DNA of 64,000 nt from an uncultured Planctomycetota bacterium (GTDB lineage: Bacteria; Planctomycetota; Planctomycetia; Gemmatales; Gemmataceae), in the NCBI GenBank assembly GCA_963849325.1, contig CAWKHF010000012.1, positions 1,184,001 to 1,248,000 on the forward strand. Reading direction: 5' to 3'. The first letter of the stretch is position 1; each line of letters begins with the position of its first letter. A model generated the notes under the pieces. It had not been told where the DNA came from and made no database searches. It saw only the letters and a program-made list of their open reading frames with translations. Shown piece by piece: positions 1 through 64,000 of this stretch. The position numbers and the translations under genes are program-made.

Positions 1-3000
1 ACGCTGCCGGGCGGTTCCGTATCGTTCAACTACGCCAACGGCGGACGAGGAGGCGCCGGCAAGACCGGGACGGCGGCCCACGCCACCGGAGGGATCGGCG
101 GCACCGGCGGTCTCGCCGAGGGCGGCGGCATTTTCAGCACCGGCGGTTCGGTGACGCTCAACAACAGCGAACAAGTCAACGTCAACTACAGCAAAGGAGG
201 AGACGGCGGATCGGGCGGCCAGGGCGTCGCGGCCGGCGTCGTCAGTAAGGGAGCGCCCGGCGGCGTCGGCGGCCTGGGCGGTAACGGCAACATCGCCCAG
301 GGCGGCGGCATTTTCGCCAATCAAAGCACGGTCAGCCTCAGCGGAGGGGCCACGGTCAATTCCAACTCCGCCGCCGCTGGCTTCGGCGGCAACGGAGGCA
401 ATGGCGGCACCCTGGCCGGCGGCGGCCCGGCCGGCAGCGGCGCCAACGCCCAGGGCGGCGGCATCTACGCGCTGGGCGGTTCCGTGAGCGTGGACGGCAC
501 CTCGACGCAGATCGACTTCAACACGCTGAAGGCGGGTGGAGGCGGCTTCGGCGGCAACGGCGGAGGGGGCGGCGGGAACACGGCCGGCGGCAACGGCGGG
601 GTGGGAGCGGTCGGCGGCTCCGCCTTTGGAGGCGGAGTGTACGCCTATGGCAACACCGTCACCCTAACGAATGGGGCGGCGATTGATTTCAACAATCTCC
701 AGGCTGGCAACGGCAGCGCGGGCGGTGTCGGCGGCATGGGCGGCTCGGGCGGCATCGGCAGTACCGGCGGCATCGGCGGCAATGGAGCGGTTGGCGGAAT
801 GGCGGCCGGCGGCGGCGTTTACCTCGCCGGCAACGGCTCCGCTCTCAACGTCAACGCCGGAGTGACGAATCCTCAGGCCATCAGCATCAGTTACAATTCG
901 GTATCCGGCGGCCAGGGCGGCGGCGGCAACAACGGCGGTAATGGCGGCAACGGCGGTTTGGGCGGCGGCGGCGCGGGTGGTCGTACCGGCAACGGTGCCA
1001 ACGGTGGCATCGCCGAGGGCGGCGGCATCGCCGTGGACGGCAGCGGCGCCTCGGCCCCGCTGGCCCTCAACCTGGCCGCCGCGACGATCCAGGGCAACGC
1101 GCTGACCGGCGGCGGTGGCGGCAATGCCGGCACCGGCGGCAAGGGAGGTATCGGCGGCGGAGCCGGCGGCAACGGCGGCAATGGCGGCAACGGCAACGTC
1201 GCCCAGGGCGGCGGCCTGTTTGTCAACAACGCCTCCCTCACCTTGACTGGCGCGACGATCACCAAGAACTCTCTCTCGGGTGGTTCGGGCGGAGGCGGCG
1301 GCTCCGGCGGCAAGGCCCAAGGTGCTCCGTCCAACGCCACCAAGAGCAGCGCGGGAGGCGCCGGCGGCAACGCCGGCAATGGCGGACTCGGCGCCGCCGG
1401 CCAGGGCGGCGGATTGTACGTCAGCGGCAGCACCGTCACCCTCAACAGCGATACCATCACGTCGAACACGCTCTACGGTGGCCAGGGCGGTTACGGCGGT
1501 TACGGAGGCATAGCCGGAGCCGGACACTTCATCGTCAATCCGAAAGGGCCCATCACCGGCAGTCCAGGCGGCAACGGCGGCAATGGTGCGACCGGAGGCG
1601 CCGGCCAGGGCGGCGGTTTGGCCGCCAGCGGCAGCACCGTCACCCTGCTCAACTCCACCATCGGCGGCAACACCCTTACCGGCGGCGAGGGCGGCTCCGC
1701 CGGCAACGGCGGCAACGCCTACGGCTATGCCGACTTCGTTTACTTCGGAGGCGTTGGCGGCAACGGCGGCAACGGCGGCAATGCCGGCGTCGGGCAAGGC
1801 GGCGGCGTTTACGGCGCCGGCGGCACCCTTACCGTCGTCAATTCGACAGTCGCCACCAATACGGTCAACGGCGGTCTGGGGAGAGTCGGTGGCAGCGGCG
1901 GCGAGGGCGGAGGAGGTGAATCCAATCATACCTTCAGCGGCCGGGGCGGCAGTGGCGGCCTGGCCGGTAACGGCGGCAACGCCGCGGCCATCGACGGAGG
2001 CGGCGTGTTCACTTCCACCAGCACTGTCCAGCTGGTCAACGCCACCGTCGCTAACAACAGCCTCAAGGGCGTTGCCGCCGGCTCGGGCGGCACCGGCGGC
2101 AACGCTGGTCCGGGCGGCACCGGCACCAAGAGCAGCCACTACGGACACGGCGGCAACGGTGGCAACGGCGGCAATGGCGCCACCGGCCAGGGCGGCGGTC
2201 TGTATGCCACCGCCGGCAGCCTCAGCCTGCTCAATGCCACGCTCGCTTACAACGCCATCACGGCCGGCACCGCCGGCGCCGGTGGCGCCGGCGGGCAGGG
2301 AATCCAGTCGATTTCCGGCGCTCCGCCCAATGAAATCATCACCCAGCTGTCGCCCAACGGCAAAACCGGCCAGGGCGGCACGACAACCGGCACCGACCAG
2401 GGCGGCGGCCTGGCCGTGGACGCCTCCGTCACCTCGGCCAAGCTGGAGAATACGATCATCGCCCTGAATACGGCCGCCAGCGACCCGGACGTGGTGGGCA
2501 CCTTCACGTCGAGCGATCGCGATTTCATCGGCAACGGTACGGGTAGCAACCTAGTCAACGGCACCAACGGCAACAACGTCGGCCAGTACAGTACCGCCGT
2601 CCTGGACACGTTTTTCAGTCAGCTGGGCAACAACGGCGGGCCAACGCAAACGATCGTCCCGACCGCGAGCAGCCCGACCATCAGTACGACCAGCTCCGCG
2701 GGCAACGTCAGCGCCGCCTCGGCCATCGCCGCCGCCGAGGGCGTCACCGTCGCCGCGGACCAGCGCGGTTTGCCGCGCGTCATCAACAACGAGATCGATA
2801 TCGGCGCCACGCAAAGCGGTCTGCTGCTGACCGGCAATGTCTCCGCGCCCAGCGTGACGGCCGGCCAGAATATCACCTACACGCTGACGCTGGACAACAA
2901 CGGGCCCAACACTCTCAGCAACGTCACCGTGTCCGATACGGTGCCGCCCAACACCACCTTCGTGTCGGTGACGACGCCCTCGGGCTGGACCGCCACGACG

Positions 3001-3543
3001 CCGGCGGTCGGCTCGACTGGCACGGCCGTCAGTTTCAACATCGGCTCGCTGGCCCCGAACACGACGACCACCTTCACCATCGTCGTTCAGGTCGCCTCCG
3101 GCACCCAGGGCACAAGCATCACCGACACGGCCACCGTCTCGACTCCGAGCACGGTCGTCGGCCCCTCCAGTCCGAGCGTGACGCTGACGACGCAGGTGCC
3201 CGGTTCGAGCACCACGCCCGTAGCCGGCGCCACCTTCATCGCCAGTCCGATCCTGCCCGATCCGTTCGCCGGCCATAACGCCTTCATCCAGGCGGGCCTG
3301 GCCTTTAATTTCGGCAGTCCCGTAAGCGGCCCGGTGGCCCTGGTCCTGACGGGCCTTCCCAGCGGCGTGACCCTGACCAACGCCAGCGGCGTGGACAGCA
3401 ACGGCAACCCCTATATCAACATCGTGTCGTCCGGCAGTTCGTGGGGGACGGGTTTGCGGAACTTCCGCTTCGTCGTCTTGAAATTCAACAACCCCAACCA
3501 CGTTCACATCACCTACACGGCGGAGGTAGTGCAGGGTATCTGA
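1..3543 (+). CDS. Giant glycine-rich extracellular protein, 5'-truncated by the window: PGRS-like GGxGG blocks alternating with beta-helix-like repeats, then choice-of-anchor-Q-like, DUF11-like and C-terminal beta-sandwich regions
   Basis: Frame is open from base 1 (TLPGGSVSFNYANGG...) to TGA at 3541-3543. Repeats of GGG(L/I/V)(Y/F)..G.TVTL.NSTI..N; LGNNGGPTQT...DQRGLPRV...DIGA motif; VTAGQNITYTLTLDNNGP...VTVSDTVPPNTTFVS motif. Confidence 0.8.
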   Translation, partial: TLPGGSVSFNYANGGRGGAGKTGTAAHATGGIGGTGGLAEGGGIFSTGGSVTLNNSEQVNVNYSKGGDGGSGGQGVAAGVVSKGAPGGVGGLGGNGNIAQGGGIFANQSTVSLSGGATVNSNSAAAGFGGNGGNGGTLAGGGPAGSGANAQGGGIYALGGSVSVDGTSTQIDFNTLKAGGGGFGGNGGGGGGNTAGGNGGVGAVGGSAFGGGVYAYGNTVTLTNGAAIDFNNLQAGNGSAGGVGGMGGSGGIGSTGGIGGNGAVGGMAAGGGVYLAGNGSALNVNAGVTNPQAISISYNSVSGGQGGGGNNGGNGGNGGLGGGGAGGRTGNGANGGIAEGGGIAVDGSGASAPLALNLAAATIQGNALTGGGGGNAGTGGKGGIGGGAGGNGGNGGNGNVAQGGGLFVNNASLTLTGATITKNSLSGGSGGGGGSGGKAQGAPSNATKSSAGGAGGNAGNGGLGAAGQGGGLYVSGSTVTLNSDTITSNTLYGGQGGYGGYGGIAGAGHFIVNPKGPITGSPGGNGGNGATGGAGQGGGLAASGSTVTLLNSTIGGNTLTGGEGGSAGNGGNAYGYADFVYFGGVGGNGGNGGNAGVGQGGGVYGAGGTLTVVNSTVATNTVNGGLGRVGGSGGEGGGGESNHTFSGRGGSGGLAGNGGNAAAIDGGGVFTSTSTVQLVNATVANNSLKGVAAGSGGTGGNAGPGGTGTKSSHYGHGGNGGNGGNGATGQGGGLYATAGSLSLLNATLAYNAITAGTAGAGGAGGQGIQSISGAPPNEIITQLSPNGKTGQGGTTTGTDQGGGLAVDASVTSAKLENTIIALNTAASDPDVVGTFTSSDRDFIGNGTGSNLVNGTNGNNVGQYSTAVLDTFFSQLGNNGGPTQTIVPTASSPTISTTSSAGNVSAASAIAAAEGVTVAADQRGLPRVINNEIDIGATQSGLLLTGNVSAPSVTAGQNITYTLTLDNNGPNTLSNVTVSDTVPPNTTFVSVTTPSGWTATTPAVGSTGTAVSFNIGSLAPNTTTTFTIVVQVASGTQGTSITDTATVSTPSTVVGPSSPSVTLTTQVPGSSTTPVAGATFIASPILPDPFAGHNAFIQAGLAFNFGSPVSGPVALVLTGLPSGVTLTNASGVDSNGNPYINIVSSGSSWGTGLRNFRFVVLKFNNPNHVHITYTAEVVQGI

Positions 3544-3561
3544 TATACTAGTTCTATCCTT

Positions 3562-3619
3562 CGGAGCGAGGGCGTTCGCCTCCGGAATTGGCGTTCAGGG
3601 GACGGACTCCCTCGCTTCG
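3562..3619. repeat. Imperfect inverted repeat (REP-like) after the stop of the Gly-rich gene
   Basis: cggagcgaggg ... ccctcgcttcg arms. Confidence 0.4.
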
Positions 3620-3677
3620 GGGTTTGGGACCCCATTTGAGGCTTCGACGCGCGGTCCCCGACCGGCGCGCATTTGCC

Positions 3678-5863
3678 ATGCAAGATCCCCTGCAAGCTGC
3701 TATCCGGCAGCACCAACTCGGCCGCCTCCACGACGCGGGGCGGATGTACCAGGGCATCCTCGCCCACGATCCCAACCACTCCGACGCCCTGCACCTGCTC
3801 GGCGTGGTCGCCCACCAGCTCGGCCAGAACCAACCGGCGGCCGAGCTGATCGTCCGCGCCATCTCTCTGCAACCCGGCGTGGCCGCCTATTACGCCAACC
3901 TCGCCGAGGTTTGGCGGGCGCTGGGACAGACCGACCGGGCCATCGACGCTTGCCGCACCGCCCTGCGCTTGCAGCCGGAATATCCCGAAGCCGCCAACAA
4001 TCTCGGCCTGGCCCTGCTCGCCGCCGGCGACATCGCGGCCGCGATCGAACAGTTCCGGACGGCCCTCCGTCTTCGGCCGAATTTCGCCATGGTCTACAAC
4101 AACCTCGGCAACGCCCTGCGCCTCCAGGGCGACACGGCCGGGGCCATCGACCATTTCCGCCGAGCCGTCGAACTCGATTCCAACATCGTCGAGGCGCACA
4201 GCAATCTCGGCCAGCTGCTGTGCGAACGCAACGAACTGAAGGAGGCACTGGAGCATTGCGAGGAGGCCGTGCGGCTGCGGCCAAACGCTCCCGAGGCGCT
4301 GAGCAACCTCGGCAACGTCCTCCGTTCCCTGGGCCGGCTCGACGAGGCCAAGGGTTATTACGCCGAGTCGCTACGGATCAATCCGAACATCGGCATGGTC
4401 TACAACAACATGGCCCAGGCCCTTCAGGAGGAAGGGAAGTTCGACGAGGCCCTGGTGTGGTACGAGCAAGCCTTGCAGCGTGAGCCGAACACCGCGCACA
4501 TCCACTGCAACTTGGCCAGCGCCCTGGAAGAAAAGGAGTGTCACGAGGACGCCGTCGCTCGCTACGAGATGGCGCTGCGTTTGGACCCCAACTTCGCCGA
4601 GGCCCACAACGGCATCGGCGCCGTTCGCCACGAGCAGGGCCGCGACGAGGAGGCCCGCGTACACTACGAGGCGGCCGTGCGTCTCAAGCCGGACTTCGCC
4701 GGTGCCCACGCCAGCCTCGGCCATCTTCTGGAGGAACTGAACGATCTGAAGGGCGCGGAGGCGTGTTTCCGCTCCGCCCTCGGTCACGACGCCCACAATG
4801 CCGGCGCGCTGGGACAGCTGGCGATCCTGCTTCGCGGCAAGCTGCCCGAGGACGACCTTGCCGCCTTGCGGCGCCTGCTGGCCGAGCCGGAGACGCCGGA
4901 GGGCAAACGCGGCGTGCTGCACTTCGGTCTCGCTCAGGTCCTCGACGCCCGCGGCGAGTACGCCGAGGCCGGTGAGCACCTACGCCAGGCCAACGCGATC
5001 AGTCTCGCCGGCGCCCGCAAGCGCGGCAAGGACTACGATCCCGCCAGTCACACCCAGTTCGTCAGCGACATGATGGCGACCTGCACGCCGGAGTTCTTCG
5101 AGCGCCTGCGCGGACAGGGATTGGAGAGCGAGCGGCCGGTGTTCATCGTCGGCCTGCCGCGATCGGGAACGACGCTGGTGGAGCAGGTGCTGGCCAGTCA
5201 TGCCCAGGTGTTCGGCGCCGGCGAGCTGCGCTTCGCTCGGGAAGACTTCGACTCGCTTCCCCAGGTGCTGAGCAGCGAGGATAGTCCCCTGGCGTGCATG
5301 ACGCGGCTCGACGGCGATGCCCTACGGCTCATCGGTCAGCGCCACCTGGACCGCTTGCAAACCCTGGACGCCACGGCCACGCGCGTCGTGGATAAAATGC
5401 CGGATAATTATCTCTATCTCGGCTTCCTGTCCGTCCTATTCCCGCGCGCAAGTTCATCCATTGTCGCCGCGACCTGCGCGACGTGGCGGTATCGTGCTGG
5501 ATGACCAACTTCCGCCACATCCGCTGGGCCAACGACCCCGAGCACATCGCCTCGCGCTTCCAGGAGTACCGGCGCCTGACGGAATACTGGCGGGCCACCC
5601 TGCCGGTCCCGGTGCTGGACGTCTACTACGAGGACACGGTCGCCGATCTGGAGAGTGTCGCCCGCCGCTTGCTGGACTGGTGCGGTCTGGAGTGGGATCC
5701 GGCTTGCCTGTCGTTCTACGAGACGAAGCGTCCGGTGCGCACGGCCAGCGTGACGCAGGTGCGCCAGCCCGTGTACAAGCGCTCGGTCGCGCGCTGGAAA
5801 CACTACGAACCGGCGCTAGGTTCACTGTTCGCGCAGCTCGCACCGGATGAGAATAAAAATTGA
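3678..5863 (+). CDS. TPR-repeat sulfotransferase (Sulfotransfer_3-like); one frameshift near 5447
   Basis: Multiple TPRs (AHSNLG, ALSNLGNVL, VYNNLG); 5'-PSB motif PVFIVGLPRSGTTLVEQVLASH; DKMPDNY; continues in the other frame as FIHCRRDLRDVAVSCW...RTASVTQVRQPVYKRSVARWKHY. Confidence 0.9.
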
Positions 5864-5948
5864 ACCACGGATAACACGGATAACACGGATAAAAACAGAA
5901 AAGAGAGTATTCTTGTTTTTATCCGTGTTATCCGTGTTATCCGTGGTT
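5863..5948. repeat. Inverted tandem 9-mer hairpin: (ACACGGATA)x3 - spacer - (TATCCGTGT)x3
   Basis: aaccacggataacacggataacacggataaaaaca ... tgtttttatccgtgttatccgtgttatccgtggtt. Confidence 0.95.
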
Positions 5949-5967
5949 TAAAATTTGGGACGACCGC

Positions 5968-6667
5968 GTGAGTCAGCCATCTTTTGAGATACTGTACGAA
6001 GACAATCACTGCTTGGCCGTTTCCAAGTCGAGCGGCGCTCTGAGCACACACTACCAGGGCCGCGAGCAGACACTGGACCGCGCCGTCAAGGAATACCTCA
6101 AGGACAAGTACCACAAGCCCGGCAACGTCTTCCTCGGCGTGGTGCATCGCCTCGACCGCCCCGTCTCCGGCGTGCTGTTGTTCGCGCGCACCAGCAAGGC
6201 GGCGGCCCGCCTGGCCCAGCAATTCCGCGAGGGCACCATCGAGAAAGTCTACTGGGCCGTCGTCGAGGGCGAGGTCGGACAACAGGCCGGCTCGCTGGAG
6301 GACTGGTTGCGCAAAAACGAGTCGGCCGGCCGCGTCGAAATCGTCGAGCCGCGCGAGAAAGGTGCTCGTCAAGCCCTGCTGCACTACCACCGCCGAGCCG
6401 TCCACGGAGGGCTGACCTGGTTGGAAGTGCGGCCGCAGACCGGCCGTACTCATCAGCTCCGCGTGCAGCTGGCGCACCACGGCCACCCGATCTACGGCGA
6501 TGCCAAGTACGGGGCCGTCCACACCTTCGGCCGGGCCATCGGTCTGCACGCCCGCGACCCTGACCTTTCTGCATCCGATCCGCTACGATCCGGTCACGCT
6601 GACGGCCGACGTGCCGCGCGCCTGGCGCGGCCGCTTCGCCTACCTGATGCGGGAGGGTCCGGCATGA
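5968..6667 (+). CDS. RluA-family 23S rRNA pseudouridine synthase; frameshift near 6555
   Basis: VVHRLDRPVSGVLLFA catalytic motif, KVYWAVV, TGRTHQLRVQLA, HPIYGD.KYG, LHA; C-terminus TFLHPIRYDPVTLTADVP in the alternative frame to TGA at 6665-6667. Confidence 0.9.
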
Positions 6668-7672
6668 GCGCCGCCCTGCTCGACACGATCCGCGACCTCA
6701 TCCAGGAGGACGTGGGCAACCGAGGGCTGGCCCGTGATCCCAGCGACAATCTCTTCACGGCCTGCCGTCCGGATTTCGCCACCGCCTGCGCGAGCATCGC
6801 CGCCGCGCCGAAACCGGCCCTCGCCGTCGTCACCGGCTTTCCGATCGTGGGCGCTGTCCCGCTTTGCGGCGAGACGGACGGCCCGCTCGGAGCGGTCTTC
6901 CTGGCCCGCGCACTGACGCCCCTGGGGATGAAAATTACGCTGTTGACGGATACGTTTTGTCAGCGAGCGCCTCGAAGCGGGCCTAGACGCTTGTGGATTG
7001 CGCAGCACCGTCCTCGTCGTAACCTTGCCTCCTTCAGGGGCGAGGGTCTCGTCAGAAAAAGGGACTAGGGGCGAGGGACTAGGGACTAGGGAAGAAACCT
7101 TTTCCCTATTCCCTAGTCCCTATTCCCTATTCCCTTCTTCTGACGAGACCCTAGTTCCTAAGCTGACGCACCTGGTCGCGCTGGAGCGAGTGGGACCGGG
7201 CCGAGATGGCCGCTGCCGCAACATGCGCGGTCTCGACATTACCGAGAATACAGCTCCCGCTTCTTGGTTATTCGAGGATGCCGCTCGCCGGACGCCGCCT
7301 GTTACGACCATCGGTATCGGCGATGGCGGCAACGAGATCGGCATGGGCAAAATCCCCGAGACGGTCATCGACCGCAACATCCCCAACGGAGGGCAGATCG
7401 CCTGCCGCGTTCCGACCGATCACCTGATCGTCGCCGGCGTCAGCAACTGGGGAGCTTACGCCCTGGCCGCCGGCGTGGCCGTCCTGCGCGGGCGGCGACT
7501 GCCCGCCGCGCTGTTCGATGTCGAGCGCGAGCGCGATTTGCTGCGTATCATGGTCGAGGAAGGCCCCTTGGTGGATGGCGTCACGGCCCGGGCGACCGTC
7601 TCGGTGGATGGTTTGTCGTTTCCGGATTACGCCAGGCCACTGCGGCTGCTGGCGGAGGTGGTGGGGGCATAA
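6664..7672 (+). CDS. DUF4392 (D-glutamate cyclase-like C-terminal domain) protein; frameshift near 6965; contains an in-frame palindromic insertion
   Basis: ATG overlaps the rluA stop (ATGA). Motifs QEDVGNRGL, VVTGFP, ETDGPLGA, ALERVGP, TIGIGDGGNEIGMG, AGVSNWGAYAL, SVDGL. Confidence 0.8.
7043..7152. repeat. Inverted tandem 7-mer hairpin (GGACTAG / CTAKTCC) with a 15-bp outer stem, inside the DUF4392 CDS
   Basis: agggtctcgtcagaa-aaagggactaggggcgagggactagggactagggaa ... ttccctattccctagtccctattccctattccc-ttcttctgacgagaccct. Confidence 0.9.
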
Positions 7673-7674
7673 GC

Positions 7675-8466
7675 ATGGGCGACCTGCGACTTGCGAGCGG
7701 AGCGGAGGTGCGGCGGCAGGCCCGTGCCGGGGAACTGACCGGGCCGACGCCCGGCCTGGCCGCCGGCTACGTGCAAGCAAACCTTGTCGTGGTGCCGCGC
7801 GACATCGCCTTCGATTTCTTGCTGTTCTGCCAGCGCAACCCGCGCCCTGTCCGCTGCTGGACGTCACCGATCCGGGCTGTCCCGAGCCGCGCCAGCGCCG
7901 CATCCGGCGCCGATGTCCGCAGGGACATCCCGCGTTACTGCGTTTACCGTCATGGTGAATTGATCGACGAGCCGGCCGACCTGTTCGCCTGGTGGCGCGA
8001 TGACCTGGTGGCGTTCCTGCTCGGCTGCTCCTTCACCTTCGAGAACGCCCTATTGAAAGCGGGTCTTCCGGTTCGCCACATCGAGCAGGGCTGCAATGTG
8101 CCGATGTATCGCACCAACATCGCCTGCCATCCGGCGGGTATCTTCGCCGGGCCGATGGTCGTGTCGATGCGGCCGTTGACGCCGACTCAGGCGGAGGCGG
8201 CAACCGTCATCTGTCAGCGCTTTCCGCAGGCACATGGGGCGCCGCTTCACGCCGGCGATCCCTCCGTCCTCGGCATCCGCGACATCCAGCGACCCGACTT
8301 CGGCGACGCGGTCGAGGTCCGCTCCGGGGAAATTCCCGTCTTCTGGGCCTGCGGCGTGACGCCGCAAGCCGTGGCCATGCAGGCCAGGCCGCCGCTGTTG
8401 CTGACGCACAAGCCCGGACACATGTTCGTCACCGATCTGCGCGATAGGGATCTGGAAACCGCGTAA
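7675..8466 (+). CDS. DUF1445 putative hydro-lyase (D-glutamate cyclase family); compensating frameshifts at about 7845-7895
   Basis: GYVQANLVV, FLLFCQRNPRPCPLL, D.PRY, VAFLLGCSFTFE, NVPMYRTN, GPMVVSMRP, HGAP.H.GDP, PDFGD, PVFWACGVTPQ, THKPGHMFVTD. Confidence 0.9.
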   Translation: MGDLRLASGAEVRRQARAGELTGPTPGLAAGYVQANLVVVPRDIAFDFLLFCQRNPRPVRCWTSPIRAVPSRASAASGADVRRDIPRYCVYRHGELIDEPADLFAWWRDDLVAFLLGCSFTFENALLKAGLPVRHIEQGCNVPMYRTNIACHPAGIFAGPMVVSMRPLTPTQAEAATVICQRFPQAHGAPLHAGDPSVLGIRDIQRPDFGDAVEVRSGEIPVFWACGVTPQAVAMQARPPLLLTHKPGHMFVTDLRDRDLETA

Positions 8467-9973
8467 CATTCGGCCGCGCTCCCTGTGTAGGCAGCGGCGT
8501 TTGCGGATGCAGACTGTCGTAGCACAGCCACAGACCCAGGGCGGTGATGAGCGCGGCGCTGACCAGGGGCAGAGCGCGCACCACGGTTCGCACGCGCGGC
8601 CCGCCGCCCCAGCGGGCCGCGGCCCAGTTGCGCGCCCAGACGACGCCGACGCCGAGACCGACGAGGACGCCGGCCAGTCCCGCGCTGAACGCCAGCAACA
8701 GCGGCACTCCCAGCCATAAACGCTGCGCCGAGATCGCCAGGCACAGCAGGATGATCGCATCCCAGCACGGCACCAATCCGCCGCGCATCCCCAACAGCAC
8801 CAGATGCCACCAGCGCACCGACGTCCCGTCCGCCGGCAGGGAGATGTGCGTGTGATCGTGGTCGTGGTCATGATCGTGGTGATGGGGATGCGAATGGCCG
8901 CCGAGGTGAAAATGATCGGCGCGGCCGGACAGCCGGCGGAACAGTAGCCACAGACCCAGGCCGGCGATGAACAGGCCGCCGATCAGCCCCTGAACGTAGT
9001 ACATCAGGTTGGCGGCCGCCGGCGAAATCAGGAAGACGACGGCCAGGACGAAGACGGCGCCGGTGTGCGTTAGCGTGGTCATCAGACCCAGCAGCAAGGC
9101 GTGCCAGACCGTGCCGTGTTCGCCGACGAGGTACGCCGCCACCAGCGTTTTGCCGTGGCCGGGTGTCAAGGCGTGGACGGCGCCGAAGCCGGCGGCCAGG
9201 AGAAGCAGCACGGCGAGGCCGCGTCGCGTATCGAAGAGCAAGTGCAACAGCTTCTGGGGATGGCCGTCCTCTTCCTCCGCCGGGACGACGGTGCTTTCCG
9301 GCTGTTCCGCCTGTTTCTCCTCGCCCTTCAGTGGAGTGGTGTCGTCGAGGACGAAGGTGGCCGACGCCTGACGGAGACGATCGGAGTCACCCGGTTTGCG
9401 TTCCAGGGGCGGCCGATCCAGCAGGGCCGCGTCCGGCGCCGATGTGCTTTGCAATGTCACGCCCGGCCCTGTCGCCAGCGTCAGCCGCAGCTGGCTGAAA
9501 TCGTCCCGATCGTAGTTGGTGTCGCGGAAGGAGAACGTGTGCGTCGCGCCGCGCTCCGGCTGCCACGGGGCGGTAAACGTGAAGTCGTAGCGTAGATGGT
9601 CCTTCACCGTATCGTCGTGTCGGCCAGCGCTGCGACCGAAGACGAGGGGTTTACCGTCCAGGCGGACATCGAGGTTCTTGGCGAGGAGGGGTCCGAAGTG
9701 CCGGACGAACGCCTGATGAAACGCCCTCTCACTGGTGATGCGGGGGAATTCGCCCGGCGTCAGTTCGGAGCGGGCCAGGTCCAACTCGGCGCAGCCGGCG
9801 TCCACTTCGAGCTGATACTTCACCACCACGGCGGCCGGCGTCAGCTTCACCTCGATTGTCCGGTCGTGGTTGTCCTTGGGCACCGGATGGGCAAAAGCCG
9901 ATTCACCGCGGAGAACGCAGAGAGCGCAGAGAAGAATGGAAAAGAGAAGAAGGAATCGCCGGAAGGTAGCCAT
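8429..9973 (-). CDS. RcnA/HoxN/NixA-family Ni/Co transporter with an N-terminal exported domain
   Basis: HALTPGHGKTLVAAYLVG, TLTHTGAVF, His-rich loop HSHPHHHDHDHDHDHTH, GGLVPCWDAIILL; signal peptide ending AFA-HP. Confidence 0.85.
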   Translation of the reverse strand: MATFRRFLLLFSILLCALCVLRGESAFAHPVPKDNHDRTIEVKLTPAAVVVKYQLEVDAGCAELDLARSELTPGEFPRITSERAFHQAFVRHFGPLLAKNLDVRLDGKPLVFGRSAGRHDDTVKDHLRYDFTFTAPWQPERGATHTFSFRDTNYDRDDFSQLRLTLATGPGVTLQSTSAPDAALLDRPPLERKPGDSDRLRQASATFVLDDTTPLKGEEKQAEQPESTVVPAEEEDGHPQKLLHLLFDTRRGLAVLLLLAAGFGAVHALTPGHGKTLVAAYLVGEHGTVWHALLLGLMTTLTHTGAVFVLAVVFLISPAAANLMYYVQGLIGGLFIAGLGLWLLFRRLSGRADHFHLGGHSHPHHHDHDHDHDHTHISLPADGTSVRWWHLVLLGMRGGLVPCWDAIILLCLAISAQRLWLGVPLLLAFSAGLAGVLVGLGVGVVWARNWAAARWGGGPRVRTVVRALPLVSAALITALGLWLCYDSLHPQTPLPTQGARPNVTRFPDPYRADR

Positions 9974-10027
9974 GTGTCTGCTTGGTTCTGTTTTCTCTCT
10001 GCGTTCTCCGCGTTCTCCGCGGTGAAT
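9901..10027. repeat. Inverted tandem 9-mer hairpin (GAGAACGCR-type) spanning the start codon of the Ni/Co transporter
   Basis: attcaccgcggagaacgcagagagcgcagaga ... tctctgcgttctccgcgttctccgcggtgaat. Confidence 0.9.
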
Positions 10028-10030
10028 TCT

Positions 10031-11171
10031 TTATTTTTTCGGCTTGCAGTAGCCCAGCGTCATAAGGGCGTAGCCGGTGACGATGTTCGGATCCGCCTCC
10101 ATCCAGTGGGCGTTGTCGTTGCGCCAGCTGCCGTCGTCGCGCTGCCGTCGGGCCAGCGCCGCCGTGAGGTCGGCGCGCCAGTCGTGTTTCTTGCCGCCGG
10201 CGTCCTCGACCTCATCGCGTCCGAGCACATCGAGGCACTTGGCCATCGTGTGATAGTAATAATACAGGCCCCAGTGGCCGCGCACCTCGGGCATGCCGGG
10301 GTTGGCGTCCACCGTGTAGTTCTTGCGGACCCACTCCTACGCCTTTTGGATGCGCGGATCGTCCTTGGAGACGCCGCAGTAGATCAGGCTCTTGATGCCG
10401 GCGTAGGTCATGCTGCCGTAGCCGGGCAGGCCGCCGCCGTCGTTGGGCTTGTCCTGCGTCTTGGTCTGGCCGCCGGCGGCAGGGCTGTAGATGAAACTGC
10501 CGTCGTTGATCTTGCCGGCCCATTTCTGATCGTTGTGCTCGCCTTTGAGGTTCTGACAACGGCTGACGAAGATCGCAGCTTTCTTGAAAGCCGGGTCGTT
10601 CTTGGGAATGCCGGCCGCCACCAGGGCGTCGAGGAAGAACTGCGTGTTCGACAGGTCCGGCCGCTGATTTGCTGTCGTAGCCGGCGCCGCCGTAGTAATC
10701 GTCGTCGCGTTTGCGGCCCTCGCCCTCGTCCCATTGCAAGCCGCGCAGGAACTTGGCGGCGTCAGCGACGACGGCCTTGTAACTGTCGCGTTTGGCGCTG
10801 ACCAGGGCCAGCACGTTGACGCAGGTGACGTAGTTCTGCAACTGCACGCGCGGATCTTTGCCGGCGATGTGGCCGGCCCTGGGGTTGATGAGCGATTCGA
10901 TGTACTTCAAGCCGCGCTCCACCATCGGATCGTCCGGGCCGACCTTGCCTGTCTGGAGCACGCCGGTCAGCACGATGCCGGTGGTGCCGATCTGCTGTTT
11001 GCCGCCCCAGCTGCCGTCCGCGTTCTGCGTCCGGCGCAGGTAGGCGACAGCCTTGTCCACGGTATCGTTCCACTGCTTCGGGTCCGGCCCCGCCTTCGCC
11101 GCGGGCGACAACAGCAGCAGGGCGAGCAGTCCCCATGACAACTTTCCCCAGGTACGCGCATGGCTAATCAT
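10031..11171 (-). CDS. Secreted prenyltransferase/squalene-oxidase repeat protein; frameshifts near 10660 and 10335
   Basis: Signal peptide; [60 protein letters not shown] repeats spread over three ORF fragments. Confidence 0.8.
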
Positions 11172-11222
11172 CGAGCTATCCCCCTTGTTGACGGCCATCC
11201 GTATTGTAGACGAGCCGGCGGA

Positions 11223-11280
11223 CAAAAAAGAACAGCCCGCCGCGCCGGCAAGGGCGAACCCTTGCCCGCGTAGCGGGCTG
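11223..11280 (-). terminator. Rho-independent terminator after groES
   Basis: Minus strand reads cagcccgc-tacgcgggcaagggttcgcccttgccggcgcg-gcgggctg followed by ttcttttttg. Confidence 0.75.
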
Positions 11281-11301
11281 ATGGTAACGTCTTTCGTCCC
11301 G

Positions 11302-11589
11302 TTACTCGACGACGGCGAGGATGTCTTCTTCGGTCATGATGAGATATTCTTCGCCATCGATGGTCACTTCGTTGCCGGCGTAGGAGGTGAACAGGACGCG
11401 ATCGCCTTCCTTGACCTGGAAGGCGGCGCGTTGGCCGTTGTCCAGGCGCTTGCCTTCGCCGAGGCTGAGCACCTTGCCCTGCTTGGGCTTCTCCTTGGCC
11501 GAGTCCGGCAGGACGATGCCGCCGGCCGTCTTCTCTTCCGCTTCGAGGCGTTTGACCACGATCTTGTCATTGAGCGGTACGACTGTCAT
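11302..11589 (-). CDS. groES: Co-chaperonin GroES (no groEL next to it)
   Basis: [46 protein letters not shown]...[37 protein letters not shown]. Confidence 0.97.
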
Positions 11590-11603
11590 GCCGCTGTGCT
11601 CCT

Positions 11604-12035
11604 TCAGGGTGAAACATCTTGCTGTTGCCCGCCGCTCCCGCGTTTGCCGTAAACGACCGACAAGGCCCGGAGCACGGTGTACAGCACCACATTCTTGCTG
11701 ACTGGCTTGGGGATGACGCTGTAAAAGTGCAGCTGGCACGCCTGACGAATCACGCTTTCGTCGGCGTCGCCGGTTATCAGGATGGCCGGCAACATGCCCT
11801 TGATCTGCCGCACCAACTGTAACGTCTCCATCCCCGTCAGGGTCGGCATGTGCATGTCCAGCAAGGCCAAATGCACGTCCGACTCTCGGACAATATCGAG
11901 CGCCTCTTCACCGGACGACGCCAGCAAGGTACGGAAGCCTTCCGGTTCCATGATGTCGCGCAAGGCTTGCCGGCAACTGGTGTCATCGTCGGCGATCAGG
12001 ATCGAATAATCCGGCGTGTGCGTAGTCGCCTTCAT
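11604..12035 (-). CDS. Stand-alone response-regulator receiver protein
   Basis: [20 protein letters not shown] (phospho-Asp), ILITG, PKP motifs. Confidence 0.9.
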
Positions 12036-12129
12036 GCCGCGTACCTCGTCTGGCCGTTCCTCGTATCCTGAGCCTGGCCGGCGGCACGACCACGGGAGGA
12101 TTGCTCCTACGGAGCTAAATCATCTGGGT

Positions 12130-12145
12130 AGCAAAGCTCGTACCG
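12130..12145 (-). promoter_or_regulatory. Sigma54 (-24/-12) promoter for the receiver-groES operon
   Basis: Minus strand CGGTACGAGCTTTGCT is GG-N10-GC and matches the TGGCACG-N4-TTGCW consensus, about 95 bp upstream of the ATG. Confidence 0.65.
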
Positions 12146-12275
12146 CCGTCTCATCGAGCGAGGTCGAATGACCTAACTTCTTATGTCAGTAGATCATTCG
12201 TTTTAGGATAAATCAAGTCCCCATCCCCTTCTCGGTTGCCAAAAAATCGCCAAGCTGCCAGTCTGTCCCGACGCG

Positions 12276-12290
12276 CTGTCAATGTGACAG
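12276..12290. promoter_or_regulatory. Palindromic site, candidate enhancer (UAS) for a sigma54 activator
   Basis: CTGTCA-atg-TGACAG about 130 bp upstream of the -24 element, with TGCCA half-sites and an AT-rich IHF-like tract in between. Confidence 0.4.
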
Positions 12291-12298
12291 GAGAAGAC

Positions 12299-13333
12299 TT
12301 ATTTTTTGTCGGCTGCGGCGGGTGCGGTTTGTGGACGCGGGGAGACCCAGAGCTTGTCGGGATTAAAGTCGTCGTCGTCGAGATTGAGGGGTGCTTGCAG
12401 GCGGTCGTAGCGGTAGTATTCGACCTCCTGGCCCTTGTCATCGTAGGTGACGACGAGCAGCGGCAGCTGCCAATCGGGGTCGAAGCACATCAACCGTCGG
12501 CCGCCGCGCGGCAGCTCCGGCTCGGCGCCAGGGGGGATGATACGTTCCAGCGTTTCGACCGGCTGCGGATATTCGGGCCGACGCTGCGGCGCGATGGCGG
12601 TCAGGGCACCCAACCGGCGGTCGCCGCGTTCCTGAGCGTCGAGCAGGGCGGTGAGAGATTCGACGCAGTGGCCGATGCCGGCATCGGTGATGGGGTGGCG
12701 ACTGGCGGAGCGGGCGAGAATGCTGTCCGGGGCGACCGCGATGCGAGCGCCGGCCGGCATCAGCGGCGCGTCGCCGGCCGCCAGTTTGGTATGAATCTTG
12801 TTCTCATAGCGTCCCTTCACGTACACCACTTCGCGGCCCTTCTTCGTCTCGCCCAGCCATTTGAAATGGACGCTCCACGGCTCTTTGCGGAACTTGAACA
12901 GCAGGATTTCTTCGGGCTGCGCCTTGTCCTTGAGGTATTCGCGGCGAGTCAGGCGAACGATGTACGAGTCGAGGACGGCGCAGCGGACAGCCGCCTGCTG
13001 GAGCAATTGTCGGGCCGTGTGCGGCGGCGTCTGGGACAGGGATGCGCCGGGCGTTGGTGTTGGCGTTTGCGGCGGAGGCGTCGGCGCAGGAGGTGGACTT
13101 CGTCGTACTCGGCTGGTTGACTGGGGGCGACGGCACGGGAACAAGAGGGATGTCCGCCCGCGCTACCGCGTCATCCGGGATGCGCAGCTCCGGTGTGGGA
13201 GGTTCGGCGACCGTCCGCAGTCGCGGCCGGTTGGTGGTATCGATGCCGCCGGGCAAATCGCCCAGGCCGATGCACCCGGCCAGGACCACGCATATCGTCC
13301 CGGCCGCCGCGCAGCGAGTTTGCCGCCGATCAT
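12299..13333 (-). CDS. DUF1571-like probable lipoprotein; frameshifted, start approximate
   Basis: Lipobox-like VVLAGC; Pro-rich linker; EEILLFKFRKEPWSVHFKW...GREVVYVKG, SRHPITDAG, VEYYRY, LDDDDFNP. Confidence 0.7.
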
Positions 13334-13410
13334 CGCGCCTTCCTTCCGTGGAGGACCAGCGCCCGCCTCCTGCGGACGCGAAGCGGCACTCTACAGCAAA
13401 GAGGACGGGC

Positions 13411-13429
13411 TGACAAGATGACAAGGTGA
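13411..13429. repeat. Solo arm of an 8-mer tandem repeat (TGACAAGR)
   Basis: tgacaagatgacaaggtga in the intergenic region. Confidence 0.4.
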
Positions 13430-13468
13430 ACCAGCCGCTCTCCGCGCCCATCCACCCGTCGAGGAACC

Positions 13469-14489
13469 TTACTGTCCGCGCGAGGCGGTGCCGTGACGCG
13501 AGGCGGCGATACTGGTGCCTTCGGGCAGCGCGCGGCCGGCAACCACGATGTCGCGCTCGTGCATGTAATCGCGGAGCTTGCGATAGAGCGGGAAGCTGTC
13601 GGGATAGACGCACAGCGTCACCGCCGTCTGCGACGGCTCGATGCCGTCGATGACGCGGCGGAAGTCCGAGCCGGGCGCCAGCGCGGCCTCCAACGCCTCG
13701 CCGCGATCCGGCGTCAGCGGCTCGACTTCCCACGAGCACTCGGGCTTGCGGCTAAGAGTCGTCCATCTCCAAAGAATAGCGCAGGCGAAACGGGCCAATC
13801 GGCTCGGTGACGCCGCTCCACTTGCCGGTGTTGCGCAGCGTGTCGCCGCCCTGGCCGTGCAGCGCCCGTTGTAGCTCGTCGAGAAAACCGCCGATATCGA
13901 CGAGGGTAACACGGCCGCGGCGGCACTCGAACAGCAGCTCCTCCGACTGTAAGGGGTGGCTCACCGGCGTGCGATAGCGCAGGGTCTGCTTGAGGGACGG
14001 GGCCTTGCGCAGCGCCTCGATCTCTTCCATCACACGCTGGCTGCGCGCGCGGATCTCCGACAGCGACAGCGAGGCGACGCGGACGGACTGACTCTCCTGC
14101 CGGGTCTTCTCTTCGAGGTCCTTTTTCTCTTTTTCGATCTCCCCGGAATGGGCCGTCAGATGGGCCAGCTCTTCGGCGGTCAGCGTGCTATCCTGGCGAA
14201 GCTTCTGCCACTCCTTGAGCTGTTCGAGCAAACGGGCTTGCGTCTCGGCCAGCTCGCGGCGCTGCCGCTCCAGTTCGGGGGCCAGGGGGTCTTGCGGATC
14301 GGGCAGCTCTTCCACTTCTTCTTGTGTCAATGCCGGCGGCGCCGCCGGCACGACGGCCTTGTACGAACGCGCGCCGACCCAGGCGACGAGGATGAGACGA
14401 AGGATGATGCCGACGACGTTGGCGACAACGTCGAGGAACGAGTCGAAGCTGAACTCGATTTCGCGGACCTTGCGTCGTCGTCGGATCAT
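13469..14489 (-). CDS. ExbD/TolR-like single-pass membrane protein with coiled coil; frameshift near 13750
   Basis: Basic N-terminus MIRRRRK, then FSFDSFLDVVANVVGIILRLILV (Asp in the TM), coiled coil, ELLFECRRGRV...VTLCVYPDSF domain. Confidence 0.6.
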
Positions 14490-14496
14490 GGCTTCA

Positions 14497-17400
14497 TCAC
14501 GGGTTAGCCCCGGTGACGATGTCGCCGACATCGTCGCCGGGTTCGAGGTTCTGGCGCGTCCGCGGCACCGGCAGCGCCTCCAGGGCCGGATAAACCATCA
14601 GGAAGGTGCGAACGTTTTCGGGCCGCACCAGCAGACACACTTGCGGATGATACGGCGGCTCGCCGGGCCGCCGCCCGGACTGACGGCGTTCGATCATCTG
14701 CCGGATGGTCGCCACCAGCGGATTGTTGGCCGCGTCGCTCATGGCCTGGGCGAGCGGGAACGTCTTCTGCGACGGATACAGCACCACACCGTCGGGACGG
14801 CACTCGACGTAGATGGTCCAATCGCGTCCGCCGTGGACCCAGGCCGGCCGTAGTCCGGCCGCCGGCCGGCGCGGCTGATAGCCCGGCGCCGAAGGATTGG
14901 CAAACCGAGTCGGCGTCGGCGACCCCGAACCGCCCGACCCGTCGCCTCCGCCGCCGGCGATCAATCGCTTTCGTGGAGGACGGGGGGCCGACTCGTCATC
15001 CGGCGGACGATCAGGAGGTGGGTCGTCATTTGGCTCGTTCGGCGCAGGCGCGGCGGGGCGTGCGCCGGGCGGCGGCCGAGGCACCAGCGGATCGACGGCC
15101 GCAAAGGCGTCCGAGCGTCCGCCGCCCGCGGACGAGCGCGTCCCCTCGCCGGGAGGACCGCCCATCGTTCCCGGCTGTCCGGTCGCGGTCGGTGCGCCCG
15201 CGGAAGCCCCTCCGGGACCGCCCTGGCCCATCGCTCCCGGCGTGGCGGCGACAACTTGCCCCGTTGCTCCGGACTGTCCGGCGACGCTTCCGCCTGGATC
15301 GCCCGGCTGGCCGGAACCGTTTCCGCCGTTGCCGCCGACAACGGCGTACCGTCCATCCCCAGAGGCGCCCGGCGGTCCTGCCACGCCGGTCCCCGGAACT
15401 CCGCTCCCCGCAGCGCCATTCCCCGGGATGCCGTTGGCTGGATTGCCGGAACCGGCCACACCGCCCAAGACGCCTGGACCGGCCGCGCCGGAGTAGTTGT
15501 TCCCCGGCGGGCCGTTTCCGGGAATGCCGTTCCCTGGAATGCCGTTGCCCGGCACTCCCGGGCCGGCAACCGCAGAAGCGCCGGTCCCCGACGAGCCGGA
15601 GAGGATGCCTCCCGGATAGCCGCCGGCTCCAGCGGGGCCAGTCCCTGGAACTCCGTTGCCTGGAGCGCCATAGCCGGGCATTCCCGAGCCGACCGCACCT
15701 CCAGGGCCGCCGTTGCCGCCGACAACGGCGTAACGCCCATCCGGAGAGACGCCCGGCGGTCCCGCCACGCCGGTCCCCGGGACTCCGCTCCCCGGAACGT
15801 CCCTCCCCGGGATGCCATTGGCTGGATTGCCGGAGCCGGCCACACCGCCCGTGCCGGCAACTCCGGGAGTGCCGATACCCGACGATCCGGAGAGGATATA
15901 TCCTGGATAACCGCCGGTTATGGTTGGACCGGTCCCTGGAGCGCCATTGCCTGGAACACCGTTCCCTGGCATTCCCGCGCCGGCAACACCTCCAGAACCG
16001 CCCGGTCTCGGAGGGCCGTTGCCTGGACGGCCATTTCCTGGATAACCGCCTGTCCCGATCGCACCGGATGCTAACGCCCGAGGCGGCCCCAGGCCCGAGG
16101 AGTCCGAACCGGAAAATCCCGGTGAGCCGGAGGTCGCCGAGCCAGCGCCGTAAGTTCTCCCGGACCCGCGCAGAACGTACTCCCCTCCCGGCACCGCTCC
16201 ACCGTCCGACGGTCCCGCCTCGGCATTCTCACCCCCCATGGAGGGCGCCAGCGCGGCCGAATGGCCCTGTCCGCTGCTGCGAGGTGTACCCAGGCCCGTC
16301 CCGCCCGCACCGGAGCCGTCTCCGCCGCCGGATGAATCGGCAAGAAAAGCTCCCGAGCCACTCGCTGAACCGACCCCGTTAGAAGATGATCCGCCAGCCT
16401 GGCCGGAGCGATTGAAGCCTGGTCCCACCGCCAGGCTGGGCACACCGCCCATCACATTCCCACTGCCGCCTCCTGCCACGCCTCCGCCCGGCCCAAGGAA
16501 GCGCACACCAGCCGGCGTGGACGAACTCGCTCCGCCTGGAACGCCGCCGATGACGAATGGTCCCGTTCCCCCCGGCCCCGTCCCCGTGCCGATAGCGGAT
16601 CCGTAACCTCCGGGAGCCGACCTCATTCCGCCCGATCCCGGCTGGCTGGCTGGACCGTTCGTCCCGTTGGCCAGGGTCGGCGCATCACGGGTCCGGACTC
16701 CCCGGATACCGCCGTCGGAGGAGACCGTCATCGGGCCGTGCAGCGGCGAAAGTCCGATGGGGCGAGCACTGGTTCCGGTTGCGGACGGCGCGGCGGGGGC
16801 GACGGAAGGCGGCGTTCGGGACGCGGTCATCCACGGCTGAGCGCCGGTCTGATCGTCGTCGGCGGGGAAATCGAGCACCCAGTCCTCGTCGATGAACTCG
16901 TAGCCGAAATCCAGCGTCAAGTCCTTGAGGACGGCCTGGAACTGGCAGTAGGTGACGACGCCGCCGGGCCGCACCAGCAACAGCAGATACGGCGTGGCGT
17001 TGGCGCTGCCGGGAGTGCCGGCCATCTTGGCGCGCTGGCGAGCGATGCGGCGTTCGACCTCGGCACGCACGTCGTCCGGCGGCGCATCCTCGGGACTGTC
17101 GTGGCCGATCAGAAACTCGCGCGAATGGACCGGCATGGCTCGGCGCTCGGGGTGGAAGATGACGCCGTCGGCGGTGCATTCGACGTAGAGGGGCCGGCGG
17201 CTCTCGCCGCGCCGGCCGTGGTAGGGCACGACGGAAAAGGTGTGTTGCTCGCGCTGGCGGGCGGCCTTCAAGTCCTTGAGCGCCTGCTCCATCCGCAGCA
17301 GGTCGATCGTCATTCGCTGGAGAGCCTTGCTGGACTCCTTCGACTGCGCCTCGGTCTGTCCGGCCGTGCCGCGCAGCGTGGCCAACGAGCTGCTCATCGG

Positions 17401-17809
17401 CCTGAAGCCGGCCGCGCTCGTCCTGGATCTTGCGGCGCAGGTCGGTGCTGGTGTCCTGCTCGTAGCGCAGGCGGGCGGCGATCTCGCCAAGTTGGTCGCG
17501 GACTTTTTTCATCTGCAATTGCAGCTCGATCTGCTCGCGCGTCAGGTTGGCGTGGACGGCGGCGCGTTTCTCTTCCTTGGCCGCACGTTCCTGCCGTCTC
17601 TTTTGTTCCCACTCGGCCCGGTGGGCGGCCTCGTTTTGCGCACTTTCCTCTTGCAACCTGGCCGCCTCGCGTCGGGCCCGGGCCTGGGCGGCCTGGTGGG
17701 CCTTGCGGTCCATGACGAGCAGGACCAGGATCAGCGACCCCATGGCGCACAGCAGCACGGCCAGGAAGGGGAACGTCGAGACTTGCAGTTTGTGCCGGCG
17801 TCCTCTCAT
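14497..17809 (-). CDS. Large ExbD/TolR-like membrane protein: TM, coiled coil, globular domain, about 650-aa Gly/Pro-rich linker, second copy of the globular domain; frameshift near 17395
   Basis: MRGRRHKLQVSTFPFLAVLLCAMGSLILVLLVM; PLYVECTADGVIFHPE...YLLLLVRPGG recurs as IYVECRPDGVVLYPS...VCLLVRPEN at the C-terminus. Confidence 0.65.
15320..15850. repeat. Internal direct repeat (period about 384 bp) inside the Gly/Pro-rich linker
   Basis: ccgttgccgccgacaacggcgta at about 15326 and 15710; peptide GGVAGSGNPANGIPG...GVPGTGVAGPPG..DGRYAVVGGNGG occurs twice. Confidence 0.85.
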
Positions 17810-19152
17810 GCGGCCTTTCCGGGTTGTATGCGCGGAGGCGGCGGAGCGGCGGCTTGCGGCAGGGCGCCGGCCCGCGCCGTCAGCAGGTGGATGGCTGCCG
17901 TCAGACTATGCACCGCCTGCTCGAACGTGCCGGCGCCGGCCAGCGCCGCCAGGTTCTGCTGCAAGCCCGCCTGCAAGTGCAGCAGGTGCTTCTCACCCTG
18001 CTGCAAGCCGCCCAGAGCCGCCACCTGCGCCGCCAGATGCTCTCGCCGACCCGCGCCAGCGCCGTCTGCTGATCGCGGCCGTAGTCGCGCACCACGCTGG
18101 CCAATGCTCCCAGCTGCTCGAACAGCCGGGCGCTCTGCTCGAGGGACTGTTTTTCCAGGCCGATCAAGCAGTTGGGAATGCGTTTGCAGCGTGCCCTTCA
18201 GCGCCGCCTCCAGGGCGCCGGCCATCTGCTCCTGCTGCCGGCCGGCGGCTTCCGCCGCCCGCCGCTGGTTCTCCGTCAGCGCCCGCGCCCACACGTCGGC
18301 CTGCTGCTCCACGAGCTGCCCGGTGGCGTCGAGCAAGACCTGCGTGTTCTGCCGCAGCGCTTCGACGAACGGGCCGTTGTCGCCGGAGATGCGCTGGAAG
18401 CGGTGCGCCAGTCTGGCGCTCGACCTCGTGATCGACGGCTTCGAGAATGCCCTGCTCGCGCCGTTCGACGAGGAAGCTGCAAAACATGGTAATCATGGTC
18501 AGACTGAGGGCGAGGGCGGTGGCGTCGAAGGCGTAGGACAGGCCGTCGGTGACCTGGCTCATGTTCTTTTCGAGCACTTCCGGCGTCGCCCCGGAGATGG
18601 CGTCGGTGATGCCGAGCACGGTGCCGAGGAAGCCGAGGATGGGGATGGCCCAGGTGATGAAGCGCGTCAGGGCGTAACTGCCTTCCAGCACGACGGCGTC
18701 GCTGTCGAGCAGGGCGCGCATCTGGTCGTCCAGCTCGGCGGCGGAGCCGCGCTGGCAGAGGAAATCGAGGATGGCCCGGATACGCTGGACGAGGAAGGTG
18801 TTTTGCAGTCGTTGCGGCAGGCGGCGCAGTCCGGTCAAGAGGTTGGCCGCTTCGCCGAGTGGGACGGCCCGGCCGTCCCAGGGCGGCAGCACGTCCGCAC
18901 CGGAACGCCCGTTGTTCGACCAAACTCCGCAGCCACTTCGCCCCCAGGGCGCTGACGGCGCAGCAGAACAGGATCAGCTCGACGCCCTCGACGGGGCGTT
19001 CGATGTAGCGGAACAGGAAAGTGTGGCGCAGCGGTCCCTTGTGGAAGAGGAACAGCAAGACGACGGCCAGCGGGCAAGCCGACGACGAAGGCGGCGAGGT
19101 TGGCGCTGGGGCGGCGAACAGTATCGGCGGAGACCGATGGGGAGGATTTCAT
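17806..19152 (-). CDS. MotA/TolQ/ExbB proton-channel family protein with a long helical C-terminal tail; several frameshifts
   Basis: ITWAIPILGFLGTVLGITDAI and GLSYAFDATALALSLTMITMF TM motifs; ATGA overlap with the downstream gene at 17806-17809. Confidence 0.85.
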
Positions 19153-19340
19153 TTCGGGGCCTCGACCCTGTAAGTGAGGGGCCTATTCGGAACATCGTCC
19201 GAGGGCGGGCGGAGATTGTAACGATTCCGTCGTCCGACGCCAGATAGCTTCGCGCTGGCACGAGCGGGGACGACGTGATAGCTTACAGTTCGCTTTTCCG
19301 CCGTCTGGAACGCCCTTTGTTACCGAGGAGATGGAACGCC

Positions 19341-20274
19341 GTGCGCGTCAATGGCGTCGAGCGCTGCCTTGCCGGCCGGCTCCTGCTCGGCCTGACTTTG
19401 CTGCCTTCGCTCGGCTGCGCCGACGACCCATCTCGCCCGGAACTCGTGTGGGGCCGGCGCGGCGTGCAGAACGGCGACATGGTTCGCCCTCGCGCCGTCG
19501 CCATCGACGCGCACGATCGCCTCTACGTCGTCGATTTCACCGCCCGCATCCAGGTCTACGACCGTGAGGGTCATTACCTCGGACCCACCTGGACGACGCC
19601 GGACTACCGCAACGGCCGGCCCAGCGGTCTCAGCATGGACCGTGATGGCAACCTGATCGTCAGCGATTCGCACTATCACTGTTTCCGCATCTACTCGCCC
19701 GACGGCGTCGAGCTGCGCAAGCTGGGCGGTGAGGGCGGCACCGCTCCCGGTCAACTCGGTTACGTCAGCGATGTCGTGCAGGATAACGAGGGAAATTACT
19801 ACGTCGCCGAGTTCGGCGAGAACCAGCGTATCAGCAAGCTCGACGCCAACGGCGTAGTTCTTGCGTTGCTGGGGGAGCAAGGGGACTGAACCAGGGCAGT
19901 TTTCGCGCACCGCGCCCTCGCCCTCGGGCCGGATGGCAACCTGTACGTCGCCGATGCCTGCAACGACCGCATTCAGGTGTTCACGCGCGACGGTCAGCTC
20001 GTCCGCTGCTGGGGACAATCGGGTTCCGAGCCGGGACAGCTCAAATATCCGTATGATCTGGCGTTCAACAAGGACGGGCGTTCTGTACGTCGTCGAGAAC
20101 GGCAACAACCGCGTGCAGAAGTTCACCGCGACGGGCGAATCGCTCGGCTGCTGGGGCGGTCCCGGCCATGCTCCAGGGCAACTGCATAATCCCTGGGCAC
20201 TGTCCATCGACAGCCGCGGCCGGGTCCACGTCATCGATACGGAAAATCATCGAGTGCAGCGAATCGCGTTTTGA
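19341..20274 (+). CDS. NHL-repeat beta-propeller lipoprotein; frameshifted, start approximate
   Basis: SLGC lipobox-like; RPRAVAID, LYVVDFTARIQVY, WG..G..PGQ, PYDLA, NNRVQKF, DTENHRVQ repeats. Confidence 0.8.
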
Positions 20275-20400
20275 TTGCCCTACACCTAGTCGGCGGAAGA
20301 AACGACCGCTCTTCCTCCGTGAGGAGGAGGTTCGTCCAGACGAGGAGTTGCCGCATCCGCTTGGGGCCAAAGAAGCGACGGAACGAGTCCGAAGGGATCT

Positions 20401-20630
20401 TCATCCCTGGAAGGGTAGGAATACGACAACCTGGTCCCTGATTTCTTCTTCCGGCATGTATTCCGCGAGGAGCAAGATGTCGGCGATGGCCGAGCCGATG
20501 GACTGCTCATTGGTAGTGGCGATAAGGCCGGGCACGGGTTCTCCCGCCGCCACCCGCTGGTAAGCGAAACCAAACATTGTGTTCCGGTCGTTGGTGAGGA
20601 GGACGCGGTGTCACTGGCCAGTCGGAGCAT
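20401..20630 (-). pseudogene. DUF5615 (PIN-like) toxin remnant with an internal deletion
   Basis: MLRLASD is joined out of frame directly to RVLLTNDRNTMFGFAYQRVAAGEPVPGLI...EEEIRDQVVVFLPFQG*. The span is only 230 bp, and the segment normally found between these motifs is missing. Confidence 0.7.
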
Positions 20631-20984
20631 CGGCCTTCTCTCTGGCCCTGCGGCGTGCCAGCAGTTCATCCGCGCAATGCGCGGACGCTCGGCCTCAATC
20701 TTCGCCCGTAGGATCTCGGCTTCGTCTTGTCGTCGCTTCAAGTAGGCCCGGACTTCCTCGCGGTGCCGGAGGTAGTAAGCGAGGACGGCGTAGACGTCGG
20801 CCAGCACCAAGGTATCGTAGGCGCGGACCATGTCTTCCGGTGTCACGCCGTTCTCGTATTGCTCGACGACCAAATCGAGGCTGATGCGACTGTTGCCGAT
20901 ACGCACGGCGCCGCCTTCGTCCACCCGGAGCGGGGGAGGGTCGGCGTGGAGGGGAAGCAACTCGATCCGTTGACTCTCATCCAT
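20611..20984 (-). CDS. DUF433 antitoxin-like protein; frameshift near 20670
   Basis: GAVRIGNSRISLDLVVEQYENGVTPEDMVRAYDTLVLADVYAVLAYYLRHREEV. Confidence 0.85.
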
Positions 20985-21090
20985 AATCCAATACTCCGCG
21001 GGATGGCGGGAGGTTCAGCCGCTGGGTCTCCGCGTGTGCCTCTCTGGAGAACGTATACCAGCGTCGCGAAGCAGCAAAGGCGAGCGCGGC

Positions 21091-21096
21091 TAGAAT
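21091..21096 (+). promoter_or_regulatory. Candidate -10 element upstream of the VWA-MoxR operon
   Basis: TAGAAT about 190 bp before the ATG; no clear -35. Confidence 0.35.
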
Positions 21097-21288
21097 AGCG
21101 GGCCGAGTCAGGCCTGTTTCCAACAAGGATTGTAAGCGCCAAGCCTTCGATACCACAAGAGCACCGTCTCAAGGGCAAGGCGGCCTCCATAGCGGATTTG
21201 TCCTTGCGAGGGGTCTGCGCGGCCTCCACAATGAGACGGGACAAACCAGGCCTCAAACGCCTGCGATTCACGCACGGATCGACAGCGG

Positions 21289-23923
21289 ATGGGTTCACTC
21301 CTGCATTTCCTGGCCGCGCGCTGGTGTCCGGCCCTGCTGCTGGGCATCGCCCTGGCGACCCAGGCCGTGCTGGGACTGCTGCGCCGCCGGAAGGTCCGCG
21401 GGTTCACGCCGCTGTTTGTGCTGAGCAGCGCCATTGCTGTGGCGAGTATCGGCGGACTGATTCTCTCGCCGCGCTGGGGTTGGTGGCTGATTGTCTCCGC
21501 CCTCGCGCTCTTCGTCTGTCTCTTCGTCCTCCTCGCCCTGACTGGCGCCTGGCGGCGCTCTCTCGGCTACGCCGTCGCGATACTCGCCCTGCTCGGCGCC
21601 GGCGGTCTATGGCTGAACACGGCCGGCGCGAGCTTGTTGGAAGTTTGCCGCGACCTGCGCGGGCTGACCTTCCTGCATCCGTGGTGGCTGCTGCTGCTAT
21701 TGCTCCTGCCGCTGTTCTTCCTGCTCAGCGCTCCCCGCCTCCATCGTTCCGAGCCGCGGTCGTGGATCGCGCTCGGACTGCGCAGCGTCGGTGTCATTTG
21801 CCTGTCACTGGCGCTCGCCGAGCCGCAGCTGCGCCAACCGAACGATCACGTCACCGTCCTCTTCGTCGTCGATCGCTCGCTGAGCATCCCTGAGGAGATG
21901 GTCGAGGATCCCTCCGGCAAACCCGGCAAGATCGACCAGCGCGAACGCCGCATCCGCCAGTTCATCAACGATGCCGTGGCCCGGCGCGGCGGCCACCACG
22001 AGCGCGACCGGGCCGGCCTGATCGTCTTCGGACGACGGCCGCGCCTGGAACTGCCGCCCAGCGATGCCCCGCGCTTCAACCTGAAAGAACTGCCGGCCAC
22101 GCCGGACGGCAATTACACCGACATCGCCGCCGCCCTGAAGCTGGCCCTGGCCTCCTTCACCGACGATACCGGCAAGCGCATCGTCCTCGTCAGCGACGGC
22201 AACGAGAACCTCGGCAACGCCGAGGAGCAGGCCCGTCTCGCTCATACGCTCGGCGTCGAGATCGACATCCTGCCGCTGGCCGCCGGACAAACCAACGAGG
22301 ATGAGGTGCTCGTCGAGCGCGTCGAGGCGCCGCCGGTCATCGAGCAGGGCGCCCGCGTGCCGGTTCGCGTGCTCGTCCGCAGTCACAACCCCAATCTCGT
22401 CGTCGGCCGGCTCATCCTCAAACAGATCATCGAGGGGCAAAAGGCGCCGGCGGCGGAGGCCAAGGTCGTCGTCCTGCGCCGTGGTCTGAACGTCGTCACC
22501 TTCACGCGCCGGCTGACCGACGAGCAGCGCTCGTACAGTTACGAGGCCGAATTCCTGCCCGACCGCGTCGAGGACGACAAGGGCGAAGTCCTCAAACGCG
22601 AACTGCCCGGCGATCGCGTGCAGAACAACCGGGCGGCGGCGCACGTCGATCGCGCGCGGCCAGCGCCGCATCCTCATCCTGGAGGGCAAAGCCGGCGAAC
22701 ACCGCTTTCTCGCCGAGAAATTAGGCGAGGCCGGCCGGGCCAAGTTCCGGATTGTCGCCGAGCCGATCGCCCTGCTCGATCGCTACAAGGACCGCGACAA
22801 GCTGGCCGTCTTCCTCAGCAACTTCGACTGTGTCGTCCTGGCCAACGTCGCCGCCGACCAGGTCAGCGAGGAGCAGCAGGAAGCGATCCGCGCCAACACG
22901 CACGAGCAGGGCTGTGGCCTGGTCATGATCGGCGGGCCGGACGCCTTCGGCGCCGGCGGCTGGCAGAACACGGCTGTCGAGAAGGCGCTGCCGGTGGACT
23001 GCGAGATCAAGTCGCTGCAGGTGCTCGGCAAGGGCGGCCTGGTGCTCGTCATGCACGCCTCGGAGATGGCCGACGGCAACCTCTGGCAAAAAAAGATCGC
23101 GAAACTCGCCGTCGAACGACTTGGCCCGGCCGATGAGGTCGGCGTCGTCTATTACGATTTCATGCACAAGTGGCACATTCCCTTGCAGCAGATCGCCGGC
23201 AACAAGGCGGCCATCCTCGCTCAGATCGACAAGATGACGCCCGGCGACATGCCGGACTTCGACCCGGCCTTGCAGATGGCCCACAAGGCGCTCATCGATC
23301 CGCGTAAGGAGCTGGCCACCAAACACGTCATCGTCATCAGCGACGGCGACCCGAATTACACGCCGGGCCTGCTGGCGGGCATAAAGAAGGACAAGGTCAC
23401 GGTGACAACCGTCGGTGTCGCCTGCCACGGCGCCAACGAGGACCAGAAGATGACGGCCATCGCCAAGGCGACGGGCGGCCGAGCCTACTCGGTCAAGGAC
23501 CCGCGCCAGCTGCCGGCCATCTACATCAAGGAATCGCGGCTGGTCAGTCCGTCGTTCGTCCATGAAAAACGCTTCGCCCCGCAGGTGTTGTTTCGCAGCG
23601 GGCGGAGAGGGCACGCTACGTCTCGGCGCGGCTGCGCGGCCTGCCGGTGCCGGAGCCGATGCAGTCGGAGGAGATCGATCGCTTGCGGGTGCGGCACAGG
23701 CGCGAGCAGGGCAACGCTTCGAGAGCGACACCCCCTGGCCGGCGGTCGGCCGCTCGGCGCCGATATTAGTGCTCCGCCTCCGCCGTCGCCCTCGGGACCA
23801 GGCCCCGCTGCGCCGTCGCTGGGTGCGGCGCCGCCGGAACCGGAGGCCGGCGATTATGCGAGCCGATTACTCAAGGCGAAAAAGAAGGCTCTGGAAGAGC
23901 GAAAGAAGGAGGACGGACGCTGA
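21289..23923 (+). CDS. Membrane-anchored double-VWA / glutamine-amidotransferase-like protein of MoxR operons; frameshifts and an apparent internal deletion near 23600
   Basis: TM helices; BatA-like LTFLHPWWLLLL; MIDAS VVDRSLS, TDIAAAL, IVLVSDGNEN; GATase-like FDCVVLANV...GLVMIGGPDAFGAGGWQNT; second VWA IVISDGD; C-terminus YASRLLKAKKKA. Confidence 0.75.
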
Positions 23924-23995
23924 TTCGCCCCTTGCAGCAGGGCGAGTAGACGCGAACCGTCTGGGGATCTCGATCACTCGATTAGAGGCAAACAG

Positions 23996-24820
23996 ATGCT
24001 TATTCGCATTTCCGGGCGGGTCGAAGTTCTTGACGAGGAGGACAACCCCGTGAAGGATCCCGCTGTGCTTCGTAAACTGGACGGTGCCGTCTCGGATGAC
24101 GTGTGCTCTAACTACCTGGACAGTGATCTTGCGGACCTCGATATCACCGAGGGCGCGGTTCGGCTTACCTACAACTCCGCCACGAAGAAGCTGTGGGTTG
24201 TGACCGAGTACAAGTCGCCCGTGAAATTGAAACAATCCCAGTTGAAGCGTCTCGTACAGGAAACCCTCGGGCAATGGAGTGATGGGATCGGGGAGGGATG
24301 TTTTGATGATCGGTCAGACGAATGGAATGTGAGCATCAACCTTTCTCCGCTCGGGCAAGAAAAGACCCTTCACGTCGAACAAGTCGGCGGCAGCAAAAAA
24401 CCTTCCGTGTCTCGCATGGCCCTGGCGAAAGCGGCCCGGGAAGGCGACCTGGCTACCGTCCAACGACTGCTGAGCGAAGGAGCGGACACGGAGGTTCGGC
24501 AACAACAATTCACCCCCCTTCACCTGGCAATTCTCTACGGCCACGCAGAAGTGGCCCTGGAACTTATCGCGCACGGGGCGGACATTCGCGCGCTGGACCC
24601 GCTCGGCGACGATCCCCTCATGATCTGCGCATTGAGTAATGGGATTGACGACGAAGACGCAGCTCGCGTGGCCCGCGCACTGCTCGAAAAGGGAGTCGAT
24701 GCACGCTCTCCCCGTGAAGATCCGGACACGGGCGTAAAAAACAGGCCCCTGTCTATGGCCAGGGGCCGTAAGAAAACAAAGCTGGCCAAGGTGCTTCGCG
24801 AGTTTGGGGCGACGAGGTAA
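23996..24820 (+). CDS. Ankyrin-repeat protein with an unknown N-terminal domain (GQWSDGIGEG motif)
   Basis: AAREGDLATVQRLLSEGAD, TPLHLAILYGHAEVALELIAHGAD; visibly more AT-rich than its neighbours. Confidence 0.8.
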   Translation: MLIRISGRVEVLDEEDNPVKDPAVLRKLDGAVSDDVCSNYLDSDLADLDITEGAVRLTYNSATKKLWVVTEYKSPVKLKQSQLKRLVQETLGQWSDGIGEGCFDDRSDEWNVSINLSPLGQEKTLHVEQVGGSKKPSVSRMALAKAAREGDLATVQRLLSEGADTEVRQQQFTPLHLAILYGHAEVALELIAHGADIRALDPLGDDPLMICALSNGIDDEDAARVARALLEKGVDARSPREDPDTGVKNRPLSMARGRKKTKLAKVLREFGATR

Positions 24821-24845
24821 GGGCAGCTCGAATCCGGTAGCAATC

Positions 24846-24863
24846 CCCCGGCAAGCCGGGGGC
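24846..24863. repeat. REP-like palindrome
   Basis: CCCCCGGC-AA-GCCGGGGG. Confidence 0.7.
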
Positions 24864-24881
24864 TATGTAAATCGAGGGATC

Positions 24882-25906
24882 ATGACATCCGCCGTTCCTC
24901 TACCGCAGCGTGCCGAGGAGTTCCGCAAAGCGTATGGCCGACTCCAGCAGGAGATCGGCAAGGTCATCGTCGGCCACGCCGACATTGTACACGGTGTCCT
25001 TACCTGCCTGTTTGTCGGCGCCACGCCCTGCTCGAAGGCGTGCCGGGCCTGGGCAAGACGCTGTAGGTCCGCACGCTCAGCCAGGTGCTCGACCTGTCCT
25101 TCAACCGCATCCAGTTCACGCACGACCTGATGCCCTCGGACATCATCGGCACCAACATCATCATGGAATCGCCCGAAGGCCAGCGTCATTTCCGCTTCCA
25201 GCCCGGCCCGATTTTCGCCCAGATCATGCTGGCCGACGAGATCAACCGGGCCATGCCGAAAACGCAATCGGCCTTGCTGGAGGTCATGCAGGAACACAGC
25301 GTCACGGCCGGCGGCACCGTCCACCGCCTCCAGGAACCGTTCTTCGTCCTGGCGACGCAAAACCCGATCGATCAAGAAGGGACGTATCCGCTGCCGGAGG
25401 CGCAGCTGGACCGTTTCTTCTTCAAGCTGCTCGTCAACTACTCCGGCCGGGCCGAGATGGCGACGATCCTCGACCGCACAACGCGCGGCGAATGGCCGAC
25501 GGCCGAGAAGGTGATGGACGGCGACGAAGTTCGTCGCTGGCAGCAGCTGGTGCGCGAGGTGCTCGTGGCGCCGCCGGTGCAGGACTACGCCATCCGTCTG
25601 GTGCTGGCGGCGCATCCCAGCGGCGAGTTTGCCGCACCCGATACGAATAAGTACATTCGCTGCGGCGCCAGCCCGCGCAGGGCGCAGGCGCTGGTGCTGG
25701 CCGCCAAGGTTCGGGCACTGCTCGAAGGCCGCTACAACGTCAGCTTCGAGGACATCCGCCGGGTGTATTTGCCGTCCCTGCGGCATCGCATCCTGCTCAA
25801 CTTCGAGGCACAGGCGGAAAACATCGCCACGGATACGGTGCTGATGCAAGTTCTCCACGAGGTCAAGGAGAAGGGGCCGGAAGGCGTTACCCCTGTGAGG
25901 GCTTGA
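24882..25906 (+). CDS. MoxR-family AAA+ ATPase; frameshift near 25020 and in-frame TAG at 25064
   Basis: LLEGVPGLGKT Walker A, RIQFTHDLMPSDIIGT, LADEINRA, FFVLATQNPI.QEGTYPLPEAQLDRF, GASPR. Confidence 0.92.
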
Positions 25907-26297
25907 TGACTTCTCCTGTCTTCTTCTCTTTCGGGGAGTCGAAGATGTAGCCAGGCTCGTAATCCAATAAGAGGCGGGCGGCTTCCATGACATGAGCGGT
26001 GGCATGATAGAGAAACCGAGCAACGATCGACTTCGCGTCGGACTTGCTGAACTCCTCAGGGTATTCATAAAGCTTCGCCAAAACGCGAAGGTCCTCCTCC
26101 CAGTCGCTCATGTGGAAGACGAAATCGCGGCGGCAGACCTTGTTGGCGGCCGGATCGTCCAGCTTCTGATAGTGGTTGTAGATGCTCGCCAACAATCGCC
26201 GCAGTTGGGTACTCTTGGAATCGGTCTCACTCTCCGAGCGCTTCCCGGTAGGCGTCGATGCGGGCCTGCCATTCCGCGCCTGTTTTTTTTCCGACAT
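25887..26297 (-). CDS. Hypothetical protein (136 aa)
   Basis: ATG-started ORF with natural composition (DFVFHMSDW, FLYHATAHV), antisense within the operon. Confidence 0.65.
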   Translation of the reverse strand: MSEKKQARNGRPASTPTGKRSESETDSKSTQLRRLLASIYNHYQKLDDPAANKVCRRDFVFHMSDWEEDLRVLAKLYEYPEEFSKSDAKSIVARFLYHATAHVMEAARLLLDYEPGYIFDSPKEKKTGEVIKPSQG

Positions 26298-26460
26298 GGC
26301 GAATTACCTCTTGCATTTGCCTCAACCAATTCCGGACTTCATTCTTCCACTTGCCGACCGAGGAATGATGAGGCTCGGCAGCGATTCGGGCGAGATGTCG
26401 CTCTACCTCGGGGAGAAATTCGTTTAGGCGATCCAGAGCGCGTTTACGACCTATGCCCAT
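26227..26460 (-). CDS. Small hypothetical helical protein (77 aa)
   Basis: MGIGRKRALDRLNEFLPEVERHLARIAAEPHHSSVGKWKNEVRNWLRQM...; purine-rich gaagaa just upstream. Confidence 0.6.
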   Translation of the reverse strand: MGIGRKRALDRLNEFLPEVERHLARIAAEPHHSSVGKWKNEVRNWLRQMQEVIRHVGKKTGAEWQARIDAYREALGE

Positions 26461-26484
26461 TTCTTCACTATCCTAGGTAATTCT

Positions 26485-27378
26485 ATGTCCAGCACACAAC
26501 CCCAACCCCTGCTCGAACCGCAGTTCCTCGCCCGGCTCGAACAGCTCGAACTGGTGTCGCGCAAGATTTTCCTCGGCCGCCTCAAGGGCGAGCGGCGCAG
26601 TCGCCGCAAGGGGCAGAGCGTCGAGTTCGCCGACTATCGCAATTACGTCGTCGGCGATGATCTGCGCTTTCTCGACTGGAACCTATACGCCCGCCTCGAC
26701 CGTCTCTTTCTGCGGTTGTTCCAGGAAGAGGAGGACTTACACTTTTACCTTCTGCTGGACAACAGCCTGTCGATGGACTTCGGCACACCGACCAAGCTGC
26801 ACTATGCCAAGCAGGTCGCGGCGACGCTGGGCTTCATTGGCCTGGTCAACCTCAACCGTGTCGTCGTCGAGGCGTTCAACGAGCGGCTGACGCAGTCGAT
26901 GCCGGCCCTGCGCGGCCGGCGCAGTCTGTGGCGGCTGCTCGACTTCCTCGACAAGATCGAGGCAGCCGGGTCGAGCGACCTGACTCGTTCGCTGCGCAGC
27001 TTCAGTCTCCAGTGCAGCGGCAAGGGCGTCGTCGTCGTGCTCAGCGATTTCATGGACAAGGGCGGCTACGAAGAGGCGCTACGCTACCTCATCGCTCGCC
27101 GGATGGACGTGTACGTCATCCAGATTTTGTCGCAGGAAGAGATCGAACCGGAGATCAGCGGCGATTTGCGACTGGTGGATGTCGAGGACGCCGACGTGGC
27201 CGAGATCACCGCCAGCGGCCCCCTGCTGCGGCGCTATCAACAGAACCTCGCCGCCTATCGCGCCGCCCTGCACGACTTCTGCACGCGGCGCGGCGTGACG
27301 TGCCTGTGTACCAGTAACCAGGTGCCGTTCGACCGCCTGGTGCTCACCTACCTGCGGCAGCGCGGCCTAGTGCGCTAA
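26485..27378 (+). CDS. DUF58 family protein (MoxR partner)
   Basis: GERRSRRKGQSVEFADYRNYVVGDDLRFLDWN.YARLD, LLDNSLSM, VVLSDF. Confidence 0.93.
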   Translation: MSSTQPQPLLEPQFLARLEQLELVSRKIFLGRLKGERRSRRKGQSVEFADYRNYVVGDDLRFLDWNLYARLDRLFLRLFQEEEDLHFYLLLDNSLSMDFGTPTKLHYAKQVAATLGFIGLVNLNRVVVEAFNERLTQSMPALRGRRSLWRLLDFLDKIEAAGSSDLTRSLRSFSLQCSGKGVVVVLSDFMDKGGYEEALRYLIARRMDVYVIQILSQEEIEPEISGDLRLVDVEDADVAEITASGPLLRRYQQNLAAYRAALHDFCTRRGVTCLCTSNQVPFDRLVLTYLRQRGLVR

Positions 27379-27386
27379 AGTGGCTA

Positions 27387-27412
27387 CTTGCGGCCTAGCG
27401 CCAAGCCGCAAG
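27387..27412. repeat. REP-like hairpin (GCGGCTT-AGCGCC-AAGCCGC family) between convergent genes
   Basis: cttgcggcct-agcgcc-aagccgcaag; same loop as the copy at 50599-50628. Confidence 0.75.
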
Positions 27413-27417
27413 CGGTC

Positions 27418-28761
27418 CTACTCCACCATGCCGAAAAGGCGCGTGTTGGCTACGGGCTGGCTACCGCGATCAATGGAGATCGAGGCACGGCCGCTCAGAC
27501 TCAGGGTATCGGCGATGATCTGGCCGCCCATGACGTTAGCGCCGCTGCTGCCGGACAGGCTGACTTTGGCGTAGGCGGCGTAAACCGTCCCCGTCACGTT
27601 GATGCTCCCGCTGCCGGTGATGCTGAGTGGCGGGGCGGAGATGGTCGGACTGCCGCGCGCCTGGAAGAGGCTGACGCCCTGGTAGGGTCCACTGGCCGGC
27701 GGGACGAGGGTCAGGTTCGAGCCGCCGGATACGGTGATGCCGCCGCCGCCGCCGCCCAGCCAATTGTTGTAGATCATCACCCCCGCTTCGCCACTGGCCG
27801 TCGTCACCGTGGCGGTGCCTGAGACATTCAGGCCACCCCCCTGCAAGTAATAAATCCCCGGCGTCCCGTCGGCATTGGTGTGCAGGATGACCGTCGTATT
27901 CCCGCCCACACTAATTCCACCATTGTAGACTCCCGGATAGAGGTTCACGGGCGAACCACCGCTCATACTCTGGGTCGTCAGGCCCAGCTGGACCGGATCG
28001 GGAGCGGGCAGGTAGCGAAGGGGATCCGGCATTGGTCCCCCGTAATTCGGCTGCGTCCCGCCACTCTCCAGGAGGAAAGATGACAGCGAGGGCGAGAGTG
28101 TCCCGGCCGCCGAATTGAGGTTGAGGGCCGAGGCCGCCACGCTTGCTTTCCCGGATAGGTTGAAGGCGGAAGGAGAGCTGGAATTCACCTGCAGCCCGCC
28201 ATTGACGAGGAGGCTGGCACTGCCGCTGGCGCTCAGGACGCTAGAGGCAGTGAGGTTCAGAAGCACCACGGTATTGCTGACGGGCGCCCACTGACCGCGG
28301 GCGACGGCGCGGGCGCGGATGGGGATCGTCCCGGAGCCGAAGATGCCGCTGAAGGTGCGACCGGCGTTGTACTGGATGATGATCTCCACGTAACCGCGCG
28401 GCAGCGTTGTGCCGGCGTTGGGACCGCCTTGGTAGCTCTGCGGCGAGACATCGACGGTGACGACGGACTGGGCGCCGTCGTTGCTGAAGCCGTTGGCGGC
28501 GGCGGTGGCCCAGGCGCTGGCGGCGGCGGTGCCCTGGGGATCGAAGCCATTGTTGGCGCCATAGTTGACCAACAGATCGGCGGCGGCGGCCAGGGCGGCG
28601 GCGTCCGCCGCCGCCTGCACGTGTCGCCGCTCTTCCATCAACGTCCCGCCATCGACAACCAGGGCGATCATCCCGATAAAAAGGGCCAGGCTTAACACCG
28701 TCAGCGGCGCCACACTTCCGCGACGTGGGCCAGCCGAACGAGAAATCAGGTGCCGGCGCAT
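27418..28761 (-). CDS. TadG-like (Tad domain) minor pilin/adhesin, paralog 2
   Basis: RRG|SVAPLTVLSLALFIGMIALVVDGG...QAAADAAALAAA prepilin-like N-terminus; LYPGVYNGGI, PGIYYLQGGG, GPYQGVSLFQAR. Confidence 0.85.
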   Translation of the reverse strand: MRRHLISRSAGPRRGSVAPLTVLSLALFIGMIALVVDGGTLMEERRHVQAAADAAALAAAADLLVNYGANNGFDPQGTAAASAWATAAANGFSNDGAQSVVTVDVSPQSYQGGPNAGTTLPRGYVEIIIQYNAGRTFSGIFGSGTIPIRARAVARGQWAPVSNTVVLLNLTASSVLSASGSASLLVNGGLQVNSSSPSAFNLSGKASVAASALNLNSAAGTLSPSLSSFLLESGGTQPNYGGPMPDPLRYLPAPDPVQLGLTTQSMSGGSPVNLYPGVYNGGISVGGNTTVILHTNADGTPGIYYLQGGGLNVSGTATVTTASGEAGVMIYNNWLGGGGGGITVSGGSNLTLVPPASGPYQGVSLFQARGSPTISAPPLSITGSGSINVTGTVYAAYAKVSLSGSSGANVMGGQIIADTLSLSGRASISIDRGSQPVANTRLFGMVE

Positions 28762-28865
28762 GATGAATCTTTCCTCCACCTTCCGACGACATTGTCAGCG
28801 TGGGCGCTCGGCCTCCCGTCAGCCGAGCGAATAACGGCACGAGGGCCGGTAGCGGATCGCGACGG

Positions 28866-30083
28866 TCACTCCACCAGGCCCAGCTCGCGCACGTTGGCGA
28901 GCGGGCCGCCGGTGCCGCCGATGGAGTTGGAGCCGTCCACCACGAGGGTCAGGGTGTCGGAGATGACCTGGCCCACCGTGCCGCCATCGCCGTGGCCGCC
29001 CAGAAAGACGTTGGCATATCCGGCATAAATCGTCCCCGGCAGGTTCACGCTGTTGCCGTCGAGAACGACCTGGGGGACGCCGTTGGTGGACGTGCTCCGC
29101 GCCTGGAAAATGCTGACTCCCTGGTAAGGACCGCTGGCCGGCGGCGTGAGGTTCAGGGTGCCGTTGCCGCCGACGTTGATGCCGTCGTCGCCATCGCCAT
29201 CGCTGTTTAGCCAATTGTTGTAGATCATTACCCCCGCCTCGCCGCTGGCCGTCGTCACCGTGGCGTTGCCCGAGACATTCATGCCGCCGCCCTGCAAGTA
29301 ATAAATCCCCGGCGTGCCGTCGGCATTGGCGTGCAGGATGACCGTCGCATTGCCGTTGATGTTGAGTCCACCGTTGTACACGCCCGGGTACAAGTTAACG
29401 ACATTATTGCCATTGATGCGCTGCCCGTTCTGCGTCGTCAGGCCAAGTTGGGATGGATTGGGAACGGGCAGAAGGCGGAGCGGATCGGGCACCGGAGTAG
29501 CGGAAATGGAGTTGATCCACATGTTGCCGTTGATGTTGGGAATCGTCCTCCAGTTCCCGCTAGGCTGGAAGGTCAGGCTCAGCGCCATGACGGCATAGTT
29601 GACGGGAGCCCACTGGCAACGGGCGACGGCGCGGGCGCGGATCGACAGGGCGCCGGAGCCAAAGACATTACTGAACATTCGGCTGGCGTTGTACTGGATC
29701 AGCACTTCCACGTAGCCGGATGGCAGCGCTTTGCCGACGTTCGGCCCGCCTTGATACGCCTGGGGCGAGACGTTGACCGTGACGAGAGAGGTCGGGCCGT
29801 CGTTGCTGAAGCCGTTGGCCAGGGCGGTGGCGCGGGCGCTGGCGGCGGCGGTGCCCTGCGGATCGGCGCCCTGGTTGGTGCGATAGTTAGCCAACAGGTC
29901 CGCGGCGGCGGCCAGGGCGGCGGCGTCGGCCGCCGCTTGCGCGTGTCGCCGCTCTTCCATCAGGCCGCCGCCATCGACGACCAGGGCGATCACTCCGATC
30001 AAGAGAGCCAGACTCAACACCGTCAGCGGCGCCACGTAACCGCGACGCCGGCCCACGAAACGAGAAGATCGATACGGGCGCAT
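28866..30083 (-). CDS. TadG-like (Tad domain) minor pilin/adhesin, paralog 1
   Basis: RRRG|YVAPLTVLSLALLIGVIALVVDGG...AQAAADAAALAAA; strong DNA similarity to 27418-28761. Confidence 0.85.
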   Translation of the reverse strand: MRPYRSSRFVGRRRGYVAPLTVLSLALLIGVIALVVDGGGLMEERRHAQAAADAAALAAAADLLANYRTNQGADPQGTAAASARATALANGFSNDGPTSLVTVNVSPQAYQGGPNVGKALPSGYVEVLIQYNASRMFSNVFGSGALSIRARAVARCQWAPVNYAVMALSLTFQPSGNWRTIPNINGNMWINSISATPVPDPLRLLPVPNPSQLGLTTQNGQRINGNNVVNLYPGVYNGGLNINGNATVILHANADGTPGIYYLQGGGMNVSGNATVTTASGEAGVMIYNNWLNSDGDGDDGINVGGNGTLNLTPPASGPYQGVSIFQARSTSTNGVPQVVLDGNSVNLPGTIYAGYANVFLGGHGDGGTVGQVISDTLTLVVDGSNSIGGTGGPLANVRELGLVE

Positions 30084-30106
30084 GACGAATCTCTCCGGAC
30101 GGAAAG

Positions 30107-30652
30107 TCAGTACGACATCGGCAGCGTGGACGTGCTCTTCAACGCGATCGGTCCCACCAGGTACAGTTCGGGAAACCAGTTATAGGTGACGGTCACGCTC
30201 ACGGTGTTGCCGGTGGGCTGCTCGTAATTCTGGCTGGCGTCCGAGGGCATGTTGCTGCTGTTCCACACGACCTGGCAGCTCAGCTGCGTCGGGTCGAGGG
30301 CGGTGGCATAAGGGAGAACGGCGTTGTTGTAAATGTCCTGGGACGTGGCCGCCGGGTTGCCCGTGTCCAGCTGATACTGCCCGCCATGCACCGAGGCGTA
30401 GCGCGCCCCCTCGCGAGCCAGCATGGCGATCTGCTGGTAGCGGAACACGCCGTAACCGCCCACGACCGTAGCCAGAATGAGGAAAAACAGGACCGGCAGC
30501 ACCACGACAGCTTCGGTCGCGGCGAAACCGTCCCGTCTCTTCAAAGCCCCTAACTTTTTGGGCGAACGGCCGGCGTCAGCCGGCTGGTAGAGGCCGCAAC
30601 CAGCCGGCTGACGCCGGCCGTTCGCCTTTCTGCCTTGGGAGTAATGAATCAT
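30107..30652 (-). CDS. TadE/TadG-family pilin-like protein
   Basis: RRDG|FAATEAVVVLPVLFFLI (E+5), AREGARYASVHG. Confidence 0.85.
   Translation of the reverse strand: MIHYSQGRKANGRRQPAGCGLYQPADAGRSPKKLGALKRRDGFAATEAVVVLPVLFFLILATVVGGYGVFRYQQIAMLAREGARYASVHGGQYQLDTGNPAATSQDIYNNAVLPYATALDPTQLSCQVVWNSSNMPSDASQNYEQPTGNTVSVTVTYNWFPELYLVGPIALKSTSTLPMSY
30561..30626. repeat. Perfect 28-bp inverted repeat (REPIN-like doublet) inside the TadE leader
   Basis: ggcgaacggccggcgtcagccggctggt-agaggccgca-accagccggctgacgccggccgttcgcc. Confidence 0.95.
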
Positions 30653-30664
30653 GGTCTCCTCCTC

Positions 30665-31093
30665 TCAATTCGGCGTCGCCGGAGCGACGCGCATCCGAAC
30701 CGTGCGACTGACGTTGATCGGATTGGGCAGACCGGGGTAATTGCTGATCGTCCAGAACGGATACGCGACGGTCACTTCCACGTAGGCATTGCCGGACGTG
30801 TCGGTGCCGTTGGTCGAAGTCACCGTGGGAAGCGGGTTCAGGCCATTGTTCTGGGCGTCGGCCTGAGCAGCGTAGGTCACGCTCGAATAGGGCGACTCCG
30901 GGGCGGACGTGGGGTCGCTGCCGTACAGGGCGCCGTTACGCGCGCAGTTGGTGACAATGGTATAGCAGAAGTACAGGCGGGCGAAATCGACGGTGATGAG
31001 GAAGAGCAGACCCAGCAGCGGCAGCACCAGGGCCAGCTCCACGGCGGATGCGGCGGAGCGGCGGACACGCCTTGACGGTGGACGGAAGCGCAT
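30665..31093 (-). CDS. TadE-family pilin-like protein
   Basis: RRSA|ASAVELALVLPLLGLLFLITVDFAR, NCARNGALY; GAGGAG RBS upstream. Confidence 0.88.
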   Translation of the reverse strand: MRFRPPSRRVRRSAASAVELALVLPLLGLLFLITVDFARLYFCYTIVTNCARNGALYGSDPTSAPESPYSSVTYAAQADAQNNGLNPLPTVTSTNGTDTSGNAYVEVTVAYPFWTISNYPGLPNPINVSRTVRMRVAPATPN

Positions 31094-31178
31094 GAAAACC
31101 TCCTCGGCGACGGGACCGTCTGGGGCCCAGAACATGGGCGCGGTGGGGAGAGAGGGTCGTCTGAAACGTAGGTCGGAT

Positions 31179-31396
31179 TTCCGGGTGAGGCAAACCAAAA
31201 CGCTTCCGAGCCGGAAACATTAGCGAAGGGTTTGCTTCGCTTACGCTTTCGGCTCGGATAAACCGTCTTTCGCATGTCGCATTGGTTTGACTCGCCTCGC
31301 GCCATGACCTAAGAGACTCTTGTCGCTTTCGCAAGTTTCCGTGATGCGAGCGAACAGCGTGAGGTTCGGCCGCCGGCCAAAGAGCCTCACCCGGAA
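31179..31396. repeat. 13-bp perfect inverted repeats bracketing the divergent tad intergenic core, with an internal REP-like hairpin at 31206-31257
   Basis: TTCCGGGTGAGGC (31179-31191) and GCCTCACCCGGAA (31384-31396); inner ccgagccggaaa..agcgaag..cttcgct..tttcggctcgg. Confidence 0.8.
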
Positions 31397-31510
31397 TCGT
31401 GCCGTGCAAGGGGGCACGGCGACTCGCCCGGCGCAACGGTGCCCACTCCACAGCGACCGGATACGGAGGACGGCGAACCGAAGGGCCGAGGCTCGGAAAG
31501 AGGACGTCTC

Positions 31511-32689
31511 ATGCACGTCGCGGTGCTCATCCCGAACACGTCGCATCCGCTGGGCCAGCGTCTGCGCGAGATGTTACCGCCCCGACTGAATTGTCCCAGT
31601 CCGACCCTGGTCCCGTTCGAGCAGGCCGAGGAGGTGCTGGCCCGCGGTCGGGTCCACATGCTGCTCGTCGTCCTGTCGCCCGCTGCCGACCTCGCCCTGG
31701 ATCTGCTGCGAAAAGTCCGCGCGCACGTCGCCGGCCCCGTCCTCGCGGTCGGCCTGGCTTCCGATTCCAAGTTGATTCTGCGGGCGCTGCACGAGGGGGC
31801 CGACCACTACCTGGACGAGACGGACCTGGAAACGCAGCTGGACGTGGTCTTGCAGCGCGTGCAGATCCGGGACGAGTCGGCGCGGCCGCCGGCGGGCCAG
31901 CTGATCGGTCTGCTCGGCGCCAGCGGCGGCAGCGGCACGAGCACCTTGGCCACGAACCTGGCCGCCGTGCTGGCCCGCGAGGCCGGACGCTGCGCCCTGG
32001 TCGATCTCAAACCCGGCGTGGGCGACCTGGCCGCCCTGCTCGACCTGAGACCGACGCACAACCTGGCCGACCTGTGCCTGAATGCCGCCCGCATGGACCA
32101 GGCCATGTTCGAGAGCGCCCTGGTGGCCCACGCCTGCGGCGTCCACCTGCTGGCCCCACCGCAGATGTACGAGGACATTCGCCTGGTCACCGCCCCCGGC
32201 GTCACCAAGACGCTCACCCTGGCCCGCGACGCCTTCCGCTTCACCGTGGTGGACCTGGAAGATTGCTATCACGAAGAGCAGGTGGTGGTGCTGCGGCAGG
32301 CCGACTTCATCCTGTTGGTGTTCCGCCTGGATTTCACGTCCCTGCGGAGCACCCGGCGAATCCTCGATTACCTCGAACAGGCCGGCATCGGCGGCGAACG
32401 CATCCGCCTGGTCATCAACCGCTATGGGCAGGCCAAGGAATTGCCTCTGTCACAGGCGGAGGAGGCGTTGGGTCGCAAGATCACCCACGTCATCCCCGAG
32501 GATCCCAAGACCGTCAACGCCGCCAACAACGCCGGCGAGCCGGCCGTGCTCCGCTCGCCCTCGTCCAAGGTGGCCAACAGTCTCGTGCAGCTGGCCGGCA
32601 GTCTGATTCGACCCGACGCCGCTAAACCGTCGAGCGTCTTGCAGGCCGTCAAAAGCGTCAATGGCTGGCTGGCCGTCTTTCATGGCTAA
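31511..32689 (+). CDS. cpaE: Flp pilus assembly protein CpaE/TadZ (receiver-like + MinD-like domain)
   Basis: LILRALHEGADHYL; GASGGSGTSTLATNLA degenerate Walker A; ALVDL, TVVDL, LVINRYG, AANNAGEPAV. Confidence 0.88.
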   Translation: MHVAVLIPNTSHPLGQRLREMLPPRLNCPSPTLVPFEQAEEVLARGRVHMLLVVLSPAADLALDLLRKVRAHVAGPVLAVGLASDSKLILRALHEGADHYLDETDLETQLDVVLQRVQIRDESARPPAGQLIGLLGASGGSGTSTLATNLAAVLAREAGRCALVDLKPGVGDLAALLDLRPTHNLADLCLNAARMDQAMFESALVAHACGVHLLAPPQMYEDIRLVTAPGVTKTLTLARDAFRFTVVDLEDCYHEEQVVVLRQADFILLVFRLDFTSLRSTRRILDYLEQAGIGGERIRLVINRYGQAKELPLSQAEEALGRKITHVIPEDPKTVNAANNAGEPAVLRSPSSKVANSLVQLAGSLIRPDAAKPSSVLQAVKSVNGWLAVFHG

Positions 32690-32697
32690 CACCGAAG

Positions 32698-32806
32698 TGA
32701 AAACGGAAAAGTAAAAAGTGAAAAATGAAAAATGACCGAGACTCGAAGTCGGCGGAGAAGTGGCTTCTCCAATTTTCATTTTTTACTTTTCACTTTTCCG
32801 TTTTCA
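32698..32806. repeat. Inverted tandem 7-mer hairpin (AAAAKTR type)
   Basis: tgaaaacggaaaagtaaaaagtgaaaaatgaaaaatg ... attttcattttttacttttcacttttccgttttca. Confidence 0.92.
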
Positions 32807-32838
32807 ATGGATTTCGGATTTATTGAGGTAGAGATCCA

Positions 32839-34211
<1,373 letters not shown>

Positions 34212-34212
<1 letters not shown>

Positions 34213-34248
34213 ATTGACGATGGAGGATCCCATCCTCGATCATCAATT
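34212..34248. repeat. Short inverted repeat at the cpaF/tadB junction
   Basis: aattgacgatggaggat-ccc-atcctcgatcatcaatt (15 of 17 positions complementary). Confidence 0.75.
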
Positions 34249-34265
34249 GTGTTGGAGGATGAGTT

Positions 34266-35259
34266 GTGAGCCTGTCGGTCCTGCTTGTGTTTATGTTTCT
34301 GGCCGCCAGCCTGAGCATCGCGGCCGGCTACTCGATCTGGCGCAGACCTGCACCAGCGCGACGGCTTTCGCACTCGGCAGCGCGTGGAGAGCGAGTTCCA
34401 GAAGGCGGACGAGAAGGCGACGCGCGCCGCCCTGTTCAAGGGCGTCAGCCAACTCGACCTCGACGACATCGGTTCCGAGCGCCGGCCCGCCGCCGATGCG
34501 CCGCTGCCGGAAGGGGAACGCGGCGACTGGCACTCGCGCTTGCAAACGATGCTGGCGCAGTCGGGCCTGTCGCTGACGTTGACGCAGCTGGGCTGGATCT
34601 CGGTAGGAGGAGCGGCGACCGGCGCCGTGCTGGGTTTGATTATCCACGGCTTTTTGCTGTCGGCGTTCGGTCTAGTGAGCCTGGGTCTGGCGCCGCTGCT
34701 CTACGTCCGCCAGCGGCAAAACGCTCGCCGCGAGCGTTTCCTGGTGCAGCTGCCGGCCGCCTTCGACCTGATGGCCCGCGTGCTGCGTTCCGGTCATTCG
34801 GTGCCGCAGGCGTTTCAGTCGGTGGCCGACACCTTCGAGCCGCCCATCGCCGGCGAGTTCGCCCAGTGTCAGGAGCAGCAGAACCTCGGACTGCTGCCGG
34901 AGGTGACCTACCGCGACCTGGCCCGCCGCACCGGCGTGCTGGAGGTCAAAATCTTCGTCATGGCCATGATGATCCAGCGGCAAACCGGCGGCAACCTCTC
35001 GGAAGTGCTGGAGCGCCTGGCCGCCCTCGTCCGCGACCGCGTCCGTCTGCGCAACCACATCCGCACGCTGACCGCCGAGGGCCGCTTACAAGCCGTCGTG
35101 CTGCTGGTGCTGCCGCCCGTCATGTTTCTCGTCATGCGCTTCGTCAACCGGGTCTACGCCGACGTGCTGCTCGAGCATCCCGGCTTGCTGGCCAGTATGA
35201 TCGGCATGATGGGACTTGGGGCCTTGTGGATTCGGCGAATCATCCGCTTCGACTTCTAA
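34266..35259 (+). CDS. tadB: Tight adherence protein TadB (T2SS-F family); frameshift near 34345
   Basis: FLVQLPAAFDLMARVLRSGHS, QRQTGGNLSEVLERLA...R.LTAEGR. Confidence 0.9.
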
Positions 35260-35267
35260 AAATAATT

Positions 35268-35342
35268 AACCACGGATGAACACAGATGAACACGGATAAA
35301 AGAACAAAAAAAATCTGTGTTTATCTGTGTTCATCTGTGGTT
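35268..35342. repeat. Inverted tandem 10-mer hairpin (CACRGATRAA)x3
   Basis: aaccacggatgaacacagatgaacacggat ... atctgtgtttatctgtgttcatctgtggtt. Confidence 0.93.
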
Positions 35343-35362
35343 CATTCTTGGAGGCGATACTC

Positions 35363-36283
35363 ATGCTCGATAAGGGTTGGATCAGCATGCTCGTGTTCCT
35401 GGCCACGAGCGGTGCCATCCTGGCCTTCTTCGTCTGGCGCAACCGCGACATCTGGATCAGCGACCGCATGCGCGATCTGGGCGTGGCCCCACGGGAACGG
35501 CCGGTCAAAAACGGGCTAGGACAGCTGCTCGTCGCTCGGTTGCCGGACCTGGGGACACCGCTTCTGCCGACCAACGAAGAACAGCGCGGCCGACTGCGAC
35601 AGCGGCTTGTCGAGGCCGGCTTCTACGACCGGCACGCCCTGTCGCTGTTGCTGGGCGTGAAGATGATCCTCATGGCGGCACCGCTGGCGCTGTCGGCGGC
35701 GCTGGCCCTGTCCGGCCTGCTGCCGCCGGTCAAGGCCGTCGCCGCCGGCATTTTCGGCATCGGCCTGGGCATGATCGCCCCCGGAATGTGGCTGGATCGC
35801 CTGAAAAGCAAGCGCCAGTCCAACCTGCGCCGCGCCCTGCCCGACGCCCTGGACATGCTCGTCCTCTGCCTCGAAGGCGGTGTCAGCCTGACGGGGGCCA
35901 TGCAGCGCATCACGTCGGAATTGCACTCGGCCCATCCGCTGCTGGGTTCCGAATTGGACCTGGTGCAGCGCGAGATGCTCCTGGGCGTGTCCGTCGGCGA
36001 CGGACTGCAAAAGCTGGCCGGCCGCACCGATCTGGAAGAGTTGCGCAACCTCGCTTCCGTGATCGTCCAGAGCGAACGCTTCGGCACCAGCGTTGTCAAG
36101 GCGTTGCGCATTCACGCCGACACGCTGCGGCAGCAGCGGCAGCAGCGCGCCGAGGAGATGGCCCAGAAGGCGGCGGTCAAGATCCTCTTCCCCACGCTGC
36201 TGTGCATCTTCCCGGCCATTTTTATCGTTATCCTCGGACCGGCCGCCTTCCAGATCCTGGCGATTTTACAGCGTATGAAGTAA
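35363..36283 (+). CDS. tadC: Tight adherence protein TadC
   Basis: LPDALDMLVLCLEGG, QSERFGTS, AEEMAQKAAVKILFPTLLCIFP. Confidence 0.93.
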   Translation: MLDKGWISMLVFLATSGAILAFFVWRNRDIWISDRMRDLGVAPRERPVKNGLGQLLVARLPDLGTPLLPTNEEQRGRLRQRLVEAGFYDRHALSLLLGVKMILMAAPLALSAALALSGLLPPVKAVAAGIFGIGLGMIAPGMWLDRLKSKRQSNLRRALPDALDMLVLCLEGGVSLTGAMQRITSELHSAHPLLGSELDLVQREMLLGVSVGDGLQKLAGRTDLEELRNLASVIVQSERFGTSVVKALRIHADTLRQQRQQRAEEMAQKAAVKILFPTLLCIFPAIFIVILGPAAFQILAILQRMK

Positions 36284-36335
36284 AAATCGGCCGAGACGAT
36301 GCTTTTTGCGTTCTATACTCGCTGTGGAGGGCGAT

Positions 36336-36399
36336 GGCGAGCGGGGGCGTCAGCCCCCTGTTGCTTCTTCCAACAGGGGGCTGACGCCCCCCGCTCGCC
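36336..36399. repeat. REPIN-like inverted repeat, same family as 30561-30626
   Basis: ggcgagcgggggcgtcagccccctgttg-cttcttc-caacagggggctgacgccccccgctcgcc. Confidence 0.93.
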
Positions 36400-36435
36400 G
36401 TGTGCAGACTGCTCTCGGAAATCCGGGGACTACCT

Positions 36436-38430
36436 GTGGAACGTGCCACCTTCTTCGATCGCTTGCGACAAAATCGCCTCCTGACGGAAGCGGAGCTGGA
36501 CCAGGCGGCGAGCCGGTTCGGCGACACGGCCGCGACGCAAGCCATCGCCGACGGACTCGTCCGCGACGGCGTGCTGACCTCGTTCCAGGTGCGACAGGTC
36601 TACGCCGGCGACACGCAGCCGTTGACGCTGGGGCAGTATCGACTGCTGGACGAACTGGGCCGTGGCGGCATGGGCCGTGTCTACAAGGCCCTGCACACCA
36701 TCATGGGCCGAGTGGTCGCCATCAAGGTCATTTCCCCGGAGCTGGTGCAGAACCCGGTCGCCGTCGAGTGGTTCCGCCGCGAAGTGCGCGCCAGCACTCA
36801 CCTGGTCCATCCCAACATCGTGATGGCCTACGACGCCAACGAGGCGGATGGGCTGCACTTTTTGGTCATGGAGTATGTCCAGGGCGTGACGCTGGACGCC
36901 CTGGTGCGGCAGCACGGCCCGCTGCCGGTGGACAACGCCTGCGCCCTGATGCGTCAGGCGGCCCTGGGCTTGCAACATGCTCACGACAAGGGCATGGTTC
37001 ACCGCGACATCAAGCCGGGCAACCTGCTCATCCCCCGGCCGGACGGCGAACAGCCGCCGGACGTGCTGGTCAAGATCGTGGACTTCGGCCTGGCTCGGCT
37101 GCAAGGCAAGACCCAGGGCGAGACCATCGCCCTGCGCGGCGAGACCGGCGTGCTGGGCACGCCCGATTACATCTCGCCGGAACAGTCGCGCGACATCCAC
37201 TCCGCCGACATCCGCTCCGACCTCTACAGCCTCGGCTGCGCCTTCTATTTCGCCCTGGCCGGCCGGGTGCCGTTCCCGGGCGAGTCGGCGATGGAGAAGC
37301 TGGTCAAGCACCTGACCGAGGAGCCGCAGCCGTTGGAGCGACGTGGGCCCCGACGTGCCGCCGGCCCTGGCCGCCGTCGTGCGTCGCCTGATGGCCAAGG
37401 CCCCCGCCGACCGCTACCAGACGCCCGCCGAGTTGGTGCAGGCGCTGGACGCCTGGCTCGCGGACTGCCCCCGGGGCGTGCCCTCGACCAAGACGTCTTG
37501 CCGCCCCTTGTGGCTGTCACCGCCGACGCAAGCCGCCGTCGGTCCCATCGCTCCATCCGAACCGACGGCGCACACTCGGCTGCTCGATAATGTCGCGTTG
37601 TTCGGAGCGGCTCGGGAGCCGGAGCCGTCCGGCCCGAGCCTGCTCGAACCGCTGTGGAAGCACTCTCCGGACGAGGCGCGCCGCGCGAAACGCACGACAC
37701 GATGGCACTGTCGCGCCCGGAAGACACGGAAGTGGTCACGACCGAGGCGACTGCCCTGGGGAAAGGACCGCCGTCCGCTTCGGCGAGCGATGCCGACCCC
37801 ACCGCCCCGGAGGTGGACGCCTCAGCCAAGTCGCCCTCGGTCCTCGATCCCGCCGAGCAGAAGAAACTCGACCTGGTCCTGTGGCGCCTATGGCGGCGGT
37901 GGACGGGCCTCGTTGGGATCATCGTCAAGGGCTGCGGCCCCTCGGGCGTCAATGGCGACCGTTATCGGACCATCTACAATCTTCTGTTGCAAGCCTGCCG
38001 CACCGCCGTCGACACCGCCCCTACGCCGCAGGGCCGCGCCTTCTATCAAGAGCTGCTCTCGATCGTCCAGCCGTGGCTCAACCTCAAGACGTTCATTCAC
38101 ACCGAAGAGCACATGCTCGAAGCGCTGTGGAAGCGTTGCAAGCAGGCCGAGTTGGAGTTGAACAACGGCAAGGTGCCCTGGACGATCGGACAGGTCATCG
38201 GTCTGATCCTGTTGACCCTGAGTCCCGTTGGCCTGGTGGTGTGGTACGTTCATTATGGCCGCCTCGGCCTGGCGGCCCTAGCGCGGTCGTTCAACTGGGA
38301 TGGCTCCACGACCTCGCTGCGTTCTCTTTGGGCGTTCGTGACGGCACATCCCGCCCTGTTCATCGGGGTCCTCTTCCCCCTCGTCATCATCTTCTCCATC
38401 TACCTGCTGGCGCGCACGCCACGCACTTGA
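36436..38430 (+). CDS. Hanks-type Ser/Thr protein kinase with C-terminal TM helices; frameshifts at about 37340-37680
   Basis: LGRGGMGRVY, VAIK, HPNIV, HRDIKPGN, DFG, GTPDYISPEQ, DLYSLG; two hydrophobic segments at the C-terminus. Confidence 0.9.
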
Positions 38431-38455
38431 GAGGCACGAACCCAATGTCCTTTTG

Positions 38456-38482
38456 ACCACGGATAACACGGATAACACGGAT
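38456..38482. repeat. Solo arm of the ACACGGATA 9-mer element
   Basis: accacggataacacggataacacggat is identical to the left arm at 5864-5890; no inverted partner nearby. Confidence 0.85.
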
Positions 38483-38521
38483 CAAACACCAGAAGCGTTC
38501 TAGCGGGAAGGGAATCGGACC

Positions 38522-39106
38522 TCAGTGATCGGAGCCGTGCTTCCGCGAGCGCTCGTCGGTATCGTCCAACTCACTGAGGAGATCGCTCAGGTCGCCGCCG
38601 TCGGGCAGACTGAATGTCCTCATCCTCTTCAAGGACGAACACGTCCTCCTCTTCCGCGGCGGGCTGGCCGCGGTTGTCTGCTTCTTTTTCTTGGACGGCG
38701 GAGGGGTCTCCTGCGTGGGCAGCTGCCTCGACGACTGGGACATTGTCGTCGTTCGCTTCCTCCAGGACATCTTCGATCTCGCCCTTCGCCCACTCCAACG
38801 TCTCCGGCGTCCGCTCGTACTCGACGAGGAACGTCACCGGCCCCAGGCTCAGGCGGTCGCCCGGCCGAACCGTCTCGACGGCGCGGATACGCCTGCCGTT
38901 GAGGAACGTCCCGTTGACGCTTTCCAGATCCTCGACGGTGACGACGCCCTTGTCCACGTTGCAGCCGGCAGTGCAGCCGGCTCACGTCGGAAGAGGGGAT
39001 GCGGATCGTGCTGCCGCGAGCGCGGCCCAGCGTCGCTTCCGGTCCGCGCAGTCGCCGCGGTCCAGACTCGTTTGCGTTTCTGCTCCAGGACGAGTCGCAC
39101 TTTCAT
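38522..39106 (-). CDS. FHA-domain protein with an acidic tail; frameshifted
   Basis: LGR...IRIP..DVSRLHCRL, VEDLESVNGTFLNG, VRPGDRLSLGPVTF. Confidence 0.85.
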
Positions 39107-39199
39107 TGCCGTGGAGGCTCTCGAGCAGAGGACGGAGGAATGTCCGTTGGTCCCACGGCTGTTCAGGATAGTCGTGTCCGGACGACTGGCCGCAAGTCG

Positions 39200-39240
39200 C
39201 AAAAAGCGAGGAGGCCCGCGACGCATGGCCGCGGGCCTCC
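39200..39240 (-). terminator. Probable intrinsic terminator of the giant minus-strand gene
   Basis: GGAGGCCCGCG-N9-CGCGGGCCTCC followed on the minus strand by tcgcttttt. Confidence 0.65.
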
Positions 39241-39270
39241 GAAGGGACAGCACAACCCCGATCACTCCGG

Positions 39271-42200
39271 TTAACGGACGCCCGGAATGGTCGGGTTGAC
39301 CACGACAGGAATGTTCTGCACTCCCGTCACGGTGTTGAAGACCGGCGTCATCGACAGGCGGACGTAGCGGCGGTCGGCCGACAGGACGGCCTGCGCGGTC
39401 ACGTCGAGGCTGTTCTGCACGAACGGCTTGACGCGGGTTTGATACAGCATGCGGTCGTTGGGAGTCGGCTCCTCCTTGCCGAGCCGCGATCTGGCTGGGC
39501 AGGACCGGCCGGCCCGACGTGGACATGCCGCCGCTGAAGCCGCGCGACGACGCCGGTCACTTCCGGGTCGGCCAGGACGCGCAGCTGGTGCAACACCTTG
39601 TCGGGACTCTGCGGCGCCGAGGCCGGCGGCTCCGGCGTCTTGCTGCGACTCACGGCGGCGGCACGTAGGCCGTCTCCTTGCGCCGCCCGTCCTCCAGCTT
39701 CACCTTGATCCGCTCGGAGTGATTGCGACTTCACCTCGACCGTGAGCAGTTGCTCCGTCTCGTCCGGCGTGCCCTGGTGGCGGATGATCCGCAGCTGGGC
39801 CTTGTCGCCCAGCGGATGGCCCCAGACCTTTTCGATCTCGACCTGGTACTCGCCGGGGAACGCCTCGGCGGCCAGGTAGGTTTCGCTGGTCATGTCGGCC
39901 AGCGAATCGCCGATCAAGATGCCGCCGCCGATCGTCTGCCGGTTCAAGGGCCAGCAGACGCTGCCGGTCGGCTCGACGACCTTGAGATCGAGGTCGGCGT
40001 CGCCCTGCCAGTTGAGCTTGATGACCAGGTCGCGCTGCCGCTGGCCGGCGATGGCGTTGACCAGGCGCTCGGACTCGTCCTTGCGGCCGTCCTGGTCGAG
40101 GAGTTTGACCAGCGACTCGATCTTCTGCACGGCCCGGTCTTGCAGTTTCTTGTTGTTGACCGGCCAATCGTGGCGGAGCAGGTTGCCGGCCGCCCACTCC
40201 ATGGCCTTGCTGTCGCGGCGCCAGCTCGGCGTAGTTGAGGGCGTCGGCGTAGGCGTGCGGCGTGCCCGGTTCGAGCAGGGCGGCCTGCTGGCAGAAGGCC
40301 AGGGCGAGCGGATATTTCTCGTCCTGGGCCAGCGCCTGCGCCGCCTGCAAATAGCCCTGGGCGTCCTTGGGTTCCAGGTCGGCCGTGGACACCTCGGCGC
40401 GCTCGATGTCTTCGGTCGAGCCGCCGCTCATGCGCAGGGCCAATGGCCAGCGACTTGTACACCCACGGCTCGACCACGATGCCCTGCCGCAGGTTCGCCT
40501 TGAGGAACTCGGCGGCGTGATCGAACTTCTTGTGCAGCACCAGGAAGTCGGCCGTGGCGATGATGAGGCTGGGATTATCGACGCCTTTGACGAGGGCGTC
40601 CTGCCAGACCGTGCGCGGATCGGGCGGCGGTCCCTTCTTCTTGGGATCCTTGTCGTCGGGCCGTTCGTCGCCGCTGGCCGCCGACGCGGACCTTGCGGAT
40701 CGCGGTTGCCCGTCGGCAAGGGCGCCGCCATGCGCCCATGCACCGGGGGCGATGACGAGGTTGCTGGCGCGGTTGTGGATGGTCGAGGTGGCCTTGACCG
40801 CCAGCGCCTGCGCGGGCGGGTAGAAGCCGAGCTGGTTGTTCTCCTGGTTCAGCCCCTCCGCGCGCGTTCGTCGTCGAGCGGGTTGAGGGGCTGGCCGGTG
40901 ATCGGGTCGAACTGGATGGCCCAGTCCTTGGGCTTGCCGACCACCTGGCGGATGAGCGTGATAAGGATCTGGCTCTGGTTGCCGCCCTGGAGACCGAACT
41001 GGCCGCCCAGGTTGCCGAACTGGCCGAGCTGCTGGCCGCCGAAGCCGACGACGCCGCCGCCGACGCCCAGGTTGCCGCGGCCCTGGAAGTTGCCCTGGAA
41101 GCCGCCCTGCTGGCACCGACGCTGGTTGAAGCCCTGACCGCCCAGGCCGGCGATGCCGCCGACGCCGCCCAGGCCGCCGACGGCCGCCGCCGAGACCGCC
41201 AAGACCGCCGAGACCGCCAATGCCGCCCAGGCCGGCAGCGCCGAGGCCGCCGCAGGCCGCCGCCCAGCCCAAGCCGCGCCATGCCGCCGATGCCGGCGAA
41301 ACCGCCCAGGGCGCCGGCGCTCATGCCGAAGATGGTGGCCGACCCTTGCAGCATCTGAGAAGTTGACGGCGTTGGGGATGGGCGTCACCAGGTCGGCGAC
41401 CGGGTAGACGCGCACCGTCTTCTCCGCGCCGGCGAAGGTGCCGGTGGTGATCTCAATCACGTCGCGGCGGATGATGTAGGTCGCTCCCGAAGGCACCGGA
41501 ATGCGGCTCAGGATCCTTGCGCAGCACCGTCGAGAGCGTGGTGTGCATCTCCGGGATCGGGTTGGGCGTCGGCGATCTCCGTCTTGCCCACGTCCATGAT
41601 GTTCTCGAACTTGAACGCCTTCTCGTTGATGTCGAAGGACAGGTTGTAGCGCTTGGCCAGTCTGCTCGAGCGCTTCGTCAGCGTCGTCTTGGGATCGTCC
41701 AGGCCCGGATACTTGACGGGCTTGCGACGAGCAGTTGCTGCAGCTCGATGCCGCGCGCGCGGCATGTCGGAGCCGAAGCTGGTGGATTCGTACTTGGCCT
41801 TGCGCAGTTCGGCCAGCGCCTTCCAGGCGGCCGCCGGCGGGAACTCGACCGGCGGCTCATCCGGGAAGGGGACGTGCGATTTCTCCACCTGGAGCATGGT
41901 CGCCAGCCAGCGCTCTTCGCGGATGCGCCGCAGTTCCTGCATCTTCGCGCAGGTGGTAGCCGGCCAGGCCGATGGCGTAGCCGGCGGTGACCGCCGGCGG
42001 CACCGGCAGACCCTGGTCGATGAGATCCTTGCGGATGTTCTGGGCGTGGAGGTAGGCTTGCTGCTCGCGGGCCTGGTCCATCAGGGTGTGGAAGACGCGC
42101 ATCCGTTCGCGGACGCGGTTCTGTTCGAGCCGCTCCTGGGCGGTCAATGTCGTGCGGGCGTTGGCGGCGGCCAGCAGGTTGAGGGCCTCCGCCTGATCGC

Positions 42201-43916
42201 GCTTGACCACGGCGCCGCGGATGTCGATCGTCTGCACGGCCCGCTCCAGGCGATCGCTCAGGGCCGTCCTTCGCCTTGTTGGTGATGTCGGGATTGGTGC
42301 GGACGCCATCCAGCGTGCGCTTCAGGAACTCGTGGGCCGCGTCGGGATCGGTCTGCACCAGGCGATTGGCTGCTGGATGGCCTCGTTGACGATCGCGCGT
42401 CTGCTCCTGGTCGGCGATCTCCAGGCGAGCCTTGATTTCGTTCTGCCGATTCCGGTCGGCCTCATCGCGGGCCAGCGGGCGGATTGTCTTTGCGGTCCGG
42501 ATCGGCGAACAGCTGCTCGGCCGGCAGTTTGACGACGCGGCCGGTCCCATCGATGCGCGTCACCGTGTCGCCCTTGTGGACGGCGACCATCTTCTTGACG
42601 TCGTCGAGCGTCTTCTTGCCGCTGCGCAGGTCTTCGACCAGCTTCAAGCCCGCCTTGGCTCGCGTCGAGGTCGGGTCGGACTTGACGGCCTGCTCGGAAC
42701 AGGCGCTCGGCGACGTCGAACTTGTTCTTCTCCATCGCCCACTCAGCCTGGGCGACCAGGTCGGCGCGGGCGAACTGGTTGCGCTCGAAGGCGAAGGCCA
42801 GGGCGCGGTCGGCCTGGATCAGGGCCGGCCGATCCTTCTGACCCCTCCACTGCTCGACCATGTTGACGAGGAAGTAATTCTCGACCTCCGGCTGCGGCAC
42901 CTTCTCGGAGACCTGCACGCGACACTGCTTTGCCGGCCACCTTGCCGGTCAGGCTGTAATCGAAGCGTCGCGCCGGTCTTGCCGAGTTTACCGACGACCA
43001 GCGTCGGCACATCGGGACGCAGCGGCGGCAGCTTGGTCGGGAAGGCCTCCGCGACCTCGGCCGGCAGCTTGATTTTGCTGTCGTAGAGGATCGGCTTGAG
43101 CCACGGCGTCGAGGAGATCCTGGCCACCCACTGTTTTTCGTCGGCCAGGATGCCCAGGCGGACGACCTTGCCGCCGGTGCCGTTGGCGAAACCGTGCAGG
43201 TTGTACGGCTGCGGATGCGTGCCCAGCGGCACGCTGTAAAAGGCGATCTGGTTCTTGACCATCTCCTTGACAGCGACACCCGCAGGTCGGCGTCGACCGG
43301 GCCGGCAATGCTCTGGCCGCTGCCCATAAAGAGGATGACGCGCTGACGATCCGCCTTGCCGTTGAAGCTGTCGATGGCCTTCGGCAGCGCCTCCTTGAGG
43401 TTGACGGCCCCCGCCGGATACTCCTCGGCCAGCTTCTTGAAGGCGGCCGACACGTTTCTGGGCCGACTGGAAGCCCTTGGAGACATCCCGGAAGTGCGTG
43501 TTGACGGTCCACACGGCGCAAGCGATCGTCGGGCCCCAGTTTGTCCACGAGCTTCTTGGTGAGCGTCTGGGCCGTCGCCAGGGACCCTGGGCCATGTGCG
43601 CCGCGGTGTCGATGAGGACCAGGTAATCGCGCGGGCGGGCCGGGACCGGGTCCAGCCGGGGCTTGACTTGCAGGGCCATCAAGGTTTCACCCTGCTCGGT
43701 CCGATACAGGACAAGCGGACGATCGGCGAAGCGCGACAGGGACAGCTCCTCGGCGAAGCGCTTGGCGAGGGCGTCGTCGGACTTCTGAAGGCCGGAACTA
43801 TCGTTCAAGTTCTTGGGCCGCTCCCGTCCGGTTTCGCCCCAGAGACGGGTGGAGGCGAGCACGGCAATCAGCGACAGGACGGTCCCGACTGCGACTAGCC
43901 GGCGAACTGCGAACAT
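39271..43916 (-). CDS. Giant exported protein: VWA-like, helical/TPR, secretin-N/STN-like, Gly-rich, TPR and beta-sandwich regions with a secretin-like C-terminal motif; many frameshifts
   Basis: Signal MFAVRRLVAVGTVLSLIAVLAS; RDYLVLIDTAA; LPPLRPDVPTLVVG; VEKSHVPFPDEPPVEFP; TYIIRRDVIEITT..VRVYPVADLVTPI; RDLVIKLNWQGDADLDL.V.EP.G; VTAQAVLSADRRYVRLSMTPVF. Confidence 0.7.
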
Positions 43917-44388
43917 TGTCCAAACCCCCTGATCTCTCGTTGAAGTGCGCCGCCGCCTCCGTGGGAGGAGACGGCGGATACAGAGCAGCCTCGGAGCGCC
44001 TACGTTTGTCTCGCAACAATGGAATTCTAAAAAGCCCGCGACTTGCGCCGCCAGCAAAAATTCTCGCCGCGCGGCTGGCCGGCAAAAAGCGCCCCGGCAT
44101 CGTCCGCAGAGACGTTCCGGCCCGCGAGACCGTCGCCGTCGCACCCCGCTCCCTTGGAGAGAGACTGTCGGAGCATCAAGAAATAACAAGACTTAGGACG
44201 AACAGAACCAGGGCGTTCGAGCCGTCGCCGACAGGCCGGGGCAGAAAAACCGGCGCGGATGGCGGCACCGGAACAACCGATACGTCTGATTGATTTTTCC
44301 CAACAGTCATGGTATCAGCCGGCCCGCCCGGCGGATAGGCTGCCTTTCGGGCCGAGACCGCCGGCATGGATTGCGGAGAGGAGAGGGC

Positions 44389-45197
44389 ATGAGCGCCTAC
44401 CTGGGGGCGATCTGGGACTGCCGCTTTTTTTGGCTGTCGCTGGTCAAGATGGACCTGCGTTCGCGCTACCGAGGCTCGATTCTCGGCATCGGCTGGTCGT
44501 TGCTGCAATCCCATCGCCATGACGACGATACTCTGTGTCGTCTTCCGTATTTGGCTGAAGATGGATTTGCACTGGTACGCCCCGTTCGTCTTCATCGGCA
44601 TGACCTTCTGGGGCTTCTTCAGCGCCATCACGCTGCAAGGTTGCGGCTGCTTCTTCCAGGGAGAATCGTACATCCGTCAGTTCCCGGCCCCGATGGCGAT
44701 CTACCCGTTGCGTACCGTCCTCGGCGCCGGGCTTTCATTTCTGCATCGGCCTGGTGCTGGCCCTTGTGTTGGCCCTGTGTGTGCGGCCGACCGTTTCGGC
44801 GTCCGTCGCAACCCAGCTGTTCGCCTTGCTGAGCTTCTGCCCAGTTTGGCGCTCCTGCTCCTGTTCGGCTGGAGCGTGGCCATCCTGTTCGGGCTGCTCA
44901 ACGTCCGTTTCCGCGACACGCGCCATCTGGCGGAGGTCGGTTTGCAGGGCTTTTTTACCTGACGCCGATCATGTTCGACTTCAATTCGGAGGACATCAAA
45001 GGGCGTCGCCTGGCTGATGGTGTTTCAGTGCAACCCGCTCGTTCCCTTCCTGGATTTGCTTGCGTCAGCCCATCCTCAACGGACAGGTGCCGAGCCTGAT
45101 GACGTACGCGACCGCCGCCGCGATCGTGCTCCTCCTCGCCGGCGCGGCGATCCTGACGCTGAAAATCGAAGAACGACGGTTGATCTTCTATCTGTGA
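44389..45197 (+). CDS. wzm: ABC-2 polysaccharide export permease Wzm; several frameshifts
   Basis: DLRSRYRGSILGIGWSLL, NVRFRDTRHL, FYLTPI, NPL, ERRLIFYL. Confidence 0.85.
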
Positions 45198-45216
45198 CAC
45201 GGCGTTTAAGCTCGCG

Positions 45217-45259
45217 AGCCCGCAGCTTGCGGGGTAGCTTTCCCTCGCACGCTGCGGCT
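45217..45259. repeat. Degenerate REP-like hairpin at the wzm/wzt junction
   Basis: agcccgcagcttgcgggg-tagcttt-ccctcgcacgctgcggct. Confidence 0.55.
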
Positions 45260-45279
45260 AGGACGGTGGGACATCGTCA

Positions 45280-46038
45280 ATGGCGCGAATCGAACTGGAG
45301 CACGTTCATCTGACCTTCCGGGTGCGGCAGGAGCGAGGAGTTCGCCTCAAGGACTTCATCCTCAAGCGTATGTTCCTGCCGTCGAAAAACCCGATCATGG
45401 AAGTGCGGGCGCTGCAAGACATCAACCTGCGCATCGAGAAGGGCGACCGCGTCGGCTTCATCGGCCACAACGGCGCCGGCAAGAGCACCATGCTCAAGCT
45501 GCTGGCCGGCATCTACACGCCAACCAGCGGCCGACGCAACGTCCAGGGCCGCATCTCGTCGCTGTTCGACATCGCCCTGGGCTTCGAGGGCGAGGCCAGC
45601 GGCTGGGAGAACATCGCCTACCGCAGTTTCCTGCAAGGCGAGACGCCGAGCAGCGTCCGCGCCAAGAAGCAGGCCATCGCCGACTTCAGCGAGCTGGGCG
45701 ATTTCCTCAACATGCCGGTGCGCTACTATTCGGCTGGTATGATGGTACGATTGGCCTTCTCGATCGCCACGGCCATCGATCCCGAGATCCTGCTGGTGGA
45801 CGAGGTGCTCAGCGTCGGCGATCTGGCGTTTCAGCACAAAGCGCGCGAGCGCATGCGCGAGATGATGGCCAAGGCGCACCTGATGGTCCTTGTCACGCAC
45901 GATCTGGAATCGCTGCATCAGATGTGCAACCGGGCCGTGTGGATGGATCACGGCCGCATGGTCATGACGGGACCGTGCAGTGAAGTGGTGGCCGCGTATC
46001 GCTCGTCGGTGCAGACGCAGCCGGCCACAGCCGCCTAG
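45280..46038 (+). CDS. wzt: ABC polysaccharide export ATPase Wzt (no C-terminal carbohydrate-binding domain)
   Basis: GHNGAGKSTMLK, YSAGMMVRLAFS, ILLVDEVLSVGD, VTHD. Confidence 0.93.
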   Translation: MARIELEHVHLTFRVRQERGVRLKDFILKRMFLPSKNPIMEVRALQDINLRIEKGDRVGFIGHNGAGKSTMLKLLAGIYTPTSGRRNVQGRISSLFDIALGFEGEASGWENIAYRSFLQGETPSSVRAKKQAIADFSELGDFLNMPVRYYSAGMMVRLAFSIATAIDPEILLVDEVLSVGDLAFQHKARERMREMMAKAHLMVLVTHDLESLHQMCNRAVWMDHGRMVMTGPCSEVVAAYRSSVQTQPATAA

Positions 46039-46064
46039 CGGAAATCCGGATGTGAGGATTTCTC

Positions 46065-47072
46065 GTGAACGCTCCTCTTCGTTTCCAGTCGTACCTGCGT
46101 CCGATGGTCTGGGGCGGTCGGCAGCTCGGCGAGGTGCTGGGCAAAGCGCTGCCCAACGGCGGAACGTACGGCGAAGCCTGGGAGATCAGCGATCATCCTT
46201 CGCACGCCAGTGTCGTCGCCGACGGACCCCGCAAAGGGCAGACGCTCCGGCATCTGATGGAACACGAACCGGCCGCCTTGCTGGGCAAGGCCGCCGCGGA
46301 ACATTCGCGTTTTCCCTGGCTGGTCAAGCTGCTGGACGCCTGGGACTGGTTGTCGGTGCAGGTGCATCCGAACGAGGCCGATGTGCTGCGCTTGTGGCCG
46401 GGAGAAGGCAGCAAAACGGAAGCGTGGTTCGTTCTAGCGGCGGCGCCGACCAGCCGTGTGTACGCGGGTCTTTTGCCGGGCGTCGATGAGGCGCGGCTGC
46501 GTGCGGCCTTACGCGAGGGCACGGTCGGCGATTGTCTGCACCAGTTCCAGCCGCGCCCCGGCGATTGCGTCTTCCTGCCGGCCGGCACCGTTCACGCCGT
46601 CGGCGGCGGCGTCCTCATGGCCGAAGTGCAGCAGACCAGCGACGCCACTTTCCGCCTGTTCGACTGGGACCGCCGCGATGCGAGAGGCCAGACCCGACAA
46701 CTTCACATCGAGGAAGCCCTGGCCTGCATCGACTGGAGCAGCGGTCCTGTCCATCCGGTGCGTGCCGAGGGCTTTCCGGGCGTCGCCGACAGCCGCGGGG
46801 AGAGGGCCGGCAGCCGACGGCAGCGACTGGTCCGCTGCCGTTACTTCACCCTGGAGTATCTGCGCCAGAACGAGCCATTCACCTGTGGCGGCATCGGTCG
46901 CTTGCAGGTGTTGCTCGTGCTGCATGGACGCGGCCGGCTCTGGACTGGCGAGGGAGTATGGGAGTTGGCCCCCGGCGATACCCTGCTCTTGCCCGCCGCG
47001 CTCGACGCTTTGACCTGCCATCCCGAGGGCGACCTGGGGATGCTTCTGTCCACTTTGCCCGCCAATTCGTAG
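46065..47072 (+). CDS. manA: Type I mannose-6-phosphate isomerase
   Basis: VWGG, GEAWEIS, FPWLVKLLDA..WLSVQVHP, KTEAW, PAGTVHA, EVQQTSDATFRLFDW. Confidence 0.9.
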   Translation: MNAPLRFQSYLRPMVWGGRQLGEVLGKALPNGGTYGEAWEISDHPSHASVVADGPRKGQTLRHLMEHEPAALLGKAAAEHSRFPWLVKLLDAWDWLSVQVHPNEADVLRLWPGEGSKTEAWFVLAAAPTSRVYAGLLPGVDEARLRAALREGTVGDCLHQFQPRPGDCVFLPAGTVHAVGGGVLMAEVQQTSDATFRLFDWDRRDARGQTRQLHIEEALACIDWSSGPVHPVRAEGFPGVADSRGERAGSRRQRLVRCRYFTLEYLRQNEPFTCGGIGRLQVLLVLHGRGRLWTGEGVWELAPGDTLLLPAALDALTCHPEGDLGMLLSTLPANS

Positions 47073-47092
47073 GACTTATCCAGGAATCACTT

Positions 47093-47159
47093 CGTTTAGC
47101 CGCGACGCGCAGCGGAGCGCGGGTCTGTCCCGCGCTCCGCTGCGCGTCGCGGCTAAACG
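47093..47159. repeat. Perfect 31-bp inverted repeat (REPIN-like)
   Basis: cgtttagccgcgacgcgcagcggagcgcggg-tctgt-cccgcgctccgctgcgcgtcgcggctaaacg. Confidence 0.95.
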
Positions 47160-47203
47160 GGGAATGGGTTGTTGGACGCCTCCATAATAACGAAGACATC
47201 TCC

Positions 47204-47680
47204 ATGCAATTTCACGCGGGCCACATCGACGGCGTCATCTGGAAAGCGCTGACGAAGTATCACGATGCGCGCGGCTGGCTGTGCGAGCTGTTCCGCCACG
47301 ACGAACTGCCCGCCGAGTTTCATCCGGTCATGGCTTACATTTCGCTGACCGAGACCCGCGTGGTGCGCGGGCCACACGAACACGTCGAGCAGAGCGATTG
47401 TTTCGCTTTTCTGGGACCGTCGAACTTCAAGGTCTATCTCTGGGACAACCGCCAGGATTCGCCGACTTACCAGGTCCGACAGACGGAAGTCGTCGGCGCC
47501 GATCAGCCGATGCTGCTCATCGTCCCGCCGGGCGTCGTCCATGCTTACCAGAACGTCGGCGGCGAGCCGGGCCTGGTGTTCAACTGCCCCAATCGTCTCT
47601 ACAAGGGACCGGGACGCAAAGAGCCGATCGATGAGATCCGCCACGAGGACCAGGCGGACAGCCCCTATCGCCTCGATTGA
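47204..47680 (+). CDS. RmlC-like cupin (dTDP-4-dehydrorhamnose 3,5-epimerase family)
   Basis: HDARGWLCELFR, VRGPHEH..QSD, LWDNR..SPTY, VPPGVVHAY. Confidence 0.85.
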   Translation: MQFHAGHIDGVIWKALTKYHDARGWLCELFRHDELPAEFHPVMAYISLTETRVVRGPHEHVEQSDCFAFLGPSNFKVYLWDNRQDSPTYQVRQTEVVGADQPMLLIVPPGVVHAYQNVGGEPGLVFNCPNRLYKGPGRKEPIDEIRHEDQADSPYRLD

Positions 47681-47728
47681 CATGCCCCTGTCAGCCCGCC
47701 ATGATGGCGTGGATCGACTCAATCCGCC

Positions 47729-48887
<1,159 letters not shown>

Positions 48888-48932
48888 GAAAGACCGGGGC
48901 CGGGACGACGAGAAGATGAGGGGAACGGGGCC

Positions 48933-49421
48933 ATGAGTGCGACGAACCATCCCGATTGGGATCTGGATGAGTTGAAGACGAAGATCCGCGAGCAGGCCGC
49001 CGAGATGCGCGAACGCGCGGCGGCGGCGGTCCCGCTGGCGGCGCGCGGCTCGTCGGCGTGGTCGTTCAACTGGCTGGAGGTCAAGAGTCGGCTCAAGATC
49101 GGGGCCGGACTCGCTCAGATGGGCGGCATGCCGCTGTTGCCGCGCTTCCGCGGCGTCAAGCGGCAGGTCGCCCTCTTTGCCTCCCGCGCGGTCCTGTACC
49201 TGACGCGCTTCCTCACCAGCCGGCAGACCGATTTCAATGTCTGCCTGCTCGACGCCCTGCGCGAAATGGGCGAAGCGCTGCACGGGGTCGAGACGCGCGT
49301 GGTGCAGCAGCAGGAGCAAATCCGCCTGCTGGAAGCGTGCGTCAACCAGTTGCAGCTGCGCGTCTCCTCCGGGAGCGTCCTTCCGGCCCGCCGTTGTGAA
49401 ATCGAGCGCAAGGCGTCCTGA
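48933..49421 (+). CDS. Hypothetical protein with a C-terminal coiled coil
   Basis: ATG with a purine-rich RBS; RQTDFN followed by heptad-like LHGVETRVVQQQEQIRLLEACVNQL. Confidence 0.7.
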   Translation: MSATNHPDWDLDELKTKIREQAAEMRERAAAAVPLAARGSSAWSFNWLEVKSRLKIGAGLAQMGGMPLLPRFRGVKRQVALFASRAVLYLTRFLTSRQTDFNVCLLDALREMGEALHGVETRVVQQQEQIRLLEACVNQLQLRVSSGSVLPARRCEIERKAS

Positions 49422-49426
49422 CATCG

Positions 49427-49499
49427 AAGTTCTGAGTTCTGAGTTCTGAGTTCTGAGTGCCGTCTTCACTCAGAACTCAGAACTCAGAACTCAGAACTT
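49427..49499. repeat. Perfect inverted tandem 7-mer hairpin (GTTCTGA)x4 / (TCAGAAC)x4
   Basis: aagttctgagttctgagttctgagttctgagtg-ccgtctt-cactcagaactcagaactcagaactcagaactt. Confidence 0.97.
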
Positions 49500-49516
49500 T
49501 TACCTGAGTGGAGCGC

Positions 49517-50612
49517 ATGAGCCGAATTGCCATCGTCAGCCTGAGCATTGCCCCCGGCGACGCCGTGGGCAACGACGCCCTGGAGATGCACCGTATCCTG
49601 TCCGCGCAGGGCCACACGGTAGGGCTGTTCAACTCCCATTGGGTCAAGAAGACTTCGCAGACGCGGGACGTGGCTGAGCTGCCGGATTTCCTCGGCGATG
49701 ATCCTCGCTCGATCCTGCTCTATCACCACGCCGTCGGCTGGGCGGCGGGTATCGAGCTGCTGCGGCGGACGACGTGTCGGCGCGTCGTGAAATATCACAA
49801 CGTCACGCCGGGCCGATTCTTCGCCGGCTTCCCCGGCGACCAGATGCGCGTCTGCCAGCTGGGCCGCGACCAGCTGCGCGAGCTGGCGCGGGCGAAGTGC
49901 GATCTTTACCTGTCCGATTCTCCGTACAATCAGGGCGAATTGCTCGACGCCGGCGCCGATCCCGAACGCTGCGCCGTGGTGCCGCCGTTCCATCACATCG
50001 ACCGCCTCGATGCCTTGCAGCCGGACCCCGAGATCCTGCGCCGTCTCGGCGATGGACAGACGAACCTGCTGTTCGTGGGACGACGGGCGCCGAACAAGGG
50101 CCATCGCTTCCTCATCGATGCCTTCGCCGCCTACCATGAACACTACAACTCCAACAGTCGTCTTCTCCTCGTCGGCAAGGAAGACCGTCATCTCGTCAGT
50201 TACTCGAACCAGCTGCGCGAGCAGGCGTCGCGCCTCGGCGTGCTCGACCGCGTTCTGTTCATCGACAGTGCGACGGAGTCGGAGCTGCGAGGTTACTACG
50301 AGACGGCGTCGGCGTTGGTGGTGGCCAGCGAGCACGAAGGTTTCTGCGTGCCGGTGGTGGAGGCGATGGCGTTGGGCGTGCCGGTGGTGGCCTATGGCAC
50401 GACGCGCCGTGCCGCACACCGTCGGCGACGCCGGCCTGGTCTGGGACGAACCGGACCCCTTCTTGCTGGCTCAATCCGTCGATGCCGTCGTCCGCGATGC
50501 CGACTTGCGTCGCCGTCTGGCCGAACGCGGCTGGCGCCGCTATCAGCAACTCTTTTGCAACGATCGCATCGAACACGCCTTCCTCCACGCCTTGCGGCCG
50601 TTGGCGGCTTAG
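49517..50612 (+). CDS. GT4 glycosyltransferase, paralog A; frameshift near 50403
   Basis: GDAVGND, YHNVTP, LFVGRRAPNKG, SEHEGFCVPVVEAM. Confidence 0.9.
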
Positions 50613-50628
50613 CGCCAAGTCGTCAACG
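50599..50628. repeat. REP-like hairpin that supplies the GT4 stop codon
   Basis: cgttggcggctt-agcgcc-aagtcgtcaacg (two G-T wobbles); TAG at 50610-50612. Confidence 0.75.
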
Positions 50629-50651
50629 ACTCACGCGATCCGAGAGATCCC

Positions 50652-51782
50652 ATGACGCGAATCGCCATCGTCAGTCCGACCATCCTGCCGGGAGACGCGG
50701 TCGGGCACGACATCCTGCACTCGTGGCGCATCCTCCGTTCTCAGGGACACGAGGTCGAACTGTTCTCCACCAACTGGGGCACACCCGACCCGCGCAACCA
50801 GGATGAGCTTCACGTCCGCGATTATCTGCACGACGATCCGTCGGCCCTGCTCATCCTCCATCACGCCATCGGCTGGATACACGCCGTGCCGGTCGTCACC
50901 GCGGCGAAGTGCCGCCGCGTCGTGAAGTATCACAACGTCACTCCCGCGCGCTTCTACGATTCCTTGAACGAAGGTTACGCCGACCTGTGCCGCAAAGGCC
51001 GCACCCAGCTGCGCGAGCTGATTCAGTCTTCGTGCGACCTTTATCTCGCCGATTCGCCGTTCAATCTCGCCGACCTGATCGCAATGGGCGCCGACCCCGA
51101 CTGCTGCGCCGTGACGCCGCCCTTCAACGACATCCCGCATCTGCTGGAAATCGAGGCAGACCCGGACGTGCGGCGCGATTACGGCGATGGCCGGACGAAC
51201 CTGTTATTCGTGGGCCGACGGGCGCCGAACAAGGGCCATCGCTTCCTCATCGATGCCTTCGCCGCCTACCACGAACACTACAACCCCAACAGCCGATTGC
51301 TGCTTGTCGGCAAGGGCGATCCGTCGCTGGCGGAGTACACGGCCGCGCTGCGCGAGCAGGTGCGGCGGTTGGACCTGACCGGGCACGTCATTTTTCTGGA
51401 CGGGGCGACGGAGTCGGAGCTGCGGGGTTACTACGAGACGGCGTCGGCGTTGGTGGTGGCCAGCGAGCACGAGGGTTTCTGCGTGCCGGTGGTGGAGGCG
51501 ATGGCCCTGGGCGTGCCGGTGGTGGCCTACGGCACCAGCGCCGTGCCGCACACCGTCGGCGATGCCGGACTAGTCTGGGACGAACCCGATCCCTTCTTGC
51601 TGGCTCAGTCCGTCGATGCCGTCGTCCGCGATGCCGATTTGCGTCGCTGTCTGGCCGAGCGCGGCTGGCGTCGCTATCAGCAGCTCTTTTGCAACGACCG
51701 CATCGAACAGACCTTCCTCCACGCCCTGCGGCCGTTGCTGGATGCAAGCGGGGCGCTGGTCGGCGACACCTGCCTGGTTTGA
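50652..51782 (+). CDS. GT4 glycosyltransferase, paralog B
   Basis: Same motifs as paralog A; the 3' half is near-identical at DNA level. Confidence 0.92.
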   Translation: MTRIAIVSPTILPGDAVGHDILHSWRILRSQGHEVELFSTNWGTPDPRNQDELHVRDYLHDDPSALLILHHAIGWIHAVPVVTAAKCRRVVKYHNVTPARFYDSLNEGYADLCRKGRTQLRELIQSSCDLYLADSPFNLADLIAMGADPDCCAVTPPFNDIPHLLEIEADPDVRRDYGDGRTNLLFVGRRAPNKGHRFLIDAFAAYHEHYNPNSRLLLVGKGDPSLAEYTAALREQVRRLDLTGHVIFLDGATESELRGYYETASALVVASEHEGFCVPVVEAMALGVPVVAYGTSAVPHTVGDAGLVWDEPDPFLLAQSVDAVVRDADLRRCLAERGWRRYQQLFCNDRIEQTFLHALRPLLDASGALVGDTCLV

Positions 51783-51789
51783 ACGCGGC

Positions 51790-51818
51790 TTGAACGATTC
51801 CGCGAGGTCTGGTATAAG
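51790..51818 (+). promoter_or_regulatory. Sigma70-like internal promoter upstream of rfbF
   Basis: TTGAAC-N17-TATAAG with a TG extension. Confidence 0.5.
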
Positions 51819-51884
51819 CCGCTGACGCGCGAAGACTCACCTCGAAGCTTGTCCCTCTCTCCCACGGAAGGCGCGGGACCGGAC

Positions 51885-52687
51885 ATGAAAGTGATTATTC
51901 TCGCGGGCGGCATGGGCACCCGCCTGGCCGAAGAGACGCAGGTGAAGCCCAAGCCGATGGTCGAGATCGGCGGCAAGCCCATCCTGTGGCACATCCTGAA
52001 ACATTTCGCCCACCACGGCTTCACCGAGTTCGCTATCGCTCTCGGCTACAAGGGCGATGTCATCAAACGCTATTTCCTGGATTACACCCTCATCAGCGGC
52101 AACCTCACCGTCGATCTGGGTTCCGGCGAGATTACCCGCCAGCGTAACGTCGTGGAGAAATGGACAGTCCATCTGGTTGATACGGGACTGCACACGGTCA
52201 CGGGAGGGCGCGTCAAGCGGCTGGCGCCGCTGATCGGCGCGAGACGTTCCTGATGACCTACGGCGACGGCGTCGCCAACGTGGACCTGAAGCGCCTGCTG
52301 CAATTTCACCGCTCGCACGGCAAGCTGGCGACGGTGACGGCGGTGCGTCCGCCGGCGCGGTTCGGCGGTCTGTGCTTCGAGCAGGACCAGGTGGTGCAGT
52401 TCACCGAGAAGCCGCAGATCGGCGAGGGCTGGATCAATGGCGGCTATTTCGTGCTGGAACCGGAAGTATTCGACTACATCGCCGGCGACGACATTCATTT
52501 CGAGCAAGAGCCGCTGGAGACCCTGGCCGCGGACGGACAGCTGATGGCGTATCGGCATCCCGATTTCTGGCAGTGCATGGACACGATGCGCGACCACCGC
52601 TTGCTGGAGACACTGTGGAACTCCGGCAAGGCTCCCTGGTGCGTGTGGGCCGAGTCCGAGACGGAACTATCCCGCAAGGCCGCCTGA
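51885..52687 (+). CDS. rfbF: Glucose-1-phosphate cytidylyltransferase; frameshift near 52240
   Basis: ILAGGMGTRLAEET..KPKPMVEIGGKPILWHI, LGYKG, TGGRVK, TYGDGV, WINGG.FV, FWQCMDTMRD. Confidence 0.93.
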
Positions 52688-52697
52688 GAGGACGACA

Positions 52698-53702
52698 ATG
52701 CCGGAGCATGACACGGACTGGTCGGGACGGCGCATCCTGGTGACGGGGGCGAGCGGCTTCGTCGGCTCCTGGCTCGTCAAGACGCTGATACAACGGCGGG
52801 CCGATGTGGTCGTCCTGCTGCGCGACGCCGATCCGCAGAGCGAATTGCTCCGCGGCGGCATGCTCCGCCATACCACCGTCGTCAGCGGCGAGCTGGAGAA
52901 CTACGAGACGGTACGGCGGGCGATCAACGAGCACGAGGTGGACACGATCTTCCACCTGGCTGCCCAGGCCATCGTCGGCGCGGCCCTGCGCGATCCACTG
53001 CCGACTTTCGAGTCCAACATTCGCGGCACCTATCACGTGCTGGAGGCGGCGCGCGTCCATGCGGGGCTGGTCAAGGCCGTGGTCATCGCCTCCAGTGACA
53101 AGGCCTACGGCGACAGCGACGACCTGCCCTATCAGGAGACGCATCCGCTCGCCGGCCAGCACCCTTACGATGTGTCCAAAAGCTGTACCGACCTGCTGGC
53201 GAGTTCGTATTTCCACACCTACGGCTCGCCGATCGCCATCGCCCGCTGTGGCAACATCTACGGCGGCGGCGATCTCAACTGGACGCGCATCGTACCGGGG
53301 ACCATCCGTTCGCTTCTGCGGCGCGAGAGGCCGATCCTGCGCAGCGACGGCAACATGGTGCGCGATTACCTCTTCGTCGAGGACGCGGTGGACGCTTACC
53401 TGGCGCTGGCGGCCCGGATCGACAGGCCGGAGGTGACGGGACAAGCGTTTAACTTCAGCACCGAGTCCTACGTCACCGTCCGCGAGATCGTCCAGACGAT
53501 TCAGCAAGTGATGGATGCGCGCGACCTGGAGCCAATCATCCAAAATCGGGCCGGCGGCGAGATCCGAGCGCAATCGCTGTGTTCGGCGAAGGCGCGGGCG
53601 GTGCTGGGCTGGTCGGCGCCTCACGACCTGATGGCGGGACTGCGGAAGACGGTGGCGTGGTATCGAGCGTACCTGGCTTCGGCTCAGCCGCTTGCGGCTT
53701 AG
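52698..53702 (+). CDS. rfbG: CDP-glucose 4,6-dehydratase-like SDR
   Basis: VTGASGFVGSWL, FHLAAQAIV, ASSDKAYG, PYDVSK, RCGNIYGGGD; directly after rfbF. Confidence 0.8.
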   Translation: MPEHDTDWSGRRILVTGASGFVGSWLVKTLIQRRADVVVLLRDADPQSELLRGGMLRHTTVVSGELENYETVRRAINEHEVDTIFHLAAQAIVGAALRDPLPTFESNIRGTYHVLEAARVHAGLVKAVVIASSDKAYGDSDDLPYQETHPLAGQHPYDVSKSCTDLLASSYFHTYGSPIAIARCGNIYGGGDLNWTRIVPGTIRSLLRRERPILRSDGNMVRDYLFVEDAVDAYLALAARIDRPEVTGQAFNFSTESYVTVREIVQTIQQVMDARDLEPIIQNRAGGEIRAQSLCSAKARAVLGWSAPHDLMAGLRKTVAWYRAYLASAQPLAA

Positions 53703-53708
53703 GGCTTG

Positions 53709-53775
53709 TCTTCGTTTCGCCGCGAGGCAGCGGAGCGCGGCAGACGCGCTCCGCTGCCTCGCGGCGAAACGAAGA
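53709..53775. repeat. Perfect 31-bp inverted repeat, same family as 47093-47159; preceded by a GCCGCTTGCGGCTTAG REP half that supplies the rfbG stop
   Basis: tcttcgtttcgccgcgaggcagcggagcgcg-gcaga-cgcgctccgctgcctcgcggcgaaacgaaga. Confidence 0.95.
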
Positions 53776-53797
53776 ATGGAGATGACGAAGGAAACGC

Positions 53798-55032
53798 ATG
53801 AGTCGGTTGACTTCCTGCCGGATTTGTGGGGCCAGCGCATCGAGTCTGCAATCGGTGCTCGACCTGGGCGAAACGCCGCTCGCTAACCGCCTGCTGCGGG
53901 CCGAGCACCTCGGCGAGGACGAGCCGCGCTATCCGCTGGAGCTGGTCCTGTGTCCGCACTGCTCGCTCTTGCAAATCACCGAGACGGTGCCGCCCGAGGT
54001 CTTGTTTCGCCAATATCTCTACTGCTCCAGCTTCTCCGATACGATGCTCCACCACTCCGAGAAGTTAGCCGAGCGTCTCATCGCCGAGCGCGGCCTGGGT
54101 CCGTCGAACCTGGTGATGGAAGCCGCCAGCAATGACGGCTATCTGCTGCAATACTTCACGCGCGAAAACGTCCGTGTCTGCGGCATCGAGCCGGCTCGCA
54201 ACATCGCGCGGGCGGCGCGGCGCGGGGCATTCCCACCATCGACGAATTTTTCGGGACCGAGTTGGCCGGACGTCTCCGTGGCGACGGCGAACGGGCCGAC
54301 GTTTTCCTGGCCAACAACGTGCTGGCGCACGTCGCCGACACCAACGATTTCGTCCGCGCCGTGCAGCTTGTGCTGGCGCCGAAAGGCGTGGCCGTCATCG
54401 AGGCGCCCTACGCCAGGGACATGATCGACCATTGCGAGTTTGACACCATTTATCACGAGCACCTGTGTTACTTCTCGCTGACGGCGCTGGATCGCTTGTT
54501 TGGTCAGAACGGTCTGCGCATCTTTGCCGTCGAGCGTGTGCCGATCCACGGCGGCTCGCTGCGCCTGTTCATCGGCCATGCCGACGCGGTTGTGCAAGGC
54601 GCAACGGTGCGAGCGCTGCTGGACGAGGAGCGTTCCTGGGGCGTCAACGACGTGGCCGCCTACGCCGATTTTCGCCGCCGCGTGGAGGCGCTGAAGACTG
54701 AGTTGTGCGAGCGTCTGCACGCGCTGAAACGACAGGGGGCGCGACTGGCCGCTTACGGCGCCTCCGCCAAGGGCAGCACGCTGCTGAACTATTTCGGCAT
54801 CGGCCGGGACATGCTCGAGTTCGTCGTCGATCGCAGCACGGTCAAGCAGGGACATTACACGCCCGGCTCACATCTGCCCATTCACGCCCCGGAGAGACTG
54901 TTGGAAGAAATGCCCGACCAGGTATTGCTGCTGACGTGGAACTTCGCCGACGAGATCGTTCGCCAGCAGCAGGAATACCGCAGACGCGGCGGGTGCTTTC
55001 TCATCCCCATTCCCGAATTGCGCGTGGCCTGA
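53798..55032 (+). CDS. NDP-hexose C3-methyltransferase (Zn-binding, SAM-dependent); frameshift near 54215
   Basis: CRICG...DLGETPLAN...CPHCSLLQ, ASNDGYLL, FDTIYHEHLCYFS, HGGSLR, YGASAKGSTLLN, LLLTWNF. Confidence 0.88.
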
Positions 55033-55053
55033 AACGCCCCGGAGCTTCGCACC

Positions 55054-55584
55054 ATGCGGCTGACGGAGACGATCATTCCCGGAGCCTACATCGTCGAGCC
55101 GGAACGGCGCACGGACGAGCGCGGCTTCTTCGCCCGTACCTGGTGCCGGCGCGAGTTCGAGATACACGGGCTGGAATCGCGGCTTTCCCAGTGCAGCATC
55201 TCGTACAACCGCAAGGCCGGCACTCTTCGCGGCATGCACTTCCAGGTCGAACCGCACGCCGAGGTGAAGCTGGTCCGCTGCACGGCCGGGTCCATTCACG
55301 ACGTCCTCCTCGACCTGCGCCCTTCTTCTCCTACCTACATGCGCTGGGTCGCCGTGGAGCTGACGGCGGACAATCGTCGCGCCGTCTACATCCCGGCCGG
55401 CGTCGCTCACGGCTTCCAGACGCTAGTAGATGATGCCGAGGTTCTCTACCAGATCTCCGAGTTTTATCATCCGGAATGTGCGTCCGGTGTGCGCTGGGAC
55501 GATCCGGCGTTCGCCATCCGCTGGCCGCTGTCGTCGCCCATTCTTTCGCCAAAAGATAAACAATACCTGGATTATCGCCCATGA
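55054..55584 (+). CDS. rfbC: dTDP-4-dehydrorhamnose 3,5-epimerase family
   Basis: DERGFFAR, GTLRGMHFQ, EVKLVRC, DLRPSSPTY, AHGFQTL, GVRWDDP. Confidence 0.92.
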   Translation: MRLTETIIPGAYIVEPERRTDERGFFARTWCRREFEIHGLESRLSQCSISYNRKAGTLRGMHFQVEPHAEVKLVRCTAGSIHDVLLDLRPSSPTYMRWVAVELTADNRRAVYIPAGVAHGFQTLVDDAEVLYQISEFYHPECASGVRWDDPAFAIRWPLSSPILSPKDKQYLDYRP

Positions 55585-56498
55585 AACGAGTGTTGCTGAC
55601 CGGCGCCGGCGGGTTCGTCGGCCGCCATTGTCTGCCGGAATTGATGGCGCGCGGCTACGAAGTCCACGCCGCCTCCCGGCAACCGCCCGCCGACCACGAC
55701 GGCGACGTCACCTGGCACCGGATCGATCTGTTCGACGGCCGGCAGGTCGAAGACTTGATGGCGCGGCTGCGTCCTTCGCATTTGCTCCATCTTGCCTGGG
55801 ACACCCGGCCGCGCCTGTACTGGACCTCGGCCGACAATCTCCGCTGGGTGCAGGCCAGCCTCTCCCTCATCCAGTCGTTCATCCATCACGGCGGCCGGCG
55901 CATCGTCGGGGTAGGCACCTGCGCGGAATACGACTGGTCGCACGGTTACTGCTGCGAGCGCGTGACGCCCCTGGCCCCGGCCACCCTTTACGGCCGCTGC
56001 AAACATGCGTTGCGGCTGATGGCCGAAGCCTACGCCGTCCAGCAGAACGTCTCCTGGGCCTGGGGCCGACTGTTTTTCCTCTACGGCCCACACGAACAAC
56101 CGCAGCGTTTCGTGCCTTCGGTGATCCGCGCCTTGCTCCAGGGCGAGCCGGCCCTCTGCACCCACGGCCGGCAACTGCGCGATTTCCTCTTTGTCGCCGA
56201 TGCGGCCTCGGCCCTGGCGGCCCTGCTCGACAGCGACCTGCGCGGCCCCATCAACGTCGCCTCGGGACAGGCCATCGCCTTGAAGGATCTCGCTCGCACC
56301 GTCGCCAACCTGCTGGGACGGCCCGAATTGCTCCGACTGGGGAGTTTAACGCCGCCGGCCGGCGATCCGCCGGTATTGCTGGCGAACGTGTCCCGCTTGG
56401 CCGATGAATTATCCTGGTCGCCACGCATTTCCCTTTCCGAAGGGCTGGACCAGACGATCGCGTGGTGGCACAACGCCGGGAGGCTAAAGGCGGCATGA
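55581..56498 (+). CDS. NAD-dependent epimerase/dehydratase (probable NDP-4-keto-sugar reductase)
   Basis: VLLTGAGGFVG, HLAW, GTCAEY, YGRCK, RLFFLYGP, RDFL.V.D. Confidence 0.85.
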   Translation: MKRVLLTGAGGFVGRHCLPELMARGYEVHAASRQPPADHDGDVTWHRIDLFDGRQVEDLMARLRPSHLLHLAWDTRPRLYWTSADNLRWVQASLSLIQSFIHHGGRRIVGVGTCAEYDWSHGYCCERVTPLAPATLYGRCKHALRLMAEAYAVQQNVSWAWGRLFFLYGPHEQPQRFVPSVIRALLQGEPALCTHGRQLRDFLFVADAASALAALLDSDLRGPINVASGQAIALKDLARTVANLLGRPELLRLGSLTPPAGDPPVLLANVSRLADELSWSPRISLSEGLDQTIAWWHNAGRLKAA

Positions 56499-57691
56499 AG
56501 ACAAACGACCCCGTTTGCCCCGTTTGCACCTCGGCCGACGCCCGGCCATTCCTGTTGCGCCCGTCGGTCGTGGTCCATCAAAACTTGTTGGTGGACCAGC
56601 CCGAACGAGCGCGCGAGCTAAAACGCGGCGATCTCCGTTTGTACTGCTGTCCCGCCTGCGGCTTCGTGTTCAATGCCGCCTTCGACCCCAGTCGCATCGA
56701 CTACGGCGGCAGCTACGACAATTGTCAGACCTTTTCACCCTTATTCGCCGCATACACCGAGCAGCTGGCGGGTGAATTGCTGCGAGACAAGGGGGTCCGC
56801 AATTGCCGTATTATTGAGATCGGTTGTGGGGAAGGAGCTTTCCTGCGGCGTCTGGTCGAGGGGGAGGGGGCGAACAATCGCGGCTGGGGTTTTGATCCCA
56901 GTTACGCCGGCTCGGACGTGGCCGCTGGCGGTCGGCTCCGCTTCGCACGTCGCTACTACGACGAGCAGTGTACCGACATCGCGGCCGACGTCGTTGTGTG
57001 CCGTCACGTCATCGAACACGTACACGATCCCGTCGGCCTGCTGCGAACCGTGTACCGTGCCCTGGCCGGCTCGCCGTGCCCACGGCTCTTTTTCGAGACC
57101 CCGTGCGTCGATTGGATCCTCGCCAACCAGGTGATCTGGGATTTCTTCTACGAACACTGCTCCTACTTCACCGCCGGCTCGTTGCGGACGGCCTTCGAGC
57201 GCGCCGGCTTCTCGGTCGTCGAAGTCCGCCACGTTTTCGGCGGTCAGTACCTGTGGCTGGAGGCGGTCAAGGGAGACGGTCTGAACACGGCCACGCGCCG
57301 GCCGGGAGAAACGGCCCGGCACGCCGCCGCCTTCGGCGAGATCGAACGAGGTCGGGTCACCGCCTGGACCGAGCGCGTCGAAGGATTGGTGAAGCGCGGC
57401 AAGGTCGCCATCTGGGGCGCCGGCGCCAAGGGCGTCACTTTCGCCAACCTCGTGGACCCCGGACAGCGTCTTCTCGATTGTGTCGTGGACGTCAATCCGC
57501 GCAAGAGCGGACGATACTTGCCCGGAACGGGGCACCCCATTGTCGGCCCGTCGATGCTGGATCGCCGCGACGTCTCGACCGCCCTGGTCCTCAATCCGAA
57601 TTACCGGGCGGAAATCGCCGCGTTGATGGCCAAACAGAAGAGTGATGCGTGCGTCCTCGATCTGATGCAAATGCAAGGGGGTTTGTCATGA
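56495..57691 (+). CDS. Second SAM-dependent (C-)methyltransferase-like protein
   Basis: CPVC...CPACGFVFN, IEIGCGEG, CRHVIEHV, DFFYEHCSYF, WGAGAKG, VDVNPRK. Confidence 0.85.
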   Translation: MKTNDPVCPVCTSADARPFLLRPSVVVHQNLLVDQPERARELKRGDLRLYCCPACGFVFNAAFDPSRIDYGGSYDNCQTFSPLFAAYTEQLAGELLRDKGVRNCRIIEIGCGEGAFLRRLVEGEGANNRGWGFDPSYAGSDVAAGGRLRFARRYYDEQCTDIAADVVVCRHVIEHVHDPVGLLRTVYRALAGSPCPRLFFETPCVDWILANQVIWDFFYEHCSYFTAGSLRTAFERAGFSVVEVRHVFGGQYLWLEAVKGDGLNTATRRPGETARHAAAFGEIERGRVTAWTERVEGLVKRGKVAIWGAGAKGVTFANLVDPGQRLLDCVVDVNPRKSGRYLPGTGHPIVGPSMLDRRDVSTALVLNPNYRAEIAALMAKQKSDACVLDLMQMQGGLS

Positions 57692-58473
57692 AAATGGTCC
57701 TGGATACGGACGCTCGGACGCTGACGCTCGAAGACGGCGAACGGCGACAGACCGCTCCGCTGTACGGCTGCGAGGCGTTCGCCTGGCTGTCGCGCGAATG
57801 GCTGCGTCTCGGCTGGGAGCTGAAGTACAGTTACCAGTTCTCCTGGCTGGGCCGGCCCATCATCCAGCTGCCGGAAGACCTGATGCGCGTCCAGCACGCC
57901 ATCCACCATCTCCGCCCCGACGTGATCGTGGAAACCGGCATCGCCCATGGCGGTTCGCTGATCTTTTACGCCAGCCTGTGCCAGCTCCTCGGCAAGGGGC
58001 GCGTGATCGGAGTGGACCTGACCATCCATCCCCACAACCGACAAGCCATCGAGGGCCACGAGCTGGCCCCGCGCATCACGCTGGTGGAGGGCGATGCCGT
58101 GCATCCGGCCGTGGTCGCCAAGGTCCGCGCCCTCATTCACCCCGGTGAGACGGTGCTGGTGCTGCTCGATTCCAATCACTGCCGCGAGCACGTCCGGAAG
58201 GAACTGGAAGCGTACAGCCCGATGGTGACGCCCGGTTCGTACATCGTGGCGACCGACGGCGTCATGAAGGACCTGGCGGACCTGCCGCGTGGGCAGGCCG
58301 ACTGGACCTGGAACAATCCCAACGCCGCCGCCGCGGAGTTCCTGCAGGGCCATCCCGACTTCGTCCACGAAGATCCGATCGGTCCTTTCGTGGAGACGCC
58401 GATCCGCGCGCCGATCACCTACTGGCCCGGCGGTTGGCTGCGTCGTGTGGTGCCGGCGGCTGCGGCGGCCTGA
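57688..58473 (+). CDS. CmcI / cephalosporin hydroxylase family (sugar O-methyltransferase-like)
   Basis: YSYQFSWLGRPIIQLPED, PDVIVETGIAHGGSL, LDSNH...V..EL..Y, GSYIVATD. Confidence 0.9.
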   Translation: MKMVLDTDARTLTLEDGERRQTAPLYGCEAFAWLSREWLRLGWELKYSYQFSWLGRPIIQLPEDLMRVQHAIHHLRPDVIVETGIAHGGSLIFYASLCQLLGKGRVIGVDLTIHPHNRQAIEGHELAPRITLVEGDAVHPAVVAKVRALIHPGETVLVLLDSNHCREHVRKELEAYSPMVTPGSYIVATDGVMKDLADLPRGQADWTWNNPNAAAAEFLQGHPDFVHEDPIGPFVETPIRAPITYWPGGWLRRVVPAAAAA

Positions 58474-58608
58474 GCGCTGCGTGCGGCCAGGGCCGCTCTT
58501 GCCGCTGGCGCGATCATTGTGTTATGGGATGGTCCGGTCAGGGAGGCGCCGCATCCGATGGCAGGATAGTTCCGCGGCCCCCAGTCAACGCCCTGGAGGG
58601 ACTCAGCC

Positions 58609-60030
58609 ATGTCCGCTCCCCGCTTCAGCATCGTCATCCCCACGCGGAACCGGGCCGCAACGCTGGCTTTCACGCTGCAAACCTGCCGGTCCCAGGCGTT
58701 CGAGGACTTTGAGGTTATCGTCAGCGATAACGACAGTCCGCCACAGACGCGCGCGGTCGTGGAAGCTTGCGCCGACAAGCGCGTCAAGTACGTGCGGACG
58801 CCGGCGCCTCTGGCAATGACCGATAGCTGGGAGTTCGCCTGCGAGCAGGCCAGCGGCGAGTTCGTCACCGTCATCGGCGACGACGACGGTTATCTCCTTC
58901 ACGCCCTGACGGAGATCGATCGCCTGTTGCGCCTGGTGGACGCGCGGGTGTTGCGCTGGGACTCGGTCCTCTACAACTGGCCGGACCTCGCCCGGCAGCA
59001 GTACGCCCAGCCCAATGGCCTGCTCATCCCGCTGCGAATGGAGAAGGCCCACCATGCCATTCGCGCGGTCGATGCCGCTGAGGTGGTCCCATTGGCCGCC
59101 AATTCGCAGCTCAATTATGCCGAATTGCCGATGATTTATTGTTCGGCGGTCCATCAAGACATTCTTCGGCAGCTCCGCCAGAAGACCGGCCGAGTCTTCA
59201 AGGGCCGGACCCCCGACATTTACAGTGCGTTCGCCATCGCCTGGATGGCGGGCACTTACCACACGGTCAATGCCCCCCTCAACATCGCCGGCCTTTCGGG
59301 GAAAAGCACCGGGGTCGCTCACCTGTTCGTCAAGGACCGCAATGCGGTGGACGAGGACTTTCGCACGCTCAACGATCGGGCGGGGCACTCCGTGCATCCC
59401 ATCGTTCCCGACCTGCCGCGGCTCCCCGCACTCGTCGCCGATGCCTTCCTGCATGCCCAAGACGCGCTCGGTTCGGCCGATCCCGCGTCCGTCCTCGATC
59501 GCAAACAACTGATCGCCAACTGTCTGCGCGAAACGGAAGCGGAAGGGGAATGGAAGCAGGTACTCGCGGTCTGCCGGCTCTCCCTGGCCGATGACGCCGA
59601 GCTGCTGACCTGGTTCGACTCCACCTACGGCGACCAGCCCTTTGACGCGCTCCCTCGGACGACGCGACGGCAGGTCGAGAAGCGTTACGGCGGCACCTAT
59701 CTCAACCTCGACGCCTCGGAATTCGGTGTCAGCGACGTTGCCAGCGCCGCCGTGCTGTGCGAGAAGCTGCTCGGTTACCAGCGCGACGGCGTGAACGCCA
59801 GCCTGCGGACGACGGCCGAAGCCGTGTCGCCGCTGTCGGAATTGCAAGAAAAAGAGGCGATGATTCAGCTTCTTGACCGGACGTGCCGGGAGCGGCTCGC
59901 CGTCATCGAACAGCTTACGGCTCAGGTGGAGGCACTGGAGTCCCAACGAGCCGTTCCGCCCCCAACGCCGACTCGGTTCCGCGATGTGCTGCGCCGCATC
60001 CTTCGTCGCGGGGCGCGGAAGGCGGCCTGA
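58609..60030 (+). CDS. GT2 glycosyltransferase with a C-terminal coiled-coil/basic tail
   Basis: FSIVIPTRNR, EVIVSDN, VIGDDD; tail LSELQEKEAMIQLLDRTCRERLAVIEQL. Confidence 0.88.
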   Translation: MSAPRFSIVIPTRNRAATLAFTLQTCRSQAFEDFEVIVSDNDSPPQTRAVVEACADKRVKYVRTPAPLAMTDSWEFACEQASGEFVTVIGDDDGYLLHALTEIDRLLRLVDARVLRWDSVLYNWPDLARQQYAQPNGLLIPLRMEKAHHAIRAVDAAEVVPLAANSQLNYAELPMIYCSAVHQDILRQLRQKTGRVFKGRTPDIYSAFAIAWMAGTYHTVNAPLNIAGLSGKSTGVAHLFVKDRNAVDEDFRTLNDRAGHSVHPIVPDLPRLPALVADAFLHAQDALGSADPASVLDRKQLIANCLRETEAEGEWKQVLAVCRLSLADDAELLTWFDSTYGDQPFDALPRTTRRQVEKRYGGTYLNLDASEFGVSDVASAAVLCEKLLGYQRDGVNASLRTTAEAVSPLSELQEKEAMIQLLDRTCRERLAVIEQLTAQVEALESQRAVPPPTPTRFRDVLRRILRRGARKAA

Positions 60031-60081
60031 AGTTGTTCGGAGCGTGAGAGGTTGTCCCGAGATCCTCTGTTGCGGTCTGTC

Positions 60082-60111
60082 TTGACCCCTTTGTTCGCAT
60101 CTTGCTATAGT
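60082..60111 (+). promoter_or_regulatory. Sigma70-like internal promoter
   Basis: TTGACC-N18-TATAGT with a TG extension. Confidence 0.55.
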
Positions 60112-60258
60112 CCCGCCGACGGACGCACCTCGCCGCGACGCACACCTCCTCGAACGAACGGAACGGGACGACCTTGTGATGACACGCCGATCGCCGTGCG
60201 CGAGTGAAGTATTCGCCTCCTTCGAGGGAGGACTGGTCCCTGGAGGCACGAGAGAATC

Positions 60259-62268
60259 ATGACGAACGCCTTGCCGCCTCGCCAGGATAACTCCTCGGTC
60301 CTCCAACCGCGCCGCGCCTCCGGTGCGCTGCGAATCGGGGTGAACCTCGTCGCGCTGAACAGCAACGGCGGCGGCATGCGCCAGTACGTCCTCCAGCTGT
60401 TGCCGTGGATGCTCCGCCAATCGGAACATCATCTCGTCCTCTTCTATCACTGGCGTAGCCAACCGACGATCGCTATTCTCTTGCGCCGCCTGCGACCGTC
60501 CGAACGCAACCGCGTTCGCTGCGTATTCATCGTCGATCAGGACGAAATCTTCGGCCACGCGGACGACTTCGACGTCTATTTCTGTCCGCTCAACTGCCTG
60601 GCGCCGGACCTGCTCGACCGGCCGACGCTGGCCATGCTCCCCGACATCCAAGACCACTTTTTCCCGCACTACTTCAGCGAGGAGCAGCGGTCGTTGCGCG
60701 ACTATTTCTACCCGCAGCGCTGCCGGGCCGTGACCACGTTGCTGACCATCTCGCAGTTTTCGCGGCAGACGATTTGCGACGCCTTCGAGCTGCCGCCGGA
60801 GAAGGTCCGCGCCATCCACCTCGCCGCCAACGACGAAGTCCGCGAGGCCCGGCCGGAGTGGCCCGACGCCCTGGGCGATCTGCCGGGGCGATTCCTCTTC
60901 TACCCGGCCAACCTGTATCCGCACAAGAACCACAAAGCCCTGCTCGACGCCGTGCGTCTGCTCAAGGAGCGCGGCCTCGACTGTGCTTGCCTGATGACGG
61001 GCCAGCCCTCCCAGCCGGGCATCGATATCGACGCGGAGATCCGCGCTCGCGGCTTGCAAGAGCAGGCCCGCTGGCTCGGCCACGTCAGCGCCGGCGCCTT
61101 GCGCCATCTCTACGAGAATGCCGTGGCCCTGTGTTTCCCCAGCGAGTTCGAGGGGTTCGGCATGCCGCTGGTCGAGGCGATGGAGTGCGGCTGTCCGGTC
61201 ATCGCCACGCCGGCGGCCTGCATCCCGGAGATCGTCGGCGACGCGGCGATGCTGATCGACGGCACGCCGGAGGCGCTGGCCGACGCCGTCGCCCGGCTGC
61301 TGCGCGACCGCGAAGCGCGGCGCGATCTGATCGCACGGGGGCGGGCTCGCGCTCGCCGTTTCCATCCGAGCCGTCTCGCTCAGGAAACGCTGGAAGCCAT
61401 CGAGGAAGCCGTGGTCCGCTTCTGGGAGCCGCCCTCCTCGTCCCGCGAGGCGCAGGCGATCACCTACGTCGTCCATCCCCGCGCGGGAGGCCGGGACCTG
61501 ATCGAGACGCTGAGCAGCCTGGCCTTCGAGGTGCGCGATCACGACGAGATCCTGGTCCTGGCGGAGCGCGACTCCCTGATGATGGACGCTCGAATCCTGT
61601 GCGAGAACTTGCGGATCGTCCGCTTCCTTCCACCGGACGCCTGGCTCGATGAAGTACACCATGACTACCTCTTTTATCTGCAAGAGGGCGGCCGGATCAG
61701 CGAAGGAGCGACGCAAGCGGCCCTGGCCGAGTTCGCCGAGGACTCCGACTGCCAGGCGGTGGTCGGTGAAGTGCTGGGACGCGACGACGGCGAGAAACTC
61801 GCACGAGTCGCCTATATGCCCCCACAGATGGATCGGCCTGGCCGGGTGGCGGCCACTGCCGGGAGAGACGCGGTCTCGTGGCGTGTCGAGGTTCGAGGCC
61901 AAATGCAGGAACCGCCTGCCGCGGCCGTCTTCTGGCGCACGGCTCATCTGCGGCGGCAGCGCCGCCTGCTGGCCGAAATGTCGTGGCCGATCCGGGCGCT
62001 GGAGATGGCCGAGGCGCAGGTGCGGGTGTGTTCGCGCACCTTCGCCAGCATCGCCGCTCCGTACACGATGCTCCGTCTCCGTGGACGGATACGCCCGATG
62101 ATGCGGCGTGTCGCCTTGGCGGTGCGTTGGTTGCCGCATCGGCTGCGTTCCCATCTGGGCCAATGGACCCGGAAACTGGGGTTGCGTCCGGAACGTCCCG
62201 TGCTGCCGACGACCGTTCGCCTGGCCGCCAGTTGGCGGACGGCCGACTCAACCGCGAAAGGGAGATGA
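60259..62268 (+). CDS. GT4 glycosyltransferase fused to a degenerate GT2-like domain
   Basis: PDIQD.FFP, FYPANLYPHKNH, FPSEFEGFGMPLVEAM; C-terminal ITYVV...ETLSSL...EILV. Confidence 0.85.
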   Translation: MTNALPPRQDNSSVLQPRRASGALRIGVNLVALNSNGGGMRQYVLQLLPWMLRQSEHHLVLFYHWRSQPTIAILLRRLRPSERNRVRCVFIVDQDEIFGHADDFDVYFCPLNCLAPDLLDRPTLAMLPDIQDHFFPHYFSEEQRSLRDYFYPQRCRAVTTLLTISQFSRQTICDAFELPPEKVRAIHLAANDEVREARPEWPDALGDLPGRFLFYPANLYPHKNHKALLDAVRLLKERGLDCACLMTGQPSQPGIDIDAEIRARGLQEQARWLGHVSAGALRHLYENAVALCFPSEFEGFGMPLVEAMECGCPVIATPAACIPEIVGDAAMLIDGTPEALADAVARLLRDREARRDLIARGRARARRFHPSRLAQETLEAIEEAVVRFWEPPSSSREAQAITYVVHPRAGGRDLIETLSSLAFEVRDHDEILVLAERDSLMMDARILCENLRIVRFLPPDAWLDEVHHDYLFYLQEGGRISEGATQAALAEFAEDSDCQAVVGEVLGRDDGEKLARVAYMPPQMDRPGRVAATAGRDAVSWRVEVRGQMQEPPAAAVFWRTAHLRRQRRLLAEMSWPIRALEMAEAQVRVCSRTFASIAAPYTMLRLRGRIRPMMRRVALAVRWLPHRLRSHLGQWTRKLGLRPERPVLPTTVRLAASWRTADSTAKGR

Positions 62269-63192
62269 TGTCCTCGGCGGACCCGAAAGTCGCGGTCGTC
62301 GTTCCGGTGCATGGGCGGCTGCCCCTGACGATACGGTTCCTCGAATCGTTTCGGCAGGTCGCGTACCGCAACGCCGTGGTGGTCCTCATCGACGACCGCT
62401 CGCCGGACGACACGGCCGACCACCTGGCCCGCCATTTCCCCGAGGTGAAAGTCCTGCAAGGCGATGGCAAACTGTGGTGGGCGGGCGGCACTAACAAGGG
62501 CGTGCGCTACGCGCTGGCTCGCCGCTTCCCCTACGTCCTGACCATCAACAACGACGCGATCGTCCATCCCGACTTCCTGGGCCGACTGGTCGAGACGGCG
62601 GAGGCGCACCCCGGCAGCATCGTCGGCAGCCGCATCAATTTCCTCGATGATCCCGGCAAAGTCTGGGCGATCGGCGGCTACACCAACTGGGAGGTCCATT
62701 TCATCCTCAACCTGTTCGACAACGACGTTGCCGAGGAGGACGTGCTGGAGCGGCGAAGCCACCCGTGGCCGGCGGAGTTTCTGACCGGCTGCGGCACCCT
62801 CGTTCCCACCGGCTGTTATCGCAAGATCGGACTCTATGACGAGCGCATGTGTCCGCAATATCATGCCGACTCGGAATTCACGCTGCGGGCCGGCAGCAAC
62901 GGCTATCGCATCCTGGTCGATCTGCGCGGTGGTTTACAACGACGTGCCGCACACCTGCCGCTTGCGACACCTGCTGGTGCGGCGCTCGCCCTTCTTCTGG
63001 AAGCCGATGCTCGCCCTGCACCTGCGCTACTGCCCGACGCGGCACCGGCTCAAGTCGCTGTGCCGGCAGTACGGCGAGACCGTGGTGGATCAGTTGTATC
63101 CGGCGCTGCCCGGCGACGGCGATCCGCCGTTCATCCGACTGCGAAAGGTGATGCAGCGCCTCAAGCGCCGCCTCCTGCGGCGCACGGCGTAA
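62265..63192 (+). CDS. GT2 glycosyltransferase (rhamnosyltransferase-like); frameshift near 62925
   Basis: VVVPVH, IDDRSPD, WWAGGTNKG, INND, GLYD, Y.AD.EF..RA. Confidence 0.88.
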
Positions 63193-63250
63193 ATGCTTTT
63201 ATTCCAAGAAACGACCTGTCCCATCGAAAGTGAGATTGGAGAAGAGAAAG

Positions 63251-64000
<750 letters not shown>

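Follow-up and report, generated by a model that had tools for sequence, protein, structure and literature searches.

Six inverted-repeat elements, designated H1 to H6, lie in the window, which is the whole 64-kb stretch of DNA analyzed and probably comes from a planctomycete of the Gemmataceae. A preliminary description of this DNA had claimed six complete elements, and each was confirmed in place, with stem lengths of 32-58 nt by inverted-repeat search and unit arrays in both arms of every element by Tandem Repeats Finder. Four of them are found between genes. H1 (5855-5956, + strand) consists of CACGGATAA x3, a loop of 16-26 nt, and TTATCCGTG x3; its arms (5855-5897 and 5914-5956; 43 nt) are 93% complementary. 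It is located between an ORF for a sulfotransferase C-terminal region, whose TGA stop codon (5861-5863) is within the outer stem, and a pseudouridine-synthase gene starting at 5968. H4 (32698-32806, + strand) has GAAAAGT/GAAAAAT heptamers, a 35-nt spacer holding two small inner hairpins, and complementary heptamers (arms 32698-32734 and 32770-32806; 37 nt, 92% complementary), and is flanked by a cpaE-like gene (stop 32689) and a cpaF-like ATPase gene (start 32839). H5 (35261-35349, + strand), composed of 2.7 copies of the 10-mer CACRGATGAA and their complement (arms 35261-35297 and 35313-35349; 37 nt, 86% complementary), is between a tadB-like gene (stop 35259) and a tadC-like gene, directly 5' of the GGAGG ribosome-binding site of the latter. 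H6 (49427-49499, + strand) has 4.4 copies of GTTCTGA, a 7-nt loop, and 4.4 copies of TCAGAAC in perfect pairing (arms 49427-49459 and 49467-49499; 33 nt, 100% complementary), and separates a 162-aa ORF (stop 49421) from a glycosyltransferase gene (ATG 49517). Each of these four follows the stop codon of one gene and precedes the next ribosome-binding site in a co-directional operon, while H2 and H3 overlap genes, as expected from the earlier statement that the elements sit at gene junctions or inside genes.

H2 (7036-7159, + strand) has an outer non-repeat stem, GGGTCTCGTCAGAA, and inner GGGACTA/GGGGCGA heptamers that pair with TCCCTAT/TCCCTAG heptamers (arms 7036-7093 and 7102-7159; 58 nt, 84% complementary). 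Its host gene (6664-7672, + strand) encodes a DUF4392 / GLUCM-like_C protein, the C-terminal part of which is 84% identical to Gemmataceae homologues. H2 is open in the frame used by this gene after a frameshift near 6975, and it fills a variable loop between the conserved motifs G..CG. and THLVALER. The length of this loop is most often 33 aa (16 of 43 parsed homologues). Close homologues in related Gemmataceae have other hairpins, or none, in the same loop: P0001 has ADCGLRIAD...QSAIRNPQSAI, which is translated (GCGGATT)n/(AATCCGC)n, and P0003, P0022, and P0026 have KGVRNLF...EKVPDTF.

H3 (9901-10027, - strand) is made of CGCGGAGAA/CGCAGAGAG 9-mers, carries TTCACC...GGTGAA at its ends, and has a spacer of 63 nt (arms 9901-9932 and 9996-10027; 32 nt, 94% complementary). 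It overlaps a NicO-family nickel/cobalt transporter-like gene (8429-9973, - strand) whose signal peptide is partly encoded by an H3 arm. Read on the minus strand, H3 has its 5' arm after the stop codon of the upstream gene (10031), the ATG at 9973 in its spacer, and a 3' arm (9901-9932) coding for signal-peptide residues about 15-25 (LCALCVLRGES). This arm-like motif is common to 20 of 31 homologues, which rules out H3 as a recent insertion.

Two solo arms had also been proposed. The one placed at 38456-38484 is real (38453-38491, + strand; TTGACCACGGATAACACGGATAACACGGATCAAACA); it lies 23 nt past a stop codon at 38430, has no partner arm, and matches the H1 left arm, a match that extends to the flanking TTGA(A)CC and to AAAACA on the loop side. 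The other, at 13411 (13411-13429, + strand; TGACAAGA TGACAAGG TGA), has only 2.4 copies of an 8-mer and is at chance level by itself; however, its unit, TGACAAGR, makes a complete hairpin at 8395-8460 of the Planctomycetota contig L043, and we list it as a possible remnant arm.

Folding energies of the RNAs were -63.9, -95.2, -66.8, -52.8, -47.7, and -60.0 kcal/mol for H1 through H6, respectively, with Z-scores of -7.7 to -15.4, and 0 of 200 shuffles per element folded equally well. A detector for a repeated unit, a spacer, and the repeated reverse complement found 6 loci in the window, compared to a mean of 0.38 and a maximum of 3 in 100 dinucleotide-preserving shuffles of the window.

At least 5 different units occur side by side in the window. 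The units had been described as mostly unrelated, which holds for the heptamers of H2, H4, and H6, as these differ mutually, but is overstated for the others. The core CACRGAT is common to H1, H5, and the solo arm. In gapless alignments, the H3 arm shares 22 of 35 positions with the H1 arm and 25 of 35 with that of a Bacteroides GxxExxY cassette (L141). Three of the six hairpins therefore belong to one 9/10-nt superfamily.

We scanned 185,579 species genomes for the CACGGAT-array pattern present in H1, H5, and the solo arm; the matches listed were almost all in metagenome-assembled genomes. Such arrays were found in at least 124 places, in many phyla including archaea; chance alone would give about 4 if base frequencies are taken as equal. 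The hosts listed were Verrucomicrobiota, Acidobacteriota, Planctomycetota, several proteobacterial classes, Bacteroidota, Leptospirales, Firmicutes, and two archaeal lineages. Among the 124 matches listed, an inverted partner arm was 150 nt or less away in 52 and at 151-700 nt in 6, and was undetected by regular expression in 66, with only about 300 nt of flank at 44 loci. In 4 of the 6 wide pairs (L007, L050, L052, and L121), the arms enclose an ORF with matches to TIGR04256 (E 1e-37 to 5e-40) and PF13366. The other 2 have no ORF between the arms; their spacers (335 nt in L025 and 168 nt in L078) are of middling length, as are the ORF-less spacers of about 100-110 nt in L053, L086, and L103. 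In L088 the GxxExxY ORF begins inside an arm, and 78 of 120 GxxExxY homologues start with M-x-[TS]-[NDK], the translation of an ATG in the last arm unit. Linkers between cores were complementary across arms in 32 of 84 comparisons (about 6% by chance), and pairing is thus not strictly kept outside the window.

Eight independent plasmid GxxExxY genes were classed by eye; the automatic classifier was noisy there. Three (L141, L142, and L143) have clear inverted arrays, of CACAGAG/CGCGAAG 9-mers; 1 has single inverted units, 1 a one-sided hairpin, 2 have direct repeats, and 1 is unclear. With the 4 wide pairs, these 3 genes bear out the link, proposed in the preliminary description, between inverted 9/10-nt arrays and GxxExxY genes. 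The AlphaFold model of the nuclease had a pLDDT of 92.8, and its best PDB matches were Cas4 SSO0001, lambda exonuclease, LHK-Exo, and Hjc resolvases.

The second proposed link, of inverted heptamer arrays to four-helix-bundle genes, was recovered as well. Inverted heptamer arrays, whose units differ, flank 10 of 13 S23p/Avd-like four-helix-bundle genes examined; of the other 3, 2 have direct arrays and 1 has an array on one side only. Compared by eye, the C-strand unit of H2, CCCTA[T/G]T, and the unit CCCTACT from a Nostoc edaphicum cassette differ at a single position.

Neither GxxExxY nor four-helix-bundle genes were detected in the 64-kb window by tblastn (best E = 0.11). The window copies are therefore the empty form that they had been supposed to be, and the loops of 5-16 nt in H2, H6, H1, and H5 keep nothing recognizable of a gene. 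Two classes can be proposed. In class 1, units of 9/10 nt share a conserved core, CACRGAT or its variant CRCRGAG, the ends are of the type AACC...GGTT, and the full form carries a GxxExxY PD-(D/E)xK nuclease gene of roughly 125 aa; H1, H5, H3, and the solo arm are placed in this class. Class 2 has 7-nt, usually G-rich units that vary from copy to copy, with an S23p/Avd-like four-helix-bundle gene in the full form; H2, H4, and H6 are its members in the window. Given the array-gene links found elsewhere, the GxxExxY cassettes would have gene-less relatives in H1, H3, and H5, and the four-helix-bundle cassettes in H2, H4, and H6.

Cargo genes elsewhere are placed between operon neighbors (fabD|fabG, cas6|cas4, cas10|cmr3, and RNR subunits, for example), and the window hairpins are placed likewise. 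The polarity of the elements is fixed: the G- or purine-rich arm comes first, on either strand. CACGGAT arm pairs were "+ then -" in 56 cases and "- then +" in 3, and among hairpins with other units G outnumbered C in the left arm in 19 and was outnumbered by it in 4 (p = 0.003).

A dedicated generating or mobilizing mechanism had been suggested. Copying between sites is supported by the H1 left arm and its solo counterpart, by two gene-less copies in L013 with the loop reverse-complemented and unrelated flanks, by hairpins nested within other hairpins in L022 and L031, and by the differing hairpins that related Gemmataceae have in the DUF4392 loop; however, no mobilizing enzyme was found. About 20 hairpins form a tandem array around a GxxExxY gene in L040. 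Same-genome copies in L043 and L009 have identical or near-identical arms and unrelated loops, which simple whole-element copying does not predict. Target-site duplications, which the preliminary description had proposed looking for, were not found (k = 2-6 at chance level in 56 elements). The H3 motif in 20 of 31 homologues, together with the 90% positional conservation reported for Xanthomonas arrays (PMC4692102), indicates that many copies are old, stable, and not actively mobile.

We consider it probable that the six hairpins are gene-less members of a widespread, barely characterized class of small insertion cassettes, bounded on either side by short units in tandem that are inverted between the two ends. 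Such elements would be, or would have been, copied as DNA to new sites, and in class 1 we infer that the iterated 7-nt cores may be where the cargo protein binds or cuts the ends. Gene-less hairpins could then spread or persist as non-autonomous derivatives. After insertion they would be co-transcribed with the host operon and fold into stems of 30-58 bp, which, by analogy to the S23p-bearing 23S rRNA intervening sequence, are candidate RNase III substrates or exonuclease barriers. Only harmless insertions would survive, such as those in the gap between a stop codon and a ribosome-binding site, in an in-frame protein loop, or in a signal peptide, and some may later have been fixed and co-opted, with H3 a possible example.

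Other scenarios have to be weighed against these mobile cassettes. If only full cassettes move, a gene-less hairpin could be the scar of a site whose cassette lost its gene by slippage across the stem, with the hairpin itself never copied. Long inverted repeats do provoke deletion of intervening DNA, and both the L043 and L009 copies with matching arms and unrelated loops and the ORF-less intermediate spacers (L025, L078, L053, L086, and L103) would be explained. However, L013 has two gene-less copies sharing one loop, L040 has its gene-less copies in tandem, and the loops of H2, H6, H1, and H5 have no recognizable gene remnant; we regard deletion scars as unlikely. An origin in place appears more doubtful still. 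A terminator-like stem would gain units in one arm by slippage and have the change copied across by template switching (quasi-palindrome correction), such that nothing moves and likeness is convergent. The CACGGAT core at 124 or more places in many phyla, against about 4 by chance, is difficult to reconcile with this scenario, as are identical arms with shared non-repeat flanks at unrelated sites, the ties to two specific gene families, the polarity bias (19:4 and 56:3), and the nested insertions, although heptamer units do vary between loci, window arms are nearly perfect with equal copy numbers in both, and the gene upstream of H6 has at its end a GTCCTGA that resembles the H6 unit GTTCTGA. 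Bacterial heptamer slippage has also been discussed (PMC4679880, PMC4692102), and Xanthomonas arrays keep their position between species (PMC4692102).

Alternatively, the stems could be host regulatory hairpins, selected as mRNA processing sites, exonuclease barriers, attenuators, or translational gates, with the cassette genes merely using similar stems. The exact fit of 4 of 6 into the gap from a stop codon to the following ribosome-binding site in co-directional operons, the extreme stability of the stems, and the enclosure of a metal-transporter start codon by H3, with its arm motif kept in 20 of 31 homologues, are consistent with such a role, as are the 90% positional conservation in Xanthomonas (PMC4692102) and the cutting of the S23p intervening sequence by RNase III (PMC4990558). 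However, H2 is in a coding loop where close homologues have other hairpins or none, half an element exists as the solo arm, elements occur in unrelated operons of unrelated phyla, and a consensus terminator scan called no hairpin as a terminator. The host-sense strand folded better than the antisense in 5 of 6, mostly by 0.3-3 kcal/mol, and H3 showed the opposite by 10 kcal/mol; no strand-specific RNA signal emerged. We judge host regulation improbable as the explanation of the hairpins.

REPs are short hairpin-forming repeats dispersed through intergenic DNA; in REP systems a single small gene is found between inverted repeat copies, gene-less copies are far commoner, and there is no target-site duplication. 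The elements described here resemble REP/REPIN elements and their RAYT transposases (PMC3116915) in having gene-less hairpins, a gene-carrying form with inverted ends, and no target-site duplication. However, a REP is a single imperfect palindrome, and each REP family has one sequence, whereas our arms repeat units of 7-10 nt and one core is common across phyla. The cargo differs as well, with a PD-(D/E)xK nuclease or a four-helix bundle in place of the HUH tyrosine transposase of RAYT. An internal control arose at 18507-19040 of L006, where an ORF with an HxH motif lies between 36-nt inverted repeats; we take this to be a textbook REP/RAYT example (the family being named from the HxH motif). 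MITEs are likewise non-autonomous and gene-less with inverted-repeat ends and a related gene-carrying form, but they have target-site duplications and DDE-type parents, whereas no duplications were found here and the parent cargo is not a known transposase. Cyanobacterial STRR heptamers are tandem heptamers in intergenic DNA near start codons. The TAACTGA direct repeats of Beggiatoaceae share this position with our arrays (PMC4679880). The TAACTGA unit is the same in distant phyla, its spread mechanism is described as not known, and a Beggiatoa genome has 169 direct sets and one inverted (PMC4679880), whereas the arrays here are inverted pairs forming one stem.

The elements had been called possibly undescribed, which needs qualification, as Xanthomonas GGGAATC pairs (PMC4692102) and S23p-bearing 23S rRNA intervening sequences (PMC4990558) are precedents, but only partial ones. 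The intervening sequences of Coxiella, Leptospira, and Salmonella have a small S23p ORF in the loop of a long terminal-inverted-repeat stem, are inserted in a host transcript with the stem cut by RNase III, and are called selfish elements of unknown mobility by the authors (PMC4990558). They sit in 23S rRNA helices and carry an ORF, and the excerpted text does not mention tandem-unit arms (PMC4990558), whereas the window elements occupy operon junctions on mRNAs or coding sequence, lack an ORF, and have arms of tandem units. In Xanthomonas, convergent GGGAATC heptamer arrays (also Nostoc GGGGAYT repeats) are G-rich and mostly intergenic, 70-75 close opposite-strand pairs per genome are able to form stem-loops or cruciforms, and 90% of the arrays are between the same genes in two species (PMC4692102). 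The excerpted account deals with a single unit per genome, regarded as a possible G-quadruplex motif, and does not link the pairs to cargo genes, 9/10-nt units, or gene-less versus gene-carrying forms (PMC4692102). The H2 unit GGGACTA/GGGAATA is close to GGGAATC, and the L023 cargo has a solved four-helix-bundle relative in Xanthomonas campestris, XCC0516 (PDB 2GSC).

Six hairpins were found in the window, as the preliminary description had reported: H1 (5855-5956), H2 (7036-7159), H3 (9901-10027, minus strand), H4 (32698-32806), H5 (35261-35349), and H6 (49427-49499). Their arms were 32-58 nt long and 84-100% complementary, and Tandem Repeats Finder detected unit arrays in both arms of all six. 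A detector for the architecture (unit)n-spacer-rc(unit)n returned 6 loci in the window, compared to a mean of 0.38 and a maximum of 3 in 100 dinucleotide shuffles. The RNA folds of H1-H6 ranged from -47.7 to -95.2 kcal/mol, with 0 of 200 shuffles as stable for each hairpin. The feature is genuine and well in excess of chance, and its reach extends to both prokaryotic domains.

H1, H3, and H5 have 9- or 10-nt units, and H2, H4, and H6 have heptamers. H1 is composed of 3+3 inverted units of CACGGATAA, and H5 of 2.7+2.7 inverted units of CACRGATGAA. Tandem Repeats Finder assigned 4.7+5.4 heptamer units to H2, 5.4+4.9 to H4, and 4.4+4.4 to H6, with left-arm G:C counts of 17:4, 5:0, and 9:4, respectively. 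The element ends were TTGAACC...GGTTTAA for H1, TTAACC...GGTTCAT for H5, and TTCACC...GGTGAA for H3. The units had been described as mostly unrelated, which was overstated in that CACRGAT is common to H1, H5, and the solo arm at 38453-38491; nevertheless, at least 5 different units occur within 64 kb. In gapless alignments, the H3 arm matched the H1 arm at 22 of 35 positions and an arm of a Bacteroides cassette carrying a GxxExxY gene (L141) at 25 of 35. The solo arm at 38456 was indeed identical to the left arm of H1, and the non-repeat flanks were copied as well. A second proposed solo arm, an 8-mer array at 13411, was weak (2.4 copies), although its unit, TGACAAGR, makes a full hairpin in another Planctomycetota contig (L043). 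The gene upstream of H6 ends, stop codon included, in GTCCTGA (49415-49421), which is one base off the H6 unit GTTCTGA (49427-49459); this likeness could be due to chance, or could hint at a unit that originated from the target site.

Four of the hairpins (H1, H4, H5, and H6) start 0-9 nt past the upstream stop codon and end directly ahead of the next co-directional gene's ribosome-binding site; the TGA stop of the gene upstream of H1 lies within the outer stem. The window has a G+C content of 65.5% and carries DUF1571, a planctomycete marker, and a Tad pilus operon that holds two hairpins, H4 at the cpaE-like/cpaF-like junction and H5 at the tadB-like/tadC-like junction. H3 likewise extends from a stop codon to the next gene on the minus strand, but the downstream ATG is inside its 63-nt spacer. 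H2 is intragenic.

The gene that contains H2, a DUF4392 gene at 6664-7672, was located by tblastn with homologues from Gemmataceae, which are its best homologues. A frameshift near 6975 is unrelated to H2, and after the shift the frame is open through the whole 124-nt hairpin. The site of H2 corresponds to a variable loop of 19-61 amino acids in the 43 parsable sequences of 120 homologues, with 33 amino acids being the commonest length (16 of 43). In one homologue (P0001), the loop ADCGLRIAD...QSAIRNPQSAI is exactly the translation of (GCGGATT)n plus (AATCCGC)n, and in three others (P0003, P0022, and P0026) the loop KGVRNLF...EKVPDTF represents the two strands of one stem. The insert in P0028 is 61 amino acids, and the loops of these last four proteins hold either KGVRNLF...EKVPDTF or PRSAWER...HAERGNE. 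Such loops read like both strands of other planctomycete hairpin repeats, translated. At the protein level, this is evidence that the same tolerant DUF4392 site has been entered by different hairpins in related genomes, and it suggests that translated hairpins account for many of the "variable loops" in these proteomes.

H3 contributes to a signal peptide. The N-terminus of the NicO-like protein encoded there is MATFRRFLLLFSILLCALCVLRGESAFA|HPVPK, and residues 15-25 are encoded by the H3 arm at 9901-9932. Among the 34 homologues found, 31 had a parsable N-terminus, and 20 of these carried the Cys-rich motif (LCALCVLRGES, LCALCVLCGE, LCVSVV, or similar); the 11 most distant homologues had ordinary signal peptides. 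The sharing of this motif indicates that H3 is old, fixed, and co-opted into coding sequence, and contradicts the view of H3 as a recent insertion.

A genome scan for three CACRGAT units with 2-3 nt linkers yielded at least 124 stretches, compared to approximately 4 expected by our own arithmetic with equal base frequencies. The matches listed were those first reached and came nearly all from metagenome-assembled genomes, with none visibly from the genome of the window; they included Verrucomicrobiota, Acidobacteriota, Planctomycetota, four proteobacterial classes, Bacteroidota, Leptospirales, and Firmicutes, as well as the archaea Methanoperedens and Methanosarcinaceae. One 7-nt core is thus common to archaea through Verrucomicrobia. 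Among these listed matches, an inverted partner arm was present within 150 nt at 52 of 124 loci and at 151-700 nt at 6; a regular expression detected no partner at the other 66, and for 44 loci the flanks spanned only about 300 nt. The typical element ended in AACCACGGAT...ATCCGTGGTT, the unit period was 10 nt in 146 cases and 9 nt in 104, and arms mostly had 3+3 units, again among the matches listed.

The preliminary description had proposed a link between inverted arrays and GxxExxY genes, and this link was confirmed. Four of the 6 wide pairs among the matches listed enclosed an ORF matching TIGR04256 GxxExxY (E 1e-37 to 5e-40) and PF13366; the other two (L025 and L078) had no ORF between the arms. 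The GxxExxY ORF begins inside the arm at one locus (L088), and at another (L061) it lies between inverted AATCATG arrays, 6 kb from the CACGGAT match. Of 120 homologues of the protein encoded at L121, 78 start with M-x-[TS]-[NDK], the residues encoded from an ATG within the final arm unit. Eight independent GxxExxY genes on plasmids were scored by inspection, the automatic classifier being noisy in AT-rich flanks. Clear inverted 9-mer arrays were present in 3 of 8 (CACAGAGGA, CACAGAG, and CGCGAAG), single inverted CACGGAT units in 1, a CGCGGAT hairpin on one side in 1, direct repeats in 2, and no clear pattern in 1. All 6 plasmid genes with annotated neighbors were co-oriented with them, for example at a fabD/fabG junction. 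In an uncultured delta proteobacterium (L040, 7304-10756), about 20 CACGGAT hairpins lie head to tail with a period of approximately 128 nt, and a GxxExxY gene (8071-8460) is situated mid-way in the array. The even spacing is reminiscent of a CRISPR-like array, except that the unit here is a whole hairpin.

The GxxExxY search returned 8000 significant results of 8000 scored candidates. An AlphaFold model built on 43 sequences had a pLDDT of 92.8, and the nearest solved folds were Cas4 SSO0001, lambda exonuclease, LHK-Exo, and archaeal Hjc resolvases (TM approximately 0.55); a sequence search of solved structures gave no match. D73 and K85 were invariant and E83 was near-invariant (L121 ORF numbering). 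The protein is predicted from this model to be a compact, DNA-nuclease-like PD-(D/E)xK core.

The proposed link of inverted heptamer arrays to four-helix-bundle genes (TIGR02436/PF05635) also held, with such arrays flanking 10 of the 13 genes examined. The sole gene of this family in the scan-locus flanks (L023), which encodes a relative of PDB 2GSC (XCC0516, Xanthomonas), lies between GGGAACA x3.7 and its complement. The remaining 12 genes were drawn from 23 plasmid records found by tblastn, annotated as "four helix bundle protein" or "S23 ribosomal protein." Units differed from gene to gene (AGTAGGG, AGGGAAC, GGTGTAG, GTGATAG, CAGAAGG, TGAGGAG, and others), and the exceptions comprised 2 genes with direct arrays and 1 with an array on one side only. 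On Nostoc, Anabaena, Pseudanabaena, and Picosynechococcus plasmids (L125-L136), cassettes were situated within CRISPR-Cas operons (cas6/cas4 twice, cas10/cmr3 once) and between the genes for both ribonucleotide reductase subunits. By our own reading, the C-strand unit of H2, CCCTA[T/G]T, is one base from CCCTACT of the Nostoc edaphicum cassette. Many gene-less hairpins with other units were present in the scan-locus flanks, such as four in the 20-kb L043.

H1, H3, and H5 share with the GxxExxY cassettes inverted arrays of 9-10 nt (at least 2-3 units) with a core of CACRGAT or CRCRGAG, ends of the type (A/G)CC...GG(T/C), and the polarity CACGGAT...ATCCGTG. H2, H4, and H6 have at least 3 inverted heptamer units with the G-rich arm first, as do the four-helix-bundle cassettes. 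No GxxExxY gene lies in the 16-63 nt spacers of H1, H3, and H5 (tblastn of 5 seeds against the window, best E 0.11), and no four-helix-bundle gene in the 5-35 nt spacers of H2, H4, and H6 (3 seeds, best E 0.41); the rest of the window is likewise free of both cargo genes. The 9/10-nt hairpins of the window are therefore gene-less relatives and not full cassette members. Architecture, gene link, placement, polarity, and copies at unrelated sites are established, and we take all six hairpins to be gene-less relatives of two cassette types. The earlier proposal that they are "empty derivatives" is the best available reading, its mechanism and direction being putative. Gene-less hairpins would be tolerated only at harmless sites.

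Polarity was consistent across loci: in 19 of 23 hairpins built from other units the G-rich arm was the leading one (p = 0.003), and CACGGAT preceded ATCCGTG in 56 of 59 pairs among the matches listed, with 3 reversed. The element being an inverted repeat, this polarity holds on either strand. Outside the window and without L040, the linkers of the two arms were complementary in 32 of 84 comparisons (35 of 108 with both included), which is above the chance level of approximately 6% and far from complete, so strict upkeep of hairpin pairing was rejected. The 7-nt core is conserved more than the pairing, which points to a core recognized as sequence, plausibly by a protein. One genome (L013) had two copies with unrelated flanks and the same loop reverse-complemented; two others (L043 and L009) had copies with common arms and different loops. 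A pair in L045 was part of a larger duplication, and in L022 and L031 one hairpin was nested inside another. When the window was compared by blastn with the 124 listed loci, the matches were the hairpins themselves and two conserved genes only.

Several known systems were considered. The window had no Rfam match at the gathering threshold and no tRNA gene, so a known RNA family or tRNA was rejected, as was a 23S rRNA intervening sequence, since the hosts are protein-coding operons. A MITE was rejected for lack of a target-site duplication in the 56 CACGGAT elements listed, in which direct repeats at the borders (k=2-6) were at chance (k=4, 0 compared to 0.40 expected). Intrinsic terminators have a short GC-rich stem and a U-run, whereas the stems here are 30-58 bp with 33-53% GC; a scan of 5000-11000, which covers H1-H3, gave 4 sites compared to 3.5 expected and overlapped only sub-stems of H1 and H3, and this identity was also rejected. 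With regard to strand-specific selection on the RNA, the host-sense fold was more stable than the antisense fold in 5 of 6 hairpins (by 0.3-3.3 kcal/mol in four and 9.6 in H5), and for H3 the antisense fold was better by 10 kcal/mol. Every frame of the 5' arm is closed by a stop codon in H4, H5, and H6; two of the three frames are closed in H1 and H2, and the arm of H3 is free of stops. By eye, a stop codon was present in approximately 6 of the 10 arrays upstream of four-helix-bundle genes. Arrays as frame-independent stop pads are suggestive for some units and are no general rule. Stems of 30-58 bp are long enough for RNase III. By analogy with the S23p-bearing 23S rRNA intervening sequence, whose 28-bp stem is cut by RNase III according to an excerpt of PMC4990558, the hairpins probably undergo processing, or at the least folding, within the operon transcript.

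REP/REPIN elements with RAYT were rejected as an identity because the arms here are tandem units, of at least 5 kinds in 64 kb, whereas a REP/REPIN is a single imperfect palindrome with one conserved sequence per family. REP/RAYT includes an HUH tyrosine transposase gene, but these cassettes carry a PF13366 or four-helix-bundle gene. An ORF with an HxH motif in L006 (18507-19118), presumably RAYT-like from that motif, lies between 36-nt REP-like repeats and is unlike the cassettes; an ORF of about 130 amino acids in L053 (1664-2128), which we take from its motif to be GIY-YIG-nuclease-like, lies between 45-nt inverted repeats. The closest formal parallel is REP/RAYT (PMC3116915). H4 and H6 are intergenic convergent heptamer pairs of the Xanthomonas type, and H2 has the same form but is intragenic. 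Excerpts of PMC4692102 give 70-75 convergent GGGAATC pairs per Xanthomonas genome, 90% positionally conserved between two species, and TAACTGA direct repeats are common to several phyla with "no mechanism evident" in the cited portion of PMC4679880. The hairpins are known kinds of hairpin repeat in a new form. Outside subscription journals and database family notes, we found no description of arrays joined to both gene families or of the CACGGAT element, and the exact arm strings and TIGR02436 had no match in the literature searched. In the excerpts retrieved, GxxExxY was met as a domain name only, and PDDEXK_3 in a superfamily survey.

A different origin of the arrays would be that they are not inherited ends but are made at the insertion site by a telomere-like prokaryotic repeat-addition system. 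This activity would act together with, or under guidance from, the GxxExxY protein or the Avd-like four-helix-bundle protein. At a break or an insertion junction, tandem copies of a short template would be added to both 3' ends, and the extended ends would be joined to give (unit)n-filler-rc(unit)n. Repeat addition would explain why the G-rich strand runs 5'->3' towards the center on both sides (19:4, and 56:3 among the matches listed), the identical arms with unrelated loops in L043 and L009, the absent target-site duplication, and the different units at one site in related genomes. We regard such a system as very improbable.

The GxxExxY/PF13366 family and the four-helix-bundle "S23p" family each comprise a very large number of small proteins, and our analysis shows that both travel in the same odd kind of cassette. 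It also shows that gene-less hairpins pepper operon junctions and even coding sequence, in which a protein loop and a segment of a signal peptide derive from them. The link opens a concrete entry point to contact between the nuclease and CACGGAT, to RNase III cuts, and to element movement. For annotation, the arms are a source of spurious ORFs, wrongly placed gene starts, and apparent frameshifts; they would also alter expression of polycistronic operons such as the Tad pilus genes of the window.

Four more long, near-perfect, GC-rich hairpins without tandem units were observed at 30561-30626, 36343-36391, 47093-47159, and 53709-53775 (-55 to -78 kcal/mol). Three of the 4 lie just past stop codons, those at 47093 and 53709 are related to each other, and a similar TTAGCCGCG...CGCGGCTAA stem is nested in the CACGGAT element of L022. 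Their appearance is that of a second hairpin family occupying similar sites. Genes for a sulfotransferase, DUF4392, NTP_transferase, and a C-methyltransferase were broken across frames (at 5483-5504, about 6975, 52253, and 54262-54424), with Pfam domains running on across the breaks, which are either sequencing errors of the draft assembly or real pseudogenes. A pseudouridine-synthase frame (5968-7068) runs without a stop into the start of DUF4392 (ATG 6664, same frame); the two genes appear to be fused, or the synthase appears to have lost its stop codon. Positions 1-3543 encode a protein of more than 1180 amino acids, cut by the window start, with one DUF11 domain and mostly GGCGGCAAC-type 9-nt (Gly-Gly-Asn-like) repeats, which are the source of most tandem-repeat calls in the first 3 kb.
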